IMG/VR virus record: IMGVR_UViG_3300033143_001356
Location: 1 to 52,244 of that record
Source: a virus
Taxonomy: Duplodnaviria > Caudoviricetes
Reading direction: 5' to 3' (one strand)
DNA length: 52,244 nucleotides
The notes below the pieces were generated by a model. It saw nothing but the letters and a program-made list of their open reading frames with translations, searched no databases and was not told where the DNA came from. The position numbers and the translations under genes were made by a program. Shown here piece after piece: positions 1-52,244 of the stretch (positions within the stretch are counted from its first letter, which is position 1; each line of letters begins with the position of its first letter).

Positions 1-114
1 ATCCGCAATCAGGGCATTTCAAGCATTCAATCAACTTAGCCTTTCCGCTGGGCGATATAGTGCAGAGAGTATCATTACCTACAAAGTCAGGGTATCCGTC
101 AAGTTCATCCAGTA
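1..114. repeat. Terminal direct repeat, left copy (circular overlap)
   Basis: Bases 1-114 (atccgcaatc...aagttcatccagta) are identical to 52131-52244. Confidence 0.97.
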
Positions 115-502
115 AGGCTTGGCCATCTCCCATTTCTATCCCACAGTGCGGACATATATTCCAATCGGGACACACAACTATCGACTTCAACGCTTCTAAT
201 GCGTCGGCGAGATCGTGTGCCATCTTTGATTTAGCTATTTCACCTTTTAGGTCTGGGTGAGATAACCCGTTCTCTCTGTGGAAAAGGATGAGGTTGAGTT
301 TGGCGAGGTCGGCTCGCAGGTCAATTATCGTCTTATCTATCACAGGTGTATGGGTCTGGTCATAAGCGAAGATAAGTTCGTCTTTGGCGGCGTTGTCGGT
401 GCGGAGGCGGGCAATTTCTTCCCTTGCACAACAGGCCAAATAAAAACAGCCTTCGTTGTAATGCACACACGTTTCTGCTATTGGACATTTCTCTTCACTC
501 AT
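1..502 (-). CDS. Hypothetical Cys-rich protein spanning the circular join (continues 52130..52087; 181 aa)
   Basis: Manual translation from ATG at 502: MSEEKCPIAETC...CPHCG...CLKCPDCGYSRTKKEALKAEEE*. It stays in frame across the join (546 nt) and its stop overlaps the RusA start. Absent from the ORF track. Confidence 0.8.
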   Translation of the reverse strand, partial: MSEEKCPIAETCVHYNEGCFYLACCAREEIARLRTDNAAKDELIFAYDQTHTPVIDKTIIDLRADLAKLNLILFHRENGLSHPDLKGEIAKSKMAHDLADALEALKSIVVCPDWNICPHCGIEMGDGQALLDELDGYPDFVGNDTLCTISPSGKAKLIECLKCPDCG

Positions 503-692
503 CATCTATTCCTTTCGTGTAGGGGGCAATATATTCTTTATAAAACAACTCACGGATTTTATGTTTGCGTTCCCGCATTTTTTCCAGTGTCTTGCCATAT
601 ACATAACAGATAATCTCATTTGTCCGCAAGTCAATGATATGACCTCGGTATCTGGTTTTTTGTTTCTCGTCATTGAGACTGCCAAATATCAT
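495..692 (-). CDS. Hypothetical protein
   Basis: 65-aa ORF with an AGGAG RBS, coupled to the next gene. Confidence 0.6.
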   Translation of the reverse strand: MIFGSLNDEKQKTRYRGHIIDLRTNEIICYVYGKTLEKMRERKHKIRELFYKEYIAPYTKGIDDE

Positions 693-754
693 TCTTCTTT
701 CTCCTGCGGCGTTACCGCGTTAAAGTCCTTGCCTGTCGTCGGGCGGCTGTGAAA

Positions 755-1483
755 TTAACCTTTTCGCCTGTCTTTGCCGGTCATTTCAATTACAGTACCC
801 ATGCCTAACCTGCTGGCGATCCGTGAATCAAAAGACTGTTTTAACTGCTCAATCGTTTTGTTTGTGGATATATATGTCGGCAATCGACGTTCCTGTCTCT
901 TGTCAATAATCGAGTAGAACGTGACGTAAGCAAAGTCGGTTTCAGTTTTCGACCGCAAACCAATATCATCAATAAACAGCTTGTCGTATTCGATGAGACT
1001 CTTTACTAAATCATACTCTGTTGTTTGACTGCTGTTATTCATGGTAGCCCTGACACGACAACAGAAATCGTCGAAGTTCACTCTCTTGCAACTGTACCCC
1101 TCACAGAGAAAATGTTTCAGTAACGCAGCCATAGCCCATGTTTTCCCAACACCAACCGCACCATGAAGGAAAACATCACCTGACGCCGCCAACATCGACC
1201 CGAAAACCAAATCACTAATGCTCTCGCTATCAGCATCTATGTATGCCTCGCCGACATTCTCAAGAAACTCTTTACATATCCTGCTGGGGTTCAACTTGTT
1301 TTTTCGCTCGTATACCGCTATACACCGAGGGCACCACTTCTTTTCGTACTTCTTTGGCCTCAACCCACATCTCTCGCACTTATCGAATAAAATCGCCATT
1401 ACCGTTGAGGCTATTGACTCCACTTCCGCTGGCCGCTGACTCTTTAGATTCTCGCTGACCTGTTCCACTTGTTTGTTTTCCAT
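755..1483 (-). CDS. DnaC/IstB-like AAA+ helicase loader
   Basis: Walker A GAVGVGKT, Walker B LFIDDIG, IIDKR, STN and RIASRL motifs; lies directly after the replication initiator. Confidence 0.88.
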   Translation of the reverse strand: MENKQVEQVSENLKSQRPAEVESIASTVMAILFDKCERCGLRPKKYEKKWCPRCIAVYERKNKLNPSRICKEFLENVGEAYIDADSESISDLVFGSMLAASGDVFLHGAVGVGKTWAMAALLKHFLCEGYSCKRVNFDDFCCRVRATMNNSSQTTEYDLVKSLIEYDKLFIDDIGLRSKTETDFAYVTFYSIIDKRQERRLPTYISTNKTIEQLKQSFDSRIASRLGMGTVIEMTGKDRRKG

Positions 1484-2102
1484 TTCTGGACTCCCATGAT
1501 ATAAATTTCTGTTTCCAACTTCGCACTTTTGTCCCTCTGGAATCTACCCAACCCGCAACATCAAAGTATTCAAAAAACTTTTTCGGTTCAAGAGATGAAT
1601 TTCTACTCTTAGCATAATCAACAACATCCTGTAAGGTAGGCGGTATAAAACTCTTTATAGGTGTACTCTTTACTTTACTTCCCTTTACTTCCCTTACCTT
1701 TACTTTACTTACCTTAGTTATATCGTTGTTAGGTTTCTGTTGTATCGTTGTTGTAACAGCGTTATAACGTCGTTGCATCCCTTTTTTGCCAGCTAAACTC
1801 TTTTGTTTAATATAGTTACGAGCCTTTTTCAGTTCGTCGTTGATACGCTTATGTTCAATGTGGCTATCTTTTTCGATAAATTTGTGGTCAAAACTTTTCC
1901 AAAAATTATCAAAAGTTTCTCCGTTTGTGTTACACAGGGAAGCAAGTTTCTCGGTGTCATTCGGCAACTTTCCGTCACTGCAAGCGAGGTAAATTATCAG
2001 TGAATGGTAACACCCCCGTTCGGCAGGAGTCATTGCTTGCCAGTCAATGTCCTTGGGGTATGCTCCCGGTTCAAGCTGAATATATAATGGTTTTTTAGCC
2101 AT
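1380..2102 (-). CDS. Phage replication initiator (YdaU/DUF1376-like N-terminus)
   Basis: N-terminal wHTH-like region (MTPAERGCY..L, HKRINDEL, AGKKG), low-complexity linker, C-terminal FIPPTLQDV...FFEYF...GW...W motif typical of phage initiators. Confidence 0.8.
   Translation of the reverse strand: MAKKPLYIQLEPGAYPKDIDWQAMTPAERGCYHSLIIYLACSDGKLPNDTEKLASLCNTNGETFDNFWKSFDHKFIEKDSHIEHKRINDELKKARNYIKQKSLAGKKGMQRRYNAVTTTIQQKPNNDITKVSKVKVREVKGSKVKSTPIKSFIPPTLQDVVDYAKSRNSSLEPKKFFEYFDVAGWVDSRGTKVRSWKQKFISWESRNGKQTSGTGQRESKESAASGSGVNSLNGNGDFIR
1668..1775. other. Putative replication origin inside the initiator gene
   Basis: Strongly strand-biased tactttactt/cccttt repeats plus tatcgttgtt twice (1721, 1743), in the initiator linker, where lambdoid origins lie. 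Confidence 0.45.
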
Positions 2103-2120
2103 GATGTTCCTGTTAGGGGG

Positions 2121-2513
2121 TTAAATGATTATGTGCTTACAGACAACACAGCCTTCGACATGATCTCTTCCCGCCGCCGTTATCCATGTTTTTTGCACTT
2201 TAACCGGCACAATAGTTTCATTGCCAGCGTCGCTATACCACCTTCTTGTAAATAGTTCTGCCGCCTTTTTGGTTGTGAAACAATGAAACCCTGCTCTGTA
2301 ATGGGTGTAATTATACATACACTCAATGCTTTTTTTCGTGTCGGCGGTGTTCTTTCCTTCGTAAAAGTCATAGTTTTGATGTGCGCCACTCAATTCGTCG
2401 TTTTTGTTGAACTGAAAGACTTTCCACAGCCGTACATAACCATCAGCCCTTGTTTTAAGCGATTTAATATATCTCTTCAACTTCTTTGGTGGCATTCTTG
2501 TACCCAAGCACAT
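2121..2513 (-). CDS. Hypothetical protein
   Basis: 130-aa ORF with GAGG RBS; first gene after the 2.6-kb promoter and leader. Confidence 0.65.
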   Translation of the reverse strand: MCLGTRMPPKKLKRYIKSLKTRADGYVRLWKVFQFNKNDELSGAHQNYDFYEGKNTADTKKSIECMYNYTHYRAGFHCFTTKKAAELFTRRWYSDAGNETIVPVKVQKTWITAAGRDHVEGCVVCKHIII

Positions 2514-2530
2514 ACCTCACATCCTTTCAT

Positions 2531-2597
2531 TAAAAAATCCCCGCACCGACAGGGGGCAAAGTCCATCGTAGAGGGGGACAACCTGCTGGATACGGGG
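2531..2597 (-). terminator. Leader terminator/attenuator hairpin
   Basis: Minus strand CCCCGTATCCAGCAGG...CCTGTCGGTGCGGGG followed by ATTTTTT. Confidence 0.55.
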
Positions 2598-2642
2598 GTC
2601 ATTACAACATGATTCTACGATTAACTTTGCCATTACTTATAT

Positions 2643-2671
2643 AGTATACACTCCTTTTGGGGTGAAGTCAA
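2643..2671 (-). promoter_or_regulatory. Sigma70-type promoter
   Basis: TTGACT-N17-TATACT on the minus strand in an AT-rich intergenic gap. Confidence 0.7.
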
Positions 2672-2696
2672 ATAAAAACTTTCTATTTATTGACAC

Positions 2697-3071
2697 TTAA
2701 TTTTTTTGCCTTCTACCTTTCATCGTCACTTCAAAGTCGAATATAGCCCGACAGAAGCCCATTTCCTTACCATTTTTCTCAGCAAATACAGTGCGTTGGG
2801 TTTCTCTACTGCATTTGTGGGGCAGGGCTTCATCGTCCAGCCATATTTCACCTGTGGTTTTAACGGTAGCGATGAAGTAATCGTCTTTTGTGGGGTTCTT
2901 TTTGCGTCTTTTGGCTTTGCTCTCTGCTTGGGCGATATTCATACACCACCTACAGTATGAAGATAAACCGCATTTAGTACCTCCGGGTGAGAACTGATCG
3001 GGGAACTTCCACGTTTCACACTTCGCACAGCGGTACTTGCCGTCTGCATTAGGTTTTCTTGTTTTGCCCAT
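2697..3071 (-). CDS. Zinc-finger protein (N-terminus like those of HNH-associated proteins)
   Basis: CAKC...F...G.SSYCRWC motif. Confidence 0.55.
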   Translation of the reverse strand: MGKTRKPNADGKYRCAKCETWKFPDQFSPGGTKCGLSSYCRWCMNIAQAESKAKRRKKNPTKDDYFIATVKTTGEIWLDDEALPHKCSRETQRTVFAEKNGKEMGFCRAIFDFEVTMKGRRQKN

Positions 3072-3423
3072 TATCTTTCTCCTTGTCGTGTATTGTGCCG
3101 ATTACTTCACGATGTCCCTTCCACTGATGGGCAAGGATTGTTCCGCCCACCCAAAAGGCACCCTTATCAAACTCTACTGTCGCCCTACCGCCTTCAATGA
3201 TACACCTATCCCCCTCATATATCTCCGTCCCGTTCTTGTCCTTGAGGCCGGTGTAGGATTCGGCTGTGTCAAAATCAATTACGGCGTTACCTGCCCCGCT
3301 CCAGCCATCCTCCCCATTCTCCGAATACTTCCAGATCAACCTCTTGCCCTTACAGCAAATAGGCATCAACTGCATGTATCCAACTATTACGTTGTCTTTG
3401 ATTAGCCTGAATTTATGTCTCAT
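3049..3423 (-). CDS. YopX family protein
   Basis: KFR, YTGLKDKNGTEIYEGD and EVIGTIHD signature motifs. Confidence 0.88.
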   Translation of the reverse strand: MRHKFRLIKDNVIVGYMQLMPICCKGKRLIWKYSENGEDGWSGAGNAVIDFDTAESYTGLKDKNGTEIYEGDRCIIEGGRATVEFDKGAFWVGGTILAHQWKGHREVIGTIHDKEKDNGQNKKT

Positions 3424-3566
3424 TTCGTCTCTCCTGTCGCTTGGTTCATTACCAGTTGCGCCATACGAAGTACCATATCGTTGTCAGGGTCATGGTTACT
3501 CCTGTAATCATACCCCATATAAAGTGGCCGAGACTTGGGGGCAAGCCCCGACCTGCACAGTTCCGG

Positions 3567-3884
3567 CTACGTCGCCGAAGCATCACTATTTCCTTTCTTG
3601 AATACAACACTACCATTTGGGTATGGTCGTTTAATAGTTATGTCACCGGACTGAATTCTTTCAAGAATTGGGCGGAACACTTCTTTGCACCTCCCGTCGA
3701 CTATCTCAAAGTAGCGAACATCGTCCCCGCACACCTCCCCATCCTCATACAGATAGCCTGCGAAGTTGGGGCTGTTAACTGCTTCGGATATGGAAAACAT
3801 TCCTTTGCCATGCGGGTCATACAGCAACCCATTGACTATGCAACTCGTTATCTCACACAACTCATACTCATCTAAGTCTTTCAT
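3567..3884 (-). CDS. Hypothetical protein
   Basis: 105-aa ORF with AGGAG RBS. Confidence 0.6.
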   Translation of the reverse strand: MKDLDEYELCEITSCIVNGLLYDPHGKGMFSISEAVNSPNFAGYLYEDGEVCGDDVRYFEIVDGRCKEVFRPILERIQSGDITIKRPYPNGSVVFKKGNSDASAT

Positions 3885-4053
3885 TTCAATTCTCCTAAAT
3901 TATAGGCCCTGACAGGCGTTCGCCCTTTTTGGAAACGCTCAGGCCCGCCAGAGCCAGCATCCATGCGGTATCGACTCCTTAATTATTATAAGACCGGGCG
4001 GGAACCGCAAAAGTAAACGCCCGGCCAATAAACCATAGCTACACCGCTACGGG

Positions 4054-4482
4054 TCATTTTCGTAAATCCTCATCAGGTGGCGCAACAGCCCAATCGTGCA
4101 CCATTGACTGTGAGATTATTTCCTCGATAAAGGCTGTCATGTTTCGTTTGCCAACGCCTACGGTCGTTAATCTGCCGGTGGGTATCTTGTGGCCATCTGT
4201 CGTCTCGAAAAAGAACACTTCCTTTTTTAGCAGCGATAAACCCTTGCATTTGCGCTTAACCTCATCGTCCCACCATTCAGCCGTTTCGCCGTTCTCATCG
4301 TTCTTGGCCAGCCAGGGCAGGCACACGCCTTTGTACCATCGCCTCTGTCGGTCCGTGATACATTCGACGGGACTCAACAGTTTAATCCCACCGCCTACAG
4401 TGAGTTCGGCAAGTATCTCATCTAACGGTTTTTCAAACGTCGGCTGTCCGTCGATCATTGATTGTACTGGATATGTTTTCAA
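4054..4482 (-). CDS. NinB-like recombination accessory protein
   Basis: TDRQRRWY.G, K...L, and TT.....MTAFIEEI...A.....PP pattern resembling NinB/Orf-family proteins. Confidence 0.5.
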   Translation of the reverse strand: MKTYPVQSMIDGQPTFEKPLDEILAELTVGGGIKLLSPVECITDRQRRWYKGVCLPWLAKNDENGETAEWWDDEVKRKCKGLSLLKKEVFFFETTDGHKIPTGRLTTVGVGKRNMTAFIEEIISQSMVHDWAVAPPDEDLRK

Positions 4483-4676
4483 AATGGCACACTTTCTATT
4501 ATCGGTCTATCTGCTTGAATTCCATAATCGTCGCTAACTACTCTCAATTTCAAGGCTTCCCGCAAGCCCCAAACCGCTATATCGTCCGGCGTTACTCCTA
4601 ATATATTTACCCATGCCTCGATACGGTCGAATTCGAGGCCGTCCACAAATAAATCTGTTACAGTTGGCTCATCCAT
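4479..4676 (-). CDS. Hypothetical protein
   Basis: 65-aa ORF ending in an acidic ...SVPF tail; overlaps the next start. Confidence 0.5.
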   Translation of the reverse strand: MDEPTVTDLFVDGLEFDRIEAWVNILGVTPDDIAVWGLREALKLRVVSDDYGIQADRPIIESVPF

Positions 4677-4745
4677 GCTATAATCTCAAATACAGTAGCC
4701 GGATGTATTGTCACCGTATGGGCTATGGTTTCACCGGCTGCTGCG

Positions 4746-5360
4746 CTATGCTTTTTTAAATTCTTTGTCCAAAAGTGCTATCGCTTCTTCTTCTTCAGCC
4801 TGACTACTTGGCCAATGTTCCATTGCTCGATGAACCTTAACAGCCATCTCAGCCTTAAACTTAACCTCTAAAACGCCGTCTGGTTTGTGGTCTTTTGCCA
4901 TTAGCCATATATTCTTGAAATGCCCTGCTTCGTCGTCAGACATAGGGGTCTTGTTTTGTATAGTTGCCATTAAAGCTGTCCAGTTAGGTTCAGGCCTGTC
5001 ACCCTGCTGCTGTATAGAGGCGTTAAGCATTTCGTTTGCGCTACGAACCTCTACGTCAATACCTATACCGAGATTACCTAACGCTCTACCCCATGCCGAC
5101 GTTTCACAGTTTTCGATATAAGATGTCTTATTAATGAAATTAGATCCCTCTTTTTCGTAAGCGTGACCTGTGGCAATAGCAACGCCCTCGGCATTTTTGA
5201 TAGTGGCCTTGATTATCACAACGCCACCTGTAACGCTTTCTATTGCTGAAGTCAGCGAATATCCTGCGTAGGCCTCTGTTGACCTAAAATGCTTTAACCT
5301 CTCATTTACTTCAACATACGCCTTGCCCATAATATCAACTGTCTTTAGTTTTTTTCCCAT
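4746..5360 (-). CDS. Putative single-strand annealing protein (Rad52/Sak-like)
   Basis: GKAYVEVNERL...ATGHAYE...INKTSYIENCETSAWGRAL..LGIG, a widespread phage recombinase-type motif. Confidence 0.55.
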   Translation of the reverse strand: MGKKLKTVDIMGKAYVEVNERLKHFRSTEAYAGYSLTSAIESVTGGVVIIKATIKNAEGVAIATGHAYEKEGSNFINKTSYIENCETSAWGRALGNLGIGIDVEVRSANEMLNASIQQQGDRPEPNWTALMATIQNKTPMSDDEAGHFKNIWLMAKDHKPDGVLEVKFKAEMAVKVHRAMEHWPSSQAEEEEAIALLDKEFKKA

Positions 5361-5685
5361 TCCAGTCTCCTTTCGGGTATCCTGTTAATTTCTTTTCTCC
5401 GTTAATTTCAACCCATCTCAATCTCCATGTGTCCGTTACCCCTATTTCCGATTCGTGTATCAAGCTATCGGCGTCAGGCAACAAATTCGACGAGGTCAAG
5501 CGAACATAATCTTCTTCCGTTCCACAGCGTATCAAAGCATCTTGAGCATAATAAGTGCCGTCGACAGTTGCCGGATTCAAGCCCAGTAACTGCGCCCTGA
5601 TCTCGCCGTAGGTTCCACATTTGCCGCGTTTCGGCAATTCATAGATTCTTGACAACGTCATGTGTTCTTTGTCGGCTTCGGTCAT
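5335..5685 (-). CDS. Hypothetical protein
   Basis: 116-aa ORF coupled to both neighbours. Confidence 0.6.
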   Translation of the reverse strand: MTEADKEHMTLSRIYELPKRGKCGTYGEIRAQLLGLNPATVDGTYYAQDALIRCGTEEDYVRLTSSNLLPDADSLIHESEIGVTDTWRLRWVEINGEKKLTGYPKGDWNGKKTKDS

Positions 5686-6674
5686 TTGTGGCTCTCTTTC
5701 GCTTGGATGTGGTTGAGGACGTGGCCGAGTTTGGTGTGGAATTCTTCGAGGTTATCGTTGTCGATACAGATAGTACCCTGCAAATCAACCAAATGAACAA
5801 AGCCAGTGTTGCTTACAGAGACGGCAATGTCCTGCATCGTACCCTGTTTCATCTCAAATCCATCTATCTTCTTGTCACGGTTGGCGATGTCGTCGAAGAT
5901 GTTGCCGAGAACATCAAACCTTTCCGGTCTGACAGGCGAACCGTACCAAAGCCCCTTTTCGTTCTCTAAATCTTTAGAATACAGAGCAGTGTTGCTAAGT
6001 CTTGGGTTATCGCTGTAAAACGCATAAACTTTCTTTCCGCTCATAGTCTTAAACACCCCATAATCTCCATGCCTCAGCTTCGGCTCGCCCTTAGACTTCT
6101 TGGGTTCTACTTTCTTTTGCTTGGCGTTGTCAATCAAATCCCACACATTTAGCCCTTTGTCTTCGAGTTGCAAGAACCTTTTTTTGCCGCAGTTGCCTAT
6201 CAAGCCATTTGGTATTAACAGCATCCCATCTGAGCCAGAGTCGATGCCCTTGATAAAGATATGGCCATCCCTGATGTCGCCACACCTTACTTCCGGCTCT
6301 TTCTTCTTGTCTATGACGGCCTTGATGTAGTCACAGACAGCTTGCTCGGCCTCTTGGAATGCGCGGAAGTTGGCGGGGGAATTATCTTTCGCAAACGCAA
6401 TTAAGGCATTGTTTGCAGTCCTGAACGTTCCTCCGCAACACGCTCCATAAGTACCGTCCTTGCTCAATGGACACTCGTAGCTACAACATTCGTATTTCGC
6501 ACAGCACGCACACTTCGATTCTGCCAATGAAAAATCCTCGCTTTCCAACGCATCTATCAACTCCCCTCTCGTACACGTTGCGCCTTGGTGGTGGTGCTTC
6601 TCAGAGCAAATCATCGACGCCATTTCGCCTTTTGCGGCTTCCTGTTTAACGTACTCTTTGGTCATAAATTCCAT
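5682..6674 (-). CDS. Hypothetical protein with Cys-rich N-terminal domain
   Basis: 330-aa ORF with AGGAG RBS; CACC..Y.CC...CPL...CC cluster. Confidence 0.7.
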   Translation of the reverse strand: MEFMTKEYVKQEAAKGEMASMICSEKHHHQGATCTRGELIDALESEDFSLAESKCACCAKYECCSYECPLSKDGTYGACCGGTFRTANNALIAFAKDNSPANFRAFQEAEQAVCDYIKAVIDKKKEPEVRCGDIRDGHIFIKGIDSGSDGMLLIPNGLIGNCGKKRFLQLEDKGLNVWDLIDNAKQKKVEPKKSKGEPKLRHGDYGVFKTMSGKKVYAFYSDNPRLSNTALYSKDLENEKGLWYGSPVRPERFDVLGNIFDDIANRDKKIDGFEMKQGTMQDIAVSVSNTGFVHLVDLQGTICIDNDNLEEFHTKLGHVLNHIQAKESHK

Positions 6675-6684
6675 GATTATTCTC

Positions 6685-6903
6685 CTATTCGTGTTTGTCT
6701 GTTATGTGCTGTACTATACATCTCGCACTAATATATTTAAGGCAGGTAGGACATTCTACCAACCACTTTTTTGTTACTTGTTCTGGACAGTTTTTGTCAC
6801 ATTCGCAACTAAACTTCTCCATTTCTGCCGACAGGTCTATCTTATCGCCCGGAAAATGGGTGATGTGTTCGTCCACTCGCATTGCGAAGTCTCTATTGTG
6901 CAT
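6685..6903 (-). CDS. Small Cys-rich hypothetical protein
   Basis: 72-aa ORF in a coupled series; CECDKNC and CPTC motifs. Confidence 0.55.
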   Translation of the reverse strand: MHNRDFAMRVDEHITHFPGDKIDLSAEMEKFSCECDKNCPEQVTKKWLVECPTCLKYISARCIVQHITDKHE

Positions 6904-7177
6904 CTACGGCCTCATGTTCATCCAGTGCTTCGTCGCAACATTCATATTCAGTCTTGTTTTGGTGGTTATCACTTCCGCAGAATTCACATTCCCAATGGGT
7001 ATCACAGTCAATCGTCATACAAGATACGCCGTCAACGTGCCTTTTGATGTCCGGCATTATATTGGTAAGTTCTTTTCGTTGATACTCGATATTTTCTTCG
7101 TCGGTAACATTTCGCCAATTATAGTGCCGTTCGGCTTCAATTCGCAAATAGATTTCGTCAACTATCTCTTTTTGCAT
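6893..7177 (-). CDS. Hypothetical protein
   Basis: 94-aa ORF with AAGGAG RBS; CEFCG and ECCD motifs. Confidence 0.65.
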   Translation of the reverse strand: MQKEIVDEIYLRIEAERHYNWRNVTDEENIEYQRKELTNIMPDIKRHVDGVSCMTIDCDTHWECEFCGSDNHQNKTEYECCDEALDEHEAVDAQ

Positions 7178-7211
7178 TTCGGTCTCCTTTACAAGCCCCT
7201 GAGGGGTACTT

Positions 7212-7571
7212 TAAGCCTCTAAACTGTTTTAGGTGAATATTGCCAATCCGCCGTTTTCGGTATCAAGATGTATCCCGCATCGACACAAGTAAATTGCGTC
7301 ATCTTCGGTTAAATCGTCAATACCACAGCCCAGCCAAGCTATGTCATGGGCCGAACCAGACAGCATTCCGCAATGGCTACCCTTTTTGGCAGGGTGTTTC
7401 TGCTCAATATACAACATTCCACATAAGTCGGGATACCAACTCAGTTTCATTGCATCGGGTATGCGATCAAACATTAGGTATTCTTCGTCCTGTATTTTGT
7501 CGTATTCTTCGTTGCTCATTTCTATCTCCTATCTACCCCTCTACGGGGTATCTAAGCCTCTAAACTGTTTT
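7212..7571. repeat. 19-bp direct repeat flanking one gene (taagcctctaaactgtttt at 7212-7230 and 7553-7571)
   Basis: Exact repeat; on the minus strand each copy is followed by a CCCC/GGGG hairpin, an RBS and an ATG. Confidence 0.85.
7229..7519 (-). CDS. Hypothetical phage protein
   Basis: 96-aa ORF with AGGAG RBS; PDLCG, AHDIAWL and LCRCGI motifs. Confidence 0.65.
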   Translation of the reverse strand: MSNEEYDKIQDEEYLMFDRIPDAMKLSWYPDLCGMLYIEQKHPAKKGSHCGMLSGSAHDIAWLGCGIDDLTEDDAIYLCRCGIHLDTENGGLAIFT

Positions 7572-7656
7572 TGGTACATAATTAGCCATCACAGACGTTT
7601 GGCCACTGGCGCGGCTGTCAGGCCCTCTCACGGGGACTCTACGGGATTGTGTGGGG

Positions 7657-7980
7657 TTAAGTGTCATTGGGGGTGTCCTTTGGTGTTAGTTGCTTGACCA
7701 TTTCAACGGTTTTAGCATGACCTTTTTCGGCTTCTTCCCATGTTGGGTATCTCCACATTTCTTGGTCAAGTTCTCCGCCGAATATCATTGTCTCGAATAG
7801 CTGTGGTGTATTTGAATAACCTGAACTATGGTCAATTCCCAAAAAGACCGTAGATACCGCAATATCGCCTATCATAGTCTTGTCAACGTGCCTATTTGCT
7901 GTCTCAAACCATGCCGCCCATTCCATTAAGTCATCACATTCGACAACCTTATGTCCGTCTAATATGTATTTGTCGCTCAT
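7657..7980 (-). CDS. Conserved hypothetical phage protein
   Basis: VSTVFLGIDH...PQLFETMIFGG...RY.TWEEA.KGH, a motif common in small phage proteins. Confidence 0.7.
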   Translation of the reverse strand: MSDKYILDGHKVVECDDLMEWAAWFETANRHVDKTMIGDIAVSTVFLGIDHSSGYSNTPQLFETMIFGGELDQEMWRYPTWEEAEKGHAKTVEMVKQLTPKDTPNDT

Positions 7981-8183
7981 TTCTTGTCCTCCTCATGCAA
8001 CAGCAGGCTCATCGGTACGTCATAATACGTTTGGGCTTTCGTGAGCAACTTCATACTTGGGGTTCTATCTCCGGTTTCTATCAAAGAGAGGTAGTTTGCG
8101 CTTATGCCCAGTCCTTGTGCAGCAGGCCCCTGATTGATGTCCTTCATTGCTCTGGCTATTCTGAATCCTATTCCTATGTTCAT
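7977..8183 (-). CDS. XRE-family helix-turn-helix transcriptional regulator
   Basis: IRIAR....Q..AA..LGIS..YLSLIETGDRTPS, the HTH_3 pattern. Confidence 0.85.
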   Translation of the reverse strand: MNIGIGFRIARAMKDINQGPAAQGLGISANYLSLIETGDRTPSMKLLTKAQTYYDVPMSLLLHEEDKK

Positions 8184-8192
8184 GCTATTCTC

Positions 8193-8651
8193 CTAATATT
8201 CTCGTTTTCCCGTAACGACAACAACCTGAAACTCGTCGTCAACGACATCAATAACCGCCTCGTGGTTGCACTTGCCATAATTGTCAACCCATACCGGCGT
8301 ATCTTTTGTCATTAGGAAGTCGCCACCTTTGTACCCCGTAAGGGTTTTTCCGTCCGTAGCCACAAGCACAGCAAGGAAAGCTGAAACATCTATTCCGTCC
8401 CCCTCGCAGTTAAAGCCAATGGCAAGTTCTTCGTATGCGCCCCGCCAACTACCTATGTCTATGACGGGGAGGCCACAGAAATCGAGAACAACCTCGGCTT
8501 CGTGCCCCCACTTCTCTATGACATATTTCTGTTTGGCCGCGATAGTCTCAAATTTAGCAGTGAGTTGTCCGAGCGATAACTGGTCTGATTCATCAAAGGA
8601 CGCCGTTCTTATCGTTCTCACTGCATCTGCTATCTGCTCGTTAAAACCCAT
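8193..8651 (-). CDS. Conserved hypothetical phage protein
   Basis: LSLGQL...SWRGAYEELA...GYKGGDFLM..DTPVWV..YG motif. Confidence 0.7.
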   Translation of the reverse strand: MGFNEQIADAVRTIRTASFDESDQLSLGQLTAKFETIAAKQKYVIEKWGHEAEVVLDFCGLPVIDIGSWRGAYEELAIGFNCEGDGIDVSAFLAVLVATDGKTLTGYKGGDFLMTKDTPVWVDNYGKCNHEAVIDVVDDEFQVVVVTGKREY

Positions 8652-8696
8652 CTTACTTTCTCCTAAAATTCATTAACGATCAACTAACTATCACAT

Positions 8697-8724
8697 AGTA
8701 TACAGATTTTTTACTATGAGTCAA
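8697..8724 (-). promoter_or_regulatory. Sigma70-type promoter of the recombination/accessory operon
   Basis: TTGACT-N16-TATACT on the minus strand. Confidence 0.65.
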
Positions 8725-8807
8725 GATTTATTCTTGAGAATAATAAAATTTATCTATGTCCAGAAAGTTTTCCCGCCTTACGGTGCAGAAATGGGGATTG
8801 TGGTATG

Positions 8808-8848
8808 AAAATAAATTCACCCCACCGCCCACGAATGAGCGATGAGGT
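8808..8848 (-). terminator. Intrinsic terminator ending the late operon
   Basis: ACCTCATCGCTCA-TTCG-TGGGCGGTGGGGT hairpin followed by GAATTTATTTT. Confidence 0.6.
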
Positions 8849-8879
8849 TAGGAGAAAGCCTTCCGAGGAAGGATGAAAT

Positions 8880-8951
8880 CTATTTCTTCTTAACCTTGGT
8901 TTTAGGCTTACGTTTGACCTTGGTCTTGGGTTTCTTCTTTACTTTTGCCAT
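8880..8951 (-). CDS. 23-aa highly basic peptide
   Basis: MAKVKKKPKTKVKRKPKTKVKKK*; the start overlaps the upstream stop (TAATG). Below the ORF-track size cut-off. Confidence 0.6.
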   Translation of the reverse strand: MAKVKKKPKTKVKRKPKTKVKKK

Positions 8952-9241
8952 TATTCAGCCCTCATTAGGTCGTCAACTTGCACCTGCATTTTATTCACAG
9001 TTCCTTGTATGCTATCCAGCTTGGTCACAACAACGCCTTTAAGGAAAGCCTGTTCGGTTTCCATATTTGTCTGTCGGGTTTCGATACCACTCAGTTTGCC
9101 ATGAACCTCAGTAGAGTCGGCTTTCAGGTGTACCACCTCGGTTTTCATGCCACCAATAAGGACTCCGCAGGTTAATAGCGTTACTACGCAACCTACTATT
9201 GAGCATGTAATTATTATAATACTTTTCTTTGCATCTGGCAT
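8951..9241 (-). CDS. Membrane-anchored coiled-coil protein, possible holin-like lysis protein
   Basis: One N-terminal TM helix followed by a coiled coil; located at the end of the late operon. Confidence 0.45.
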   Translation of the reverse strand: MPDAKKSIIIITCSIVGCVVTLLTCGVLIGGMKTEVVHLKADSTEVHGKLSGIETRQTNMETEQAFLKGVVVTKLDSIQGTVNKMQVQVDDLMRAE

Positions 9242-9326
9242 TTTACTTCCCTTTCTTCTTAGGTGCTGGTTTGAGATTCTGTAACTCTTTACTTGTCTGT
9301 TCTGGTAATCTTAACATTCTTTTCTC

Positions 9327-9491
9327 CTATTCTAAACTCTCTATTTGCGCTAAGGTTTTGGGTTTAACCCACTTCAATTTTGCTCTGGGTATCAGCTTAT
9401 TAAGTTTCTTCTGAAGATATTTTTCTACGTTAGTACCTAATATCTCTACCGCCTTATCCTGTTCTTTGGTTGTTTCTATTGTGTATTTCAT
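9327..9491 (-). CDS. Small hypothetical protein after the tailspike (54 aa)
   Basis: MKYTIETTKEQDKA...QIESLE*, with AGGAG RBS; manual translation. Confidence 0.55.
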   Translation of the reverse strand: MKYTIETTKEQDKAVEILGTNVEKYLQKKLNKLIPRAKLKWVKPKTLAQIESLE

Positions 9492-9503
9492 TTTAATCTC
9501 CTA

Positions 9504-12500
9504 TTAAGGGGTTCTGTCGAATGTTTCAACGTCCGTCCAAACACCTCCAACTTTCTGCTGTAACATTATTTTATCAACATCAGTTATATCAACGTCAAAC
9601 CGCCAGAAACCGTTCTCGGTAGTGTCTATGCCGTAATTAAGCCCAATGTTAGAATCCACAAGCGGCTGTCCTGCGGGGAACCATCCGTCACTGCTTATTA
9701 TTTCTTCAATATAATTCCCATGAATAGAAATATTGTCCCCACCCCTAAAAACTCTCTTGCATGTCTTTATGAAATTATTATATACCTGTGCCCCTTGAAC
9801 CATTACCGCACTATCTTGAAAGCGAAACGCATAACCAACACTACCAAGAGCCTCAAGATAGTTATTAGCAATAAATACATCAGTTATGGAGTTGGCGATT
9901 GACCCGGATACTGCAATAGCGTCGTAGCCTATGGCTGTATTATTCATAATACGAACTTTTGATATATTGCTACTGGCATCTTCTATTCTCATTCTTATCG
10001 GGCGGGCAGATGATGTGGTATTGAGTCCTGAGTCAAGGTAATTGTTTGTGATAATAACGTGTTCAATAGCTTGCCCACCTGTGGCTTTCAATAAAACAGA
10101 ACCAAGAGTCGTGTCTGAGGTAGGGTCATTGGTTTTTACAGTATTACCATCAATCAATACATTTGAAATTAAAGCATCGGATGAACCGGATGTCTCGACA
10201 GCAATTCCTGCTACTGTGCTGATAGTTGTGCATTCATTTTTTACTATCTTCAGACCGTCAAGAGTTCCTTCGCCGCCTGAACCCGAAAAGACACGAATCG
10301 GAGCGTTAGTACCAGTAGTGATATGACATCGGTTGTCTTTTATAAGTATATCTTTGAGGTCAATTATGGAAGTCATCTCTATACGCTCGACGGTGTTGTT
10401 AATAACAGACTGCCGCGACCCTACATTTATAATAGAAATGATACCTACGGTGCAATTCTCGATTGTGGTGTTGATAACCGGAGTGTTTTCGCTACCGTCG
10501 AAAAGTATATTGTCACCACCGTCGAGACCTGAAACACACCCTGAAATTAGAAGGTCAGAACCTGAACCAATCGGCGTTGGAGTCATCGTGCCGCCTTGGA
10601 AACTATGGGTTGCATTACCAAAACCTCTGCACTCAACTATCGAGCAATTCTGACTATATCCTCTGATTCCTGTGCCCTCATAACCAGACCCGTTGGTATT
10701 ACAGCGAAAGGCTTTAGTGTATGTCGAATCGCTCATCAAGATTCCCCACGACCTAATGTTGTCGTTCAGGGTAGTATCATAGACTACATTATCCGCTGTG
10801 CATCTGACAATCTCGCATCGGTCTACGAAGTCCAGCCAGATTCCTGCGTAGCTTTTGTCCTCGTCAAACTTCGCCGAACCTGACGGTGATTCCCAATCTG
10901 TGTTTGCCCCGATGATTCGGATGTTCTTATCTTTGCCAGCTTCGCCCAAAGTTTCAATCCAAACAATGTCATCTTCGGCAGGATCAAATACAAAAGCGGA
11001 TTCAAATGTAACTGTATCTGTTTCCAATACATAATTTGTTACAAGTCTTTTGTCACCATTCACCCCTGCCTGTGAGATGTCCCGGATAGTGATATAGTTT
11101 ACTGCGTCCCCATTGTAATCAGTCCAGTCACTTTTGAGTGTCACTGTTGTTGATGTTGGAAAAGTATTAACGACGCCGGTAAAGTCCCTTGTCGGATGAT
11201 TCTCGTTTGTGATAAGCGTTGCGATTTCGTTGCTATTCTTTTCGTACTCATCCTCATCGAGCGTATGGTCAGCTTGGATTGTGATGGTATTGCCAACCTC
11301 AAATTCCAATACTGTATCACTTGGTACAATCACTAAAGTCTTGAAAGAATACGCTCCGGCAGTACAATAAACCCTACCACCTTGAGCAGGTAAAGCGTCA
11401 AGGGCCGCTTGTATCTCAACATTATCATCCGTTCCATCACAAATATAGTCAGCTTGATTCTTAGCCAGAGCTGTCGAATCACTTGCAGCTACAACCAATG
11501 TTGCCGTTCTGCCGACAGGTGCGTCGATAGAGTCGGCCTCTAATGCACCGATACCAGATATTTCTTTGCTTGCACCTACCGCCAAAACCTTACTCGCGAC
11601 CGCTGTCCCTAACGTAGTACCGTCAAGATAATTAAGTTCTGTCGTTGTTACCGTAGCACCATCGAGTATTTCAAGTTCAGCTTCGGTAATTTCTGCGTCA
11701 CCCATTGTTAGGTTGCCATCAATCTCTAAATTGCCATCAATCTCTAAATCTTTCTCAGCACAAACATCAGAATTAAGTGTTATCTGTCCATCATCGCCCG
11801 CATCAATCTGAATCTCCGATTCGCTGGTAGGAGATGTAATTTGAAAATTATCACCTGCTGGTTCAAAAGTTGTGCCGCCGATAGTGAGTACACCTGTCAT
11901 GCCGAGGTTGCGCAGTGTACCAATATCAATATAAGAATCTACGATCAACGCCTTGCTTGCTTCGGCAGTACCGGGGGTAGCAACATCTAACAAGGCAAGG
12001 TCAATATCATCATCAGCCATTGTGATAGTACGAGCGTTGCCTGCGGTTATATTCCCTGCGTCGAAATCAATTATCCGAGTTATGTCATCTGCATCGAGTA
12101 TCGCAAAAGTGCTGTCAGGAAATTCAGTAATAGTTCCTGCCGCGCCACCTGATGCAATAGTAGGTGTAGACCCTCTTAAATCTACTGTAGCATGATGTGT
12201 CCATGTTCCACCGCTTTGCCTGATAGTTATTCTTGCAATTAAGAATCCGGTAGAACTTTCCAGCGAGAACTCTCTTGGCATTGCGAGAACGTCATAATGA
12301 CTGCTATCACCTCTCGCGCCTGACAGCGTAGTATACGAACCGGTTGGTAGGTTACACATTACCGGGGCGTACTCGCCTGTTTTGTTGGCGACGCCCCAGA
12401 AGACAAGATTGAAGTATCTATTGTTTAGAGTGTCGCCGTCAGCATCATCGACAATATCAGTTAAATCGTGTATGCTGTGGTACGAATCTCCATCCCAGTT

Positions 12501-13625
12501 GACTACATGAACGTCATCAACGGCTGAGTCCTTTGCGTTGATAGTATGCCGGTGCATCTGATACACAACACCTGCTGTAGATTTATAATTCAATACCCCG
12601 CCACCTGCGTCATACAAATATGTACTTGCGTCACCGTTCGGTCCTACACCACTAAACCAATACGCTCCATCCCTACGCTCTCTCTCGGCCATGTGGAGTA
12701 AATGCCCTTGGCTATATACGCCTGTGATGGGGTCGTTCCAGTTCTGATTTATATAAGCACCCTCGGTTGCACCCGCTATATACGCTGGACTTGCAAGCAA
12801 GAAGTATCCTACTTTAATATGTTCTGCGGCTGTCGGAAAAAATGTATCGCTAACCGTCATGACTTTCGTAGACTGTGGGATATATAGGTATATAGAAACA
12901 GGCGTATCGGTAGTGCCTGTTGCCAGTACCGCATCCGTAGTTGAAGTTATGGTAGCCGGAGTGCTAAGTGTGGTGTCGCCATCACTAAACTGCATCGTCA
13001 AATCGCCGCCCAGTGCATTAGTGACGGTAATAGTAACCACTGTGCCATTTGACGTAACGAGAGCGTTGATTGGTTCGTTAAATGAACCATTATATAAGTC
13101 TCTGAGTCCGAACTTTGCATCTGATTCCGTCTCGGTGTAATACCGTCCGTCGTGGTTGGCGTTGGAAGACGAAGGCATATCATCTAAGTCTGTATGATTA
13201 ACCGCAAAGGTGTCGCCAATCTCATCCCACAGACTCTCTGTAATATGTCTGGAAGGAATCTCGTAATCTGCGGGCATACCATATTTATAGTCGTATAGAT
13301 AGTAGACACGCATCGTACCATACGATGCGTGAGGTGCAACGGAAAGCACGATAGTAGTGGCAGTAGTATTTGTAGCGACTATTCGACTGCCGAAGACCTT
13401 GACTGCTGTGGTATATGCTTTTCTCGCAGGGTCAGCAGCAGTGACTATAACCGCAGTACCCGCAATAACATTGTCACCGTCAAACAGCCCATAGGTGCCG
13501 TTTTCGTTAGCTGTGAGCGTGAGCGGACCTGCGCCTACTGCGGCGGTAAAGTCCTGCCACCCCCAGCCCCTAAACGCACCGAGGAGGTGTCTCTTGTTGA
13601 AGTCATATCTCGACCGTTTCCACAT
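9504..13625 (-). CDS. Tail fibre/tailspike with C-terminal parallel beta-helix (putative polysaccharide depolymerase)
   Basis: 1373 aa; fibre motifs HDGRYYTETE, PGTAEASKAL and TTTELNYLDG; beta-helix cap ADYICDGTDDNVEIQAALDALPAQGG; many I.I..N.I rungs. Confidence 0.8.
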   Translation of the reverse strand: MWKRSRYDFNKRHLLGAFRGWGWQDFTAAVGAGPLTLTANENGTYGLFDGDNVIAGTAVIVTAADPARKAYTTAVKVFGSRIVATNTTATTIVLSVAPHASYGTMRVYYLYDYKYGMPADYEIPSRHITESLWDEIGDTFAVNHTDLDDMPSSSNANHDGRYYTETESDAKFGLRDLYNGSFNEPINALVTSNGTVVTITVTNALGGDLTMQFSDGDTTLSTPATITSTTDAVLATGTTDTPVSIYLYIPQSTKVMTVSDTFFPTAAEHIKVGYFLLASPAYIAGATEGAYINQNWNDPITGVYSQGHLLHMAERERRDGAYWFSGVGPNGDASTYLYDAGGGVLNYKSTAGVVYQMHRHTINAKDSAVDDVHVVNWDGDSYHSIHDLTDIVDDADGDTLNNRYFNLVFWGVANKTGEYAPVMCNLPTGSYTTLSGARGDSSHYDVLAMPREFSLESSTGFLIARITIRQSGGTWTHHATVDLRGSTPTIASGGAAGTITEFPDSTFAILDADDITRIIDFDAGNITAGNARTITMADDDIDLALLDVATPGTAEASKALIVDSYIDIGTLRNLGMTGVLTIGGTTFEPAGDNFQITSPTSESEIQIDAGDDGQITLNSDVCAEKDLEIDGNLEIDGNLTMGDAEITEAELEILDGATVTTTELNYLDGTTLGTAVASKVLAVGASKEISGIGALEADSIDAPVGRTATLVVAASDSTALAKNQADYICDGTDDNVEIQAALDALPAQGGRVYCTAGAYSFKTLVIVPSDTVLEFEVGNTITIQADHTLDEDEYEKNSNEIATLITNENHPTRDFTGVVNTFPTSTTVTLKSDWTDYNGDAVNYITIRDISQAGVNGDKRLVTNYVLETDTVTFESAFVFDPAEDDIVWIETLGEAGKDKNIRIIGANTDWESPSGSAKFDEDKSYAGIWLDFVDRCEIVRCTADNVVYDTTLNDNIRSWGILMSDSTYTKAFRCNTNGSGYEGTGIRGYSQNCSIVECRGFGNATHSFQGGTMTPTPIGSGSDLLISGCVSGLDGGDNILFDGSENTPVINTTIENCTVGIISIINVGSRQSVINNTVERIEMTSIIDLKDILIKDNRCHITTGTNAPIRVFSGSGGEGTLDGLKIVKNECTTISTVAGIAVETSGSSDALISNVLIDGNTVKTNDPTSDTTLGSVLLKATGGQAIEHVIITNNYLDSGLNTTSSARPIRMRIEDASSNISKVRIMNNTAIGYDAIAVSGSIANSITDVFIANNYLEALGSVGYAFRFQDSAVMVQGAQVYNNFIKTCKRVFRGGDNISIHGNYIEEIISSDGWFPAGQPLVDSNIGLNYGIDTTENGFWRFDVDITDVDKIMLQQKVGGVWTDVETFDRTP

Positions 13626-13795
13626 TATTCAGTGAACTCCTGTGTAGTGCCTGTGCTGTTGTCGTCCAAAGGTATATCATCCTTAGAGTTTATGGTGAGT
13701 TTGTTACCTAACCCTATCCCATATCTCATAACAACTGCACCTGCTATAAAACCTATTAACATGCTAATCGGTACACATATCGTCAATATATTCAT
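13625..13795 (-). CDS. Small membrane protein following the terminase (56 aa)
   Basis: MNILTICVPISMLIGFIAGAVVMRYG...QEFTE*; its stop overlaps the tailspike start. Confidence 0.55.
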   Translation of the reverse strand: MNILTICVPISMLIGFIAGAVVMRYGIGLGNKLTINSKDDIPLDDNSTGTTQEFTE

Positions 13796-15446
13796 CATCT
13801 TCTAATCCCATGTCAACTACTCCAACCTTAGCTAAAGATTGAATATCATCTACTGGTTCGTCCGGTCCGCCTGTAAAGGCATACGAATACGCTGTTATCC
13901 CCTTCGGGCACCTCAAGTGTACCTGGAAGGCTATCATGGCTGCAAACAATAAATCGTCATGCTTGCCCGCCATGTGTATCGGTTTACCGCTCTTATCGTA
14001 ACAAAACGACATCATCTCGTTTATTATTTCATCAAAACCTACTATGAAACTCTTTTCTCTGAGTGCGGCACGGAAGTCGTCTACCAACCATTTCCTTGTC
14101 ACCATGTCCGTGCGCCAGCCAAGGTTCTCCGAATCCTGAATCGTCAACTGCTGGTCGTGAACCTGTCTGTTATAAATATTAGCGTAACCCTTTTCTTTGA
14201 ATATATTGAGCAGGGTCATACTATTAGGTATTTCAGGTGCTATGAAGGCATCATTATAGAGTTTCGCTGCGTAATACGCTTGCCAAGCAAGGTCAACTTG
14301 GTCGCCCCTACCTTGATAGATAGCCACATACTCACCTGCGTTGCGGTCGAATATCGCTATCCCGTCAGCGTCGAGATTACTCTTGGGGTCGTTCACATCC
14401 GAAAGCCTTGCTTCCATAGTATCTATACCCATAGCGTATTCGTGGTTATCGCAGGGCATCTGACGTATCTTCCAGCAGTTGAATGTCCTCTGTACGTCCT
14501 CGATATTGTCTTGAGTTAAAATACATCTTCTCGGTTCGCGGACGAACTGTTTCTGGTGGTTTATCATCGACTGCAAGAATACCGGATTACCTGAAGTCTG
14601 GAATGCCTCCATCGCTGTAGCGGGATATTCCTGTCTGAACAATGCCTCATCGCCACCTAACTCCTGAATCTTTAGTCTTCGCCAGTACACCTGTGCGTTT
14701 GTAAGATCGCATTCTTTCTGGACTATTCTTTCGTCCTCATCAGCAACGAATCCTTCTGGTGGTTCTGTAGTATATTCAAGAAACTTGTGCCACGGAAAGA
14801 ATATCGGCAGGTACCCTTCAAGGCTATCACCGCTTTTCTGTCTGTCAACCGCTTGCCAGTACATATCATAGAAAGCACCACCGACACCGTTAGCAGTAGT
14901 TTCTAATATCACTATGGTATCGGGGTTCTTAGGTACCATCTGTAAGACAGCAGCAAGACCCTCTTTAGCTTTCGGCCAGAACGCTACTTCCGAACCGTGA
15001 AAGAAATGTATGGTACCACCACGGCCAAGTACGTCCTTGCCTGCTGTTTGCGTTAGGAACTTGGAACCGTGGGGTGCGCGGTACCGTATCTCTTTTCTAT
15101 TACTTGCCTTTGTAGGTCGTCTACATTCTACAGGAAGATGAGACTGGAACGTGCGGGTCATATTAAATACCATATCCGTACTCTCGGTATCAGCCGATAC
15201 ACAGAGCGCAGTCCAGTTAGAACGGGAGTTTATTTCATAGAACGCTTCCGCTTCTGACCACGTTGACCACCCGACCTGACGAGGTTTCAAGAGTAGTATA
15301 CGGACAGGGAACCCAGCGGCTCGTTGTTTCTGAATGATACCCGCCAACATCAACTGCCCATCGTTAGGGCATAACGATACCAACTCACCGTTCTTATTGA
15401 TGATTTTAAGATTCTCGTCTATCCAGTTTATACTGGAGGTATTCAT
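13764..15446 (-). CDS. terL: Terminase large subunit
   Basis: ATPase motifs LKPRQVGWST, FHGSEVAFW and ETTANG; RNase H-like nuclease motifs GIDT and HDDLLFA. Confidence 0.92.
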   Translation of the reverse strand: MNTSSINWIDENLKIINKNGELVSLCPNDGQLMLAGIIQKQRAAGFPVRILLLKPRQVGWSTWSEAEAFYEINSRSNWTALCVSADTESTDMVFNMTRTFQSHLPVECRRPTKASNRKEIRYRAPHGSKFLTQTAGKDVLGRGGTIHFFHGSEVAFWPKAKEGLAAVLQMVPKNPDTIVILETTANGVGGAFYDMYWQAVDRQKSGDSLEGYLPIFFPWHKFLEYTTEPPEGFVADEDERIVQKECDLTNAQVYWRRLKIQELGGDEALFRQEYPATAMEAFQTSGNPVFLQSMINHQKQFVREPRRCILTQDNIEDVQRTFNCWKIRQMPCDNHEYAMGIDTMEARLSDVNDPKSNLDADGIAIFDRNAGEYVAIYQGRGDQVDLAWQAYYAAKLYNDAFIAPEIPNSMTLLNIFKEKGYANIYNRQVHDQQLTIQDSENLGWRTDMVTRKWLVDDFRAALREKSFIVGFDEIINEMMSFCYDKSGKPIHMAGKHDDLLFAAMIAFQVHLRCPKGITAYSYAFTGGPDEPVDDIQSLAKVGVVDMGLEDDEYIDDMCTD

Positions 15447-18400
15447 TTCAGTGCCTTGTATTTTTTCTTCTTTTCTTCTTCTCTGGTCGAACCTGTCATT
15501 AAGCCAAGGCTCTTAGATATTGCATCGAAACCATCAATCTCGCCTGCAAGAAACGCAAGGGCGTTCTGCACTTGTATCGGCTGGGCACTTCGTAGTTCAT
15601 ACAAGAGATACGAGGGAACTTGTCCGTACTCAACAGGACCACCACCGCCAATAGAAAACTTCGTTAAACTGCCTTTTAATTTGCCGCCTTTGGGGTCGCC
15701 TTTCTTGTACTTGCCTTTTCGAGTAGTTTTATACTCGCCTTTATCGTCCATTCCAATTAGTTCACTGAACGAAGTAAACTCTCGCCCTCGCCAATCTTCT
15801 CCGGTTGGCAGGTCAGAAAGAATCATCCGTGCAAATACACTTGATTTGTGTTTGGCCGACCTGATTGGATGGACGATAAATTTAATAGGGTCTTTGAAAT
15901 GGCCAAGGATAGAGAAGTATTTCCTCTTGCCTGTACCACCCATAGCCTTATAGAGCGGGGTTATGTCAACGTCCAACCATCTTAACCATCCGGCGTCCCA
16001 CGCCTTTTTATATCTCTCCACGAAATCGTCGTCGTCAAATGCGGCCATCAGGTAATTGAATACAACAGTTGCTCCGCCTAACTTCAGTGCTATCCTGCCC
16101 CAGAACGCACGGTACATAGCACCCTCGTTGCCGCCCTTAAAAGCTCGCACCATTGTTTGTATATTGGATTCTGTCCAGTCAGGGGCAAGGGCGATCAACC
16201 TGAATATGTGCTGTGCTGTCTGGTTGCGTTCCATCCTCATTAAGTTCATTCCACCGAAGTCGGCGTTTATAAACCCAGCCACATCCTTGGCAATGTCGTG
16301 TTGGGTTTTTTCACCACTTTCTAATTTGGCATTATTCTTTTTGAGTTGGTGCCTGTACTCCAGCAGAGCAGCTTGCACTTTAAGCTGAGGCCCTAACTTC
16401 TTGAACAGGAAGTCTGTCTGTTGCTCACGAAGTTTCTGTATTGCTTTTGCACCTTTCTCTCCCGCCTTAAACTTTCTTGCCACCCTGCTCCATACTGTAT
16501 TCTCTCTTTGGAGCATGGATTCGTCCCAGTCCTGCACTTTACCAATCGTTAGTCCACCCCTGACAAGCTGTTGCACTTCAGGTAGATAGTTCCTTATAGC
16601 TTCGCCACCGGCTTTGTATGCTTTGGTTGGTCCGATATTCTTTATCCCTGTCTTTGCCCCGCCAACGTAAGACCGTAAATATGCTTGATGATGGAAGAAT
16701 GATGTCATTAAGATATTCTGTTTGATTATCGAGTTCCATTTAGTGAGCCACGCCACGCCGGGCACATTGTATAGCGACGAACTGGACAGGACCGTATTCA
16801 GCTTCTTTGCTAACGTCGGTTCGGCGTACATACCCACTCTTTCCATAAGAGTGCCATTGTCGGCCACAAAGAAATTCTGGCCGTAGGCTTCGCCCTTTGT
16901 TGCCTTACCTGCGTACTTCCAAGACGTGAAGTTAGGATGTTCTACTCTGCGCCAGTCTTTGTGTTGTTTCGGACTGATTAAACCCCAATCTTTACCAAGT
17001 TTCATTACCTGTTTGTCAACTATCGCCTGAGTTACTTGCTTATGTGCTACGTTCTGGGCGTTAGTTGCACCTGTAACTTGTAGGGTTTTGCCTATCGACC
17101 AACCGTGGAGTATACCCTCTAAAGTTCTTGCCTTGGCGCGTGGGGTAGTAGTGCCGAACTTCTTAAAGAGTCCCCGTTTCTGTGGTTCTTTCATCCATAA
17201 CCGTGCAGAGTAATTGTCCTTGGCGTTATGTATAACTTCTTGGTCAACCGCCATCTGGCCGAATGTTTTGTTTTCCGCTATTATCTGGTCGGCAAGAGCT
17301 TTAACGTCAGCAGGTAGATTTTGGGCTTGGTCAACTATTTTCTTCTGTGTCGCACTAAGTTTATCATAATACTGCATCTGGTCGGGGTTGTTCTGGAGGT
17401 CAATGTAAACCTGCATTGCCGCGTCCCATCCTTTAGCGACGACACCGTATTTCTTTGTACCTGAAAGTTGTTTGAGATTGGCTTGGTGGTTTCGGGTAGA
17501 TATGTCCGTAGCCGTTTCTTTGTCATTACGCTCCGCATAGAACGTGTCTAATAAAGCAGAGGTATCCTTAGAATCTGACACCAGCCTTATCGGTGCCATC
17601 TTAGCTTTCAGGGGCATATTCTTTTGTACTGACGGCTCTACGGTAGGCGTTACTTCTTCGCCAACAGGCGTAGTCTGTGCTACCTTATGCGATTGCTGTG
17701 CCGCTATTGGTTCTGGTACGAGCTGCGGTGGCTCTGCTGTAGGGGTGGGTTGGGCTAAATCACGAGCTATTCTGTGGTCAATCACCCCCAATACCGAACT
17801 GAATTCTTCTGCTTCCGCCGGAGTAAGGCTTGCCTTAAATTCCCTATATCCACGAAGTAAAGTAGGGGTCGAGGCCAATCCAGCATCTAAATCTTCTTTA
17901 TGTAGTTGCTCCAGCATAAGTTCTTTGTCAGACAAGTCTATTCCCTGAAATGCTTCAACCGCTTCCGGCCTTATCTCAAGTTCCTCTACGGCCTCTGTGG
18001 GCTTCTGTGGGGCGACTTCTTTTATGGGAGGTGTAACAGCCTCTACCTCTTTTGTGGGCTGTACGGCGGCCTCAGTGCCTCTGATGGCACCTGCACCACC
18101 AAGGATACCACCTACTACCGCACCGCCTAATGCCGCCTGTCCGGTTCTGGCCAATGCCTCCTCTCCAGTCGGTACATCTCTGCCGTGAATAGCAGGTACG
18201 AACATACTTACGTTCTCCTGCATAGCCTCTTCAAGCCCCTCTTGTGCGGCGTGCTTCAGAGTTTCTATCGTCAGTTTGCCGCCAGCTTTAGCAATTCTTT
18301 TCAAGGCTTTGTCTTTTGCTGCTTTGATAAGTACTTTCGCCGGTTCCTTGATTTTCTTGCCGAACTTGAGAATACCACCGACCTGCAACTGTTCTATCGC

Positions 18401-18949
18401 GCCATTGATACTACCGACAATGATACGCTCTGTATTGGCCTCGTCCTCAGTAGCTCCGTTTCTTATAGCTTCCCTATAGGCATTGTCGCCCTCAACTGCA
18501 AAGGCTACACCAAATGCCGCCGCAGGAGTTCCTGTTGCAAGGGTGGCCCCTACCGAGGCAGTCATGTACGGGACAGCTTGGCCTATCGCTCTGCCGACAA
18601 AATCACCCACTCCTGCACCCTTTGTCGGTGCGTACTGTTCGCCTGCTTGGTATAACTCATTAGCAAACGCATTTACTTTACCGCTTAGTTGTTTTAGGTC
18701 ATCCGACTTCATTAGGACTTGACTTGATGCAACACTGTAAGGACTTGACAAATCCAGTTTTTTGGGCGGTTTTAGCGTTTCGCCAAGTGTTCCGGTAAGT
18801 CCCGATGCGACATTCAAGCTACCGCCAGTAAAGCCCTCGACCAGACCTTTAAAGAAGTTCGACTTTACCTTGCCTGCTTTGGGTTCGTCAGGTACGAAAG
18901 ATTCTGTATCCGGCACGAAACTGGATGTCTTATCTTCTACAAATGGCAT
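15443..18949 (-). CDS. Large internal virion (DNA ejection) protein
   Basis: 1168 aa; FVPD N-terminal repeats, Gly/Ala-rich helices, EGLEEAMQE motif; third of three ejection-type genes after the nozzle. Confidence 0.7.
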   Translation of the reverse strand: MPFVEDKTSSFVPDTESFVPDEPKAGKVKSNFFKGLVEGFTGGSLNVASGLTGTLGETLKPPKKLDLSSPYSVASSQVLMKSDDLKQLSGKVNAFANELYQAGEQYAPTKGAGVGDFVGRAIGQAVPYMTASVGATLATGTPAAAFGVAFAVEGDNAYREAIRNGATEDEANTERIIVGSINGAIEQLQVGGILKFGKKIKEPAKVLIKAAKDKALKRIAKAGGKLTIETLKHAAQEGLEEAMQENVSMFVPAIHGRDVPTGEEALARTGQAALGGAVVGGILGGAGAIRGTEAAVQPTKEVEAVTPPIKEVAPQKPTEAVEELEIRPEAVEAFQGIDLSDKELMLEQLHKEDLDAGLASTPTLLRGYREFKASLTPAEAEEFSSVLGVIDHRIARDLAQPTPTAEPPQLVPEPIAAQQSHKVAQTTPVGEEVTPTVEPSVQKNMPLKAKMAPIRLVSDSKDTSALLDTFYAERNDKETATDISTRNHQANLKQLSGTKKYGVVAKGWDAAMQVYIDLQNNPDQMQYYDKLSATQKKIVDQAQNLPADVKALADQIIAENKTFGQMAVDQEVIHNAKDNYSARLWMKEPQKRGLFKKFGTTTPRAKARTLEGILHGWSIGKTLQVTGATNAQNVAHKQVTQAIVDKQVMKLGKDWGLISPKQHKDWRRVEHPNFTSWKYAGKATKGEAYGQNFFVADNGTLMERVGMYAEPTLAKKLNTVLSSSSLYNVPGVAWLTKWNSIIKQNILMTSFFHHQAYLRSYVGGAKTGIKNIGPTKAYKAGGEAIRNYLPEVQQLVRGGLTIGKVQDWDESMLQRENTVWSRVARKFKAGEKGAKAIQKLREQQTDFLFKKLGPQLKVQAALLEYRHQLKKNNAKLESGEKTQHDIAKDVAGFINADFGGMNLMRMERNQTAQHIFRLIALAPDWTESNIQTMVRAFKGGNEGAMYRAFWGRIALKLGGATVVFNYLMAAFDDDDFVERYKKAWDAGWLRWLDVDITPLYKAMGGTGKRKYFSILGHFKDPIKFIVHPIRSAKHKSSVFARMILSDLPTGEDWRGREFTSFSELIGMDDKGEYKTTRKGKYKKGDPKGGKLKGSLTKFSIGGGGPVEYGQVPSYLLYELRSAQPIQVQNALAFLAGEIDGFDAISKSLGLMTGSTREEEKKKKYKALK

Positions 18950-19842
18950 TATATTTTCTTGTATCCTTGTGCTTTATACGATTCCCATTCAGATACAGGG
19001 ATTGTACCCTTGACACCCTCTGGGGTAATTACCCGCATTGTACCTACGTTATCAACCGTCGCTTTACCCTTAGCCTCTGCTTCAGGTTTGGTGTCAAGGC
19101 GAGGACCGTACTTGCGCCATTTGCCTGATTCTTTGCCAGCCTCTACATCCCAATGCTTATTAAGTGCCGCAGTAAGAACATCTTTGGGGATGAACGAATA
19201 CTCTGATTCAAGATAGTTCTTGGCCTCATCATAATCATAGACATCATCGAAAGTGCCGAGCTTGCCCTTTTTTCTACGCTTGGTCTGCTTGGCTTTCTTG
19301 AAGTAATCGCTGATGTTCTGGGGCAATCTCGATGTTTGCATTTTCTGGTACAACGGATTCTGTTTACGTTTCTCGATGAACGCCTGTTTCATTTCAGGGT
19401 CGTCTTCGGCAGCGGTAATATTCTCGTCAAGTATTTGGAGGTTAGTTATGTCCCTGTTCGGGTCAATAGGCTTAGTTCGTACCGAAGTTGTTTTGCCCTC
19501 TGCGTTGATGTTGCGACCTACCTCCTCGTGTCCAGCCGGTATCCCGCCAAAGGCACCACCACTCAGAAAAGTTTGGCTGGCCGCAGACAGGTTTTCTTGA
19601 GAAAGCCCCCTGCCTGTCCAGAATCGGTCCAACTCTTTCTTCATTCCTTCCTGTTGCTCTGGTGGTAATTGCTCAAGTCGCTGATAACTCTGTGATGCTT
19701 GTTCCATCTCTGCCAATTCATCTTTCTTTTTATTTCTTTCATTGGCCGCGATACGCGACCCAACCCTTGTGCCACCAAGAACCTTGCCACCAAGATCAAT
19801 CGCTCCACCAGCCAAGTCAGCAATACCTTCTAAAAGACCCAT
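18949..19842 (-). CDS. Internal virion (ejection) protein
   Basis: Helical, Gly-rich N-terminus; position in a podovirus ejection-gene series. Confidence 0.6.
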   Translation of the reverse strand: MGLLEGIADLAGGAIDLGGKVLGGTRVGSRIAANERNKKKDELAEMEQASQSYQRLEQLPPEQQEGMKKELDRFWTGRGLSQENLSAASQTFLSGGAFGGIPAGHEEVGRNINAEGKTTSVRTKPIDPNRDITNLQILDENITAAEDDPEMKQAFIEKRKQNPLYQKMQTSRLPQNISDYFKKAKQTKRRKKGKLGTFDDVYDYDEAKNYLESEYSFIPKDVLTAALNKHWDVEAGKESGKWRKYGPRLDTKPEAEAKGKATVDNVGTMRVITPEGVKGTIPVSEWESYKAQGYKKI

Positions 19843-19865
19843 CTTTATACCTTTCTTTTAACTTA

Positions 19866-20690
19866 TTACCCGGTCGCCAAAGCATAACCCAACCCCGGCC
19901 CTGCCGAACTGCTCTGTGACACATTTACGCTCTGTCCCAATAACATTGCAAGTGCGTTTAATACCTGCGGGTCTGTTATTGCATGTTTCTCTGCAAATAC
20001 TTGCATGTCGGCGGCTATCTCTCTCTGGTACTGGTCTTGTTCTGCACCAGCCAAGCCTAACGTACCGGCCATACCAGCAAGAGCGTCTCTTGTTCGGCCT
20101 AATGGCGCATCCTGAACAGCCATTGACGGGCCTATTGCACCCAACGCTCTTCCTGCTTTAGCCTCTTCAAGTGCTTGGTTCCTGCCTTGTACGTCCCAAG
20201 CTAATCCTGCCCGCTCTGTACCCAGCCAGTCACCTACGTCACCGTAAGCCTCAGCAACTTCACCCGCTCTTGCACTGCCCCAATAACCCGGACCTGCGAA
20301 CTCTTCTCGTATGCCCGGAAGTTCCTCTTGCTGGAACTCTTTCATGCGGGGGTCACGAACTGCACGACCGAAATAAGCCTGTTCGTCTTCAGGAGTAATC
20401 GGCTGTGCGCCCATCTCGCCTCTTAACAGTTTGCCAGACGTTGTTTCAAGGTCTTTCTGCAACGGTCCACCGCCGGCATAGTCACCGAAGTAATTAGCAA
20501 ACTCTGGCAACTGGCCGAAGACATTCTGTTGTGCACCCGTAAGTGGAGCAACCCTTTGTCCGCCATAAACATCCATACCTTTGCCTAAATACGGGCTATA
20601 TGTCTCTACCCCCTTGTCTATTGCACCTGTTTGGGTACGAGTCTTACTTGTGCCCGACGATTTTTGTGATGAGCCGCTAAAGCATCCCAT
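19866..20690 (-). CDS. Internal virion (ejection/pilot) protein
   Basis: YGGQRVAPLT..Q, G..GSAR and Q/A-rich helices, typical of small podoviral ejection proteins. Confidence 0.65.
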   Translation of the reverse strand: MGCFSGSSQKSSGTSKTRTQTGAIDKGVETYSPYLGKGMDVYGGQRVAPLTGAQQNVFGQLPEFANYFGDYAGGGPLQKDLETTSGKLLRGEMGAQPITPEDEQAYFGRAVRDPRMKEFQQEELPGIREEFAGPGYWGSARAGEVAEAYGDVGDWLGTERAGLAWDVQGRNQALEEAKAGRALGAIGPSMAVQDAPLGRTRDALAGMAGTLGLAGAEQDQYQREIAADMQVFAEKHAITDPQVLNALAMLLGQSVNVSQSSSAGPGLGYALATG

Positions 20691-21178
20691 TATTCTATCC
20701 TTTTAATATATGTTGTTTCAAAGTGTTCAAAGCCAGTTTTCTCATATAGTCTGCACACGCTATCGTGCATGTCGCTGGCCAATTTACTTGCTGTCATTAA
20801 AAGACACTTACATCCTTTACTAACAGCCCAATACTGAGCCGCCCTTAGCAATCTAAGGGCACCAATGCCACTTCTCTTTTCAGGAACGATATACCAATAA
20901 TGCTCGTTGGCAAACAGTTCTGTGCCAAGTGGGTTAATGAAAGTCGTTAAACCCATGTACCCCGCTGGCGGATTTCCTAAAACCAACAAATCTTTTCCGT
21001 CTGAATCTATCATGTCTTGTAAGTCTTCCAAGTGTTTGTCTATTAACATCTCAAATCCATATTCATTATGTTCGTTCTGCCACGCTTCGGCAATGTGCCG
21101 TAAATCTTCTGCTTCCCCTGTATATATTTTAACCATTTTACTCCAATGGATTAAACTCCTGATTAGGTGTATTGTCAT
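20690..21178 (-). CDS. GNAT-fold virion assembly protein (T7 gp13/P22 gp14 position)
   Basis: E.YWYIVPEKRSG.GA.RLL and LYEKTGF GNAT motifs; lies between nozzle and ejection genes. The true start may be an internal Met. Confidence 0.75.
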   Translation of the reverse strand: MTIHLIRSLIHWSKMVKIYTGEAEDLRHIAEAWQNEHNEYGFEMLIDKHLEDLQDMIDSDGKDLLVLGNPPAGYMGLTTFINPLGTELFANEHYWYIVPEKRSGIGALRLLRAAQYWAVSKGCKCLLMTASKLASDMHDSVCRLYEKTGFEHFETTYIKRIE

Positions 21179-21335
21179 TATTTTTCACAGCCGGCTCAAG
21201 AAACTGCCTCAATGCAAATATCTCTTTCTGCATACGAGTAATCTCCGTCTCGGTGAATACAGCTATTGTCCTTATAGCATCTTCGCCTTGCAGTCCTTCT
21301 GTCTGAAGCGGAGGTACGTCTTGGTGTATTTCCAT
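21138..21335 (-). CDS. Small tail-associated hypothetical protein
   Basis: 65-aa ORF coupled to the nozzle gene. Confidence 0.55.
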   Translation of the reverse strand: MEIHQDVPPLQTEGLQGEDAIRTIAVFTETEITRMQKEIFALRQFLEPAVKNNDNTPNQEFNPLE

Positions 21336-23497
21336 TACCTGTTACCCTCCGGGTCATAATGAAGTTCCGCCTCTCTTATTTCAAAGTCCGAACCCGCCAC
21401 GCTATCCCAACATATCTGAACCCGTTTAGAACTACGGTTCATATATGTATCATATTTTTCCCAGTCACTCGTCAGGGTTTGGGTTAGGTCAACCCATCCT
21501 GTTTCCGATGTATCGAAACTTGCTGTTCTAAATCTTGTCTTTACGCCACCGTTACCTGAAGTTTTCTCTTTAGCGGTGTACGATATTTTATTCCATCTTG
21601 CATAATTGCCGGGTTCACCCATATCTATCACCGGAGATAAGTGCCTACATGCTATATTGTTCCCATCCTCTGTAGTGTACGTTTCATCTAATTGATACAC
21701 AAATCCTGTGGCGTCACCTAAAAGGATTCGCTCTGCCACCTGCACTTCATTTAATTCGTCGTTATAGGTAGAACCCGATGGGCAGAATAAATTTCCTGTC
21801 GTGTCACCTGCGAATACGGGAGTGTCCGAGGATAGGTCGGCTATTCCTGTTCCGGTAGAGTCGGGACTTCGAGTAGAGTCTCTTGGCGCAACGTAAACAG
21901 TAACAGAATAATCGGTAGTTGCTCCATCTTTCAAAGAACAAACGTCAGTCAACTGATAATAATGAGTTCCATGAGGCATATCACCTGTATCAGAGCCATC
22001 ATCTATTTTAAGAATAAGTCCTGACCATGTAGTTCCGTCCATGTGTCTTGTGCAGTCTATCAACTTAGTGGGGTCATTGGAATAACTAAAACAGAGCAGT
22101 AACCCACCTTCACTTAAATCAACTTCGCCTGCTTTCCAGCTAAAGTCATAATCTGCCGTTGCCGACATAGTTGACCAGTCTATAGCATTAGCGGTATTCT
22201 CACATAAAACGTCACCATACCTTATAGTTACATCGCCAGCAGTTGATGTGTCCACAAAACCAGCGTCGTAAGGACTTAGTGTGTTAAGAGCGTCCTGATA
22301 TGTGTCGCCGGTGGTATATGTCTGCGAACCCGCCAGAGATACAGCGGTTATCCCATCAGCAGAACCAAAAGTATTAGAGAAGTCACGAACCGACCATGCA
22401 CCCGTAGCCATATTCATTATGTATGCTTTAGTGATAAATTCAGAAGCGTTAGGTACGATGAAAATATAAAGATACCTGTTCTCTTCGCCAAATGCCATCC
22501 AGCATCTCGCTTCGTATATAGGGTCAAGGTCGTCCTGTAAGAACTTATGTATCTTATCGCCTATCATCTGTATTGACGTACCACCGTAATAAGCATATAC
22601 ATTATAGTCACTGCCTACAAAGTAATGGGTGTTACCCTTGACAGTAAGTAGATGAGGGGCAAGCAGGCCAAGGTCGGGTATTACGGGGCGTGGCGAAAAG
22701 ACTGTGGTGCCACCAACATAACCTAAGTCCCAGATAGAGTTGTTCTGATATATGATATATAACCCGCCCATTGGTGCAGACCAGATATTCTCTCCTCCAG
22801 TATCTACAAGGTCAACAAAACCTGAACCTGTGCCTGTCCATGTCTGGAGTTTGGAAATTACCGGCCATTGAACTCTCTGTTTATTAGTGGACCATGCCTT
22901 AGACGAAGACGAGTAAGTGAGTGGGCTTATCTCAATAAGTCTGTTCTTGTACGCACCCACCTGTAATGCTCTATGAGTAGAACCGTCGTGATACCCACCG
23001 CCACCTACAACATCATGGAATGTGGTTTCGTATTTACCCGCCCATCTCTGGATATTACTCATGCCACCATCACACACAATCAGATGGTAATACTCAACGC
23101 TCTGGGCGGCATTATCATTCAGGTATATATCGGTGTCATTATGTGCTATCGGAACATAACTGACAGGATGGAATATATCCGAGTTTGCCACTGTGCCGGT
23201 CTTGTCGTCCCACGTCTCTGCTACACGATTATGGAGATATATCTTTTCCGTAGTTACCGCAAGGGTGTGAGCGGTTCTGTCGGACTCTGTGTATGGGATT
23301 ACCGATAGAACAGTATCGCCGGAATTCAAGCCTGTAGTAGTAAGGTCTACCTTAGCAAAACCATAAGGCGTAGTCATTATACCGTGTTCGTATAGGATAT
23401 TCTGTGTGCCGTAAGACGCACCTCGTGGGTCTATCATATTATTAGACACCATAGCGTCAAGACCAAGATCAAGTTTTTGTACTAAAATTGAAGGCAT
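21335..23497 (-). CDS. Tail nozzle / DNA-stabilisation beta-propeller protein (T7 gp12/P22 gp10-like)
   Basis: 720 aa, beta-rich, with ..GLLAP.., YFVGSD.NVY.Y.G and Y..N..TG.WS motifs; syntenic position. Confidence 0.72.
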   Translation of the reverse strand: MPSILVQKLDLGLDAMVSNNMIDPRGASYGTQNILYEHGIMTTPYGFAKVDLTTTGLNSGDTVLSVIPYTESDRTAHTLAVTTEKIYLHNRVAETWDDKTGTVANSDIFHPVSYVPIAHNDTDIYLNDNAAQSVEYYHLIVCDGGMSNIQRWAGKYETTFHDVVGGGGYHDGSTHRALQVGAYKNRLIEISPLTYSSSSKAWSTNKQRVQWPVISKLQTWTGTGSGFVDLVDTGGENIWSAPMGGLYIIYQNNSIWDLGYVGGTTVFSPRPVIPDLGLLAPHLLTVKGNTHYFVGSDYNVYAYYGGTSIQMIGDKIHKFLQDDLDPIYEARCWMAFGEENRYLYIFIVPNASEFITKAYIMNMATGAWSVRDFSNTFGSADGITAVSLAGSQTYTTGDTYQDALNTLSPYDAGFVDTSTAGDVTIRYGDVLCENTANAIDWSTMSATADYDFSWKAGEVDLSEGGLLLCFSYSNDPTKLIDCTRHMDGTTWSGLILKIDDGSDTGDMPHGTHYYQLTDVCSLKDGATTDYSVTVYVAPRDSTRSPDSTGTGIADLSSDTPVFAGDTTGNLFCPSGSTYNDELNEVQVAERILLGDATGFVYQLDETYTTEDGNNIACRHLSPVIDMGEPGNYARWNKISYTAKEKTSGNGGVKTRFRTASFDTSETGWVDLTQTLTSDWEKYDTYMNRSSKRVQICWDSVAGSDFEIREAELHYDPEGNR

Positions 23498-24495
23498 TAC
23501 TGGGTATTATCTCCGAAAGGAAGCCAATAAACTTTACCAGAAGTCCAAGCCGTATTATCACTACTGACACACCATGTATCTCCGGCCTTAACAGGAAAAG
23601 AAAGGCCAGTCCTTTTGCCGCTTCCGCCCTCTATGCTCACCCTTGCCGTAGCTACTGGGGTCTTGCCAACCAATTTGAGGGCAGTAGCCGTCTTTAATGC
23701 GTAAGTTGTTACCATTCCATCTGTCACAGCAGTCCAAGTTACGTCGTGCCCTAAAGTGCCATCTGATGTTCTCTCTGACCAGTCGCCGAACATATTAACT
23801 GATACAATAGATGTACTGTCGCCCACTACACCATCAAAGGTAAGTGTAGCTTCGCCTGTAATTACCGTATCACCAACAACTGTAGTGCCGTCTATAGATA
23901 TATCAGCATGGAAAGCGGCGTCGCCGCCCACAGTAAAGGTACTGTCAACAGAACAGTCACCAACAATCTTTGCATTGCCTCCAAGAGCAAACGCACCGTC
24001 AACGGTAAGGTCACCACCGATGGCCATATTTGCGTCAAAACTAACATCGCCAACCACACTTAATGTGGCATCAAACTGATGGCCGCCCTGCCAAGTAACA
24101 TCTCGCCCGCCCCACTGTAAGTCAGGGTGCATTTTAAGAACTGTAAAGTCGCCACAAGTGCTTGTCCCTGCGGCTGAAGTATTACAGAACAGGACACCCC
24201 AATTACTTGTGTCGCTATATGCCCATATCAACCCTCTGGCACGATAAGTACCATCCGCAACAACAGTAACAGTACAGTCGTCGGTATAGTCCACGCCCAG
24301 AACAGCAGAACCACCCGGAGTATGTATGCCCCCAACAGTAGCGTCAGCGAAGGTGGAATGTTCTTGGTCAAGTCTTTTTCGCACAGCCTTGGCCACATGT
24401 TGTTGCTCTCTATAATCTAATCCGTGTGGCTGGTCAACGTCAAGGGCTTCTAATGAATCCCAAGCTGCTCCATCGCCACTTGCGTGTACGCCCAT
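23497..24495 (-). CDS. Short tail fibre/needle-like virion protein
   Basis: N-terminal tail-anchor-like segment, (V/G)GD.(T/S)V beta repeats, C-terminal FPVKAGDTW motif. Confidence 0.65.
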   Translation of the reverse strand: MGVHASGDGAAWDSLEALDVDQPHGLDYREQQHVAKAVRKRLDQEHSTFADATVGGIHTPGGSAVLGVDYTDDCTVTVVADGTYRARGLIWAYSDTSNWGVLFCNTSAAGTSTCGDFTVLKMHPDLQWGGRDVTWQGGHQFDATLSVVGDVSFDANMAIGGDLTVDGAFALGGNAKIVGDCSVDSTFTVGGDAAFHADISIDGTTVVGDTVITGEATLTFDGVVGDSTSIVSVNMFGDWSERTSDGTLGHDVTWTAVTDGMVTTYALKTATALKLVGKTPVATARVSIEGGSGKRTGLSFPVKAGDTWCVSSDNTAWTSGKVYWLPFGDNTQ

Positions 24496-24496
24496 A

Positions 24497-25087
24497 TTAT
24501 AACTCCTTAAATGCTTTCAAATATTCTTCTAAAGTATTAACACTAAACACCTCTCTTTCTTCTTCCATATCAACTCGATGAATCCTTAAATCTTCACCGT
24601 TATACAAATGTTCTTTTCCTCTCATCTTTTCTAACGCCTGAACAGTAACTACTTCTACGTCTATTCCTTCCTTTGTCGAAGAAGGCAGGGAATCGTGATG
24701 GTTATATGTGTACTCGGCACCGGACTCCAGATGTTCCTTTATTACATGGTTTATAATCGTCGATGTAACAAACGGACAATCTGCTGTAACCCTCACGATA
24801 TGGTCAGCATCACATATCTTAGCTGCGTTCCTTAGTTCGCCGGTCAAGTCTCTTTCGCCCGGCCATACAATAGCGGTTCCACACACAAACCTTGTCAAAT
24901 CATCGTCCGGCGTACAGACTATCGCTTGGTCAACGTCACTTTCTTCCATAGTACAAAGGACATATCCGACCATTGTAGTGCTGCCCATTGGAAGAACAGA
25001 CTTAGCCGGTAATCGCCTACTGCCCAATCTTGCATTTACTACTCCAAGTATCACATTGACCCCTTTGGAAAGAACCTTGCCGCACAA
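24497..25087 (-). CDS. SpsF/KdsB-like CMP-nonulosonate cytidylyltransferase
   Basis: ARLGSRRLPAKS, IVRVTADCP, G.DVEV and SVNTLEEY motifs of the SpsF/PseF/NeuA family. The true start is probably a few codons downstream. Confidence 0.85.
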   Translation of the reverse strand: MCGKVLSKGVNVILGVVNARLGSRRLPAKSVLPMGSTTMVGYVLCTMEESDVDQAIVCTPDDDLTRFVCGTAIVWPGERDLTGELRNAAKICDADHIVRVTADCPFVTSTIINHVIKEHLESGAEYTYNHHDSLPSSTKEGIDVEVVTVQALEKMRGKEHLYNGEDLRIHRVDMEEEREVFSVNTLEEYLKAFKEL

Positions 25088-26370
25088 TGCGGGCAGTATG
25101 TTTGTTTGCTCATAGCTTCCAATATCTGGACATTTCCTTTTGCTGCAATACAGATATTTTTCAGATATTCCTGGTTGACCATTGAGAACTTTCTCTTGCA
25201 GATACCACAGAAACCTTCAGTCAAGATTTTGGTTTGGTCTTTAACTACATTCAATGTGTCGTAATCCAAATGCGCCCTCGGCCAGCAATACTTGAACTTG
25301 CCCTTGACTCCGTTTATTTCCTTAGCAGCACGTTTGAAAGCATTGCCGTCCATTTTACCGTATCGGCCCGTCTCTAATTCCTTGATGGCTTTCTTGTCGG
25401 CGTTGGACTTATCTGCTTTTGTTATCGCAGTGGCCAGTTCGTTCAAGTCTTCAAACATAGGAGATACACGACTCAATGCACTGCCCGATTTAATCCACCA
25501 TCCACAAGAATACTTCTCATTAACATCGCAATACTGAAACGCCGGTTTATTCATGCAGTGCATTTCCATGCCCATCGTAGAACCGGAATGAACCAGAATA
25601 TCTGTGTTCACTAAGATGTCCGTTGCAGTCGATTCCGTATCAAGCGGTATTTTCATCTGGGCAAGAGCTTGTTTGTAAGGTTCAACCAAAACGCCTGGAT
25701 GAAGCGTAACTAAGATATTACATCCCAACCTTTGTTTGAGTCCGCCGATCATAGCTAAATACTTATTCCTGCCCTCAACTTCTTTTTGGACATTCACCAT
25801 TTCGTCAATACTCAGATCAGGGGCGGAATCACAGAACCCCCACGGCGAGGATATTGTCAGGATTTTCTTTTTCGGGTCAAAGCCCCATTTCTTACAGAAG
25901 TCTTTCTTAGACGTGAACTTGCTCCTGAATCCTTTCTGTTTGTAGATGTCTAACCCAAAAGCGCCAACGGCTATTGCCGGGAAACCTGATTTTCGTCTTT
26001 CAAGTATTTGAGCCTCGTCATCGCCCCAGACAAGTTCCTTGTCAATGTCATATCGCCACCGACCGAGAATATTCTGTTTGGTAGCTTCGTCGCCTTCCTT
26101 GAAATCCTTCCAGTCGCAGCTCGCTTCGGTGTGACGAGAAACGATACCTATACCAAAGTCTCTACATGTTTCCGCTAAATCCCTTGAGTAAGGGTTCCTT
26201 ATAGGTGGGAATACCACTACGTTCGGCTTGTAACTAAGAATAGCGTCACGACCTTGCCTTAGGCACGGCACAACTTTGACCTTGTTACCTAACAGTTCCA
26301 ATTCTTCTTTGATTAGGTTGTCAACCACTTCGTCCCTGTGGGGACTTGCTGATAAAATCAGTACCTTCAT
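25051..26370 (-). CDS. GT-B-fold surface carbohydrate biosynthesis protein; candidate nonulosonyl transferase
   Basis: N-terminal RD..D..I..EL...G, central LHP motif and D.LVH.GST...E.....KP, as in CMP/CDP-sugar GT-B transferases; C-terminal CxxC...CxxC. Confidence 0.6.
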   Translation of the reverse strand: MKVLILSASPHRDEVVDNLIKEELELLGNKVKVVPCLRQGRDAILSYKPNVVVFPPIRNPYSRDLAETCRDFGIGIVSRHTEASCDWKDFKEGDEATKQNILGRWRYDIDKELVWGDDEAQILERRKSGFPAIAVGAFGLDIYKQKGFRSKFTSKKDFCKKWGFDPKKKILTISSPWGFCDSAPDLSIDEMVNVQKEVEGRNKYLAMIGGLKQRLGCNILVTLHPGVLVEPYKQALAQMKIPLDTESTATDILVNTDILVHSGSTMGMEMHCMNKPAFQYCDVNEKYSCGWWIKSGSALSRVSPMFEDLNELATAITKADKSNADKKAIKELETGRYGKMDGNAFKRAAKEINGVKGKFKYCWPRAHLDYDTLNVVKDQTKILTEGFCGICKRKFSMVNQEYLKNICIAAKGNVQILEAMSKQTYCPHCAARFFPKGSM

Positions 26371-27168
26371 TTATTCTTCCTTTCTTAAAATTAGTCTCAC
26401 TTCAGTTCTTCCGCCAAAACCACGTTTGAATTTACTTATGTTAGCCAGCTTATCATCTCCGTATACCTGCTCGCCCATCTCGAATCGCTTACAGCCTATT
26501 CTCTTAGCTTTGAGTATCGCTTCCCACATAAGAGCATGACTGTCTACCGTAGAACAACCTGAAGCATAATAGGCGGCGTCTTTATTGTAGTACACTATCA
26601 ATCCTGCGTCAGTTACGACATTAGACGGTAACGGGTTATGAGGATGTAGAAAATGAGTCTGTGTCAAACAGAATGCCTGTCTCTGCCATATCATACGGTT
26701 TTGAATATCCCACGTCTCTTGTGGTCGGGTAACACCTCTAATCGACTCATGTAAACTCTGGTAAGCACCTGTATCGAACATTGTATTTACCATGATGTCT
26801 TTATTCACAAGCGACTTGTAACTCTTACGAAGTCCTCTGCGTAGCTTTTCAGTCGGTAAGGTCAAGTCGATAACCTGCGTATAGTACGGCGTAGCCTTAT
26901 GGCCTCTGGCCGATAGGAACCTGCTGATAGGCGAAAGACCGTCCATAAGAAAGTCCATGTAATATATGTCCTGAGACATACTCCATAGTCGCATTACATA
27001 CGCCATCGGATCAGGGCCGTGGTAAACCATAGGTCGCCAGTAGCCTGTTATCTTGCCGTCTTTTAGTGCCGCATGGCCATGAGGTTCATACGGTCCGCTC
27101 ATCGCTTGGTTGTACTCCCTGTCCAGCGGCGAATAAAGCGGCGTCAATTGAGAAATAGAGACTGTCAT
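26371..27168 (-). CDS. FemAB-related GNAT acyl/aminoacyl transferase
   Basis: IDLT......LRKSYKSLVN, YYASG, H.LMWEAI..AK..G...FE.G and FKRGFGG motifs. Confidence 0.8.
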   Translation of the reverse strand: MTVSISQLTPLYSPLDREYNQAMSGPYEPHGHAALKDGKITGYWRPMVYHGPDPMAYVMRLWSMSQDIYYMDFLMDGLSPISRFLSARGHKATPYYTQVIDLTLPTEKLRRGLRKSYKSLVNKDIMVNTMFDTGAYQSLHESIRGVTRPQETWDIQNRMIWQRQAFCLTQTHFLHPHNPLPSNVVTDAGLIVYYNKDAAYYASGCSTVDSHALMWEAILKAKRIGCKRFEMGEQVYGDDKLANISKFKRGFGGRTEVRLILRKEE

Positions 27169-27640
27169 AAAATTTTCCTTGCCATAACTTCCTGTTCGGT
27201 AATACGGCTGTTGAACCCTTATACTTATCTGCTATCTTTAACCAAAACTCTACTGCTTCGTTACAGTAATAGCATTCGCCGAAAACTGTCTTGAGGCCGA
27301 GATTGTCAAATGCTTCGTGCAACAGCATGTCAACAGCCTCTATACCATAACCCTTTCCCTGTAATGTTGGGTTGATTATAAGGCTAATCTCTCCCAACTT
27401 GTTCTCCCACTGGATATTAGTGATACCGCCCATACCCATAAGAATATCAATGTTATTCGTACAACAATAGTCATACTCTTTAATCAACCAATACCTGTGC
27501 TTATTCGTATCAAGATTTTTTAGGAACCTTGATTGGTCTACTTCCGTCAGGGGGTGTGGCGTTCTTAACGCTTGCAGGTTTTGGTTTCTCCACAGTCTTA
27601 TCGTCTGTAGGTCTGTCAGGTTCAGTGCTTCCAGCTTCAT
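27086..27640 (-). CDS. PseH/RimL-type GNAT N-acetyltransferase
   Basis: DL..IR.WRN, I.W.N..GEISL.I.P...GKGYG and AF..LGL motifs. Start placed at ATG 27640 behind a GGAG RBS. Confidence 0.82.
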   Translation of the reverse strand: MKLEALNLTDLQTIRLWRNQNLQALRTPHPLTEVDQSRFLKNLDTNKHRYWLIKEYDYCCTNNIDILMGMGGITNIQWENKLGEISLIINPTLQGKGYGIEAVDMLLHEAFDNLGLKTVFGECYYCNEAVEFWLKIADKYKGSTAVLPNRKLWQGKFYDSLYFSIDAALFAAGQGVQPSDERTV

Positions 27641-28889
27641 TTTTATTCTCCGGCAATCTAAAGGTTTCTTCGGGTACATCGCCTTTCAAGGCGTCCATCG
27701 GATTATCCCAATACTTTCGTACTATTTTCATAGCCGCTCTCATTGCGCCGATAGTTTCATCTATCACTCCCAACGTGTGAGAATATGATATAAACTGTGC
27801 ATAACCGAGAAGTACGCCACGATACAGACATTCCTGCCAGAACAAGGCTTTATGCTCCGGTGTGGGGAATATGAAGTAAGTTCTGGGTGCAAGGCCCTTC
27901 AGGTACACTTCGTCGCTCAATCCCATGCCATCAGTAATCGTCTTAAACAAACCCTTGAGACGGTCGCCCATCTTCCATATCTGGTCAATTACATTATGGG
28001 TTTGCATATACTCAATGGTTGCTATAGCAGCTGTGATTGAAGCTAACTCAGCACCAAAGGTAGACGATACAAAGCAGTCGCCCTGTAATACGTCCATCAT
28101 ATCCTTTTTGCCGCAGACACAACTGATAGGCATACCGTTTGCCATCGCCTTGCCTAAACACGTCAAGTCAGGTGTTACGCCGTAGTAGGCTTGTGCGCTA
28201 AACTTCTTAGTGCGGAAACCCGTTACAACTTCATCAAAGATAAGTACCGTTCCATTCTCTGAACATATCCGGCGAATGTCCTCAAGGAAGTTCTTGTCAG
28301 GTTCATCAAGGATATACGGTTCCATGATAACAGCAGCGATCTTGCACTCGTTTTTTGTACCCATCTTGGCTGTGAAGTCGTTAATGTCGTTGTAAGTAAA
28401 CTTCTCTATCGACTTTGTAAGGGCATCGGGTATACCGTCTTTCTTGTCGTTGACTATTGCGAACCAGTCATGCCAGCCGTGATAACCGCAACACAGAACT
28501 TTTGTTCTCTTGGTGTACGCCCTTGCGATCTTAACCGCTGCACTTGTCGCTTCGGAACCAGTCTTTACGAACCTCACCTTTTCGGCACTTGGGATAATAT
28601 CGCATATCTTTATCGCAAGTTCCGTTTCAAGTGGTGACGGTAGCGAGAAACACAAGCCCTTTGGCAGTTGGTTGCTTATCGCTCTGTTCACATATTCATG
28701 GGCATGACCTAAGATTATCGGGCCTAAACCTAATGGATAGTCTATGTACTTCTTATCACCTGACCATACATAAGCACCTTCGGCTCTGTCGATATACTTA
28801 GGGTAAACCCTGTTGACATGCTTACTCGGCATTTTACTTAACGTCTGCACTCCGTCGGGAATGTACTTTAATGTTTTGTTCCAATCCAT
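27510..28889 (-). CDS. Class III PLP aminotransferase (GSA-aminomutase-like sugar aminotransferase)
   Basis: KYIDY..GLG..ILGH, KTGSEAT..A, GYHGWHDW, LIFDEVVTGFR and PDL..GKAMANG motifs; GVQTLSK N-terminus typical of sugar-cluster homologues. Confidence 0.88.
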   Translation of the reverse strand: MDWNKTLKYIPDGVQTLSKMPSKHVNRVYPKYIDRAEGAYVWSGDKKYIDYPLGLGPIILGHAHEYVNRAISNQLPKGLCFSLPSPLETELAIKICDIIPSAEKVRFVKTGSEATSAAVKIARAYTKRTKVLCCGYHGWHDWFAIVNDKKDGIPDALTKSIEKFTYNDINDFTAKMGTKNECKIAAVIMEPYILDEPDKNFLEDIRRICSENGTVLIFDEVVTGFRTKKFSAQAYYGVTPDLTCLGKAMANGMPISCVCGKKDMMDVLQGDCFVSSTFGAELASITAAIATIEYMQTHNVIDQIWKMGDRLKGLFKTITDGMGLSDEVYLKGLAPRTYFIFPTPEHKALFWQECLYRGVLLGYAQFISYSHTLGVIDETIGAMRAAMKIVRKYWDNPMDALKGDVPEETFRLPENKNEAGSTEPDRPTDDKTVEKPKPASVKNATPPDGSRPIKVPKKS

Positions 28890-28900
28890 GTTCTTCCTTT

Positions 28901-29500
28901 CTAAAATTTCCTTGTATCAACTTCTTCGTTATGTTCAAACTTTTCCATCTTTACGAGATGGGCTACGTTATCTCTTAACTGGTCAACTGAATCAACGCCG
29001 ATTATTACCTTATCTATCCGTGGGTTCATCAGGACGAAATCTATACATTCTCTTGGACTGAAGTATTTCAGGGCTTTACCTTTACAGAAGATGGAACGGG
29101 CGATGATTCTTGGTGGTTCTGGCTCGATGTTAAAATGCAACAATTTTTTGTTCATAATAGAGTAGGGCAATTCCACATAGCGTGCCGACGTTGGGATTAT
29201 TTCTCCAGCCTCTTTTTGTATCGACAACCCTTCGTGGGTGACTTTTCGGTAATCTCCAAATTTATGAGCAAGTAATATGTCTTGGCCGTGGACAAAGAAA
29301 CCCGGCTTACTGCTTTTGTATATTCTATTGAATTGCCTTAATCCAATATGCCCTGTCCCATAAGCCGTGGCAACATCCAGCCATTCGATACCAACATCTT
29401 TCATGTATTCCATGATGAGTTGCTGTTGGGTTTCGTCTACACAATGGCCGTTATATTCACGGCCCCAGTTCGCTGTTCCTACTACTAATCGTTCAAGCAT
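28901..29500 (-). CDS. Shortened aldo/keto reductase
   Basis: L.VGTANWG..Y, LDVATAYG, ELPYSI, ARSIF..G and IIGVDS..QL motifs. Confidence 0.78.
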   Translation of the reverse strand: MLERLVVGTANWGREYNGHCVDETQQQLIMEYMKDVGIEWLDVATAYGTGHIGLRQFNRIYKSSKPGFFVHGQDILLAHKFGDYRKVTHEGLSIQKEAGEIIPTSARYVELPYSIMNKKLLHFNIEPEPPRIIARSIFCKGKALKYFSPRECIDFVLMNPRIDKVIIGVDSVDQLRDNVAHLVKMEKFEHNEEVDTRKF

Positions 29501-30405
29501 TGCTCCACCTTTCCAATAAATACTTCTTCATCCATTCGTTTAGCCTTATCCGAAGAGTAAGGTTTATCCCACGGATAATGGGCAGTACAATCCAAAGTAA
29601 CCATAGACACTTTCTCGCCGTCTTCCGAAACTAATGATTCGTGTATCTTCTCGCCCGGCCTTACACCGATAACCTCAAACTCACAGTCGGGAATAATGGC
29701 CCTCGCTACATCGGTTATCTTCATAGCCGGTGCGCGAGGGACCAATATCCAGCCACCCTTAGCCGTATTCAAACCCAACATTACAAGGTTTACCGCCTCT
29801 TCAAGCGTTATCCAGAACCTTGTCATGTCAGGGGAAGTAATTGGAACCTTTTTAATTCCCTGCTTTCTTAACTTGTAAAAGAGCGGTATTACAGAGCCAC
29901 GCGAACCTATAACATTTCCATACCGAGTAACTACAAATTCGGTTTTGTTATAAGCGTTTGCAGCGAGAAACAATTTCTCTGCGCACAGCTTCGTAGCCCC
30001 ATAAAGATTGACAGGATTAACCGCCTTGTCAGTCGAAACAAACACGCATTTTTCGACCCCATTGGCGTTACACGCACTAATAACATTCATGCTTCCCTGT
30101 ACATTAGTCTTTATTGCTTCTTCGGGGTTATACTCTAAAGCAGGAACTTGCTTTAACGCGGCGGCGTGAACAACATAATCCACACCAGACATAACCTGCA
30201 TTAACCTTTGTTCGTCCCTAACGTCGCCTAAAAAGTATCTCGGTTCGGGAAAGTCCTTTGCCATTTCTGACTGTTTGAACTCGTCCCTACTGAAAACGAT
30301 AACCTTTTCAGGCTTACTTTCGAGTATTCTCTTTATTAACTTTTTACCAAGTGACCCGGTACCGCCAGTCACTAACACTGTTTTTCCTAACAGGCTCGCA
30401 TCCAT
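29485..30405 (-). CDS. pseB: UDP-N-acetylglucosamine 4,6-dehydratase (inverting)
   Basis: VTGGTGSLG, SRDEFKQ, HAAALKQVPALEYNP, STDKAVNPVNLYGATK, RYGNVIGSRGSVIP, MTRFWITL and RPGEKIHE motifs. Confidence 0.92.
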   Translation of the reverse strand: MDASLLGKTVLVTGGTGSLGKKLIKRILESKPEKVIVFSRDEFKQSEMAKDFPEPRYFLGDVRDEQRLMQVMSGVDYVVHAAALKQVPALEYNPEEAIKTNVQGSMNVISACNANGVEKCVFVSTDKAVNPVNLYGATKLCAEKLFLAANAYNKTEFVVTRYGNVIGSRGSVIPLFYKLRKQGIKKVPITSPDMTRFWITLEEAVNLVMLGLNTAKGGWILVPRAPAMKITDVARAIIPDCEFEVIGVRPGEKIHESLVSEDGEKVSMVTLDCTAHYPWDKPYSSDKAKRMDEEVFIGKVEQCLND

Positions 30406-31205
30406 TTCCCTTCAATTTCCTTTCTTCTAAACCTTTTCTTACCGCCGTATTGGACCTTACCAATACTCTTCTCGGCGGCTCTTACTATCTCTGTCATCGC
30501 TGCAAACTGGACCGGCGTAAGAGCGAAACTCTCGTCCAGTCCACCGTTCACTTTGATGTGCTTCTCTAATACTGTTGCGCCTAACGTCATAGCGACGACC
30601 GGAACTACATAACCGGATGAATGGTCGCTCATGCCGACCTTACAGTTGAACTTTCTCAACTTCGCCATAGTTCTTAAATTCATCTTGGCAGGGTCAGCGG
30701 GATACTCACTGACACACCACAACAGAGTTATGTCCTTTGTGTACTTCTTGGCTGTCGTTATAGCCGTTTCGATCTCTTTGTATTCTGCCATACCTACCGA
30801 CATCAGTATCGGTTTCTTGGTCTTGGCTACAGTTTCAATTAACTCCAGCCACGGTAATTCAAAGGACGAAATCTTATATCGCTCTATTCCCATCTCTTCT
30901 GCGGTCTTTACCATGTCAGGATGGTACACCGTAGCGATGAATCCCATCTCTAACTGTTGACACAGTTTCTTTAGTTTAGGCACAAACTCTAAGGGCATTG
31001 CGGCTTTTTCATACAGTTCATACAATGTGTGTCCTGCCCACGGACCATCCTTGATTATCTTACCGCTTTCCAACGCCATCTGGTCAGGAGTGAACATCTG
31101 GACCTTGATAGTGTCTGCGCCTGCTTCCTGAGCGGCAAATACCAAATCCAGAGCCGTCTGGTAATCCTGATTATGACTCGCACCTATTTCAGCTATTATT
31201 TCCAT
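30387..31205 (-). CDS. pseI: NeuB-family nonulosonic acid synthase (PseI-like), lacking the C-terminal SAF/AFP domain
   Basis: IIAEIG..H, GAD.IK.Q, GPW.G.TLYELY, KISSFE, CVSEYPA, G.SDH and EKH motifs; ends shortly after FRR. Confidence 0.82.
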   Translation of the reverse strand: MEIIAEIGASHNQDYQTALDLVFAAQEAGADTIKVQMFTPDQMALESGKIIKDGPWAGHTLYELYEKAAMPLEFVPKLKKLCQQLEMGFIATVYHPDMVKTAEEMGIERYKISSFELPWLELIETVAKTKKPILMSVGMAEYKEIETAITTAKKYTKDITLLWCVSEYPADPAKMNLRTMAKLRKFNCKVGMSDHSSGYVVPVVAMTLGATVLEKHIKVNGGLDESFALTPVQFAAMTEIVRAAEKSIGKVQYGGKKRFRRKEIEGKWMRAC

Positions 31206-31518
31206 CTGCTCCTATCCTTACTGTTCCCGCAACCGTACACCCTCGCGGTATTTCTTTAAGGTCAACATTTTTCCAGTCATTATCAATCCATTTTTTTATA
31301 ACCGCCCATTCGTGGTCATGGCAATTATATACTTTGCATTCTCGCGGCCTCTGTTCACCCAAGGCGCATCCGCCATGCACCCAAAATCCATCCTTGTCTG
31401 ACCACAGATGTTTATTGTCTTCGGTTATGTACGAACCAAACTTTCTTGCGCAAGGCGAGCAACACCCCTTCAATGTCTGTATCGGACAATAACCGCTACA
31501 TTGGAATTCTTTATTCAT
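31189..31518 (-). CDS. Cys-rich hypothetical protein heading the sugar cluster (109 aa)
   Basis: MNKEFQCSGYC...GCC..C...GC.L...RP.EC..Y.C; the start overlaps the adaptor stop. Confidence 0.6.
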   Translation of the reverse strand: MNKEFQCSGYCPIQTLKGCCSPCARKFGSYITEDNKHLWSDKDGFWVHGGCALGEQRPRECKVYNCHDHEWAVIKKWIDNDWKNVDLKEIPRGCTVAGTVRIGADGNNS

Positions 31519-32191
31519 ACCAGTTCCCTGACCATTCGTGCATAGTATCATTTTGGCTTTTGTACTCTTCAAACCATTCAAAGAACTTTGCTCGCCATAT
31601 CGCTGCGTCAGTAGCTTTTTCTGCACCTATCGCAACGAAAGCCTGCCACACACCGTAGTCTATAAGTCCTTCGTCAGCGTCGTTCAGGCTTGAACTAAGG
31701 GCATCCGTTATATCAATCGGGTAAACACCTATATCGAATCTAAAGTCCTTGTCGCAATATTCCGTCAGACACAGCGGCATGACCTCAGCGTAATTCCCCC
31801 GACGAGTCCACGCGTTAGGTTGAATATGCGGTATATCGGTATGGGTCGGGTCGGGATACTGATTATCAAATTCGTCAATCGGAAGATAAGTCAACTTCCG
31901 CGTCAAATTACCGTCAAGATAAAATATATCGAATACATGAGCAGTCCTGTTGGATGTAGTTACATCGGATAATCCTGACGTGATCTCGGCCAAAGGCCAC
32001 CTTAACTGAACTGTCGTATCCAGAGACGTTGTGTTCTTGAACGTAAGTTCATGTAAGCCGGGAACTTTTTCGGCTATTATCCTCTGGGCTTCGTTTTGCC
32101 ATCGCGCACAACGCGCATCCGTAATAAGAACCGCATCATTAGTGCGTCCACACAACGCTTGTATTTCATCTGTTATTGCTGAACTTATCAT
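31511..32191 (-). CDS. Head-tail adaptor / tail tubular protein A-like
   Basis: ..W.NEAQR.IA N-terminal helix and L.DY..W.A C-terminal helix; located after the capsid genes. Confidence 0.7.
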   Translation of the reverse strand: MISSAITDEIQALCGRTNDAVLITDARCARWQNEAQRIIAEKVPGLHELTFKNTTSLDTTVQLRWPLAEITSGLSDVTTSNRTAHVFDIFYLDGNLTRKLTYLPIDEFDNQYPDPTHTDIPHIQPNAWTRRGNYAEVMPLCLTEYCDKDFRFDIGVYPIDITDALSSSLNDADEGLIDYGVWQAFVAIGAEKATDAAIWRAKFFEWFEEYKSQNDTMHEWSGNWYE

Positions 32192-32205
32192 ATTTTGCCC
32201 CAATC

Positions 32206-32236
32206 ACTGACAGCCCCCCGCGAAGGAGACTGCCAG
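32206..32236 (-). terminator. Stable hairpin after the capsid/decoration genes
   Basis: CTGGCAGTCTCC-TTCG-CGGGGGGCTGTCAG; no strong U tract, so possibly a partial terminator or mRNA stabiliser. Confidence 0.4.
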
Positions 32237-32265
32237 CTTGAAAAGGAAGAAGAAGCCTTCTTCGC

Positions 32266-32562
32266 TTAGAACCCTGTTAAAAGGTAATAGACTCTTGTAT
32301 CTGCTTTCTGTAAACCCTGTCGCCTGAACGTAATATTACCATTAGTAATATCGCCATCAGTTGTCGCTATAAGGTTATCCATCAAGTCTGTACTTGAACC
32401 TAAATCGTTTCTGGTTATACCAAAACCACAATAGGCATTCGACATTCTCGTAGGAACATCTACCGTAAGACTTCCAGCAGAAAAATCAAAGAAACCACCT
32501 TCAATCATACCGAAACCTGTTATCTGCCCGCTATGCTGGGCCGCTAAATCATAACCTGCCAT
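32266..32562 (-). CDS. Small putative virion (head) protein
   Basis: 98 aa, beta-rich, AGGAG RBS, within the capsid block. Confidence 0.6.
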   Translation of the reverse strand: MAGYDLAAQHSGQITGFGMIEGGFFDFSAGSLTVDVPTRMSNAYCGFGITRNDLGSSTDLMDNLIATTDGDITNGNITFRRQGLQKADTRVYYLLTGF

Positions 32563-32577
32563 AATTTACTCCTTTCT

Positions 32578-33228
32578 TTAGGCCGAAACCGTAGTTGCTA
32601 TTCCACAAATACCTTCAAACGATGCGTCGCCAACACCGAGAACAAGATGGCTTGTATCTACCACAGGTTGTATATGGTTCCATGCCGTCGCAGTATTAGT
32701 CAGATCGAAGTCCAATGTAGTGATGTCTACATGGGGACAAACGCCGCCACACCAGAACCAACTCCATTGATACGCAAGGGTAGTTCCATCAACATCTACG
32801 CCGGGATTACACCCTATGGCAATCATGCCCGTAGATGTCGCATCCATACAAGCACTTGTATTAGACACGATATACGGACAATCAGAAGCCTCGGAGTAAT
32901 GGCCAATGTCAATCCATGCTGAAGAATCAAAGTGACCACAAATCGGCCTTGCATCTGAACTTTGGTCTGCGGCACTGGATAACGGGAACGAACCGGACAT
33001 TTCATTAAAGGCCAGATAAATCATTGTGTATGGCCCTTGAACAGATGACGCATCCGCCCCAGTCTGGAACGCCTGAATCTTTGTCATTGGTGGATACTTC
33101 GGTGCGGTTACGCACGAATGTCCCGCAGAAGTAGAATCAAAGCCACCCGAAGGTATGCCAAGATTGGGGTTAGGATAACCCGGCCATCTGTCTGCTAAAA
33201 TAATTTTTCTTAGGCTTAAATTTGCCAT
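32578..33228 (-). CDS. Putative capsid decoration/cement protein, paralogue 2
   Basis: Colinear similarity to 33244..33918 (D.WPG.PN.NLGIP.GGFD, TKIQ, YTM.Y, FW..GVCP). Confidence 0.65.
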   Translation of the reverse strand: MANLSLRKIILADRWPGYPNPNLGIPSGGFDSTSAGHSCVTAPKYPPMTKIQAFQTGADASSVQGPYTMIYLAFNEMSGSFPLSSAADQSSDARPICGHFDSSAWIDIGHYSEASDCPYIVSNTSACMDATSTGMIAIGCNPGVDVDGTTLAYQWSWFWCGGVCPHVDITTLDFDLTNTATAWNHIQPVVDTSHLVLGVGDASFEGICGIATTVSA

Positions 33229-33243
33229 AACAATACTCCTTTC

Positions 33244-33918
33244 TTACGCGTCAGTTGCAAATGAGTAACCGCAAACGTTATTGGAAAGATCGGCTGCGCC
33301 ATCAAGCTCTAAAACACTTGTGTCTGCTTGTGGATAAATAGGTTCGCCAGCAGCAACATTTCCGCCAGTTGACATATCAACGCCTGCATGAGCAACACCA
33401 CTAAGCATAGTACAGTCCATAGGACACACACCGTCTATCCAGAAGAAACCGTACCCGCCATGATTGTCGCCATCAGTAGTCACATCTCTGTAAGAGAGTG
33501 TACCGCAGGCAATACCCATTTGGCCGGTAACAGTAGCGTCGTGAATACCCGCACCTAATGTCGCTAAATTAGACACAGTGAAGGCATTGCTTGTACCATC
33601 CGCCGAAAGACATGTTGAACTACACATGTGTCCAAAGACAGCCATTCCCAGCAAAGACAAATCTGCTTTTTCCACACCAATAGGTGTGCCATTGTTTACA
33701 GACTGACAATAGTACCTGCTATACATCATTGTGTAATAACCTGTTACGCCGGAGAAATCCTGATAGACTTGGATTTTAGTCCCGACCGGAAACTGCTCCG
33801 TAGAGGAGTCAGTCCACTTTGTTGCGTCAAAGCCGCCCTTGGGAATTCCGAGGTTATGATTCGGAGTGCCGGGCCACTTATCTTGTAATACTAAGTCTCT
33901 GGTACTTACTGCTACCAT
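33244..33918 (-). CDS. Putative capsid decoration/cement protein, paralogue 1
   Basis: Directly after the capsid gene; ends ...CGYSFATDA, as cement-type proteins often do. Confidence 0.65.
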   Translation of the reverse strand: MVAVSTRDLVLQDKWPGTPNHNLGIPKGGFDATKWTDSSTEQFPVGTKIQVYQDFSGVTGYYTMMYSRYYCQSVNNGTPIGVEKADLSLLGMAVFGHMCSSTCLSADGTSNAFTVSNLATLGAGIHDATVTGQMGIACGTLSYRDVTTDGDNHGGYGFFWIDGVCPMDCTMLSGVAHAGVDMSTGGNVAAGEPIYPQADTSVLELDGAADLSNNVCGYSFATDA

Positions 33919-33953
33919 AATTTAATCCTTAAAAAATAAACCTTCCTTTTCAA

Positions 33954-34985
33954 TTACGAAACATTATTTAACCACAAACTCCCGTTGGGTTTCCAGCACA
34001 TGAAGTTACCGGAGATCAGGATTCTTGACAGCCACATATCGTAGCCGTTAGAGTTCTTGCCCTGCCATTCAAAGTCTGTCATCTTGAAGTTTCTGGCAGT
34101 ATGGAACCTGAGTTCCCAATGTTCGAGGTTGAGGATAAATACCCAGTTTCTCATCGTTGAAGTAGTCTGGAGATAAGGAACGCTCACGATTGTATGTTTG
34201 TCGAGTTCCATCTTGTTAAAGCCTTGTTTCTGCTTGTCGCCAGTTGGATGATACTGAACCTTACCTTCCATCTCTGCTCTTAGTTTATTGAACAGAGTAG
34301 GACACATACAAATATAAAGGTCTCTCGGAGTCTTCATGTGATGAGATACGTCGGTTTCCGTAATCCATTTACGAAGGTTTGATATTGTAATATTATATGC
34401 GGTCGCCTGTGCGCTTGAGGTCGTATTGACGTTCAAGCCAGCCGGGTCCGCACCCTGCCACCAGTCATTTGTTCCGCCCGACCAACTTCTTGTCAGTGTA
34501 CCATAGGTAACATCATGGTCAAGTGCAGATACTAACGACTGGAACTGTGTTGCGCCGTCTGCTACGCCTGTCTCAGAGCCTACGTTGAATATTTTCTTGT
34601 TCAGCCACAAGCGAGTAGCATTATGGCCCTTAGAGACCAACTGGTCTGCAAGGTCAAGCAACTGCTCTTCTGTACCTGCAAGGATATTCTGTGTATACTC
34701 TTCAAGGCCATACCTGAGAGGCAACTGGGCATACTTCCAGAGGAACCTTGGTTTCTCAAGCGTGTCCTTTGCTTCGTCAGTCAGCGCGGTGTTAGGCGTG
34801 TATTCCTGCATCAAATCGTCGATTTCATCGGTATCTACCAGACGCTCTACATACTTACCACCTGAGTAGGTAATCTGGTTCCGACTCTGTAACGCTTCGA
34901 CTACAGGCGTCGCCATATATACTTCGTCCACCTTAGAACGTAGAAACAGTTCTCTGGTGGCGTTTGATAAATCGTTCAAAGCCAT
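33954..34985 (-). CDS. Major capsid protein (HK97 fold)
   Basis: 343 aa after the scaffold; L...T.......D.V....P, GG..., F.WK and LLD motifs typical of podoviral capsid proteins. Confidence 0.82.
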   Translation of the reverse strand: MALNDLSNATRELFLRSKVDEVYMATPVVEALQSRNQITYSGGKYVERLVDTDEIDDLMQEYTPNTALTDEAKDTLEKPRFLWKYAQLPLRYGLEEYTQNILAGTEEQLLDLADQLVSKGHNATRLWLNKKIFNVGSETGVADGATQFQSLVSALDHDVTYGTLTRSWSGGTNDWWQGADPAGLNVNTTSSAQATAYNITISNLRKWITETDVSHHMKTPRDLYICMCPTLFNKLRAEMEGKVQYHPTGDKQKQGFNKMELDKHTIVSVPYLQTTSTMRNWVFILNLEHWELRFHTARNFKMTDFEWQGKNSNGYDMWLSRILISGNFMCWKPNGSLWLNNVS

Positions 34986-35006
34986 TTTTTTAGTCCTTAA
35001 TTAAAT

Positions 35007-35705
35007 TTAGGACTTCCCAAATAAGTTCAGTCCTGTTTTTCTCATACTCGCCAGGATGTCCCTTCGGCTGCCAGTTTTAGGAACCGAAGCATCCAAAGAG
35101 AATGACGAGGTACCATTATCTGTCTGAACTTTTTTTTCTTCTTTTTTTTCCGCTTTGGCTTTAACTTCGACATAACACTTACGCATCAACTTCAACGCAC
35201 TTACTATCGTCTTCGGTTGTGATTCTGTGCCGTCATCTACAAGTTTATCTGCCATTTTCTTTGCTGGCTTGCGGTACTTTGCACCAAATTCTTCGTCACA
35301 CATTCCAAGAATTTCGTCTATGGTCTTATCTTTTTCGGTCTTTGCCCGTTTCTTTTCCTCTTTTTCCTGATAGCCGTCAGCAGTTTTCTGTAACTTCTCG
35401 TTACTCTGCTCCAGCTTCTTGATCCGCCCCATCATCTTACTGACGGTTTTAATCGTCTTGGCATCTACAAGGTCAGGGTCAAGGAGGTCTTCAACGGGAA
35501 CGTCTTTAGACTCAGCAAGGTCAGCAAGTTTCTGTTCCAAGGCCACGTACTTTTCGCCACTCTCAGTAAGTTGAGCGGTAAGCTGCTCATTCTCTGTATT
35601 CTTCTTGCGAAAATTAGATTCGGCTTGGTCAGCCCTTTGCTTTTCCTTTGACCATTTTTCATCTTCTTGTTTTGGTTCCTCTTTTGGTTTTTCTTCGTCA
35701 GACAT
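35007..35705 (-). CDS. Capsid scaffolding protein
   Basis: Highly charged coiled coil between portal and capsid genes. Confidence 0.75.
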   Translation of the reverse strand: MSDEEKPKEEPKQEDEKWSKEKQRADQAESNFRKKNTENEQLTAQLTESGEKYVALEQKLADLAESKDVPVEDLLDPDLVDAKTIKTVSKMMGRIKKLEQSNEKLQKTADGYQEKEEKKRAKTEKDKTIDEILGMCDEEFGAKYRKPAKKMADKLVDDGTESQPKTIVSALKLMRKCYVEVKAKAEKKEEKKVQTDNGTSSFSLDASVPKTGSRRDILASMRKTGLNLFGKS

Positions 35706-35787
35706 TTTTAACTCTCCAAATTCATTTTCAGCACATGGCTGTTTCGTTATAGAGAAGCACGTTAAATCTATGCTGGCCGATTGGCAT

Positions 35788-36036
35788 TTAGCCCTTTGGC
35801 TGCTTCGATTGCACTTCTTCCAGTTTTATTTTAAGCGCATGTATATTACGCTTTACTCTCGCACTTGCAGGTCCGCCCTGAGTATTGTGGAACGCTGCCT
35901 CTAATTTTACTATTTCATCCCGAATAGCTTTCGTCGGGTCAATTTTTTTCGGTAATGGTTTGTTTGAAACCGTCTTTGCTTGTTTCTGTACTTTTTTCTT
36001 TGGTGATTTCCGTTTTAATTTCTGTACCTTTTTCAT
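35788..36036 (-). CDS. Small basic protein overlapping the portal 3' end
   Basis: AAGGA RBS before ATG 36036; Lys-rich. Confidence 0.5.
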   Translation of the reverse strand: MKKVQKLKRKSPKKKVQKQAKTVSNKPLPKKIDPTKAIRDEIVKLEAAFHNTQGGPASARVKRNIHALKIKLEEVQSKQPKG

Positions 36037-38014
36037 TGTTATCCTTTGCTTGTAAAGCGATACTATTCTCTACTTTCTGCCGAACACCCTCAACGAGAAT
36101 CCTCACACCCTCATCGGGCGTAATCTTTCCTTCGGCAACCATTGTGTAAAGTTCCTGGAACTGCATCCAGTCCTGCCATATCGAACTTTCACTCAACAAC
36201 TTCTTCCAGTTCGGTACCTCCAGCGCTTTAAGTATCTCCGGCAACATTGGATTGGGAGGCGCACTCATTAACTCATATGCCTTCATTAGTTTCACTAATC
36301 TCTTTTCAGAGTCCATCGGTATCGCAGGTGCCGGCTGAATATCAACGTCAAATTTTACCAGAGACATCTCTTGAGTGATCTGCATAACACCAGCAGATTT
36401 ATCTTCTCCGACTATTCGCACCCATCTTTCGGGTTCGTAGTTCGCCTGACATATTTCAGCTACCAATTCACAGCACTTTCGCACCCATTCCGTTTCATAA
36501 ACATTCTGTAAAGCTATCCTGTCGTGAGACGATATAGCGAGATAACTCGACTCTGTGGCGGTAATATTGTTTCCAGCCTTGCCCTGAGCGACATCCTGAA
36601 GACCTAAGAGGTTCTTGAATTCCTGTGTAAAGAGTCCGTAAAGCTGAAGTGCCGCCGCTGATGGAGTAACAGGATTTACAATTTGAACCCTCTTGCCGCT
36701 AATAGCTCCCTTTACCACCCTAATTATCGACCCTGCCGCCTTACCTATACGGAAATGTTCCTTACTTCTGCCTGGAGGTGTATCAATCGCACCTTTTTCG
36801 ACTATTATCTTCGGGTCGCCGAACATCTTCATGTTATTGGTCAAATGAGACACAGTGACATTTATCATGTCCTGTACATTCTTGTATAACGTAACACCGT
36901 TGATTCCTTGCCACATGAACGGTAAGAGGTAATGAGGGGTTACAACAAAAGGCCAACGTGAATACGGGTACTTCTGGTCGTCAGGATTAAGAATAAGGTC
37001 GTCAACGTGGATGACATACCGCCCCGTTGGATAATCAGGCTCTTTCCATTCTTTTAGAGTTCGCGTAGGCCATTCATCGAGCGGGACGGTTGTGCCATTT
37101 TTATCATAAAATACCTCATCTTGTTCGTATACCTCGCCTGCGTCCATCAACTCTTGCGGAGGAATGTCCTCTTCTGTCTTCTGGTCGGTTTCTGAATAGT
37201 CTTTGAAGTAAGTCTCGTTCAGTTTGACGAACTCAGTGTCGTCGTTCACCTCAACGTCAGACATTTTATCGGCGTCAAGGACTCTGTCAAGGATATAGTT
37301 AGTTGAATCTGCGCCTAACCCTTTGTCTATCCCGCCTTTGCCTTCGTTTGGATAAGTACCGGCAGAGGCAAGCTGGCCCCTGATGGTAGTATCACCACCT
37401 GCGACCAAATCCTTGTATTTGCTGGCTTTGTCGGCGAGTTGTTTCTTGTATTTCGACCATCGGGACTGTGCCCACTCCAGCGGAACATATCTTTCGGTAC
37501 CGCAATCGCCGTTTTCTATCTTTTCGTCGTCAGAAGCCCAGAATTCGGCGGGATGCCACAACTTATGCTGGGTGTCGCCCATCCAAACCTTTTGTTTGTC
37601 ATCCCAAGTACATCTACCGTCCCAGAAAATCTTACTCACACGGTACCCGAATATCTTCCCGCACAGGATAGCCTGAATCTGTTCAAGGCGCATACCTGTT
37701 TTGTTCAATCCCTTTTCCCATTGCCACTGGAGATTGCTCTGCCATGCCTCGGCAGCGACGGAATCATTGTCCTCCCACGGCAAGCAGTGAATCTCGCTGA
37801 AATTCTTGCTCAATTTGGCGATCTCCTGCATTGCAGACGGCCAGATATAGTTTATAACTATCCAGTCCCATTCTTTATGCTCTTTCTTATGTGCAAGCTG
37901 GTCGCCGAAGAAGTACCGCAATGATTCCTGCCACATAGTGACCCATTTTTTTGTTTTAGCCATGCCAGCATCCTCTTTTCTTTTAAGGAGCTGTATGAAT
38001 TCGTCATGTTTCAT
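35939..38014 (-). CDS. Portal protein (P22 gp1-like)
   Basis: 691 aa; W....RYF.GDQ, INYI, PFV, QD.IN, G..DV.QG, TAT and FDV.I motifs. Confidence 0.88.
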   Translation of the reverse strand: MKHDEFIQLLKRKEDAGMAKTKKWVTMWQESLRYFFGDQLAHKKEHKEWDWIVINYIWPSAMQEIAKLSKNFSEIHCLPWEDNDSVAAEAWQSNLQWQWEKGLNKTGMRLEQIQAILCGKIFGYRVSKIFWDGRCTWDDKQKVWMGDTQHKLWHPAEFWASDDEKIENGDCGTERYVPLEWAQSRWSKYKKQLADKASKYKDLVAGGDTTIRGQLASAGTYPNEGKGGIDKGLGADSTNYILDRVLDADKMSDVEVNDDTEFVKLNETYFKDYSETDQKTEEDIPPQELMDAGEVYEQDEVFYDKNGTTVPLDEWPTRTLKEWKEPDYPTGRYVIHVDDLILNPDDQKYPYSRWPFVVTPHYLLPFMWQGINGVTLYKNVQDMINVTVSHLTNNMKMFGDPKIIVEKGAIDTPPGRSKEHFRIGKAAGSIIRVVKGAISGKRVQIVNPVTPSAAALQLYGLFTQEFKNLLGLQDVAQGKAGNNITATESSYLAISSHDRIALQNVYETEWVRKCCELVAEICQANYEPERWVRIVGEDKSAGVMQITQEMSLVKFDVDIQPAPAIPMDSEKRLVKLMKAYELMSAPPNPMLPEILKALEVPNWKKLLSESSIWQDWMQFQELYTMVAEGKITPDEGVRILVEGVRQKVENSIALQAKDNNEKGTEIKTEITKEKSTETSKDGFKQTITEKN

Positions 38015-38601
38015 ATAAATAAATTCTCGTAAACCATTTTAATTAGTTCAAAAAACTCCGACTGCGACAAATCAGATTTGGCTCGGTTGCAGTATTTACA
38101 ACAAGATACAACATTTTCAGCAATATATCCTTTTTTGCTATCTACTCTATCAACTCCGTTGTAAACATACTCTCCTTTGCGTCGGGGATGTCTCAGGATA
38201 GCAAACGGAGGCCGACCGCAATAATAACAATCACCTTTTGTTAATTTACGAAACTCAATTTTGTTTATCGCAAAAATCAACCCACGGTCTTTTGCTGTAT
38301 GCTGGTATTGGCTATATAAATGGTTAAACACAGATTCGCCAACTGCCAATTCTTTATTGTTCGGCCTGCCCCGCAAACAACCGCAAGACCTTTTGTGTCC
38401 GTTTCGTAGTTGGCTTGTTTTTGCCGTTGTTATTTGCCCACATTCACATCGGCACAACCATAACCGCTGGTTATCCTTGCCTTCTGTTCGCTCAATAACA
38501 ACCAATTTGCCAAACTTTCTGGCAAACATTGTTTCGGGTGTGCCATAAACCCCCGCATCCTCTGTATGTTTGAGCAGTGTCATAGATTTTTCGTTTGTCA
38601 T
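38011..38601 (-). CDS. HNH homing endonuclease
   Basis: FGKLVV...WLCRCECG...SCGC N-terminus; CYYCG...NGVDRVDS.KGY...NVV.CC..CN..K nuclease domain. Confidence 0.82.
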   Translation of the reverse strand: MTNEKSMTLLKHTEDAGVYGTPETMFARKFGKLVVIERTEGKDNQRLWLCRCECGQITTAKTSQLRNGHKRSCGCLRGRPNNKELAVGESVFNHLYSQYQHTAKDRGLIFAINKIEFRKLTKGDCYYCGRPPFAILRHPRRKGEYVYNGVDRVDSKKGYIAENVVSCCKYCNRAKSDLSQSEFFELIKMVYENLFI

Positions 38602-39005
38602 TTTTTTTCTTCTTCTCTCGGTAATTTAATCGCCTCATCTCTTCTTTCGATTACCTTGGTTGGAATAGCCAACTTGCAAAAATCCTCAAAGCTCTGAACT
38701 TGTTTACCCGTTTTAACTCTTGCATTTACTTGGCCAATATACATTTTCTGTATTTTGTCATCATAGAATGCTCGTACTAAATCAATAGCTACCGCGGACG
38801 AGTATTCGGCATATTGCAAACAACTCACGAGCAAATTACGAAACGCTCCCGGTTCAAGCCATTCACCAATAGCAACCTGACCGTCCCCCGTATGAACAAA
38901 AATGTCTATCTCTGGAGGCAATCCATGTTCTTTTAGATATTCTTTGTTATCCTTGCACCCACAATACTCTTTTGTTTTACATGTCGTCGTAGTTACAGCC
39001 ATCAT
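38598..39005 (-). CDS. Hypothetical protein
   Basis: Start placed at ATG 39005 behind an AGGAG RBS. Confidence 0.6.
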   Translation of the reverse strand: MMAVTTTTCKTKEYCGCKDNKEYLKEHGLPPEIDIFVHTGDGQVAIGEWLEPGAFRNLLVSCLQYAEYSSAVAIDLVRAFYDDKIQKMYIGQVNARVKTGKQVQSFEDFCKLAIPTKVIERRDEAIKLPREEEKK

Positions 39006-39166
39006 ATTTCTCCTAAAATAAAAACTTTCTTGCACTGAGGACAAGTAATATCATCACCTATGTCAGCATAACCAACTTCATCGTCAATATCGTGCGAGCA
39101 ATACGGGCAGGCCGCAACCAATACCTCTCGTACATCCCAATCCCTGCAAACTTTCTTTTTGACCAT
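39002..39166 (-). CDS. Zinc-ribbon protein
   Basis: CPYC...CPQC; AGGAG RBS before ATG 39166. Confidence 0.6.
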   Translation of the reverse strand: MVKKKVCRDWDVREVLVAACPYCSHDIDDEVGYADIGDDITCPQCKKVFILGEI

Positions 39167-39213
39167 ATTCTTTCTCCTAAACACAAATTACATTGTTATG
39201 AATTCTTCGTTTT

Positions 39214-39654
39214 TCATAGCGAAACTGGTCCCCAATACCCTTTAATGAACCCGCCACAGAATCCTTTTACGGTAGAACTCATACACAGCGAATATGTAGC
39301 ATCTGCCGTTAAACACGCAATAGGGTCGTCCTTGAAGTCCCATACCTGAGATAATCCGCCACTGTACGAAGAGTCTCCTGCCGGAAGGGTGACTATTTTT
39401 AGCCCTGTTGACCCGTCCATCACCGATAGGGCACCGCCGGAAGAATCACCAGCGGTAAGCTGAATATATTCCAGCCAGAACGCAGACTTCGTTATATCCG
39501 CATTGGTCGGGTCCTTGCCGAATATCCGCTCGTCGGTACCGCCGGTACTGTCGAACTCAATACCGTATTTACCACTGTTGAAATGAAGAAAATTTCCGTA
39601 TCCTACAGTAAACTCACAGCACCCCGACATATCTGAACTTGTTACTAATGCCAT
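39214..39654 (-). CDS. Putative virion surface protein
   Basis: 146 aa, beta-rich, Gly/Ser/Thr-rich, with dense D-x-S/T motifs; AGGAG RBS. Confidence 0.55.
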   Translation of the reverse strand: MALVTSSDMSGCCEFTVGYGNFLHFNSGKYGIEFDSTGGTDERIFGKDPTNADITKSAFWLEYIQLTAGDSSGGALSVMDGSTGLKIVTLPAGDSSYSGGLSQVWDFKDDPIACLTADATYSLCMSSTVKGFCGGFIKGYWGPVSL

Positions 39655-39663
39655 TATAAACTC

Positions 39664-40155
39664 CTAAAAATAAGCTACATACGAATTCATCCCTGTGGCC
39701 TGACCGCCTGCCCCAATAGCAGTAAACTGCGATATAACATATTTAAATCCACATAAATCAAAACAAACTTTACATATTCTGTTATTACCGCTGTCTATTG
39801 CTACCGGAACGTCATACCACGAACCGGGATTAGTTATATTTATCGTGTCGGCATACCGAGTCCCTATCTCGGAAAGAGCCGCACCCAAAATACCTGTGCC
39901 GGAAGCTATGATCTCGCCTGGGCCTACCTGGTCTTGCCCTACGGCACGATAACCATGCAGTGACCATGAAAACGTCGCGTCGTCTGCTCCAGTACCTATG
40001 AAGATGACTGTGACGCCACCAGCGGCAGGACCGGCCTCCCACACGTCAGAAGGCATATCTGTACTCTTGTATGACGTAAGCGTGGCGTCTGCGGTGGTTA
40101 TAATAGAACTCCGCATAGCCTCATAACTCGATTGTATTGTGTGCTGCATACCCAT
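39664..40155 (-). CDS. Putative virion protein
   Basis: 163 aa, beta-rich; first gene after the late leader. Confidence 0.5.
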   Translation of the reverse strand: MGMQHTIQSSYEAMRSSIITTADATLTSYKSTDMPSDVWEAGPAAGGVTVIFIGTGADDATFSWSLHGYRAVGQDQVGPGEIIASGTGILGAALSEIGTRYADTINITNPGSWYDVPVAIDSGNNRICKVCFDLCGFKYVISQFTAIGAGGQATGMNSYVAYF

Positions 40156-40163
40156 AATATCGG

Positions 40164-40246
40164 TTAGTAACCGGTTACCAAAAGGGTTACTAAATCCTTG
40201 TTTTTGCTATCATAAACGCAGTAACCTCGGAATTACATGGTTACTG
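40164..40246. promoter_or_regulatory. Two palindromic operator-like sites, AGTAACC-N12-GGTTACT
   Basis: ttagtaacc-ggttaccaaaag-ggttactaa (40164-40193) and cagtaacc-tcggaattacat-ggttactg (40219-40246). Confidence 0.6.
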
Positions 40247-40260
40247 TCGTCAAGGGCAAC

Positions 40261-40304
40261 AAAAAAAGCGACCGCTAAGGAGTTAGGTCCCTAACGACCG
40301 CTTT
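40261..40304 (-). terminator. Intrinsic terminator upstream of the structural genes
   Basis: AAAGCGGTCGTTAGGGA-CCTAAC-TCCTTAGCGGTCGC followed by T7. Confidence 0.72.
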
Positions 40305-40348
40305 GATTGTTCTTTAGCTAACCTCTGCCTGCCGGTTTCGGTTAGACC

Positions 40349-40405
40349 CTATTTAGTTTCTACATCAATTTGTATCCATTCGTTATTTATTAAGTACCAA
40401 GTCAT
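40349..40405 (-). CDS. 18-aa leader-like peptide
   Basis: MTWYLINNEWIQIDVETK*, with AGGAG RBS; ends at the structured leader. Confidence 0.35.
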   Translation of the reverse strand: MTWYLINNEWIQIDVETK

Positions 40406-40414
40406 ACTACTCTC

Positions 40415-40624
40415 CTAAGCTACTGCCTTTGTAAATCTCACGAAAGCCATGTCTTGTCTCCCACATCGTTTACAAGTACCCTGTGTCGATGGTTTCTCTC
40501 CTGAACCAGACTGACTCATAAACTTATTCACAGATAAACTTTTCGGGGCCTCGAGGTCTTCTCCGCAAACTGGGCAATCAGCCGTGAATAACGCGCCGCC
40601 GTATTGAATCAATTTTCTGCTCAT
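40415..40624 (-). CDS. Zinc-ribbon protein
   Basis: CPVCG...CKRCG; AGGAG RBS. Confidence 0.6.
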   Translation of the reverse strand: MSRKLIQYGGALFTADCPVCGEDLEAPKSLSVNKFMSQSGSGEKPSTQGTCKRCGRQDMAFVRFTKAVA

Positions 40625-40638
40625 ACTACTCTCCTAAG

Positions 40639-40794
40639 CTACTTCCACAAATTAAAGTCTTGGCTCTGGGGGTTTCCCAGTTCATCAGAAGCCCTGCCTA
40701 AACATATAATCAACATTACCACTGACCAGCCAGCCACAACCAATATCACATAAGCCGCTATTTCAGCAATCAAATGTATTTCCGCGTCGCTCAT
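40639..40794 (-). CDS. Small membrane protein (51 aa)
   Basis: MSDAEIHLIAEIAAYVILVVAGWSVVMLIICLG...; AGGAG RBS; manual translation. Confidence 0.5.
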   Translation of the reverse strand: MSDAEIHLIAEIAAYVILVVAGWSVVMLIICLGRASDELGNPQSQDFNLWK

Positions 40795-41051
40795 ACTACT
40801 CTCCTTGAGGGGTTAGGCTGTCCTCGGAATCCACAATCAGGACACACCAACACAACCTCGTTTATGTCTGTATCTGGGTGTATCTCTTCATAAGTAGCAT
40901 TGAACTCCTTACACTCTGGGCATACGAAAACCGGTAAAGGTGCTTGTTCCTCGTCGGGGAGCGAATTACAGAAATCCTCGAATTTTTCAACTTCTGCTTC
41001 TGTCGGGTTTACACTCGGCATTGCCACTTTTTCCATTCCTGTTCTATCCAT
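40791..41051 (-). CDS. Zinc-ribbon protein
   Basis: CPEC...CPDCG. Confidence 0.6.
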   Translation of the reverse strand: MDRTGMEKVAMPSVNPTEAEVEKFEDFCNSLPDEEQAPLPVFVCPECKEFNATYEEIHPDTDINEVVLVCPDCGFRGQPNPSRRVV

Positions 41052-41064
41052 TTTTCTCTTTCTC

Positions 41065-41340
41065 CTATACTGAATTAACTGGGTCCATTGTTCCTATTGC
41101 CTCTTCTGGGTAACGGTCACTCGTCCGCATATATTTCTCGATTAAGAGGAGTAGGCAGTTTTGGCATAAGTCACATTCTACATTTGTGCCGTCACCAAAC
41201 CTTGACTCGTAACCACCAGTAAATCTTATATGATGAAACTCCTGCATCTCCATCGGGTTATTGTATTCTTTCTTGCAACGGTCGCATTGCTTGGCAATCG
41301 TTTGCTCATAAGCTTTGTCGTAAGTCATTGTCTTTATCAT
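41065..41340 (-). CDS. Zinc-binding hypothetical phage protein
   Basis: CDRC...GY.S.FGDG....DLCQ.C motif. Confidence 0.65.
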   Translation of the reverse strand: MIKTMTYDKAYEQTIAKQCDRCKKEYNNPMEMQEFHHIRFTGGYESRFGDGTNVECDLCQNCLLLLIEKYMRTSDRYPEEAIGTMDPVNSV

Positions 41341-41355
41341 ATCGCAAATACTCCG

Positions 41356-41580
41356 TTAACTTACTTCACCTAAACAATTACATCCGGGTTTCCAATTACC
41401 ACACCGGGTACATCTTGTTGGTTCTGATAAAGCCTGGATTTTGTCCACAAACATCTTGGCCTCTTTGATGTCAGTATTATATAATTTCATAATCAACGCT
41501 ATAGCCTTTATTTTCTCGCCACACGGCAACAGAGTATTTGTAATCTCTATAGCAAATATCGCTTTGTCTATCTCGCTCAT
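41356..41580 (-). CDS. Hypothetical protein with a ribosomal L7/L12 C-terminal-like motif
   Basis: GEKIKAI..I.......IKEAK.FVD pattern. Confidence 0.45.
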   Translation of the reverse strand: MSEIDKAIFAIEITNTLLPCGEKIKAIALIMKLYNTDIKEAKMFVDKIQALSEPTRCTRCGNWKPGCNCLGEVS

Positions 41581-41728
41581 ACTGCCATTACTCCGTTAAC
41601 TTCTTTAAAACTACGCCGGGGCCGGGATTCGACCAACGACCCTGACGTAAGACCCACGATACTATCATGGGCGTAGCTAAACTGGAAACAACTGTCTTGC
41701 CGAAACTCCTGATTGATACCCTTATTTC

Positions 41729-42001
41729 TCATCCCATCTCCAATCGCCAATTAGGAACATCAGCATATTTAGCCTTGCACTCTTCCAGGGTAAGACTGGC
41801 CATGTCTTCACGGATAAGTCGGTTGCGTTCACCGGCATCCATCGGAACCTCAATCACCGGCGAAGTCTTACTGAACACCGGAACCATCTGGGTCTTAACA
41901 CAGGTCTTAACAGAATCATGGGTCTTAACAGCACGACGCTCACGCATATATTCTTTCATGTACGTCTTCTGGTAATCCTTCTTAGCTTGGCCGGTTAGCA
42001 T
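41729..42001 (-). CDS. Hypothetical protein
   Basis: KKDYQK.YM.EYMR.RR basic helix followed by VKT repeats. Confidence 0.55.
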   Translation of the reverse strand: MLTGQAKKDYQKTYMKEYMRERRAVKTHDSVKTCVKTQMVPVFSKTSPVIEVPMDAGERNRLIREDMASLTLEECKAKYADVPNWRLEMG

Positions 42002-42507
42002 TTAGGCTCCAAACATAAAAAAATCAGGTTAACAACACAACCAATCGCTATGCCTATCATAATCTGCATTTTCAGGTCCATATAAATAGGGGTCCCATCC
42101 TAAGGGGTCCATAAAAGGGACTCCGGTTTATTTGACTCGTAACAACGAAACATCGTCCTTATCATGCTCTATGGGACGCCTACGCCGTTTAGGAGGCTGT
42201 AACTGGCCCTTAACTATGCGGATGATGCTGCCGGGACCGCAAACCCTGCCTAATGCGTCTCTTGGTACTAAATAAGCCATAATACTAACCTTTCCAATGT
42301 AAAGGGCCTTGAATATTTACACACTATACTTCACCCCCCTATGTTTCGGGGTAGGGCCTTCCCTGTGCCGTCCTGGTTGCTTAGGGGTACTTATGCCCCC
42401 TTGGTCACGTTCGGGCAGTGGCGCGGCTGCTGTGGCCTGTGAGAGCATAGTATAGAGCGCAGGTGTATCCATTAGGTGAGCGAATTGCATGTTCCACTGC
42501 TTACTCA

Positions 42508-42999
42508 TCAGTTCCTCTCTATACCGCTGGGCTGGGCGTGCATACGATCTATAAGGTCTAACCGCTTGCGCAGCCGCTGTTCTTCTGTTAGAGCTGTACT
42601 ATGATCTATATTCACCTGTATAGGCGTATCCTTGGTGTCCTCCAAGCCGCAAACGTTGTCTAGTTGTTTGAGTACAGTGTGCATTATCCGTATAGCCTCT
42701 TTATCAGGAGCAGCACAGACAGTACCGTCTTTATTATAGACTAATGACGCGCAAACAGCAAGTAAAGCCTCTTTGCGCTTCTTACTTTCGTGTAAATTGT
42801 AGTCGAAATCCGCTTTGGTTGCATCGTCTATACGCTTTATTGCTTGGACTACGTGAACATTAGTAAACAATCTTAATCCTAACCTTTTGCTGTACAGTTC
42901 ACTGTATCCCCCTGCTTGTAATGCTCTTGACTTACACCTATGCTTGCAAAAGTCCCTTGCTATTGCATCTACCGTGCTTTTGTCTTTTATGCTTGGCAT
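42508..42999 (-). CDS. terS: Terminase small subunit (putative)
   Basis: N-terminal HTH (A....GYS......G.RL.....V..AI), helical oligomerisation region (L....GL), strong upstream promoter. Confidence 0.65.
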   Translation of the reverse strand: MPSIKDKSTVDAIARDFCKHRCKSRALQAGGYSELYSKRLGLRLFTNVHVVQAIKRIDDATKADFDYNLHESKKRKEALLAVCASLVYNKDGTVCAAPDKEAIRIMHTVLKQLDNVCGLEDTKDTPIQVNIDHSTALTEEQRLRKRLDLIDRMHAQPSGIERN

Positions 43000-43024
43000 A
43001 GTTCACCTCTTAACTGTCATAAAT

Positions 43025-43053
43025 AGTATACACCAAAACTATACACTTGTCAA
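43025..43053 (-). promoter_or_regulatory. Consensus sigma70 promoter driving terS and the late operon
   Basis: TTGACA-N17-TATACT. Confidence 0.75.
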
Positions 43054-43187
43054 ATGATTATATGTTTTATTTGCATTATTTTTTTATTTATACGCTGTAA
43101 AGATAAAAATATATTTATTTAAAGATTTTATGTCCTTACCCTATAAGCACTTACATCACCATTTTATACTTTCTTGTATTTTCTTGC

Positions 43188-43215
43188 TTGACATTGTATA
43201 TTCTTGTGTTATACT
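43188..43215 (+). promoter_or_regulatory. Divergent sigma70 promoter for the plus-strand early block
   Basis: TTGACA-N16-TATACT with a TGn extended -10 and AT-rich upstream sequence. Confidence 0.75.
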
Positions 43216-43259
43216 CTATATGTAAGGATAACAAGTTTATTACTTTTAAGGAGTTAGTT

Positions 43260-43601
43260 ATGAATACCGCACAAGCAAGAGCAAACGCAGTATCCCGCAA
43301 ACGCTCTTTACTTATGACTATTCGCATGAATAAGGGTTATAAGGGTTATTCCAGCTTTGCAGGAGGACATTCAGCATCGGATAGACTTCGTATAATAGCA
43401 GAATGTGAAGTTGAACTCAAATCCCTCGTTATACCTGAAATCAAAACAGAGATTACTGGCTATGCGTTCGAAGAGCCAAATGGTGATTATATCGGAGCTA
43501 TCTATAATCCTGATCTTGCAGAAGCTATCGAAAATGTGATGGAATACGCCGAATGTACTGAGTCTGAGCTTAAATATGAAACGATAACTAAAACATTCTA
43601 A
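43260..43601 (+). CDS. Hypothetical early protein
   Basis: Start placed at ATG 43260 behind a TAAGGAG RBS. Confidence 0.7.
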   Translation: MNTAQARANAVSRKRSLLMTIRMNKGYKGYSSFAGGHSASDRLRIIAECEVELKSLVIPEIKTEITGYAFEEPNGDYIGAIYNPDLAEAIENVMEYAECTESELKYETITKTF

Positions 43602-43644
43602 CCACTAACCGCCTTAACGGGCACTAAATCAAAGGAGTATTGAA

Positions 43645-43782
43645 ATGGCAAAGAAAATAGAATTTCCAGAAAACCATGAAGTTTGCGAAAAGATGTCGTG
43701 TATTGACAAAGAAAACGAAGGGAAAATCATTTTGTCTTGCGAAAAATGCCAAGACCGCGAAATTTGCATGATGACCGACTAA
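43645..43782 (+). CDS. Small Cys-containing protein (45 aa)
   Basis: MAKKIEFPENHEVC...ICMMTD*; AAGGAG RBS. Confidence 0.55.
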   Translation: MAKKIEFPENHEVCEKMSCIDKENEGKIILSCEKCQDREICMMTD

Positions 43783-43869
43783 ACCCTCTCACCCGCACCC
43801 CGATCACGGCTCTTTTCGATGCAGGGCAGCGGGCTTAACTATAATGTGTTTTTGTAAGGAGTAAGAATT

Positions 43870-44481
43870 ATGACAAGATTAAACACAAAGAAACAAAGAG
43901 AGGCTTACCAAGATTCTCAAGTTGAGGTTCTGATGGATAAGCCAAATGCAGAAAAGCGTATTATCTATGATTTGATTATCGTCGCTTACGATTCATCTTT
44001 TAGCGGCACGATTCGCCCTTGTTTGAAGATATTCAGGGGTACTGCGTCAAGACCTATCGCCAATTTCTATTATCACACAAAAGAACAGCGGGAAACAGCC
44101 ATAGATTCTTATGTAAACTCTGCCGAAAGCCGTATAGCACGAAAAGCCGAGAAACAAAGAGAAAAAAAATCATTCACACCTACCTTAAAGATCGACGATA
44201 TTTTATATACTTCGTGGGGTTACGATCAAACGAACGTTGATTTTTTCCAAATAGTCGGAACAAAAGGGTGTTTTGTTAAAGTACGGCAGATAATGAGCCA
44301 ACAAGTTGAGGGAACCGGCGGGTTCATGTGCTGTAATGTAATGCCCCAAAAAGGGTGTTTCTTTATGGGCAAGCCCGCTTTAAGACGTAAGGTCTGCCAA
44401 GGTAATACACTGCGGATTAGTGAATGTGAAACCGCCTGGCTCTGGGATGGCTCGGCAAAGTATTGTTCTTGGTATGCTTAA
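43870..44481 (+). CDS. Conserved phage early protein
   Basis: DILYTSWGYDQTNVDFFQIV motif and ...SWYA ending, both common in phage and MGE leading regions. Confidence 0.75.
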   Translation: MTRLNTKKQREAYQDSQVEVLMDKPNAEKRIIYDLIIVAYDSSFSGTIRPCLKIFRGTASRPIANFYYHTKEQRETAIDSYVNSAESRIARKAEKQREKKSFTPTLKIDDILYTSWGYDQTNVDFFQIVGTKGCFVKVRQIMSQQVEGTGGFMCCNVMPQKGCFFMGKPALRRKVCQGNTLRISECETAWLWDGSAKYCSWYA

Positions 44482-44550
44482 ACTTACTCCGCCCGTCATT
44501 CCTGGGCTGCGTTGGTCTGGGAGTGATGGGCTTAACTTAGGAGAATTATT

Positions 44551-44796
44551 ATGGAACAAGAAATACCAAAGAGTAGCACTTTTGTATATTGCCGGTATTG
44601 TGCCGGTCGGGTCTGGAATAATACAAAGTGTGACCGATGCGGAAAAAAAGATGCCCAGCCTGACTTGCTGGCAGCGTGTGAGAAGATACAAAAGCTGGCT
44701 GTCCATGCGTCTAATGACGATAAAATCGTGTTATCTGGACAGCTTTCAGGTATATGGGCTATGGCCGACGATGCCATTCGTGAAGCCACAAAATAA
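44551..44796 (+). CDS. Hypothetical protein
   Basis: AGGAG RBS; CRYC...CDRC and PDLLAAC motifs. Confidence 0.65.
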   Translation: MEQEIPKSSTFVYCRYCAGRVWNNTKCDRCGKKDAQPDLLAACEKIQKLAVHASNDDKIVLSGQLSGIWAMADDAIREATK

Positions 44797-44810
44797 ATTT
44801 TATTTTTATC

Positions 44811-44839
44811 TTGACTTGTTGGCTCTGTTGCTGTATATT
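44811..44839 (+). promoter_or_regulatory. Sigma70-type promoter
   Basis: TTGACT-N17-TATATT. Confidence 0.55.
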
Positions 44840-44881
44840 AGTACACAGCAACTAATTATCCTATAAATAGAAAGGCGAGCC

Positions 44882-45337
44882 ATGGAAACCAAACCTTGCA
44901 GTAAATGCAAGAAAACAAAGGCTATCAGCGAGTTTTATGTATCGACTTGCGGTGTAGACAGCCAATGTAAAGAATGCAGGCGAGAGAAAGGGAGAATCTA
45001 CAATCGGACTCCTAAAAGAATAAAATACAACAATATGCACCGTGAACGACTTAGAGCCGCAGGCCATTACAAAGAATATTACCAGCGGCCAGAAGTTAAG
45101 AAAAGGAAAGCAGAACAAATGCAAAAATATAGCAATGACCCTGCTTTGGCGATTAAACACATGGCGAGAAGAATAGTTCGGAACAATAAGCGTAATGGAG
45201 CCATCAATCAACAGCCCTGCGTGATGTGCGGCAAAGAGCAAACAGAAGCCCATCACCTTGACTATGACAGGCCGCTACTGATTGTTTGGATGTGTCCCGA
45301 TTGTCATAGAAAAGAACACGCCGCTGCTACTAACTAA
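44882..45337 (+). CDS. HNH-like endonuclease / zinc-finger protein
   Basis: CSKC...CKEC N-terminus; PC..CG....EAHH.DY..PL...W.C..CH...H C-terminus. Confidence 0.75.
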   Translation: METKPCSKCKKTKAISEFYVSTCGVDSQCKECRREKGRIYNRTPKRIKYNNMHRERLRAAGHYKEYYQRPEVKKRKAEQMQKYSNDPALAIKHMARRIVRNNKRNGAINQQPCVMCGKEQTEAHHLDYDRPLLIVWMCPDCHRKEHAAATN

Positions 45338-45374
45338 CCGCCCCGCTGGGGCTTAACTTAGGAGAATATGTATT

Positions 45375-45551
45375 ATGGACTTGGACAAAGAAATAAAAGA
45401 AAAGGTTTACAAGTATCTGGATGATTTGCGTGAATCTGGCATAACTAATATGTTCGGTTCAAGGCCCTATTTGATAGAAGAATTTGGCTTTGAAGACAAA
45501 GAAGCCGCTGACTGGCTCACGAACTGGATGAAGGATTTCGGTAAGGCTTAA
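45375..45551 (+). CDS. Conserved small phage protein (58 aa)
   Basis: YLDDLRESGITNMFG..PYL...F...L..WM motif; AGGAG RBS; manual translation. Confidence 0.7.
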   Translation: MDLDKEIKEKVYKYLDDLRESGITNMFGSRPYLIEEFGFEDKEAADWLTNWMKDFGKA

Positions 45552-45581
45552 CCCCGTCTATCGGGTAGAAAGGAATGTATT

Positions 45582-45761
45582 ATGAGATGTAACGATTGCA
45601 AGAGCAAGAGGCCCTGTTTCCACTATGCGGGTGAATTTGGTGTTGGGTTTGGTATAGACTATGGATTTAATTCCAATTTATGCCCTAACTTCAAACCCCG
45701 CTTCTCCCTCATCCGTCTGTTAAAATCTGCGTGGGCTGGTATATGGGCTACTTTTAAGTGA
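45582..45761 (+). CDS. Small hypothetical protein (59 aa)
   Basis: MRCNDC...CPNFKP...; AAGGA RBS. Confidence 0.5.
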   Translation: MRCNDCKSKRPCFHYAGEFGVGFGIDYGFNSNLCPNFKPRFSLIRLLKSAWAGIWATFK

Positions 45762-45768
45762 AAGGAGA

Positions 45769-45984
45769 ATGAATATGGATAGAACAGCAAACTTAATCGA
45801 CCACAAAACCGAGCGTAACGGCTCGTGTGTCGCTTACGCACTTGACCCTACCAAAGACAACGGCGAGGCAATGGTGGCCGCGCAGGACGTACTCAGGGGC
45901 GTTAAACACGAGTGTAGAGTGTTGGCTGACCAATGGGTTATGACAGATAGAATGAAAGAATTATATTTTGATTGGAGTTTGTAA
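45769..45984 (+). CDS. Hypothetical protein
   Basis: 71-aa ORF whose stop overlaps the methylase start. Confidence 0.55.
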   Translation: MNMDRTANLIDHKTERNGSCVAYALDPTKDNGEAMVAAQDVLRGVKHECRVLADQWVMTDRMKELYFDWSL

Positions 45985-46730
45985 TGAAATACATGGGCAG
46001 TAAAAGACGACTTGCGAAACATATAGCCCCGATTATCCAAGGGTTTATTGATTCAGCACAAGCCAAAACATATATCGAACCGTTTGTCGGCGGTGCAAAC
46101 ATGATAGAACACATCGAATGCGAACACCGTATTGGTACTGATTCACACCGCTATCTAATCGCATTACTAAAAGCCGTGCAGGGTGGCTACTGCCCGCCTA
46201 AGTTTGTAACGGAAACATTGTACCACCTTATTAAGAATCACCCTGACGGCTATCCTGACGAACTGGTGGGCTTTGTAGGGTTTGGCTGTTCGTATTCCGG
46301 CAAGTGGTGGGGTGGTTATGCCCGTAACGTAAGAAAAGACGCGCCAAACGCAGATGTTTTAAACCGAACAACACGAAACTACTGCGATGACAGCCGACGA
46401 AATATCTTAAAGCAGTTTAATGCGATACAAGGGGTTGACTTTCATTGCCAATCGTATCTCGATACTTTTCGACACAAAAACGCTGTTATCTATTGTGACC
46501 CACCATATCAGGGCGCAACCGCATACAAAGCAAAGTTCAGTCATACCGAATTCTGGAGCTGGTGTCGTTTGCAAGCTGTTGACAATACTGTTCTGGTGTC
46601 TGAATACGTTGCGCCAAGTTTCTGTACTCAGCTATTATGGCAAAAGGAAATAACGTCAAGCCTCACAAAGAATACAGGTGCTAAAAAAGGCATCGAAAAA
46701 CTATTTTTAGTAAAAGGAGACAGATTATGA
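45984..46730 (+). CDS. N6-adenine DNA methyltransferase (D12/Dam-like class)
   Basis: KYMGSK, YIEPFVGG and IYCDPPY motifs. Start placed at ATG 45984. Confidence 0.9.
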   Translation: MKYMGSKRRLAKHIAPIIQGFIDSAQAKTYIEPFVGGANMIEHIECEHRIGTDSHRYLIALLKAVQGGYCPPKFVTETLYHLIKNHPDGYPDELVGFVGFGCSYSGKWWGGYARNVRKDAPNADVLNRTTRNYCDDSRRNILKQFNAIQGVDFHCQSYLDTFRHKNAVIYCDPPYQGATAYKAKFSHTEFWSWCRLQAVDNTVLVSEYVAPSFCTQLLWQKEITSSLTKNTGAKKGIEKLFLVKGDRL

Positions 46731-46891
46731 GATGGTACACAAAAAAAGAGATCGCCGTCCTTGCTGGCGTATCAGAGAATACAGTAGCATCAATGGTAGA
46801 AAGAGGTGATTTACCGAAGAACTTCGGCCCTTGGACTAACCCTAAACGGTATCCAGCCGATGAAGTTGATGAGTTACTTGGAATTCTATAG
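46727..46891 (+). CDS. Excisionase/AlpA-like HTH DNA-binding protein (54 aa)
   Basis: MRWYTKKEIAVLAGVSENTVASMVERGDLP...RY...EVDELL*; AAGGAG RBS; manual translation. Confidence 0.72.
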   Translation: MRWYTKKEIAVLAGVSENTVASMVERGDLPKNFGPWTNPKRYPADEVDELLGIL

Positions 46892-46936
46892 GAGAAAAAG
46901 TCTGAAAGGCAAGAAATAATACCCCTCCTCCACTCT

Positions 46937-46975
46937 GGGCGCTGGCTTTCCCACGGTCAGCGCCCTACTTCTTGG
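46937..46975 (+). terminator. Hairpin at the convergence of the two transcription directions
   Basis: GGGCGCTGGC...GTCAGCGCCC followed by TACTTCTT. Confidence 0.5.
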
Positions 46976-47023
46976 CCTCTTTCAGCCGTCACATTGTAAA
47001 GAACACCCGTCGCTTGCCCTGCT

Positions 47024-47242
47024 TTATGTATTGCTTTCGCAAGAGTTATGGTTTTCGGGGCTTGTGGGCGGGTCATCCATTTTCATAAGTGCTAATATTC
47101 CATCAACGCAATGTACATTCACTGCCATATTTATCTTTGGGAGTATCTCCATTACCTGCTCGTCAGGGACATCTTGTAAGCCAGCTTCGATGATCTGCTT
47201 GACCTCTTCTATTATTCGGGCTGCTATTAGTGTTGAAGTCAT
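47024..47242 (-). CDS. Hypothetical protein
   Basis: 72-aa ORF, last gene of the minus-strand block. Confidence 0.5.
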   Translation of the reverse strand: MTSTLIAARIIEEVKQIIEAGLQDVPDEQVMEILPKINMAVNVHCVDGILALMKMDDPPTSPENHNSCESNT

Positions 47243-47266
47243 TTGTTACCCCCATCTTATAGCCTT

Positions 47267-47434
47267 TTAGTTATTGGTTGTCCAGTCTGTAATTGCCTCT
47301 TGCCGTGTCTTCTTTATGCCGGATATTCGCCTGCATTTCTGACAGCGAACATAAAACTCTTCAGGCGCACGACCGCGAATCATAACTGCCCTGCCCTCGC
47401 AAGTGTCAAATCGACAATCAAGCGTCCTGCTCAT
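47267..47434 (-). CDS. Lar-like zinc-ribbon protein (55 aa)
   Basis: MSRTLDCRFDTCEG.A...YVRCQKC......T..EAI..W; GAGGA RBS; manual translation. Confidence 0.55.
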   Translation of the reverse strand: MSRTLDCRFDTCEGRAVMIRGRAPEEFYVRCQKCRRISGIKKTRQEAITDWTTNN

Positions 47435-47928
47435 TTTATTCCTCGAATAAATAACCGTCTCTCCCTGTAGTCAAGCTTTTTTACATCGGAAACATTACCA
47501 CTTATGGCTGGCTAAACCCGCGTGTCCCGCCACGCCGCAACCAGATATTCACTTGTAAGGCAACTGTCTTGCTACTAATATTCTGGCGCCTTCTGTGTTG
47601 ATCATGCTTGTTTTTGGCCTAATAACGCAATGGACCGGCGTTTTCAACCTAAAAACAAAGGCGCCTCTTGTTCTTGATCCTGTTCAAAACACCAGCAAGC
47701 AGCCTCCGAAGAGGCCGTTTGCCACGAATCACGCGAGTAACAGCCTATGCTCATTGAACACGTTTACCGGCGCGTCGTCGTTGCTGGTTAGCTGACAATG
47801 TACACGAATGAAAAAATCGCTTTTAACGACATGCACATCGGCCAGCTTATAGCCTTCGGAGGAAGGACTATACCATCGGTGGGAATGAGTTGAGGCCGCC
47901 TCTTAACGGTCGCCGATGGTTCATATTA

Positions 47929-48025
47929 TGAGGCAGGCAGGACTTACACCTGCGATAGTTACACTGTGTGTAGAGGTCAGGAGAGACCTTTCATGGCTTC
48001 GCTCGCTTCTCCATGCCGCTGCCTC
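47929..48025 (-). ncRNA. tRNA-like cloverleaf RNA (non-canonical)
   Basis: 7-bp acceptor GAGGCAG/CTGCCTC plus A; T-arm GCAGG-TGTAAGT-CCTGC; CATGG/CCATG arm; AGGTC-TCTCCT-GACCT arm; variable arm TACAC/GTGTA. Confidence 0.5.
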
Positions 48026-48040
48026 TATAATTTCAAAGAG

Positions 48041-48072
48041 CAAAAAACCCGCAATTCCGAAGACTTACGGGG
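48041..48072 (-). terminator. Intrinsic terminator with UUCG tetraloop
   Basis: CCCGTAAGTC-TTCG-GAATTGCGGG followed by T6. Confidence 0.75.
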
Positions 48073-48103
48073 CTTAACGGTTAGACCGCTAAGGATGTAC
48101 TAA

Positions 48104-48131
48104 AGTATAACACAAAATCAGGCAAAGTCAA
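48104..48131 (-). promoter_or_regulatory. Sigma70 promoter about 30 nt upstream of a terminator (small RNA unit)
   Basis: TTGACT-N16-TATACT with a TGn extension. Confidence 0.65.
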
Positions 48132-48153
48132 GCCAAATGCAAATCTTTTTTAT

Positions 48154-48516
48154 TTATTTTTCCGGCAGCGGGGGTATTGGCATGTAGAACTTAGGCTTGT
48201 AGCTATCTGGAGCACGGGCAACAAACCACCTTTTACCTACAAAGTCGTAAGCACCCAATGGATAGCCGTTTGTTGTCATAGGCCACATCAAAAAATCCTT
48301 CGAGAATCTTTCGGTTTCTTTCTCCGGCATCGTCGCTGCTGTGATGGGTATCCAGAGAGAGGGGCGGGTGTTCCATGCGATAGCTGCGTTTTCAACGGAA
48401 TCATAAAGACCTGTTGACACTTCACATCTAACACACTCAACAAGATGGGCATGTAGCTGGATAGATTTAGACTTAGCTGCGCCTTTGCACAGCGGACACG
48501 GTTTCAATTCATTCAT
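48154..48516 (-). CDS. Lar-family restriction-alleviation-like protein with a DUF551-like C-terminus
   Basis: MNELKPCPLC.G.A...C..C...A..AWNTR, then WIP...P and YMPIPPLP. Start placed at 48516. Confidence 0.72.
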   Translation of the reverse strand: MNELKPCPLCKGAAKSKSIQLHAHLVECVRCEVSTGLYDSVENAAIAWNTRPSLWIPITAATMPEKETERFSKDFLMWPMTTNGYPLGAYDFVGKRWFVARAPDSYKPKFYMPIPPLPEK

Positions 48517-48529
48517 CTTGTTTTCCTTT

Positions 48530-49000
48530 CTAAAAATTAGTCCTTGCAAACTCGCCGTAATTCTCTTTTGCTACCTCATCGTAAGCTTTGGCTGCTTTGA
48601 TTAAGCAGAAATACTCACCCAAGTACCTCCCTTTTCCGTTTATTTTTATCTGTGCGCGCCATTTTTTTGCTTGTTTACTCCAACACACGCCTTTGTATCC
48701 ACTTTTATTATTTCTCTGGATTTTACGGTTTGCCATATTCTGAGCATGGGTCGCGGTTCTCAAATTGAATCTCTGGTTATTTAGCCCGTTCCGGTCTCTA
48801 TGATCTGTTTTTTTTGACGAATTGCCTACAATAAGCCGGTGCATAAGCAAACCTTTGCCATTTGCTGTTCGTCTCACATATAACAACTGCCCTGTCGAAT
48901 GAGGGTGCCACTTCCACTGGTTCAGCCATTCAAAGTCTGCGTCATCTACTAAGGCAAATGTGTTTGAGTAAGTCGGGGTGCTAATGTCTATCTTCTTCAT
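48530..49000 (-). CDS. HNH endonuclease with AP2 domain
   Basis: ALVDDAD, MHRLI, DHRDRNGLNNQRFNLR, SGYKGV, W.AQI and AAKAYD...GEFA..N motifs. Confidence 0.9.
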   Translation of the reverse strand: MKKIDISTPTYSNTFALVDDADFEWLNQWKWHPHSTGQLLYVRRTANGKGLLMHRLIVGNSSKKTDHRDRNGLNNQRFNLRTATHAQNMANRKIQRNNKSGYKGVCWSKQAKKWRAQIKINGKGRYLGEYFCLIKAAKAYDEVAKENYGEFARTNF

Positions 49001-49090
49001 AATACTACTCCTGTAATAGTTCCTGAAATAAAGTACGGAAGAGCGATTCAGGATGTATCGCCTTTTCGGGGGCTACCCTATCCGCACTGT

Positions 49091-49119
49091 AATATATACT
49101 ACTCCGGCTCATTTGTCAA
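49091..49119 (-). promoter_or_regulatory. Sigma70-type promoter
   Basis: TTGACA-N17-TATATT. Confidence 0.6.
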
Positions 49120-49210
49120 GTCTTTTTTATTTTGATTGAGGGCTTGGTGTGCCTTACATTCAGTACAATCACTTTCTATACCAATAGCGTTATTAAGTCC
49201 ACGACAAGCC

Positions 49211-49477
49211 TTACATTGTTCTCGCTAACGCCTCTCTCAACTGCTTGTTTTCAGCTTGGAGGTTATCCCCGCGTTCTTTTTCCTCACTATACAGCATACC
49301 AAGAGATTCTACGTCATGTTGTGCAACGTCCAGTGCTATGTCAAGAGGCTCTATGGGTTGCATTTCTTGGCCACAGTCGCCGCAATAGCGAGTTACGCAC
49401 TTGTCGTCACTGTCAAGCTCCCACGAAGAACCTCCGCAGGCCGGGCACTCTGTTGGGTATTTTACTTCTCTTTCCAT
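49211..49477 (-). CDS. Zinc-ribbon/coiled-coil protein
   Basis: CPACG...CGDCG. Confidence 0.6.
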   Translation of the reverse strand: MEREVKYPTECPACGGSSWELDSDDKCVTRYCGDCGQEMQPIEPLDIALDVAQHDVESLGMLYSEEKERGDNLQAENKQLREALARTM

Positions 49478-49887
49478 TATTCGTTCTCCTTTTCTCTCGC
49501 CTTACAAGCGGCGAGTATGTAATCAGCAGGGGTGGCGTGAAATACTATCCACCGCAATAGGTTGTGTTTTCTATGGTAATGAGAATTTGTCCAGATAATC
49601 CATAATTGTCTTACGACAGGGATTCCTGCTGTCCGTACCAGCTTCATCGCATTATCCCAGTTGATGTCGATAGGGTCGGGGATGGTGCAGCCATCCATTG
49701 GCACAGCATGAAGCGGGTCTAAGTCAGGAAAATCTCCTCGTTTAGGTAAGTCGTCTGCTGACATATAGCATTTCTTGCACCAAAAAACCCCTAATGCTCC
49801 TCCCGAAAGGCACTTATCATGCTTCCACGCATCAGGAAACAGTTTGGGAAACAGTTTTACTGCTCGTATTGCCAGTTCTTCTTTCAT
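49477..49887 (-). CDS. Hypothetical protein
   Basis: 136 aa; AGGAG RBS. Confidence 0.65.
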   Translation of the reverse strand: MKEELAIRAVKLFPKLFPDAWKHDKCLSGGALGVFWCKKCYMSADDLPKRGDFPDLDPLHAVPMDGCTIPDPIDINWDNAMKLVRTAGIPVVRQLWIIWTNSHYHRKHNLLRWIVFHATPADYILAACKAREKENE

Positions 49888-49890
49888 GGT

Positions 49891-50055
49891 TTACTCCTTA
49901 GACATAGTTGTTATTTCGTATAGTGATGAATGTTGGGCTGCGGTATCACCACAATGGGCATCGTAGGCGTATTTGTTTATATCAGCCAGTCTTTGTCTTA
50001 AAACCTTATTCTCTTTGGCCAAACTCTCTTTTGTGATAACTTTCAGTCTACTCAT
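49891..50055 (-). CDS. Small hypothetical protein (54 aa)
   Basis: MSRLKVITKESLAKENKVLRQRL...MSKE*; manual translation. Confidence 0.55.
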   Translation of the reverse strand: MSRLKVITKESLAKENKVLRQRLADINKYAYDAHCGDTAAQHSSLYEITTMSKE

Positions 50056-50080
50056 ATCTCGTCCTTTCTTCTTTCATGGT

Positions 50081-50386
50081 TTACTCCTGTAATCTTTCAA
50101 GCCAATCTTCTATTTCATGCCACGCGCCACAAGCACAAGGGCCTACAACAAAATCGCAAGCATCTGACGATGCGTTAAAAAACTTGCCTTGAAACTGTTC
50201 CGGCATAGGTATCATTCCGCTGTCTTTTTCTGCTTGAATCTCCCGCTTGCCTTTGAGTGCAGATTTTGCCGCCCTATACGCATACTTCAATAAAGTTAAT
50301 TTATCCTCATCTTCTGTTGCCTGATAAGCCTCGACAGTCATTATTGCCGCACCTTTGAGTTTTCTGATTTCGTAATTCTTACTCAT
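50081..50386 (-). CDS. Hypothetical protein
   Basis: C-terminal CD..VGPCACGAWH motif. Confidence 0.6.
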   Translation of the reverse strand: MSKNYEIRKLKGAAIMTVEAYQATEDEDKLTLLKYAYRAAKSALKGKREIQAEKDSGMIPMPEQFQGKFFNASSDACDFVVGPCACGAWHEIEDWLERLQE

Positions 50387-50397
50387 ATCTCGTCCTT

Positions 50398-50877
50398 TCA
50401 GTGGTTTAATTTTATATCCTCGATTAGTTTCCCCACTTCATACAGCCGTTGCGGGTGCATTTTATGATTCAAACACGTTATTTTGTATTCATCGGGGTAT
50501 ATCTCGTATCCACCTTCAGAGCAGTAGGGATTCCAAGGATTCTCGTTGCCCGTAATAAAGCACCCAGCGGCTCCCTTGGTATCGTAGTCACTAAAGCCTG
50601 CCTCTCGTAGCTTACACCAGAGTTCAGCCTTGTATCGCATTACAGCCTCTTGTTCGGGTGTTATCCAAGGGTGTTCAATAGTCTTCCATCTGTCAGGATG
50701 AGAATAGCTTATCTTCTTGAACCGTGGGCCGATGCCGAATTCAGACGACCAACTCCATCCATCCGAAAACACTGTTTCTTGATGGTAAAGAGGTTTAGAT
50801 ACTATAAGTATCACTGGAACTACAAGCCCTGTTTTAGCCCCTACCGCTCTTGAATCTGCAAATTTCCATACTATCAT
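50398..50877 (-). CDS. Circularly permuted NlpC/P60 (YiiX/YaeF-like) papain-fold enzyme
   Basis: His motif first (YHQETVFSDG), then YD..G and the catalytic YCSE motif, i.e. the permuted order. Confidence 0.6.
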   Translation of the reverse strand: MIVWKFADSRAVGAKTGLVVPVILIVSKPLYHQETVFSDGWSWSSEFGIGPRFKKISYSHPDRWKTIEHPWITPEQEAVMRYKAELWCKLREAGFSDYDTKGAAGCFITGNENPWNPYCSEGGYEIYPDEYKITCLNHKMHPQRLYEVGKLIEDIKLNH

Positions 50878-50887
50878 GTTCTTGCTC

Positions 50888-51118
50888 CTAAAGTCCTGTT
50901 ATTATCTCTACCGGCACAACCGGCACACGCTCGCCGATCTCGACGTACACCTCGTTAGGGTCTATTATCAGTACGGCATCGTCGATCTTATTGAAGACAC
51001 TGCCGTAGTACCAGCCGTGGCCCACGATAACCGTACAGCCTATACACCCCCACAGCGCAAGGCTTAGGGTTATAGCAAGTGTCCATGTTCGTAAGGGTAG
51101 GGTTAGTTTTGGTTTCAT
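50888..51118 (-). CDS. Small exported/lipoprotein-like protein
   Basis: Basic N-terminus, hydrophobic stretch, LWGC/IGC lipobox-like sequence. Confidence 0.45.
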   Translation of the reverse strand: MKPKLTLPLRTWTLAITLSLALWGCIGCTVIVGHGWYYGSVFNKIDDAVLIIDPNEVYVEIGERVPVVPVEIITGL

Positions 51119-51122
51119 TTGT

Positions 51123-51356
51123 CTATTCTCCTACGCTTGTTACGTCAAAATCTTTGAACCATCCACATTCAGGACAAGCATGGCATGTTGCAGAGAAACC
51201 GTTGGCTTCTATTTCGTCCACAGGATGATTGTTTACGATAACAGGTTCTACTTTTCCGTTTTCATAAGGTTCTTCATCTGGCTCAACACGCATACCAAAT
51301 ACACTTGTACTTGCCAAGACCAAGATGGTTCCGCATTTTTCGCATTTGTCATTCAT
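51123..51356 (-). CDS. Zinc-ribbon protein
   Basis: CEKCG...CPECG. Confidence 0.6.
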   Translation of the reverse strand: MNDKCEKCGTILVLASTSVFGMRVEPDEEPYENGKVEPVIVNNHPVDEIEANGFSATCHACPECGWFKDFDVTSVGE

Positions 51357-51365
51357 TCTATTCTC

Positions 51366-51674
51366 CTAAGGGATAATTATTTTATTTTCTTTCAATAGTA
51401 TATTCATTGTTCTCAGGCAGCCTTCGTAATGCAACTTTTGAGCTTCAATAACATTTTCACGACACAGCGGGCTTGATGTTCTCCCGTCACACCAATTATG
51501 GCAAGCACTACATCCCCACGCTCCGAATATATCAGGTACTTTCTGGCCTGTACCTACACCGAAAAGACGTTTATTGTTCAAATGGCATAGCACCACTGTT
51601 TCGTTATTGCCGTTACATACGCCCGGAATTCTGATCTGGCATTGACGGCCTTTGGCTTGTTTGCGTAGGTTCAT
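51366..51674 (-). CDS. DUF1364/YbcO-family putative nuclease
   Basis: LRKQAKGRQCQIRIPGVCNGN.ETVVLCH...G.GQK..D..GAWGCSACH...DGR. Start placed at 51674. Confidence 0.88.
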   Translation of the reverse strand: MNLRKQAKGRQCQIRIPGVCNGNNETVVLCHLNNKRLFGVGTGQKVPDIFGAWGCSACHNWCDGRTSSPLCRENVIEAQKLHYEGCLRTMNILLKENKIIIP

Positions 51675-52087
51675 AATTCTTCTACCTCCACTTTTACCGA
51701 TCCAAATGTTCCCCATCTTTTCTTTATCCGTTCGTCCGCTATTTGTCTGTCATCTTTCCAAAATATCCCATTCAGAGCATCTTCGACGAACTTAGCAAGG
51801 TTTGTAGCGTCTGGGTTATTAGCGTGATACTTGTTTGGTGCGGATTCTTTAAGCAAAGCACAATTCTTGCCTGTACGATAATGACTCTTAGGCCGAATAA
51901 ACGTAAACGTCAAACATACTTCCAATGGCCCCTTGAATAGCACGTCTGGGCGGTGCTGGTGGGCTAACGCAAGGAAATCGGCCTTGTCCCCTGCCGATGG
52001 GTCATAGTGCCCCTTAGAGCCTCCACGCCGCCTGTGCCGCTTCAAGGTCTTTGGGTTCCCGAATAGTTCAAATGTTATCTTTGCCAT
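51671..52087 (-). CDS. rusA: RusA-family Holliday junction resolvase
   Basis: F...RPKSH, PD..NL.K.VEDALNG..WKDD.QI and K.W motifs. Start placed at ATG 52087. Confidence 0.88.
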   Translation of the reverse strand: MAKITFELFGNPKTLKRHRRRGGSKGHYDPSAGDKADFLALAHQHRPDVLFKGPLEVCLTFTFIRPKSHYRTGKNCALLKESAPNKYHANNPDATNLAKFVEDALNGIFWKDDRQIADERIKKRWGTFGSVKVEVEEL

Positions 52088-52130
52088 TACTCCTCCTCTG
52101 CTTTCAACGCTTCTTTCTTGGTTCTTGAAT

Positions 52131-52244
52131 ATCCGCAATCAGGGCATTTCAAGCATTCAATCAACTTAGCCTTTCCGCTGGGCGATATAGTGCAGAGAGT
52201 ATCATTACCTACAAAGTCAGGGTATCCGTCAAGTTCATCCAGTA
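52131..52244. repeat. Terminal direct repeat, right copy
   Basis: Identical to 1-114. Confidence 0.97.

Follow-up and report, generated by a model that had tools for sequence, protein, structure and literature searches.

Five proteins of an uncultured podophage are strongly enriched in the tripeptide D-x-S/T, and this motif is probably an O-glycosylation sequon for a pseudaminic-acid-type sugar that the phage itself would make, a reading drawn from sequence comparison. The window (i.e., the whole stretch of 52,244 nucleotides analysed here, IMG/VR record IMGVR_UViG_3300033143_001356) is a complete 52-kb podophage genome of 44–46% GC, for which we found no match among GenBank phages and no cultured isolate. 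Its sugar cluster comprises PseB-, PseI/NeuB-, PseH-, and cytidylyltransferase-like genes, a class-III aminotransferase, a FemAB-like gene, and a single GT-B gene, and sits within the late structural module, with the adaptor gene on one side, the fibre gene on the other, and the strand shared (Table 1).

Table 1. Coordinates of the enriched proteins, the sugar cluster, and neighbouring genes in the window
Feature	Position	Strand	Match or remark
Nozzle/virion structural protein, 720 aa	21335..23497	-	phrog_3287 "virion structural protein" over aa 13-384
Nozzle motif-dense central segment, aa 401-620	21638..22297	-	16/28 Asp in D-x-S/T vs. 6.0 expected
Fibre-like virion protein, 332 aa	23497..24495	-	20/35 Asp in D-x-S/T
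Cytidylyltransferase, CMP-sugar synthetase-like, 196 aa	24497..25087	-	CTP_transf_3, 51.3 bits
GT-B protein, 439 aa	25051..26370	-	NCBIfam NF046086, BFO_1060 family GT
FemAB-family protein, 265 aa	26371..27168	-	TIGR04421, E 1.2e-13, 51 bits (cut-off 250)
GNAT N-acetyltransferase, weakly PseH-like	27086..27679	-	Acetyltransf_3, 52 bits
Class-III aminotransferase, glutamate-1-semialdehyde-aminomutase-like	27510..28889	-	Aminotran_3, 166.6 bits
199-aa protein, partial aldo/keto-reductase match	28901..29500	-	PF00248, E 2.4e-7, aa 4-94 only
PseB-like UDP-GlcNAc 4,6-dehydratase, 306 aa	29485..30405	-	Polysacc_synt_2, 325 bits
Nonulosonic acid synthase, PseI/NeuB-like, 272 aa	30387..31205	-	Pfam NeuB, 219 bits
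145-aa protein between synthase and adaptor genes	31189..31626	-	homologues in near-clade loci only
Head-tail adaptor	31511..32203	-	PF24175 SU10_adaptor
Second decoration paralogue, 216 aa	32578..33228	-	10/16 Asp in D-x-S/T
Capsid decoration paralogue, 224 aa	33244..33918	-	11/18 Asp in D-x-S/T; directly downstream of capsid gene
Major capsid protein	33954..34985	-	phrog_9953; internal negative control
146-aa protein	39214..39654	-	upstream of portal gene; 8/12 Asp in D-x-S/T

Pooled over the five proteins, 72 of 144 Asp residues had Ser or Thr at +2 (27.3 expected), and the offsets from -3 to +1, +3, and +4 around Asp were flat. When the residues of each protein were shuffled 20,000 times with composition kept, the observed count was equalled 9, 0, 2, 1, and 7 times for the five proteins, with binomial p values from 7e-4 to 8e-7. 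This upholds a sequence-only reading of the same DNA, which had proposed an excess at +2 with +1 and +3 as controls; its manual counts were reproduced exactly for four of the five proteins (both decoration paralogues, the 332-aa fibre, and the 146-aa protein) and for the major capsid protein (3 of 21 Asp), but its figure of 14 of 26 for the nozzle central segment hinges on unstated boundaries, although that segment is indeed enriched. Over all 720 aa, the nozzle has 23 of 63 Asp in the motif (11.8 expected), with 5 of 27 (4.6 expected) in its conserved N-terminal aa 1-400 and 2 of 8 in aa 621-720. An unbiased scan of the five proteins (20 × 20 residue pairs at 5 offsets, i.e., 2,000 combinations) ranked D+2T first (42 vs. 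15.0 expected, z 7.4) and D+2S second (30 vs. 12.4 expected, z 5.2). In a crude ORF call on the window, 5 of 62 ORFs reached p<1e-3, precisely the five proteins, and none of the remainder reached p<1e-2; the 1373-aa tail protein, which is probably receptor-binding, was unenriched (25 of 122 vs. 22.6 expected), and so was the head-tail adaptor (4 of 21), whose homologues in several near-clade relatives stand at about 2-fold. Asp codons were alike inside the motif (GAC 41, GAT 31) and outside it (GAC 40, GAT 32), and the region held no DNA tandem repeats except one 15-bp row. As the same codons serve in and out of the motif, and as the excess is also present in relatives of 62–63% GC, it acts at the protein rather than the DNA level.

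All relatives with the cluster (genomes of 44–63% GC) keep the excess in their decoration, fibre, and nozzle homologues, which represent three unrelated protein families. Decoration proteins are enriched 3.2-fold in the near clade vs. about 1.3- to 1.5-fold in the NeuB-less far clade; when the rows of single homologues are summed, fibres give 133 of 287 in the near clade (48.6 expected, ~2.7-fold) vs. 26 of 130 in the far clade (26.1 expected, 1.0-fold), and nozzles 163 of 461 (84.9 expected, ~1.9-fold) vs. 56 of 341 (51.4 expected, 1.1-fold). All 3 near-clade records that were searched whole had NeuB, as against none of 7 far-clade records (two of which are 100% complete), and the cluster was present in every near-clade locus extending beyond the adaptor gene. 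Only cluster-bearing phages were thus enriched, and the equal enrichment of homologues from phages lacking the cluster, which the sequence-only reading had named as evidence against itself, was not what we found. Its impression by eye that portal and enzymes show no excess also held: ratios in relatives were 0.98 for the portal, 0.65 for the scaffold, 1.14 for TerL, and 0.5–1.2 for the sugar enzymes, and 41 pooled capsid homologues had 138 motifs vs. 140.5 expected (0.98). The adaptor and a 163-aa family also carry the excess in near-clade relatives. Among NeuB-bearing loci of other viruses (n = 67), 0 of 1,354 six-frame ORFs reached p<1e-3. Homologues of the nozzle-adjacent GNAT and of the 439-aa GT-B protein also occur in unenriched far-clade genomes, where decoration ratios are ~1.7 with the latter vs. 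1.5 without it, no clear excess. Since cluster and motif belong to one and the same clade, their co-occurrence may reflect one ancestral event rather than a repeated association.

The decoration family, represented by its top 55 members at mutually <50% identity, shows how the motif is built and kept. Of the 978 Asp in these representatives, 556 belong to a motif (173 expected, 3.2-fold), with ratios of 0.8–0.95 at the control offsets +1 and +3, and D+2T (z 26) ranks above the conserved WFW pairs of the same family. Seven core columns have D at position 0 with E as the chief replacement, up to nine or more residue types at +1, and a T/S swap at +2 (e.g., T32/S23, S39/T8, and T21/S21), and distant homologues have unrelated residues there. 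The middle residue had been described as varying freely, and many types do occur (the window nozzle adds R, K, and E, each once, to those first listed), but K, R, P, D, and W are scarce: among 544 sites, R was seen 0 times, K once, and P 4 times (0.1-fold), and D and W stood at 0.2-fold. The motif has the form [D>E]-x-[T/S], where x is rarely K, R, P, or D. Within columns, D and the +2 Ser/Thr are gained and lost jointly (Mantel-Haenszel odds ratio 3.07, compared with 0.77 at +1, 0.73 at +3, and 1.37 in the far clade). A motif occurs at 64 columns if a single sequence suffices, at 23 if 10% or more of the sequences must carry it, and at 7 if 50% or more must, and the count per protein is steady at 10.1 ± 2.2 despite column turnover, i.e., a stable core plus turnover. 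N-x-S/T is unenriched (0.88-fold in the near-clade decoration family; 0–4 per window protein).

The AF2 model of the 224-aa decoration paralogue (pLDDT 83.3, pTM 0.84), which is 39% identical to the second paralogue, gave top VIA-align rows that were nearly all phage capsid decoration or cement proteins (Z 5.4–4.0). Its motif Asp residues are D31, D37, D54, D86, D107, D127, D145, D168, D181, D199, and D210, and 8 of the 11 putative acceptor positions lie in coil vs. 17 of 29 other Ser/Thr, no real difference. Motif spacing in the 332-aa fibre is irregular, and its PHROG matches are all weak and to families of unknown function. The 146-aa protein, presumably a surface protein given its gene position, matched nothing but viral hypothetical clusters in the Atlas and showed no relationship to the decoration family or its 163-aa neighbour; its 6 near-clade homologues sum to 35 of 69 Asp in the motif (13.3 expected).

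Judged from its profile matches, the cluster is a putative pseudaminic-acid-type nonulosonic-acid pathway. The synthase scored higher against TIGR03586 PseI (257.3 bits, cut-off 340.25) than against NeuB_NnaB (197.5), and the dehydratase reached 391.7 bits against TIGR03589 PseB (cut-off 407.75). The canonical pathway is incomplete in the window, with no DegT/PseC-type aminotransferase in the whole genome, no PseG found, and weak matches to PseH (30.5 bits for the cluster GNAT against TIGR03585, cut-off 93.1) and to PseF (the 196-aa cytidylyltransferase, otherwise KdsB-like). The class-III aminotransferase (326.6 bits against PRK06209, under the cut-off of 486) may replace PseC or modify the sugar, and the FemAB-family protein might decorate it with an acyl or aminoacyl group. 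The 199-aa protein is kept in near-clade loci, and the 145-aa protein had no Pfam, PHROG, or NCBIfam match. The window encodes two GNAT genes, one adjoining the nozzle gene.

The 439-aa protein is encoded by the sole glycosyltransferase-like gene detected in the window. Its distant but full-length match to NF046086 (E 1.5e-23, 83.5 bits, cut-off 200, profile positions 3-362 of 365) suggests a member of the BFO_1060 nonulosonic-acid-transferase family and makes it the candidate transferase; it also scored 60.9 bits against TIGR04396, its C-terminal half matched the TagF CDP-binding C-domain (E 1e-3), its H224-P225 pair is invariant, and its C-terminus carries a Cys4 (C388, C391, C426, and C429). 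The AF2 model (pLDDT 88.9) has two Rossmann-like halves, and Foldseek returned GT-B folds. As its best structural matches were hydrolysing UDP-GlcNAc 2-epimerases (NeuC), the protein might alternatively supply the PseG/NeuC-type step that the pathway lacks, but a homologue stands alone in far-clade genomes without the pathway, as would be expected of a transferase more than of an enzyme of that pathway. In Tannerella, Tanf_01245 and TFUB4_00887 were needed to add Pse/Leg derivatives, the glycan terminates in such a derivative added by a BFO_1060-family enzyme, and the acceptor of the characterised relatives is the ManNAcA sugar of a lipid-built glycan, not protein (PMC5420450). The Tannerella transferases resemble the phage protein in length (445/442 vs. 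439 aa), in a two-domain GT-B/TagB-like prediction, in the HP motif, and in adjoining a CMP-nonulosonic-acid pathway, whereas the phage protein is a distant match with the Cys4 as an extra and their acceptor is a ManNAcA residue. The earlier proposal that D-x-S/T sites are acceptors for the adjacent transferase gains partial support from the tracking of the excess with the cluster and from the family match, but the known relatives of this family glycosylate sugar.

The motif statistics, their restriction to certain proteins, their conservation and coupling, the gene content, the GT-B fold, and the co-occurrence in relatives are observations; from them we infer a modification, the residue that would carry it, the type of sugar, and an action of the 439-aa protein on protein, as follows. 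The sequon, selected at the protein level, would mark Ser/Thr on exposed virion proteins, namely the two decoration paralogues, the fibre, the outer nozzle segment, and the 146-aa protein, plus the adaptor and the 163-aa family in relatives. The phage would produce a CMP-activated 5,7-diamino nonulosonic acid of pseudaminic-acid type from UDP-GlcNAc with its PseB-like, aminotransferase, acetyltransferase, PseI-like, and cytidylyltransferase enzymes, host enzymes filling the gaps; the TagF/BFO_1060-like GT-B would then move the sugar, in the cytoplasm, to the hydroxyl two residues past Asp, and the released particle would wear an acidic, sialic-acid-like coat. The dense coat on head and tail suggested earlier would apply to some proteins only, since neither the 1373-aa tail protein nor the capsid protein is enriched.

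A clearly smaller share of our belief goes to a genuine recognition site for another modification or enzyme (e.g., a Ser/Thr kinase of host or phage, an acyltransferase, or a host cytoplasmic glycosyltransferase). The modified residue could even be the Asp, with the +2 Ser/Thr serving for recognition as it does in N-x-S/T. On this view the cluster would serve something else (e.g., host-surface remodelling that blocks superinfection). The sequon-like anatomy is silent on chemistry, the 439-aa protein has known relatives that work on glycans and not on proteins, a FemAB-like and two GNAT genes are present in the genome, and many other viruses have NeuB/PseB without the motif. However, the excess follows the sugar-pathway genes rather than the nozzle-adjacent GNAT or the 439-aa-protein homologue, the cluster is embedded between adaptor and fibre genes on the strand of the late structural module, and no kinase was seen among the ORFs scanned.

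An Asp at i and a Ser/Thr at i+2 can form small hydrogen-bonded motifs, and the pattern might be structural or physico-chemical (Asx-turn, ST-motif, helix N-cap, or metal/water-binding pair), favoured for particle stability with no covalent change. We consider this unlikely, even though D54, D199, and D168 of the decoration model coincide with hairpin turns or the start of a helix and far-clade decoration homologues are mildly in excess (1.3- to 1.5-fold). Four or more unrelated protein families show the excess, and far-clade homologues of the same fold lack it at the corresponding columns. Some half of all Asp in these proteins belong to the motif, against no excess in the capsid, portal, and enzymes of the same phages. 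At +1, moreover, there is a 10-fold depletion of Pro, the residue preferred after Asx in Asx-Pro turns, and K and R are nearly missing. Chance, composition, repeats, or post hoc choice of a motif picked by eye in one genome is a negligible explanation even for the Ser/Thr-rich (about 19%) fibre and nozzle, being refuted by the shuffles and pair scan, the lack of DNA repeats, the replication in 55 diverged decoration clusters and several protein families, and the control ORFs.

An O-glycosylation sequon on phage virions, the reading we favour, has partial counterparts elsewhere. Mycobacteriophages, as tailed phages, reportedly glycosylate their own capsid or tail proteins by their own glycosyltransferases, with enzymes and sugars that differ from those of the window phage; neither a short sequon nor a nonulosonic-acid pathway encoded by the phage is known to be involved there. 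The general protein O-glycosylation motif of Bacteroidota, described as D-(S/T)-(A/I/L/V/M/T) (PMC8550257), is likewise a three-residue, Asp-anchored motif, but has Ser/Thr at +1, a lipid-carrier glycan, and attachment outside the cytoplasm, whereas the phage motif has its hydroxyl residue at +2 (+1 unenriched, 0.8–0.9-fold), its targets are virion proteins assembled in the cytoplasm, and no oligosaccharyltransferase was found. With the N-x-S/T sequon (including bacterial D/E-x-N-x-S/T), which has Ser/Thr at +2, a variable middle, and Pro excluded (PMC11339370), the phage motif shares three residues, the +2 Ser/Thr, and a variable middle with Pro rare, but position 0 is Asp, not Asn, and the phage yielded no oligosaccharyltransferase. 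The proposed route resembles flagellin Maf/FlmG, where a CMP-nonulosonic acid (pseudaminic/legionaminic) is used directly on surface Ser/Thr in the cytoplasm and the protein self-assembles later; Maf substrates have no known conserved sequon (PMC11339370), and the window, searched with PF01973, has no Maf-type domain, its candidate enzyme being TagF/BFO_1060-like.

The motif under study, Asp with Ser or Thr at the second following position (D-x-S/T), was found at 72 of the 144 Asp residues in five proteins of the window (the two decoration paralogues, the 332-aa fibre, the 720-aa nozzle protein and a 146-aa protein), where 27.3 are expected from composition, and adjacent offsets in these proteins were flat. 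The counts of the sequence-only reading were exact for four of the five proteins, the fifth being the central segment of the nozzle, and the excess withstood the shuffle test that had been proposed for it, with observed counts matched in only 0 to 9 of 20,000 composition-preserving trials per protein. In a scan of every residue pair (20x20) over offsets 1-5, Asp with Thr at +2 ranked first (z 7.4) and Asp with Ser at +2 second (z 5.2). Of the 62 ORFs in a rough gene call, only these five reached p<1e-3, the rest staying short even of p<1e-2. The excess of the nozzle is held by residues 401-620 (16 of 28 Asp in the motif vs 6.0 expected), and its conserved N-terminal 400 residues contain 5 of 27 (4.6 expected). 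As had been claimed, no excess is seen in any enzyme, in the portal or in the major capsid protein (3 of 21). There is none either in a 1373-aa protein (25 of 122 in the motif vs 22.6 expected), which has no Pfam or PHROG match and is a probable tail spike or fibre, Ser/Thr-rich and unlike the enriched smaller fibre and nozzle. A DNA-level cause was rejected, since codons are identical for motif and non-motif Asp, no DNA repeat or tandem repeat was found as a source of the motif, and the excess is kept from 44% to 63% GC.

The window record is a complete virus of 52,244 bases with direct terminal repeats, and almost all genes between 9.5 and 43 kb lie on the minus strand (see the table). No similar DNA or protein was found for it in 50,697 GenBank phage records, and neither tblastn of GenBank phages with the 439-aa protein or the decoration protein nor megablast of the region returned anything; the 146-aa protein has no family match and is unrelated to its neighbours.

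Features of the window and, in the last two rows, loci (L) and a record (G) of relatives
Feature	Position	Remark
1373-aa protein	9504-13625	
Terminase large subunit	13764-15446	structural module
1168-aa protein and smaller ones		listed after terminase, before nozzle gene
Nozzle/virion structural protein	21335-23497	phrog_3287
Fibre, 332 aa	23497-24495	
Sugar-related genes, eight	24497-31205	
439-aa GT-B protein	25051-26370 (-)	
145-aa protein, no assigned function		between sugar genes and adaptor
SU10-type adaptor	31511-32203	
98-aa protein		between adaptor and decoration paralogues
Paralogous proteins of 216 and 224 aa	32578-33918	two decoration gene copies
Major capsid protein	33954-34985	
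Scaffold-like protein		between major capsid protein and portal
Portal, P22/SU10-like	35939-38014	
HNH/endonuclease VII-like gene	38011-38601	immediately upstream of portal, within structural module
146-aa protein	39214-39654	
D12-class N6-adenine DNA methyltransferase; RusA resolvase	45972-46730 (+); 51671-52138 (-)	early region
Far-clade homologue of the 439-aa protein	L055:6879-8168 = record G001 26879-28171	
Other far-clade loci with such a homologue	L028, L031, L033, L040, L041, L044-L048, L050, L052	

The 216- and 224-aa genes adjoin the capsid gene, as decoration genes would. A model of the 224-aa protein (pLDDT 83.3, pTM 0.84) had no Foldseek match at E<=0.001, and in VIA-align its best 14 rows were all phage or archaeal-virus capsid decoration or cement entries at low Z (5.4-3.4). 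This structural comparison and the gene position make it likely, though not proven, that it is a capsid decoration protein. Tandem copies of the gene number one to four among relatives, with a single copy in the closest ones (L001-L003) and further variation at L022, L023, L034/L053 and L042.

Searching IMG/VR with the capsid protein and with a decoration-protein profile yielded 53 loci of relatives in two groups, a near clade with capsid proteins at least 53% identical to that of the window and a far clade at 24-47%. The same sugar cluster occupies the same place in every near-clade locus reaching beyond the adaptor gene, and NeuB was present in all three near-clade records searched whole. 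Neither NeuB nor PseB was seen within 10 kb in the far-clade loci, and full-length searches of seven far-clade records, including two complete ones that have terminal repeats, gave no NeuB in any. Near-clade decoration homologues, sharing just 26-38% identity with those of the window, were all enriched (7-15 motifs per 13-24 Asp), and far-clade homologues held 1-6 motifs per 6-23 Asp. The check suggested earlier, on homologues from phages without the sugar cluster, therefore found no clear enrichment there, whereas cluster-bearing relatives were enriched. The same split was seen in two families unrelated to each other or to the decoration proteins (clade totals summed over individual homologue rows): the fibre had 133 of 287 Asp in the motif in the near clade (48.6 expected) and 26 of 130 in the far clade (26.1 expected), and the nozzle had 163 of 461 (84.9 expected) and 56 of 341 (51.4 expected), respectively. 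Observed-to-expected ratios of control proteins, both clades pooled, were 0.98 for capsid and portal, 0.65 for scaffold, 1.14 for TerL and 0.5-1.2 for the sugar enzymes. Clade-specific gains also occur at conserved fibre columns; at the column 'faDxTvgg', all 10 near-clade sequences carry the motif, as does just 1 of the 5 from the far clade. Irregular site spacing led to the rejection of a fibre beta-helix or hexapeptide repeat, as did the lack of the motif in far-clade fibres that share the conserved N-domain. In some near-clade genomes enrichment extends to the adaptor (about 2x) and to a 163-aa family (10/17, 9/21). One near-clade genome (record G007, loci L061-L063) has a 204-aa ORF outside the structural module, at 29359-29973 (+), where the motif takes in 7 of 17 Asp (1.8 expected, p 1e-3); the window lacks a homologue of it.

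Searching 1.84 billion cluster representatives with a profile brought the decoration family to 271 members, and the counts use the best 150 of these, minus those below 150 aa. Within this set, a sharp step separates the top 55, mutually less than 50% identical (556 of 978 Asp in the motif vs 173 expected, 3.2x), from ranks 56-150 (270 of 1,181 vs 191 expected, 1.4x), and the +1 and +3 offsets, recommended earlier as controls, indeed stayed at ratios of 0.8-1.3 in both rank groups. In the near group, Asp with Thr at +2 (z 26) beats the family's own conserved WFW signature. A NeuB scan of viral contigs added 77 loci, ten of which belong to the window's clade, including two at 62-63% GC (L085, L087) that are enriched (10/17, 9/16). 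The 67 NeuB-bearing loci of other viruses contained no homologue of the 439-aa protein, and none of their 1,354 six-frame ORFs within +/-10 kb of NeuB reached p<1e-3; structural genes often lie outside this span, so the result serves as a specificity control and is not a test of those viruses.

When 57 near and 23 far decoration sequences were aligned, the motif reached a frequency of one half or more among the near ones at seven columns, with D at position 0 and E as its main alternative, many residue types at +1 and an alternation of T and S at +2. For E-x-S/T the ratio to expectation is 1.76x in the near clade, against 0.77x in the far. Where columns mix D with other residues, D pairs with S/T at +2 (Mantel-Haenszel odds ratio 3.07; controls, 0.77 at +1 and 0.73 at +3; far clade, 1.37). 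Sites turn over, with the motif in 64 columns somewhere and in at least 10% of sequences at 23, and despite this the number per decoration protein is steady at 10.1 +/- 2.2. The earlier view that the middle residue varies freely holds in that many types occur, but over 544 sites R (0), K (1) and P (4) are nearly absent and D and W five-fold depleted. At columns 224 and 175 of alignment A3 (positions 118 and 99 of the 224-aa paralogue, dec224), Cys alternates with Asp at position 0 in the near clade (D23/C18 and C18/D16/E8), +2 still being T/S, and C-x-[ST] is at 1.98x in the near vs 0.56x in the far clade, which may reflect the alignment or tolerance of a second residue. An N-terminal M-A-D-S/K/G-T, lacking in the near clade, is conserved in about 40% of the far-clade decoration proteins (loci L029, L034-L039, L042, L049, L051).

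The sugar pathway genes encode a PseB-like dehydratase (TIGR03589, by far its best match, 391.7 bits and slightly below the cut-off of 407.75), a PseI/NeuB-like synthase (TIGR03586 257.3 bits, cut-off 340.25, vs 197.5 for NeuB_NnaB; Pfam NeuB 219 bits, exceeding its cut-off), a GNAT protein with a clear generic domain and a weak PseH match (30.5 bits vs a cut-off of 93.1), a cytidylyltransferase with a clear CTP_transf_3 domain (PseF 17.7 bits vs a cut-off of 205.7), a class III, glutamate-semialdehyde-aminomutase-like aminotransferase, a FemAB-family protein matching TIGR04421, and a 199-aa protein with a partial aldo/keto-reductase match. A PseC-type (DegT/DnrJ/EryC1) aminotransferase is absent from the genome by PF01041, the class III enzyme being there instead, and the PseG UDP-sugar hydrolase is absent by TIGR03590, so the pathway is called pseudaminic-acid type by best match and is not canonical. 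The PseG step might be supplied by the GT-B protein or by a host enzyme. No genes for lipid-carrier glycan assembly and attachment outside the cytoplasm were recognised in the window.

The 439-aa protein matches the NCBIfam family NF046086 'BFO_1060 family glycosyltransferase' (E 1.5e-23, 83.5 bits vs a cut-off of 200) over 3-362 of 365 profile positions, as well as TIGR04396 'surface carbohydrate biosynthesis protein'. Its AF2 model (pLDDT 88.9) has two Rossmann-like halves and a C-terminal part, and Foldseek retrieved GT-B enzymes, with NeuC and other UDP-GlcNAc 2-epimerases first, followed by TarL, capsule polymerases and MshA. For a profile of 53 homologues, the sole solved-structure match was the TagF CDP-binding C-domain (E 1e-3). 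The protein thus shares with the BFO_1060 family a two-domain GT-B/TagB-like fold and a conserved HP motif, H224 being invariant and P225 nearly invariant in the 53 sequences. As described in PMC5420450, the Tannerella forsythia proteins BFO_1060, Tanf_01245 and TFUB4_00887 (442-445 aa) are encoded beside loci for CMP-Pse or CMP-Leg, have a predicted GT-B/TagB-like fold with DXD, D/E-D/E-G and HP motifs, and when deleted leave an O-glycan without its terminal Pse/Leg derivative while the CMP-sugar still accumulates.

Overall, [D>E]-x-[S/T] has arisen and been kept by selection at numerous sites of several unrelated, presumed exposed virion proteins, and the selected motif is confined to the lineage with a nonulosonic-acid pathway and its own BFO_1060-like GT-B enzyme in the structural module; cluster and motif may derive from one ancestral event. 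The simplest mechanism, which the sequences make reasonably probable, is O-glycosylation, in which a phage-made sugar would be O-linked to the +2 Ser/Thr in the cytoplasm. Against it, known relatives of the 439-aa enzyme act on glycan, NeuC is among the best structural matches of this protein, which could instead supply the missing hydrolase step of the pathway, enrichment is lacking in the capsid protein and a tail protein, and far-clade phages with a lone 439-aa homologue show no clear excess in decoration protein, fibre or nozzle; that homologue may use a host-made donor or follow a different acceptor rule. In the window, the 439-aa protein is the one glycosyltransferase that was recognised. 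Another modification, or another enzyme, reading the same site is unlikely but carries some weight. A purely structural motif seems distinctly improbable; acceptor positions lie in coil at 8 of 11 vs 17 of 29 for other Ser/Thr (a DSSP proxy that decides nothing on exposure), and the far clade has unrelated residues at the seven core columns. A bolder variant of glycosylation, with the group on Asp itself, mirroring N-x-S/T, is very hard to credit, and chance can be dismissed beside the shuffle test. The full proposal, that environmental podophages of a large and diverse clade, as yet uncultured, make a pseudaminic-acid-type sugar of their own and cover heads and tails with it, and that a TagF/BFO_1060-like GT-B enzyme reads the simple, portable sequon [D>E]-x-[S/T], whose x is seldom K, R, P or D, is to our mind an even call. 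The IMG/VR scan for an independent lineage with both a 439-aa homologue and the motif gave the same wider clade only.

The Bacteroidota O-glycosylation motif, given as D-(S/T)-(A/I/L/V/M/T) in PMC8550257, has Ser/Thr at +1, a position not enriched in the window's five proteins (13, 6, 3, 2 and 3 vs 11.8, 6.7, 3.1, 3.2 and 2.5 expected), which bears out the difference claimed earlier, nor in the 55 near-clade decoration representatives at the top of the best 150 of 271 (ratio 0.80-0.88). The N-x-S/T sequon has Asn at position 0, and N-x-[ST] is not in excess in the near-clade decoration family (89 vs 101 expected; 0-4 per window protein). Maf flagellin transferases carry PF01973, a domain absent from the window genome, and Maf-type flagellin glycosylation has no known conserved sequon according to PMC11339370. 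A search of openly available literature found no phage-encoded pseudaminic-acid pathway acting on virions and no D-x-S/T sequon. Virion glycosylation is known from mycobacteriophages.

On flagella and pili, nonulosonic acids (the sialic, pseudaminic and legionaminic acids) influence motility, recognition by the immune system and attack by phages. Direct attachment of such sugars to protein has no known sequon (PMC11339370), so site prediction and glyco-engineering are limited; O-glycosylation at D-x-S/T would, if true, provide the first defined sequon for it and the first known case of a virus shielded by such a sugar, and a three-residue sequon with one soluble enzyme could place sialic-acid-like sugars on chosen proteins. 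An abundant environmental lineage, called large on account of 145 homologues of the 439-aa protein on phage-sized contigs, would then devote about 7 kb of a 52-kb genome to a sugar coat, with possible roles in protease or grazer protection, reduced aggregation, host-surface mimicry or adhesion.

Several minor observations concern the 439-aa family. The far-clade homologues, in phages without NeuB/PseB, are 25-31% identical to the window's protein and lie within the structural module. Some phage-sized contigs with homologues (P0207, P0260, P0261; e.g., 52,736 bp) are labelled as Planctomycetota, Phycisphaerae or Peribacteraceae bins; they are probably mis-binned phages, a weak host hint at best. 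Four invariant C-terminal Cys (C388, C391, C426 and C429, within residues 388-429) probably form a zinc ribbon, which may explain the label 'RNA polymerase subunit RPC12/RpoP' given to homologues in some sources, and some homologues reach 600-790 aa with a fused PF13671 kinase-like domain (handles for the Cys4 element and long forms: P0255, P0256, P0258 and L085:15671-18034).

Follow-up and report, generated by a model that had tools for sequence, protein, structure and literature searches.

A predicted pseudaminic-acid-type sugar cluster within the late operon of an uncultured short-tailed phage, a candidate system for virion glycosylation

From the complete genome of an uncultured short-tailed phage (52,244 bp with a 114-bp terminal repeat; its whole length is called the window here), we delineated a cluster of nine tightly packed genes whose enzymes most likely provide a bacterial sialic-acid-like sugar in activated form. 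It occupies positions 24497-31518 on the minus strand and encodes a Cys-rich protein, a short PseI-like synthase, PseB, a truncated aldo/keto-reductase-like (AKR-like) protein, a class III aminotransferase, a GNAT, a FemAB-like protein, a GT-B protein and an SpsF-like cytidylyltransferase. An SU10-type adaptor lies on one side, a fibre-like gene and the nozzle gene on the other (Table 1). The nine genes appear to form one translationally coupled block within the late (virion) operon of a podophage that looks virulent, and glycosylation of the virion is our leading reading, although we give it slightly less than an even chance. It is favoured by the enzyme families, their intact catalytic residues, the operon position, the conservation throughout the phage clade and the lack of integrase matches. 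We infer the virion as acceptor from gene position and lifestyle, and likewise the order of the steps, the exact sugar and the transferase role of the GT-B protein.

Gene arrangement and conservation

A preliminary description of this DNA had named eight enzyme families behind a Cys-rich lead gene; profile, PDB and fold matches bear out all eight, in the same place and order on the minus strand, and the lead gene was recovered as well. The tight coupling to the structural genes also holds: the adaptor stop overlaps the start of the lead gene (ATG at 31518), the cytidylyltransferase stop is followed by the fibre-like gene after a gap of 1 nt, and the intergenic gaps within the cluster reach a maximum of 11 nt. 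With refined starts, the GTG of the cytidylyltransferase overlaps the GT-B stop by 4 nt. Scanning positions 20000-39000 yielded 33 promoter-like sites versus 34.1 expected and 22 terminator-like sites versus 15.2 ± 4.2 expected.

The described flanks stood in two of three cases. The adaptor is kept in relatives with 32-79% identity, and the nozzle profile matches 8zkk with an E-value of 3.6e-10, the phage nozzle protein itself also matching phrog_3287, a virion structural protein (E 7.7e-26). The label "fibre" for the 332-aa neighbour is plausible but tentative, because the family search matched only two PHROGs of unknown function and the structural model, in which a regular 6-residue beta repeat can be seen, is poor (pLDDT 48.6). 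Seven orthologues share a conserved N-terminal part of ~170 aa, behind which the repeat region differs in length and the C-terminal end varies.

Table 1 Features of the cluster and its structural neighbours, listed from the adaptor to the nozzle gene.
Feature	Position	Strand	Evidence or remark
Head-tail adaptor, SU10-type, upstream structural neighbour	31511..32203	-	PF24175 SU10_adaptor, E 1.4e-6, 29.3 bits (cut-off 27)
Cys-rich lead gene, 109 aa	31189..31518	-	overlaps adaptor stop by 8 nt
Short NeuB-family nonulosonic acid synthase, PseI-like, 272 aa	30387..31205	-	PF03102, E 6.3e-65
PseB-type inverting UDP-GlcNAc 4,6-dehydratase	29485..30405	-	TIGR03589, 391.7 bits (cut-off 407.75)
Truncated AKR-like protein, 199 aa, role uncertain	28901..29500	-	PF00248 Aldo_ket_red, E 2.4e-7, profile positions 1-84 of 291 only
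Class III (GSA-aminomutase-like) PLP aminotransferase	27510..28889	-	PF00202 Aminotran_3, E 9.7e-49; NF004856, 326.6 bits
GNAT N-acyltransferase, weakly PseH-like	27086..27679	-	PF13302 Acetyltransf_3, E 1.4e-13; likely start 27640
FemAB-family (GNAT-fold) protein	26371..27168	-	TIGR04421 FemAB_IMCC1989, E 1.2e-13, 51 bits (cut-off 250); likely start 27102
GT-B fold protein with C-terminal zinc ribbon	25051..26370	-	NF046086 BFO_1060 family, E 1.5e-23
SpsF-like cytidylyltransferase	24497..25087	-	PF02348 CTP_transf_3, E 1.7e-13; likely GTG start 25054
Fibre-like structural protein, downstream neighbour, 332 aa	23497..24495	-	starts 1 nt past cytidylyltransferase stop
Tail nozzle protein, 720 aa	21335..23497	-	solved nozzle proteins 8zkk and 8zkm matched by a 5-orthologue profile, E about 4e-10

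To collect relatives, the nozzle gene, which lies outside the cluster, served as search anchor and yielded 11 loci. The cluster genes lie directly upstream of the fibre-like and nozzle genes in all ten loci with upstream DNA, so that the synteny check suggested earlier came out strongly in favour of the cluster. Six of these ten and L003 were examined directly, and L005, L002 and L007 were assessed from loci on identical or equally sized contigs. In addition to the ten, L008 and L009 (contigs from MAG bins) have the identical gene order. Both junctions are spanned in L005, L008, L009, L010, L013 and L017/L018, while L014 begins within the adaptor gene. Identity of the cluster proteins among relatives goes down to 30-50%, and the catalytic residues are not dead but invariant across 10-12 orthologues at 30-80% identity. 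Because of the same position in all ten relatives and the low identity combined with invariant catalytic residues, the cluster appears to be a long-established, fixed component of the phage clade rather than the product of chimeric assembly or recent insertion. The source is a metagenome assembly, in which host DNA might be joined to phage DNA by misassembly, but the gene order across both junctions recurs in independent contigs from many assemblies, the GC content of the cluster equals that of the remaining genome, its start and stop codons overlap those of structural genes, and the phage aminotransferases form a group of their own (a single group of 12 against 80 bacterial homologues in a quick tree, SH-aLRT 98). 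We consider a chimera or a recent bacterial insert practically negligible.

The Cys-rich gene is accessory and not universal: it is missing from L006 and L017/L018, and present in two copies in L008, L010 and L013. Eight cysteines are invariant in 7 orthologues and the protein probably binds metal. It had no match in Pfam, PHROG or NCBIfam, and the Atlas gave only weak leads to CxxCxxCC/YkgJ-type clusters.

Consistent with the earlier remark that the phage has no integrase, none of the integrase or recombinase families matched among the 77 ORFs scanned (of 87 called, the other 10 all being shorter than 67 aa), and no other lysogeny module was found.

Predicted synthesis pathway

The preliminary description had read the cluster as one for nonulosonic acid synthesis and transfer, naming core steps of pseudaminic acid (Pse) synthesis. 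This was upheld for PseB and the PseI-like synthase, but not for the canonical route. The first of these proteins scores 391.7 bits for PseB versus 63.6 bits for LegB, has FlaA1 (2gn4, E 3.8e-92) as its best PDB match and keeps T125-D126-K127, Y135 and K139 invariant in 11 orthologues. For the synthase, the best NCBIfam model is TIGR03586 PseI with 257.3 bits (cut-off 340.25) versus 197.5 bits for NeuB, and the best PDB match is the pseudaminic acid synthase 8h2c (E 2.4e-43). Ten orthologues all retain the histidines of its SDH and EKH motifs (H195, H216) as well as K34, K111 and E116. Family searches detected neither a DegT-type PseC nor a PseG orthologue in the cluster. Because both are missing, the cytidylyltransferase is SpsF-like instead of PseF and the synthase has no C-terminal SAF domain, the encoded pathway is not the canonical Pse pathway, judged by its gene content.

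Twelve orthologues of the aminotransferase all keep the PLP lysine K247 as well as D219, and the protein of the window ends in a 40-aa Lys/Pro-rich tail. In bacterial loci, class III aminotransferases of this kind travel with an SpsF-like cytidylyltransferase and a NeuB-like synthase. As they can also co-occur there with true PseB and PseC, the enzyme may be accessory and not a PseC substitute. The GNAT reaches 30.5 bits with the PseH model TIGR03585 (cut-off 93.1), and the FemAB-like protein, with 39 residues invariant in 12 orthologues, is a candidate aminoacyl or acyl transferase. The SpsF-like protein is a candidate CMP-nonulosonate synthetase: it matches 6oew in the PDB (E 1.1e-14) and PseF with 17.7 bits (cut-off 205.7), and R20, S23, R25 and K29 of its nucleotide loop are invariant in 11 orthologues. 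The AKR-like gene is absent in L014; in the Atlas model of its product, 186 aa align to 290-aa AKRs with a TM of 0.79.

In the sequence of events that we propose, PseB would convert UDP-GlcNAc to a 4-keto-6-deoxy intermediate, from which an aminotransferase and the GNAT and/or FemAB-like acyltransferases would form a 2,4-diamino-2,4,6-trideoxyhexose with at least one non-standard N-acyl group. The short PseI-like synthase would then condense this hexose with PEP, yielding a pseudaminic-type nonulosonic acid, to be activated with CTP by the SpsF-like enzyme. Finally, the TagB/BFO_1060-like GT-B protein would transfer the sugar, most likely to a phage structural protein or to a glycan on one. 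Sugar and structural proteins would be synthesised simultaneously in one cytoplasm, so that the particles leaving the cell would bear an acidic coat resembling sialic acid.

The GT-B protein and the acceptor of the sugar

The GT-B protein matches the BFO_1060 family model over practically its entire length (positions 3-362 of 365), at 83.5 bits (cut-off 200), followed by TIGR04396, "surface carbohydrate biosynthesis protein" (E 1.2e-16). Two of its homologues pass the Pfam TagB/F cut-off, and TagF was the sole match when the PDB was searched by sequence profile; together with the end-to-end alignment, both argue for a transferase. H224-P225, R79-H80-T81-E82 and C388/C391/C426/C429 are invariant in 41 homologues. 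Its sequence relates the protein distantly to the Pse transferase BFO_1060/Tanf_01245 of Tannerella and to TagB/F. Its AF2 model (pLDDT 88.4) matches UDP-GlcNAc 2-epimerase (Z 20.4), capsule polymerase (19.7), TarL (19.3), TagF (18.6) and NeuC (18.6), so modelled fold alone would not distinguish it from NeuC-type hydrolysing epimerases. The sialyltransferase D/E-D/E-G motif does not occur in the GT-B protein of the window and is found in at most 8 of the 41 homologues at any one aligned column. This absence and the fold tie with the epimerases and NeuC both count against virion glycosylation. For the transfer step in the preliminary description, the GT-B protein was recovered, and the step hinges on this one protein, a candidate CMP-nonulosonate transferase with a UDP-sugar hydrolase/epimerase as the alternative.

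In the latter case, the GT-B protein would be the missing UDP-sugar hydrolase, a non-orthologous PseG/NeuC analogue, and the cluster a complete six-step CMP-nonulosonate pathway with two tailoring enzymes, whose product would be used by host transferases or by a phage enzyme encoded elsewhere. Without this assignment the pathway lacks an assigned UDP-sugar hydrolase; with it, no transferase is left. A candidate with a suitable fold would then exist for each canonical step (PseB, aminotransferase, GNAT, GT-B hydrolase, synthase, cytidylyltransferase), and the top fold match and the absent motif also favour this reading. Moreover, in L027, the one bacterial locus of this kind with an annotation at this site, a GT-B protein matching Epimerase_2 (26.6 bits) and Glyphos_transf (23.2 bits) lies beside an SpsF-like/class III aminotransferase/NeuB-like cassette. 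However, no phage member of the GT-B family matched the epimerase model, the full-length alignment and the TagF match point the other way, and PseG-like MurG folds score lower (Z 13.5). The zinc ribbon conserved at its C-terminus is not known from these hydrolases either. Altogether, we regard a hydrolase role as quite improbable.

A transferase role also gains from Tanf_01245 of Tannerella (BFO_1060 family), which, according to excerpts of PMC5420450, is genetically required for addition of the terminal Pse derivative. Several points count against the virion as target. The structural proteins contain no striking Ser/Thr-rich tract (best 30-aa windows 0.33-0.47), and there is only one glycosyltransferase (GT) in the cluster. 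Tanf_01245 adds Pse to the ManNAcA sugar of a preassembled glycan and not to a protein side chain (excerpts of PMC5420450); a virion target would then require another glycan or a new acceptor specificity. In B. subtilis, the TagB-like SpsB is not required for legionaminic acid (Leg) transfer, as stated in the excerpted text of PMC7439481.

A rival reading is a remodelling of the host surface, in which the CMP-sugar is made and, while infection proceeds, the GT-B protein caps a host glycan (an intermediate of LPS, capsule, S-layer or flagellar glycans). Receptors on infected cells and debris could thereby be hidden, or superinfection blocked. A single GT suffices if the acceptor glycan is host-made, the sole characterised GT-B relative acts on a cell-surface O-glycan intermediate (PMC5420450, in part), the second-best family carries the surface carbohydrate label, and phage-borne enzymes in Acinetobacter alter nonulosonic acids of the host capsule (excerpts of PMC12053666 and PMC6586298). 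We nevertheless consider such an effect on the host less likely than virion glycosylation, though clearly more likely than the hydrolase role. No integrase or lysogeny module was found, the block lies within the late structural operon in every relative and not in an early or moron region, and little time is left for a surface change begun late in the lytic cycle. Furthermore, Pfam, NCBIfam and PHROGs matches revealed no flippase, polymerase or envelope-export gene in the cluster or among the extra genes of the relatives. Virion glycosylation stays our leading reading.

Comparison with known systems

Among the closest known systems is the pathway for CMP-pseudaminic acid in Campylobacter and Helicobacter (PseB, PseC, PseH, PseG, PseI, PseF), found in flagellin and surface glycosylation islands. 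The phage cluster has in common with it a PseB-type dehydratase whose catalytic residues are intact, a PseI-like synthase, a PseH-like GNAT and CTP-dependent activation. It differs in the missing or replaced components listed above, in the added class III aminotransferase, truncated AKR-like and FemAB-like proteins, and in being phage-encoded within a virion operon.

In line with the preliminary description, our literature search found no paper describing a phage virion nonulosonylation system of such kind. As a precedent for virion glycosylation, Freeman et al. are said to have shown by experiment in 2023 that mycobacteriophage virions are glycosylated by phage-encoded glycosyltransferases in the structural operon. 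There, as here, the genes are phage-encoded, inside the structural operon and presumably late. However, the mycobacteriophage enzymes use host nucleotide sugars, whereas here a whole synthesis and activation pathway for a nine-carbon acidic sugar is predicted; those phages belong to another lineage and host range, and their virion modification was demonstrated experimentally, while here it is predicted from genes.

A caveat to the novelty is the haloarchaeal virus HRPV-1, a prokaryotic virus whose particle displays a nonulosonic acid: its spike VP4 carries 5-N-formyl-legionaminic acid (excerpts of PMC6137143, citing Kandiba et al. 2012). According to the same excerpts, both sugar and N-glycosylation machinery are the host's and no such pathway is encoded by the virus, which is an enveloped archaeal virus and not a tailed phage.

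The sps operon of Bacillus subtilis, for legionaminic acid of the spore crust, likewise clusters an SpsF-type cytidylyltransferase, a NeuB-like synthase and a TagB-like GT, and its sugar decorates a proteinaceous shell built inside the mother-cell cytoplasm (PMC7439481, in part). In contrast, it is a bacterial Leg-type and not Pse-type pathway with a DegT aminotransferase (SpsC) and SpsG, besides the dispensability of SpsB for Leg transfer, as far as the excerpts of PMC7439481 go.

The Tannerella forsythia transferases Tanf_01245/BFO_1060 and TFUB4_00887, described in part of PMC5420450 as TagB-like and acting on Pse/Leg derivatives, resemble the phage GT-B protein in length (445 aa versus 439 aa), in the GT-B/TagB-like architecture with HP motif and full-length family-model alignment, and in adjoining nonulosonic acid synthesis genes. 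The phage protein differs in its score far under the family cut-off, the absent D/E-D/E-G motif and the four-cysteine zinc ribbon; the Tannerella acceptor is a ManNAcA residue in an O-glycan of the cell surface (PMC5420450, in part), whereas a virion component is proposed for the phage.

Finally, phage genes also act on pseudaminic or legionaminic acids in the capsule tailoring by Acinetobacter baumannii prophages (epaA/epaB, O-acetyltransferases). In the excerpted text of PMC12053666 and PMC6586298, these are single enzymes with which temperate phages tailor the capsule of their host, whereas the phage described here, in which no integrase was detected, carries a full synthesis block within its virion operon.

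Structural setting and gene content

The viral record, 52,244 bp long and spanned in full by the window, is classed as having direct terminal repeats (IMG/VR) and as complete (CheckV), and an exact 114-bp repeat lies at both ends of the window. Almost every gene from ~9.5 to 40 kb is on the minus strand, forming one long structural block that contains the cluster. Going by the family matches, the window's portal, adaptor and nozzle fit an SU10/P22-like podophage structural module. The nozzle was assigned with a profile built from five orthologues, which among solved nozzle proteins matched 8zkk (E 3.6e-10); the predicted model of the fibre-like protein (23497-24495) was poor (pLDDT 48.6). Scanning 77 of the 87 called ORFs against Pfam and PHROGs (the ten omitted are all shorter than 67 aa) yielded no integrase or recombinase, the nearest thing being a 54-aa HTH_17/excisionase-like protein. 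A tRNA search of the window returned none. Among 50,697 deposited phage records, neither the structural region (20 kb) nor the portal nor the GT-B protein had a match, and the NeuB-like synthase had only three, all distant. There is therefore no cultured relative usable as a model.

Several further features of the structural region were recorded. The two paralogues directly after the major head protein are ~32% identical, and a relative, L006, has three copies. The tail module contains a second GNAT acetyltransferase gene, flanked by a small nozzle-associated gene and by the structural gene that follows; the relatives showed no homologue there. The window nozzle (21335-23497) lacks an in-frame insert of ~245 aa found near the C-terminus of the nozzle in the related contigs L010 (10001-12889, a continuous ORF of 962 aa) and L002 (5580-8366). 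Of the four nuclease genes, one immediately precedes the portal gene and one encodes an AP2-HNH type.

Features of the window, with the cluster genes numbered in order of transcription
Feature	Position	Strand	Length	Match or remark
HNH or endonuclease-VII-type nucleases (four)	38011-38601, 44882-45337, 48530-49000, 51366-51716			
Portal	35939-38014	-		P22_portal, 66.4 bits (cut-off 26.1)
Major head protein	33954-34985	-		phrog_9953
Paralogous pair	33244-33918 and 32578-33228	-	~220 aa each	without family match
SU10-type adaptor	31511-32203	-		SU10_adaptor, 29.3 bits (cut-off 27)
Whole cluster	24497-31518	-		nine genes
1 Cys-rich protein	31189-31518	-	109 aa	
2 NeuB-family synthase		-	272 aa	best model PseI, 257.3 bits (NeuB 197); without C-terminal SAF domain
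3 PseB-type inverting UDP-GlcNAc 4,6-dehydratase		-		TIGR03589, 391.7 bits (LegB 63.6)
4 AKR-like protein		-	199 aa	aldo/keto reductase model, positions 1-84 only
5 Class III aminotransferase, glutamate-1-semialdehyde aminomutase type		-		NF004856, 326.6 bits
Codons of Lys/Pro-rich tail of 5	27510-27679	-	40 aa	
6 GNAT		-		clear generic GNAT match; PseH TIGR03585 weak, 30.5 bits (cut-off 93.1)
7 FemAB-family protein		-		TIGR04421, E 1.2e-13
8 GT-B enzyme fold	25051-26370	-	439 aa	predicted model pLDDT 88.4; no Pfam match at E up to 0.01
9 Cytidylyltransferase, CTP_transf_3		-		51.3 bits (cut-off 22.6); nearest solved relative 6oew
Fibre-like gene		-		downstream of cluster
Nozzle		-	720 aa	after fibre-like gene; assigned by profile
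Second GNAT acetyltransferase	20690-21178	-		phrog_1249, E 1.2e-14
Large terminase	13764-15446	-		in a stretch with several large proteins, including those at 15443-18949 and 9504-13625

Family models, and for the GT-B protein the predicted fold, bore out the list of enzymes that the preliminary description had read from the sequence. Its account of the junctions was likewise exact: the cluster overlaps the adaptor stop by 8 nt and is separated by 1 nt from the fibre start. With the most plausible starts, neighbouring genes of the block overlap or are at most 11 nt apart, the GTG start of the cytidylyltransferase gene overlapping the GT-B stop by 4 nt. A scan for consensus promoters and terminators gave counts at chance level, and GC content is equal inside and outside the block.

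The dehydratase falls just under the PseB cut-off (407.75 bits), as ~45 positions at the end of the profile find no match; its D-K and YxxxK residues are invariant, and H. pylori FlaA1 (2gn4, E 3.8e-92) is the closest structure. The synthase covers positions 4-267 of 327 of the PseI model and stays below the cut-off of 340.25; the SAF domain is missing from its orthologues as well, and the metal ligands are invariant. The structural model of the AKR-like protein in the ESM Atlas covers, by superposition, two thirds of an AKR barrel, and for the Cys-rich protein the Atlas pointed only weakly to CxxCxxCC/YkgJ-type clusters (score 0.88-0.92, TM no higher than 0.46). The Lys/Pro-rich tail at the C-terminal end of the aminotransferase has no counterpart in solved relatives, and its codons share 131-170 nt, read in another frame, with the start of the GNAT gene, an overlap unusually long for this operon.

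A role of the cluster in DNA modification was rejected, as the synthase, dehydratase and cytidylyltransferase families indicate a nonulosonic acid and the block lies away from the replication genes.

Conservation of the cluster in related phages

With the GT-B protein and the synthase as queries, five viral contigs with the same gene order were retrieved, and a profile of the GT-B family added three contigs in genome bins, plainly from the same kind of phage. To avoid circularity, we then used the nozzle, which lies outside the cluster, as query. This returned 11 loci, ten of them informative since L019 lacks upstream DNA. Six of the ten, plus L003, were examined directly, and three were read via the contigs of L005 and L002 or a contig sized like that of L007. 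In each of the ten, fibre and nozzle are immediately preceded by cluster genes, so the arrangement that had been described in the window recurs across the clade. L017 and L018 are near-identical to each other. Identity to the window falls to 45-50% for the nozzle and to 27-60% for the cluster proteins. Three relatives fall in genome bins assigned to Planctomycetota and one in a bin assigned to Thermodesulfovibrionales; such labels are unreliable for phage contigs.

Seven genes are always present where a contig covers the place, namely those for the synthase, PseB, aminotransferase, GNAT, FemAB-like protein, GT-B protein and cytidylyltransferase. The AKR-like gene is missing from L014; the gene for the Cys-rich protein is missing from L006 and L017/L018 and doubled in L008, L010 and L013. 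Across 10-12 orthologues, the T-D-K and YxxxK residues of PseB and the PLP lysine of the aminotransferase are invariant, as are two metal histidines and lysines in the synthase and the R-x-x-S-x-R-x-x-x-K motif in the cytidylyltransferase. In more distant relatives the block holds additional genes, which encode an AAA_33 kinase, a PIG-L deacetylase, a formyltransferase-like protein and an RNA ligase. In L007 (9267-9731) and L008 (9524-9991) the kinase gene immediately precedes the GT-B gene, and the kinase is fused to GT-B in some database proteins (P0105, P0123). The RNA ligase gene is within the L007 cluster, and the deacetylase and formyltransferase-like genes are in L009.

In a quick tree, the 12 phage aminotransferases formed one group (SH-aLRT 98) against 80 bacterial homologues, the best 80 of at least 596. 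Together, these comparisons argue for one old acquisition that would have been kept under selection within the structural module. An assembly chimera is ruled out, with next to no probability left to it, by the clade-wide synteny, the invariant catalytic residues and the grouping of the phage aminotransferases.

Make-up of the pathway and predicted sugar

The dehydratase and synthase point to a sugar of the pseudaminic (L-glycero-L-manno) series, rather than to legionaminic or neuraminic acid. Judged by family models, the canonical CMP-pseudaminic acid pathway is not present in the window. No DegT-family match, the type to which PseC (DegT/DnrJ/EryC1) belongs, was found in the 77 scanned ORFs, and a class III aminotransferase is encoded instead. 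No cluster protein matched a PseG model at E up to 0.01, the sole GT-B protein belonging to another branch. The cytidylyltransferase scored 17.7 bits with the PseF model TIGR03584 (cut-off 205.7) and is SpsF-like. SpsF is described as the legionaminic acid cytidylyltransferase of B. subtilis, needed for sugar transfer to the spore surface (PMC7439481), and a predicted role as CMP-nonulosonate synthetase is therefore reasonable for the phage enzyme.

Homologues of the class III aminotransferase, at ~40% identity, are numerous in bacteria. Of 47 tabulated bacterial loci of at least 14 kb, 43 have an SpsF-like cytidylyltransferase in its neighbourhood and 45 a NeuB-like synthase; the aminotransferase thus belongs to a widespread, uncharacterised nonulosonate module. 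At L024 and L052, true PseB and DegT-type PseC are also encoded nearby. The enzyme may therefore make or modify a substituent rather than substitute for PseC. As it is the sole aminotransferase of the phage, it would also carry out C4 amination, or PseC would be supplied by the host. Taken with the FemAB-like protein and the tailoring genes that vary among relatives, the class III aminotransferase predicts a pseudaminic-type acid with non-acetyl N-substituents, whose exact structure is not derivable from sequence.

The bacterial cassette (loci L020-L099, for example L027 6127-11178 and L049 3688-11109) combines an SpsF-like enzyme, a PRK06209-type class III aminotransferase, an SDR and a short NeuB-like synthase. 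It has at least 596 matches in species genomes, and its product appears uncharacterised. L027 additionally encodes a GT-B protein of epimerase/TagF-like type, and in Hymenobacter the transketolase genes are split.

Candidate transferase and possible destination of the sugar

The GT-B protein belongs to a small family of 109 clusters (50% identity, E up to 0.001) among 1.84 billion representatives. Many members are on contigs of ~50 kb, and a C-terminal four-cysteine zinc ribbon is common to members. The window protein scores best with two family models, TIGR04396, 'surface carbohydrate biosynthesis protein', and the BFO_1060 family model NF046086, matched at positions 3-362 of 365 (E 1.5e-23; 83.5 bits, below the cut-off of 200). 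BFO_1060 is given as the strain 92A2 counterpart of Tanf_01245, a TagB-like protein reported to be required for adding terminal Pse5Am7Gra to the Tannerella O-glycan (PMC5420450).

The protein could instead be a UDP-sugar hydrolase, in which case the cluster would only supply the sugar. Such a hydrolase is otherwise unfilled in the pathway, and the protein is of the right fold class. By fold comparison, its model came closest to UDP-GlcNAc 2-epimerase (Z 20.4), the TagF-like domain of a capsule polymerase (19.7), TarL (19.3), TagF (18.6; rmsd 4.3 over 311 aligned residues) and NeuC (18.6), all within tie range; PseG and Maf folds were not among the top matches listed, which does not exclude them. 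The fold search with the predicted model thus did not separate a transferase from an epimerase or hydrolase. Bacterial sialyltransferases are described as having HP and D/E-D/E-G motifs (PMC5420450). The second motif is missing from the window protein, and any single aligned column holds one in at most 8 of 41 homologues, which counts somewhat against a transferase role, as does TagB-like SpsB of B. subtilis, reported not to be needed for legionaminic acid transfer (PMC7439481). On the other hand, HP (residues 224-225) is invariant in the 41 homologues, no phage homologue of the family matches the epimerase model, and a PDB profile search returned only TagF (E 0.004). In addition, two homologues, P0017 (31.6 bits) and P0110 (28.8), pass the Pfam TagB/F cut-off (PF04464, 22.1), the window protein itself scoring 14.1. 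We consider a supply-only pathway improbable and the GT-B protein probably a transferase.

As to the acceptor, we give glycosylation of the virion itself nearly an even chance. It is suggested by the translational coupling of the block to the adaptor and fibre genes, by the retention of its place through deep divergence, by the lack of lysogeny genes and by analogy with mycobacteriophages, whose structural-operon glycosyltransferases are said to act on their own particles. The ~220-aa paralogues could be head decoration proteins and are candidate glycan acceptors. Against the virion count the single candidate transferase in the cluster, the lack of any striking Ser/Thr-rich acceptor tract in the 41 proteins examined and the characterised GT-B relative, which uses a sugar acceptor of a cell-surface glycan (PMC5420450). 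The sugar might thus remodel the host surface, and the phage-borne nonulosonate enzymes described so far in the sources consulted alter the host capsule (PMC12053666, PMC6586298); given the position of the block among virion genes, we regard this as rather unlikely. Even then, a complete sugar pathway in the late operon of a virulent phage would be unusual.

Returning to the virion, we tentatively put forward as a possibility that a deep-branching uncultured podophage clade has its own modified-pseudaminic-type pathway fixed in the tail-assembly block, with a zinc-ribbon TagB-like transferase that would add the sugar to fibre, nozzle or head. Particles would then be released with a virus-made, acidic, sialic-acid-like coat. 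To our knowledge, a coat of this kind would be the first described on a tailed phage. It would bear on protease resistance, on sticking to debris or trapping by the phage's own receptors, and on encounters with grazers, mucus and immune lectins. The transferase would represent a family other than the Maf-type enzymes of flagellin glycosylation. The nine genes would amount to a compact cassette that both synthesises a modified nonulosonic acid and attaches it; its enzymes include an aminotransferase of unusual type, a FemAB-like acyl/aminoacyl transferase and a member of the little-studied TagB-like family.

Bacterial nonulosonate pathways and phage virion glycosylation are kinds already known, and our central claim is a prediction. 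A search of article full texts returned no phage-encoded nonulosonic acid pathway tied to virion genes; one review mentions pseI, as a phage auxiliary gene, solely in a table footnote (PMC6359870). HRPV-1 is reported as a virus particle carrying nonulosonic acid, the sugar being host-made (PMC6137143). Should the particles carry the sugar, tailed phages would count among the displayers of sialic-acid-like sugars, with a pathway of their own. Distinctive features are that the block is fixed between adaptor and fibre throughout the clade, that the candidate transferase is TagB/BFO_1060-like with a zinc ribbon, and that the enzyme set is non-canonical. Mycobacteriophage particles are reportedly glycosylated by phage-encoded glycosyltransferases from the structural operon, and the cluster shares with such systems the placement of glycosylation genes among structural genes, here between adaptor and fibre in every informative relative.
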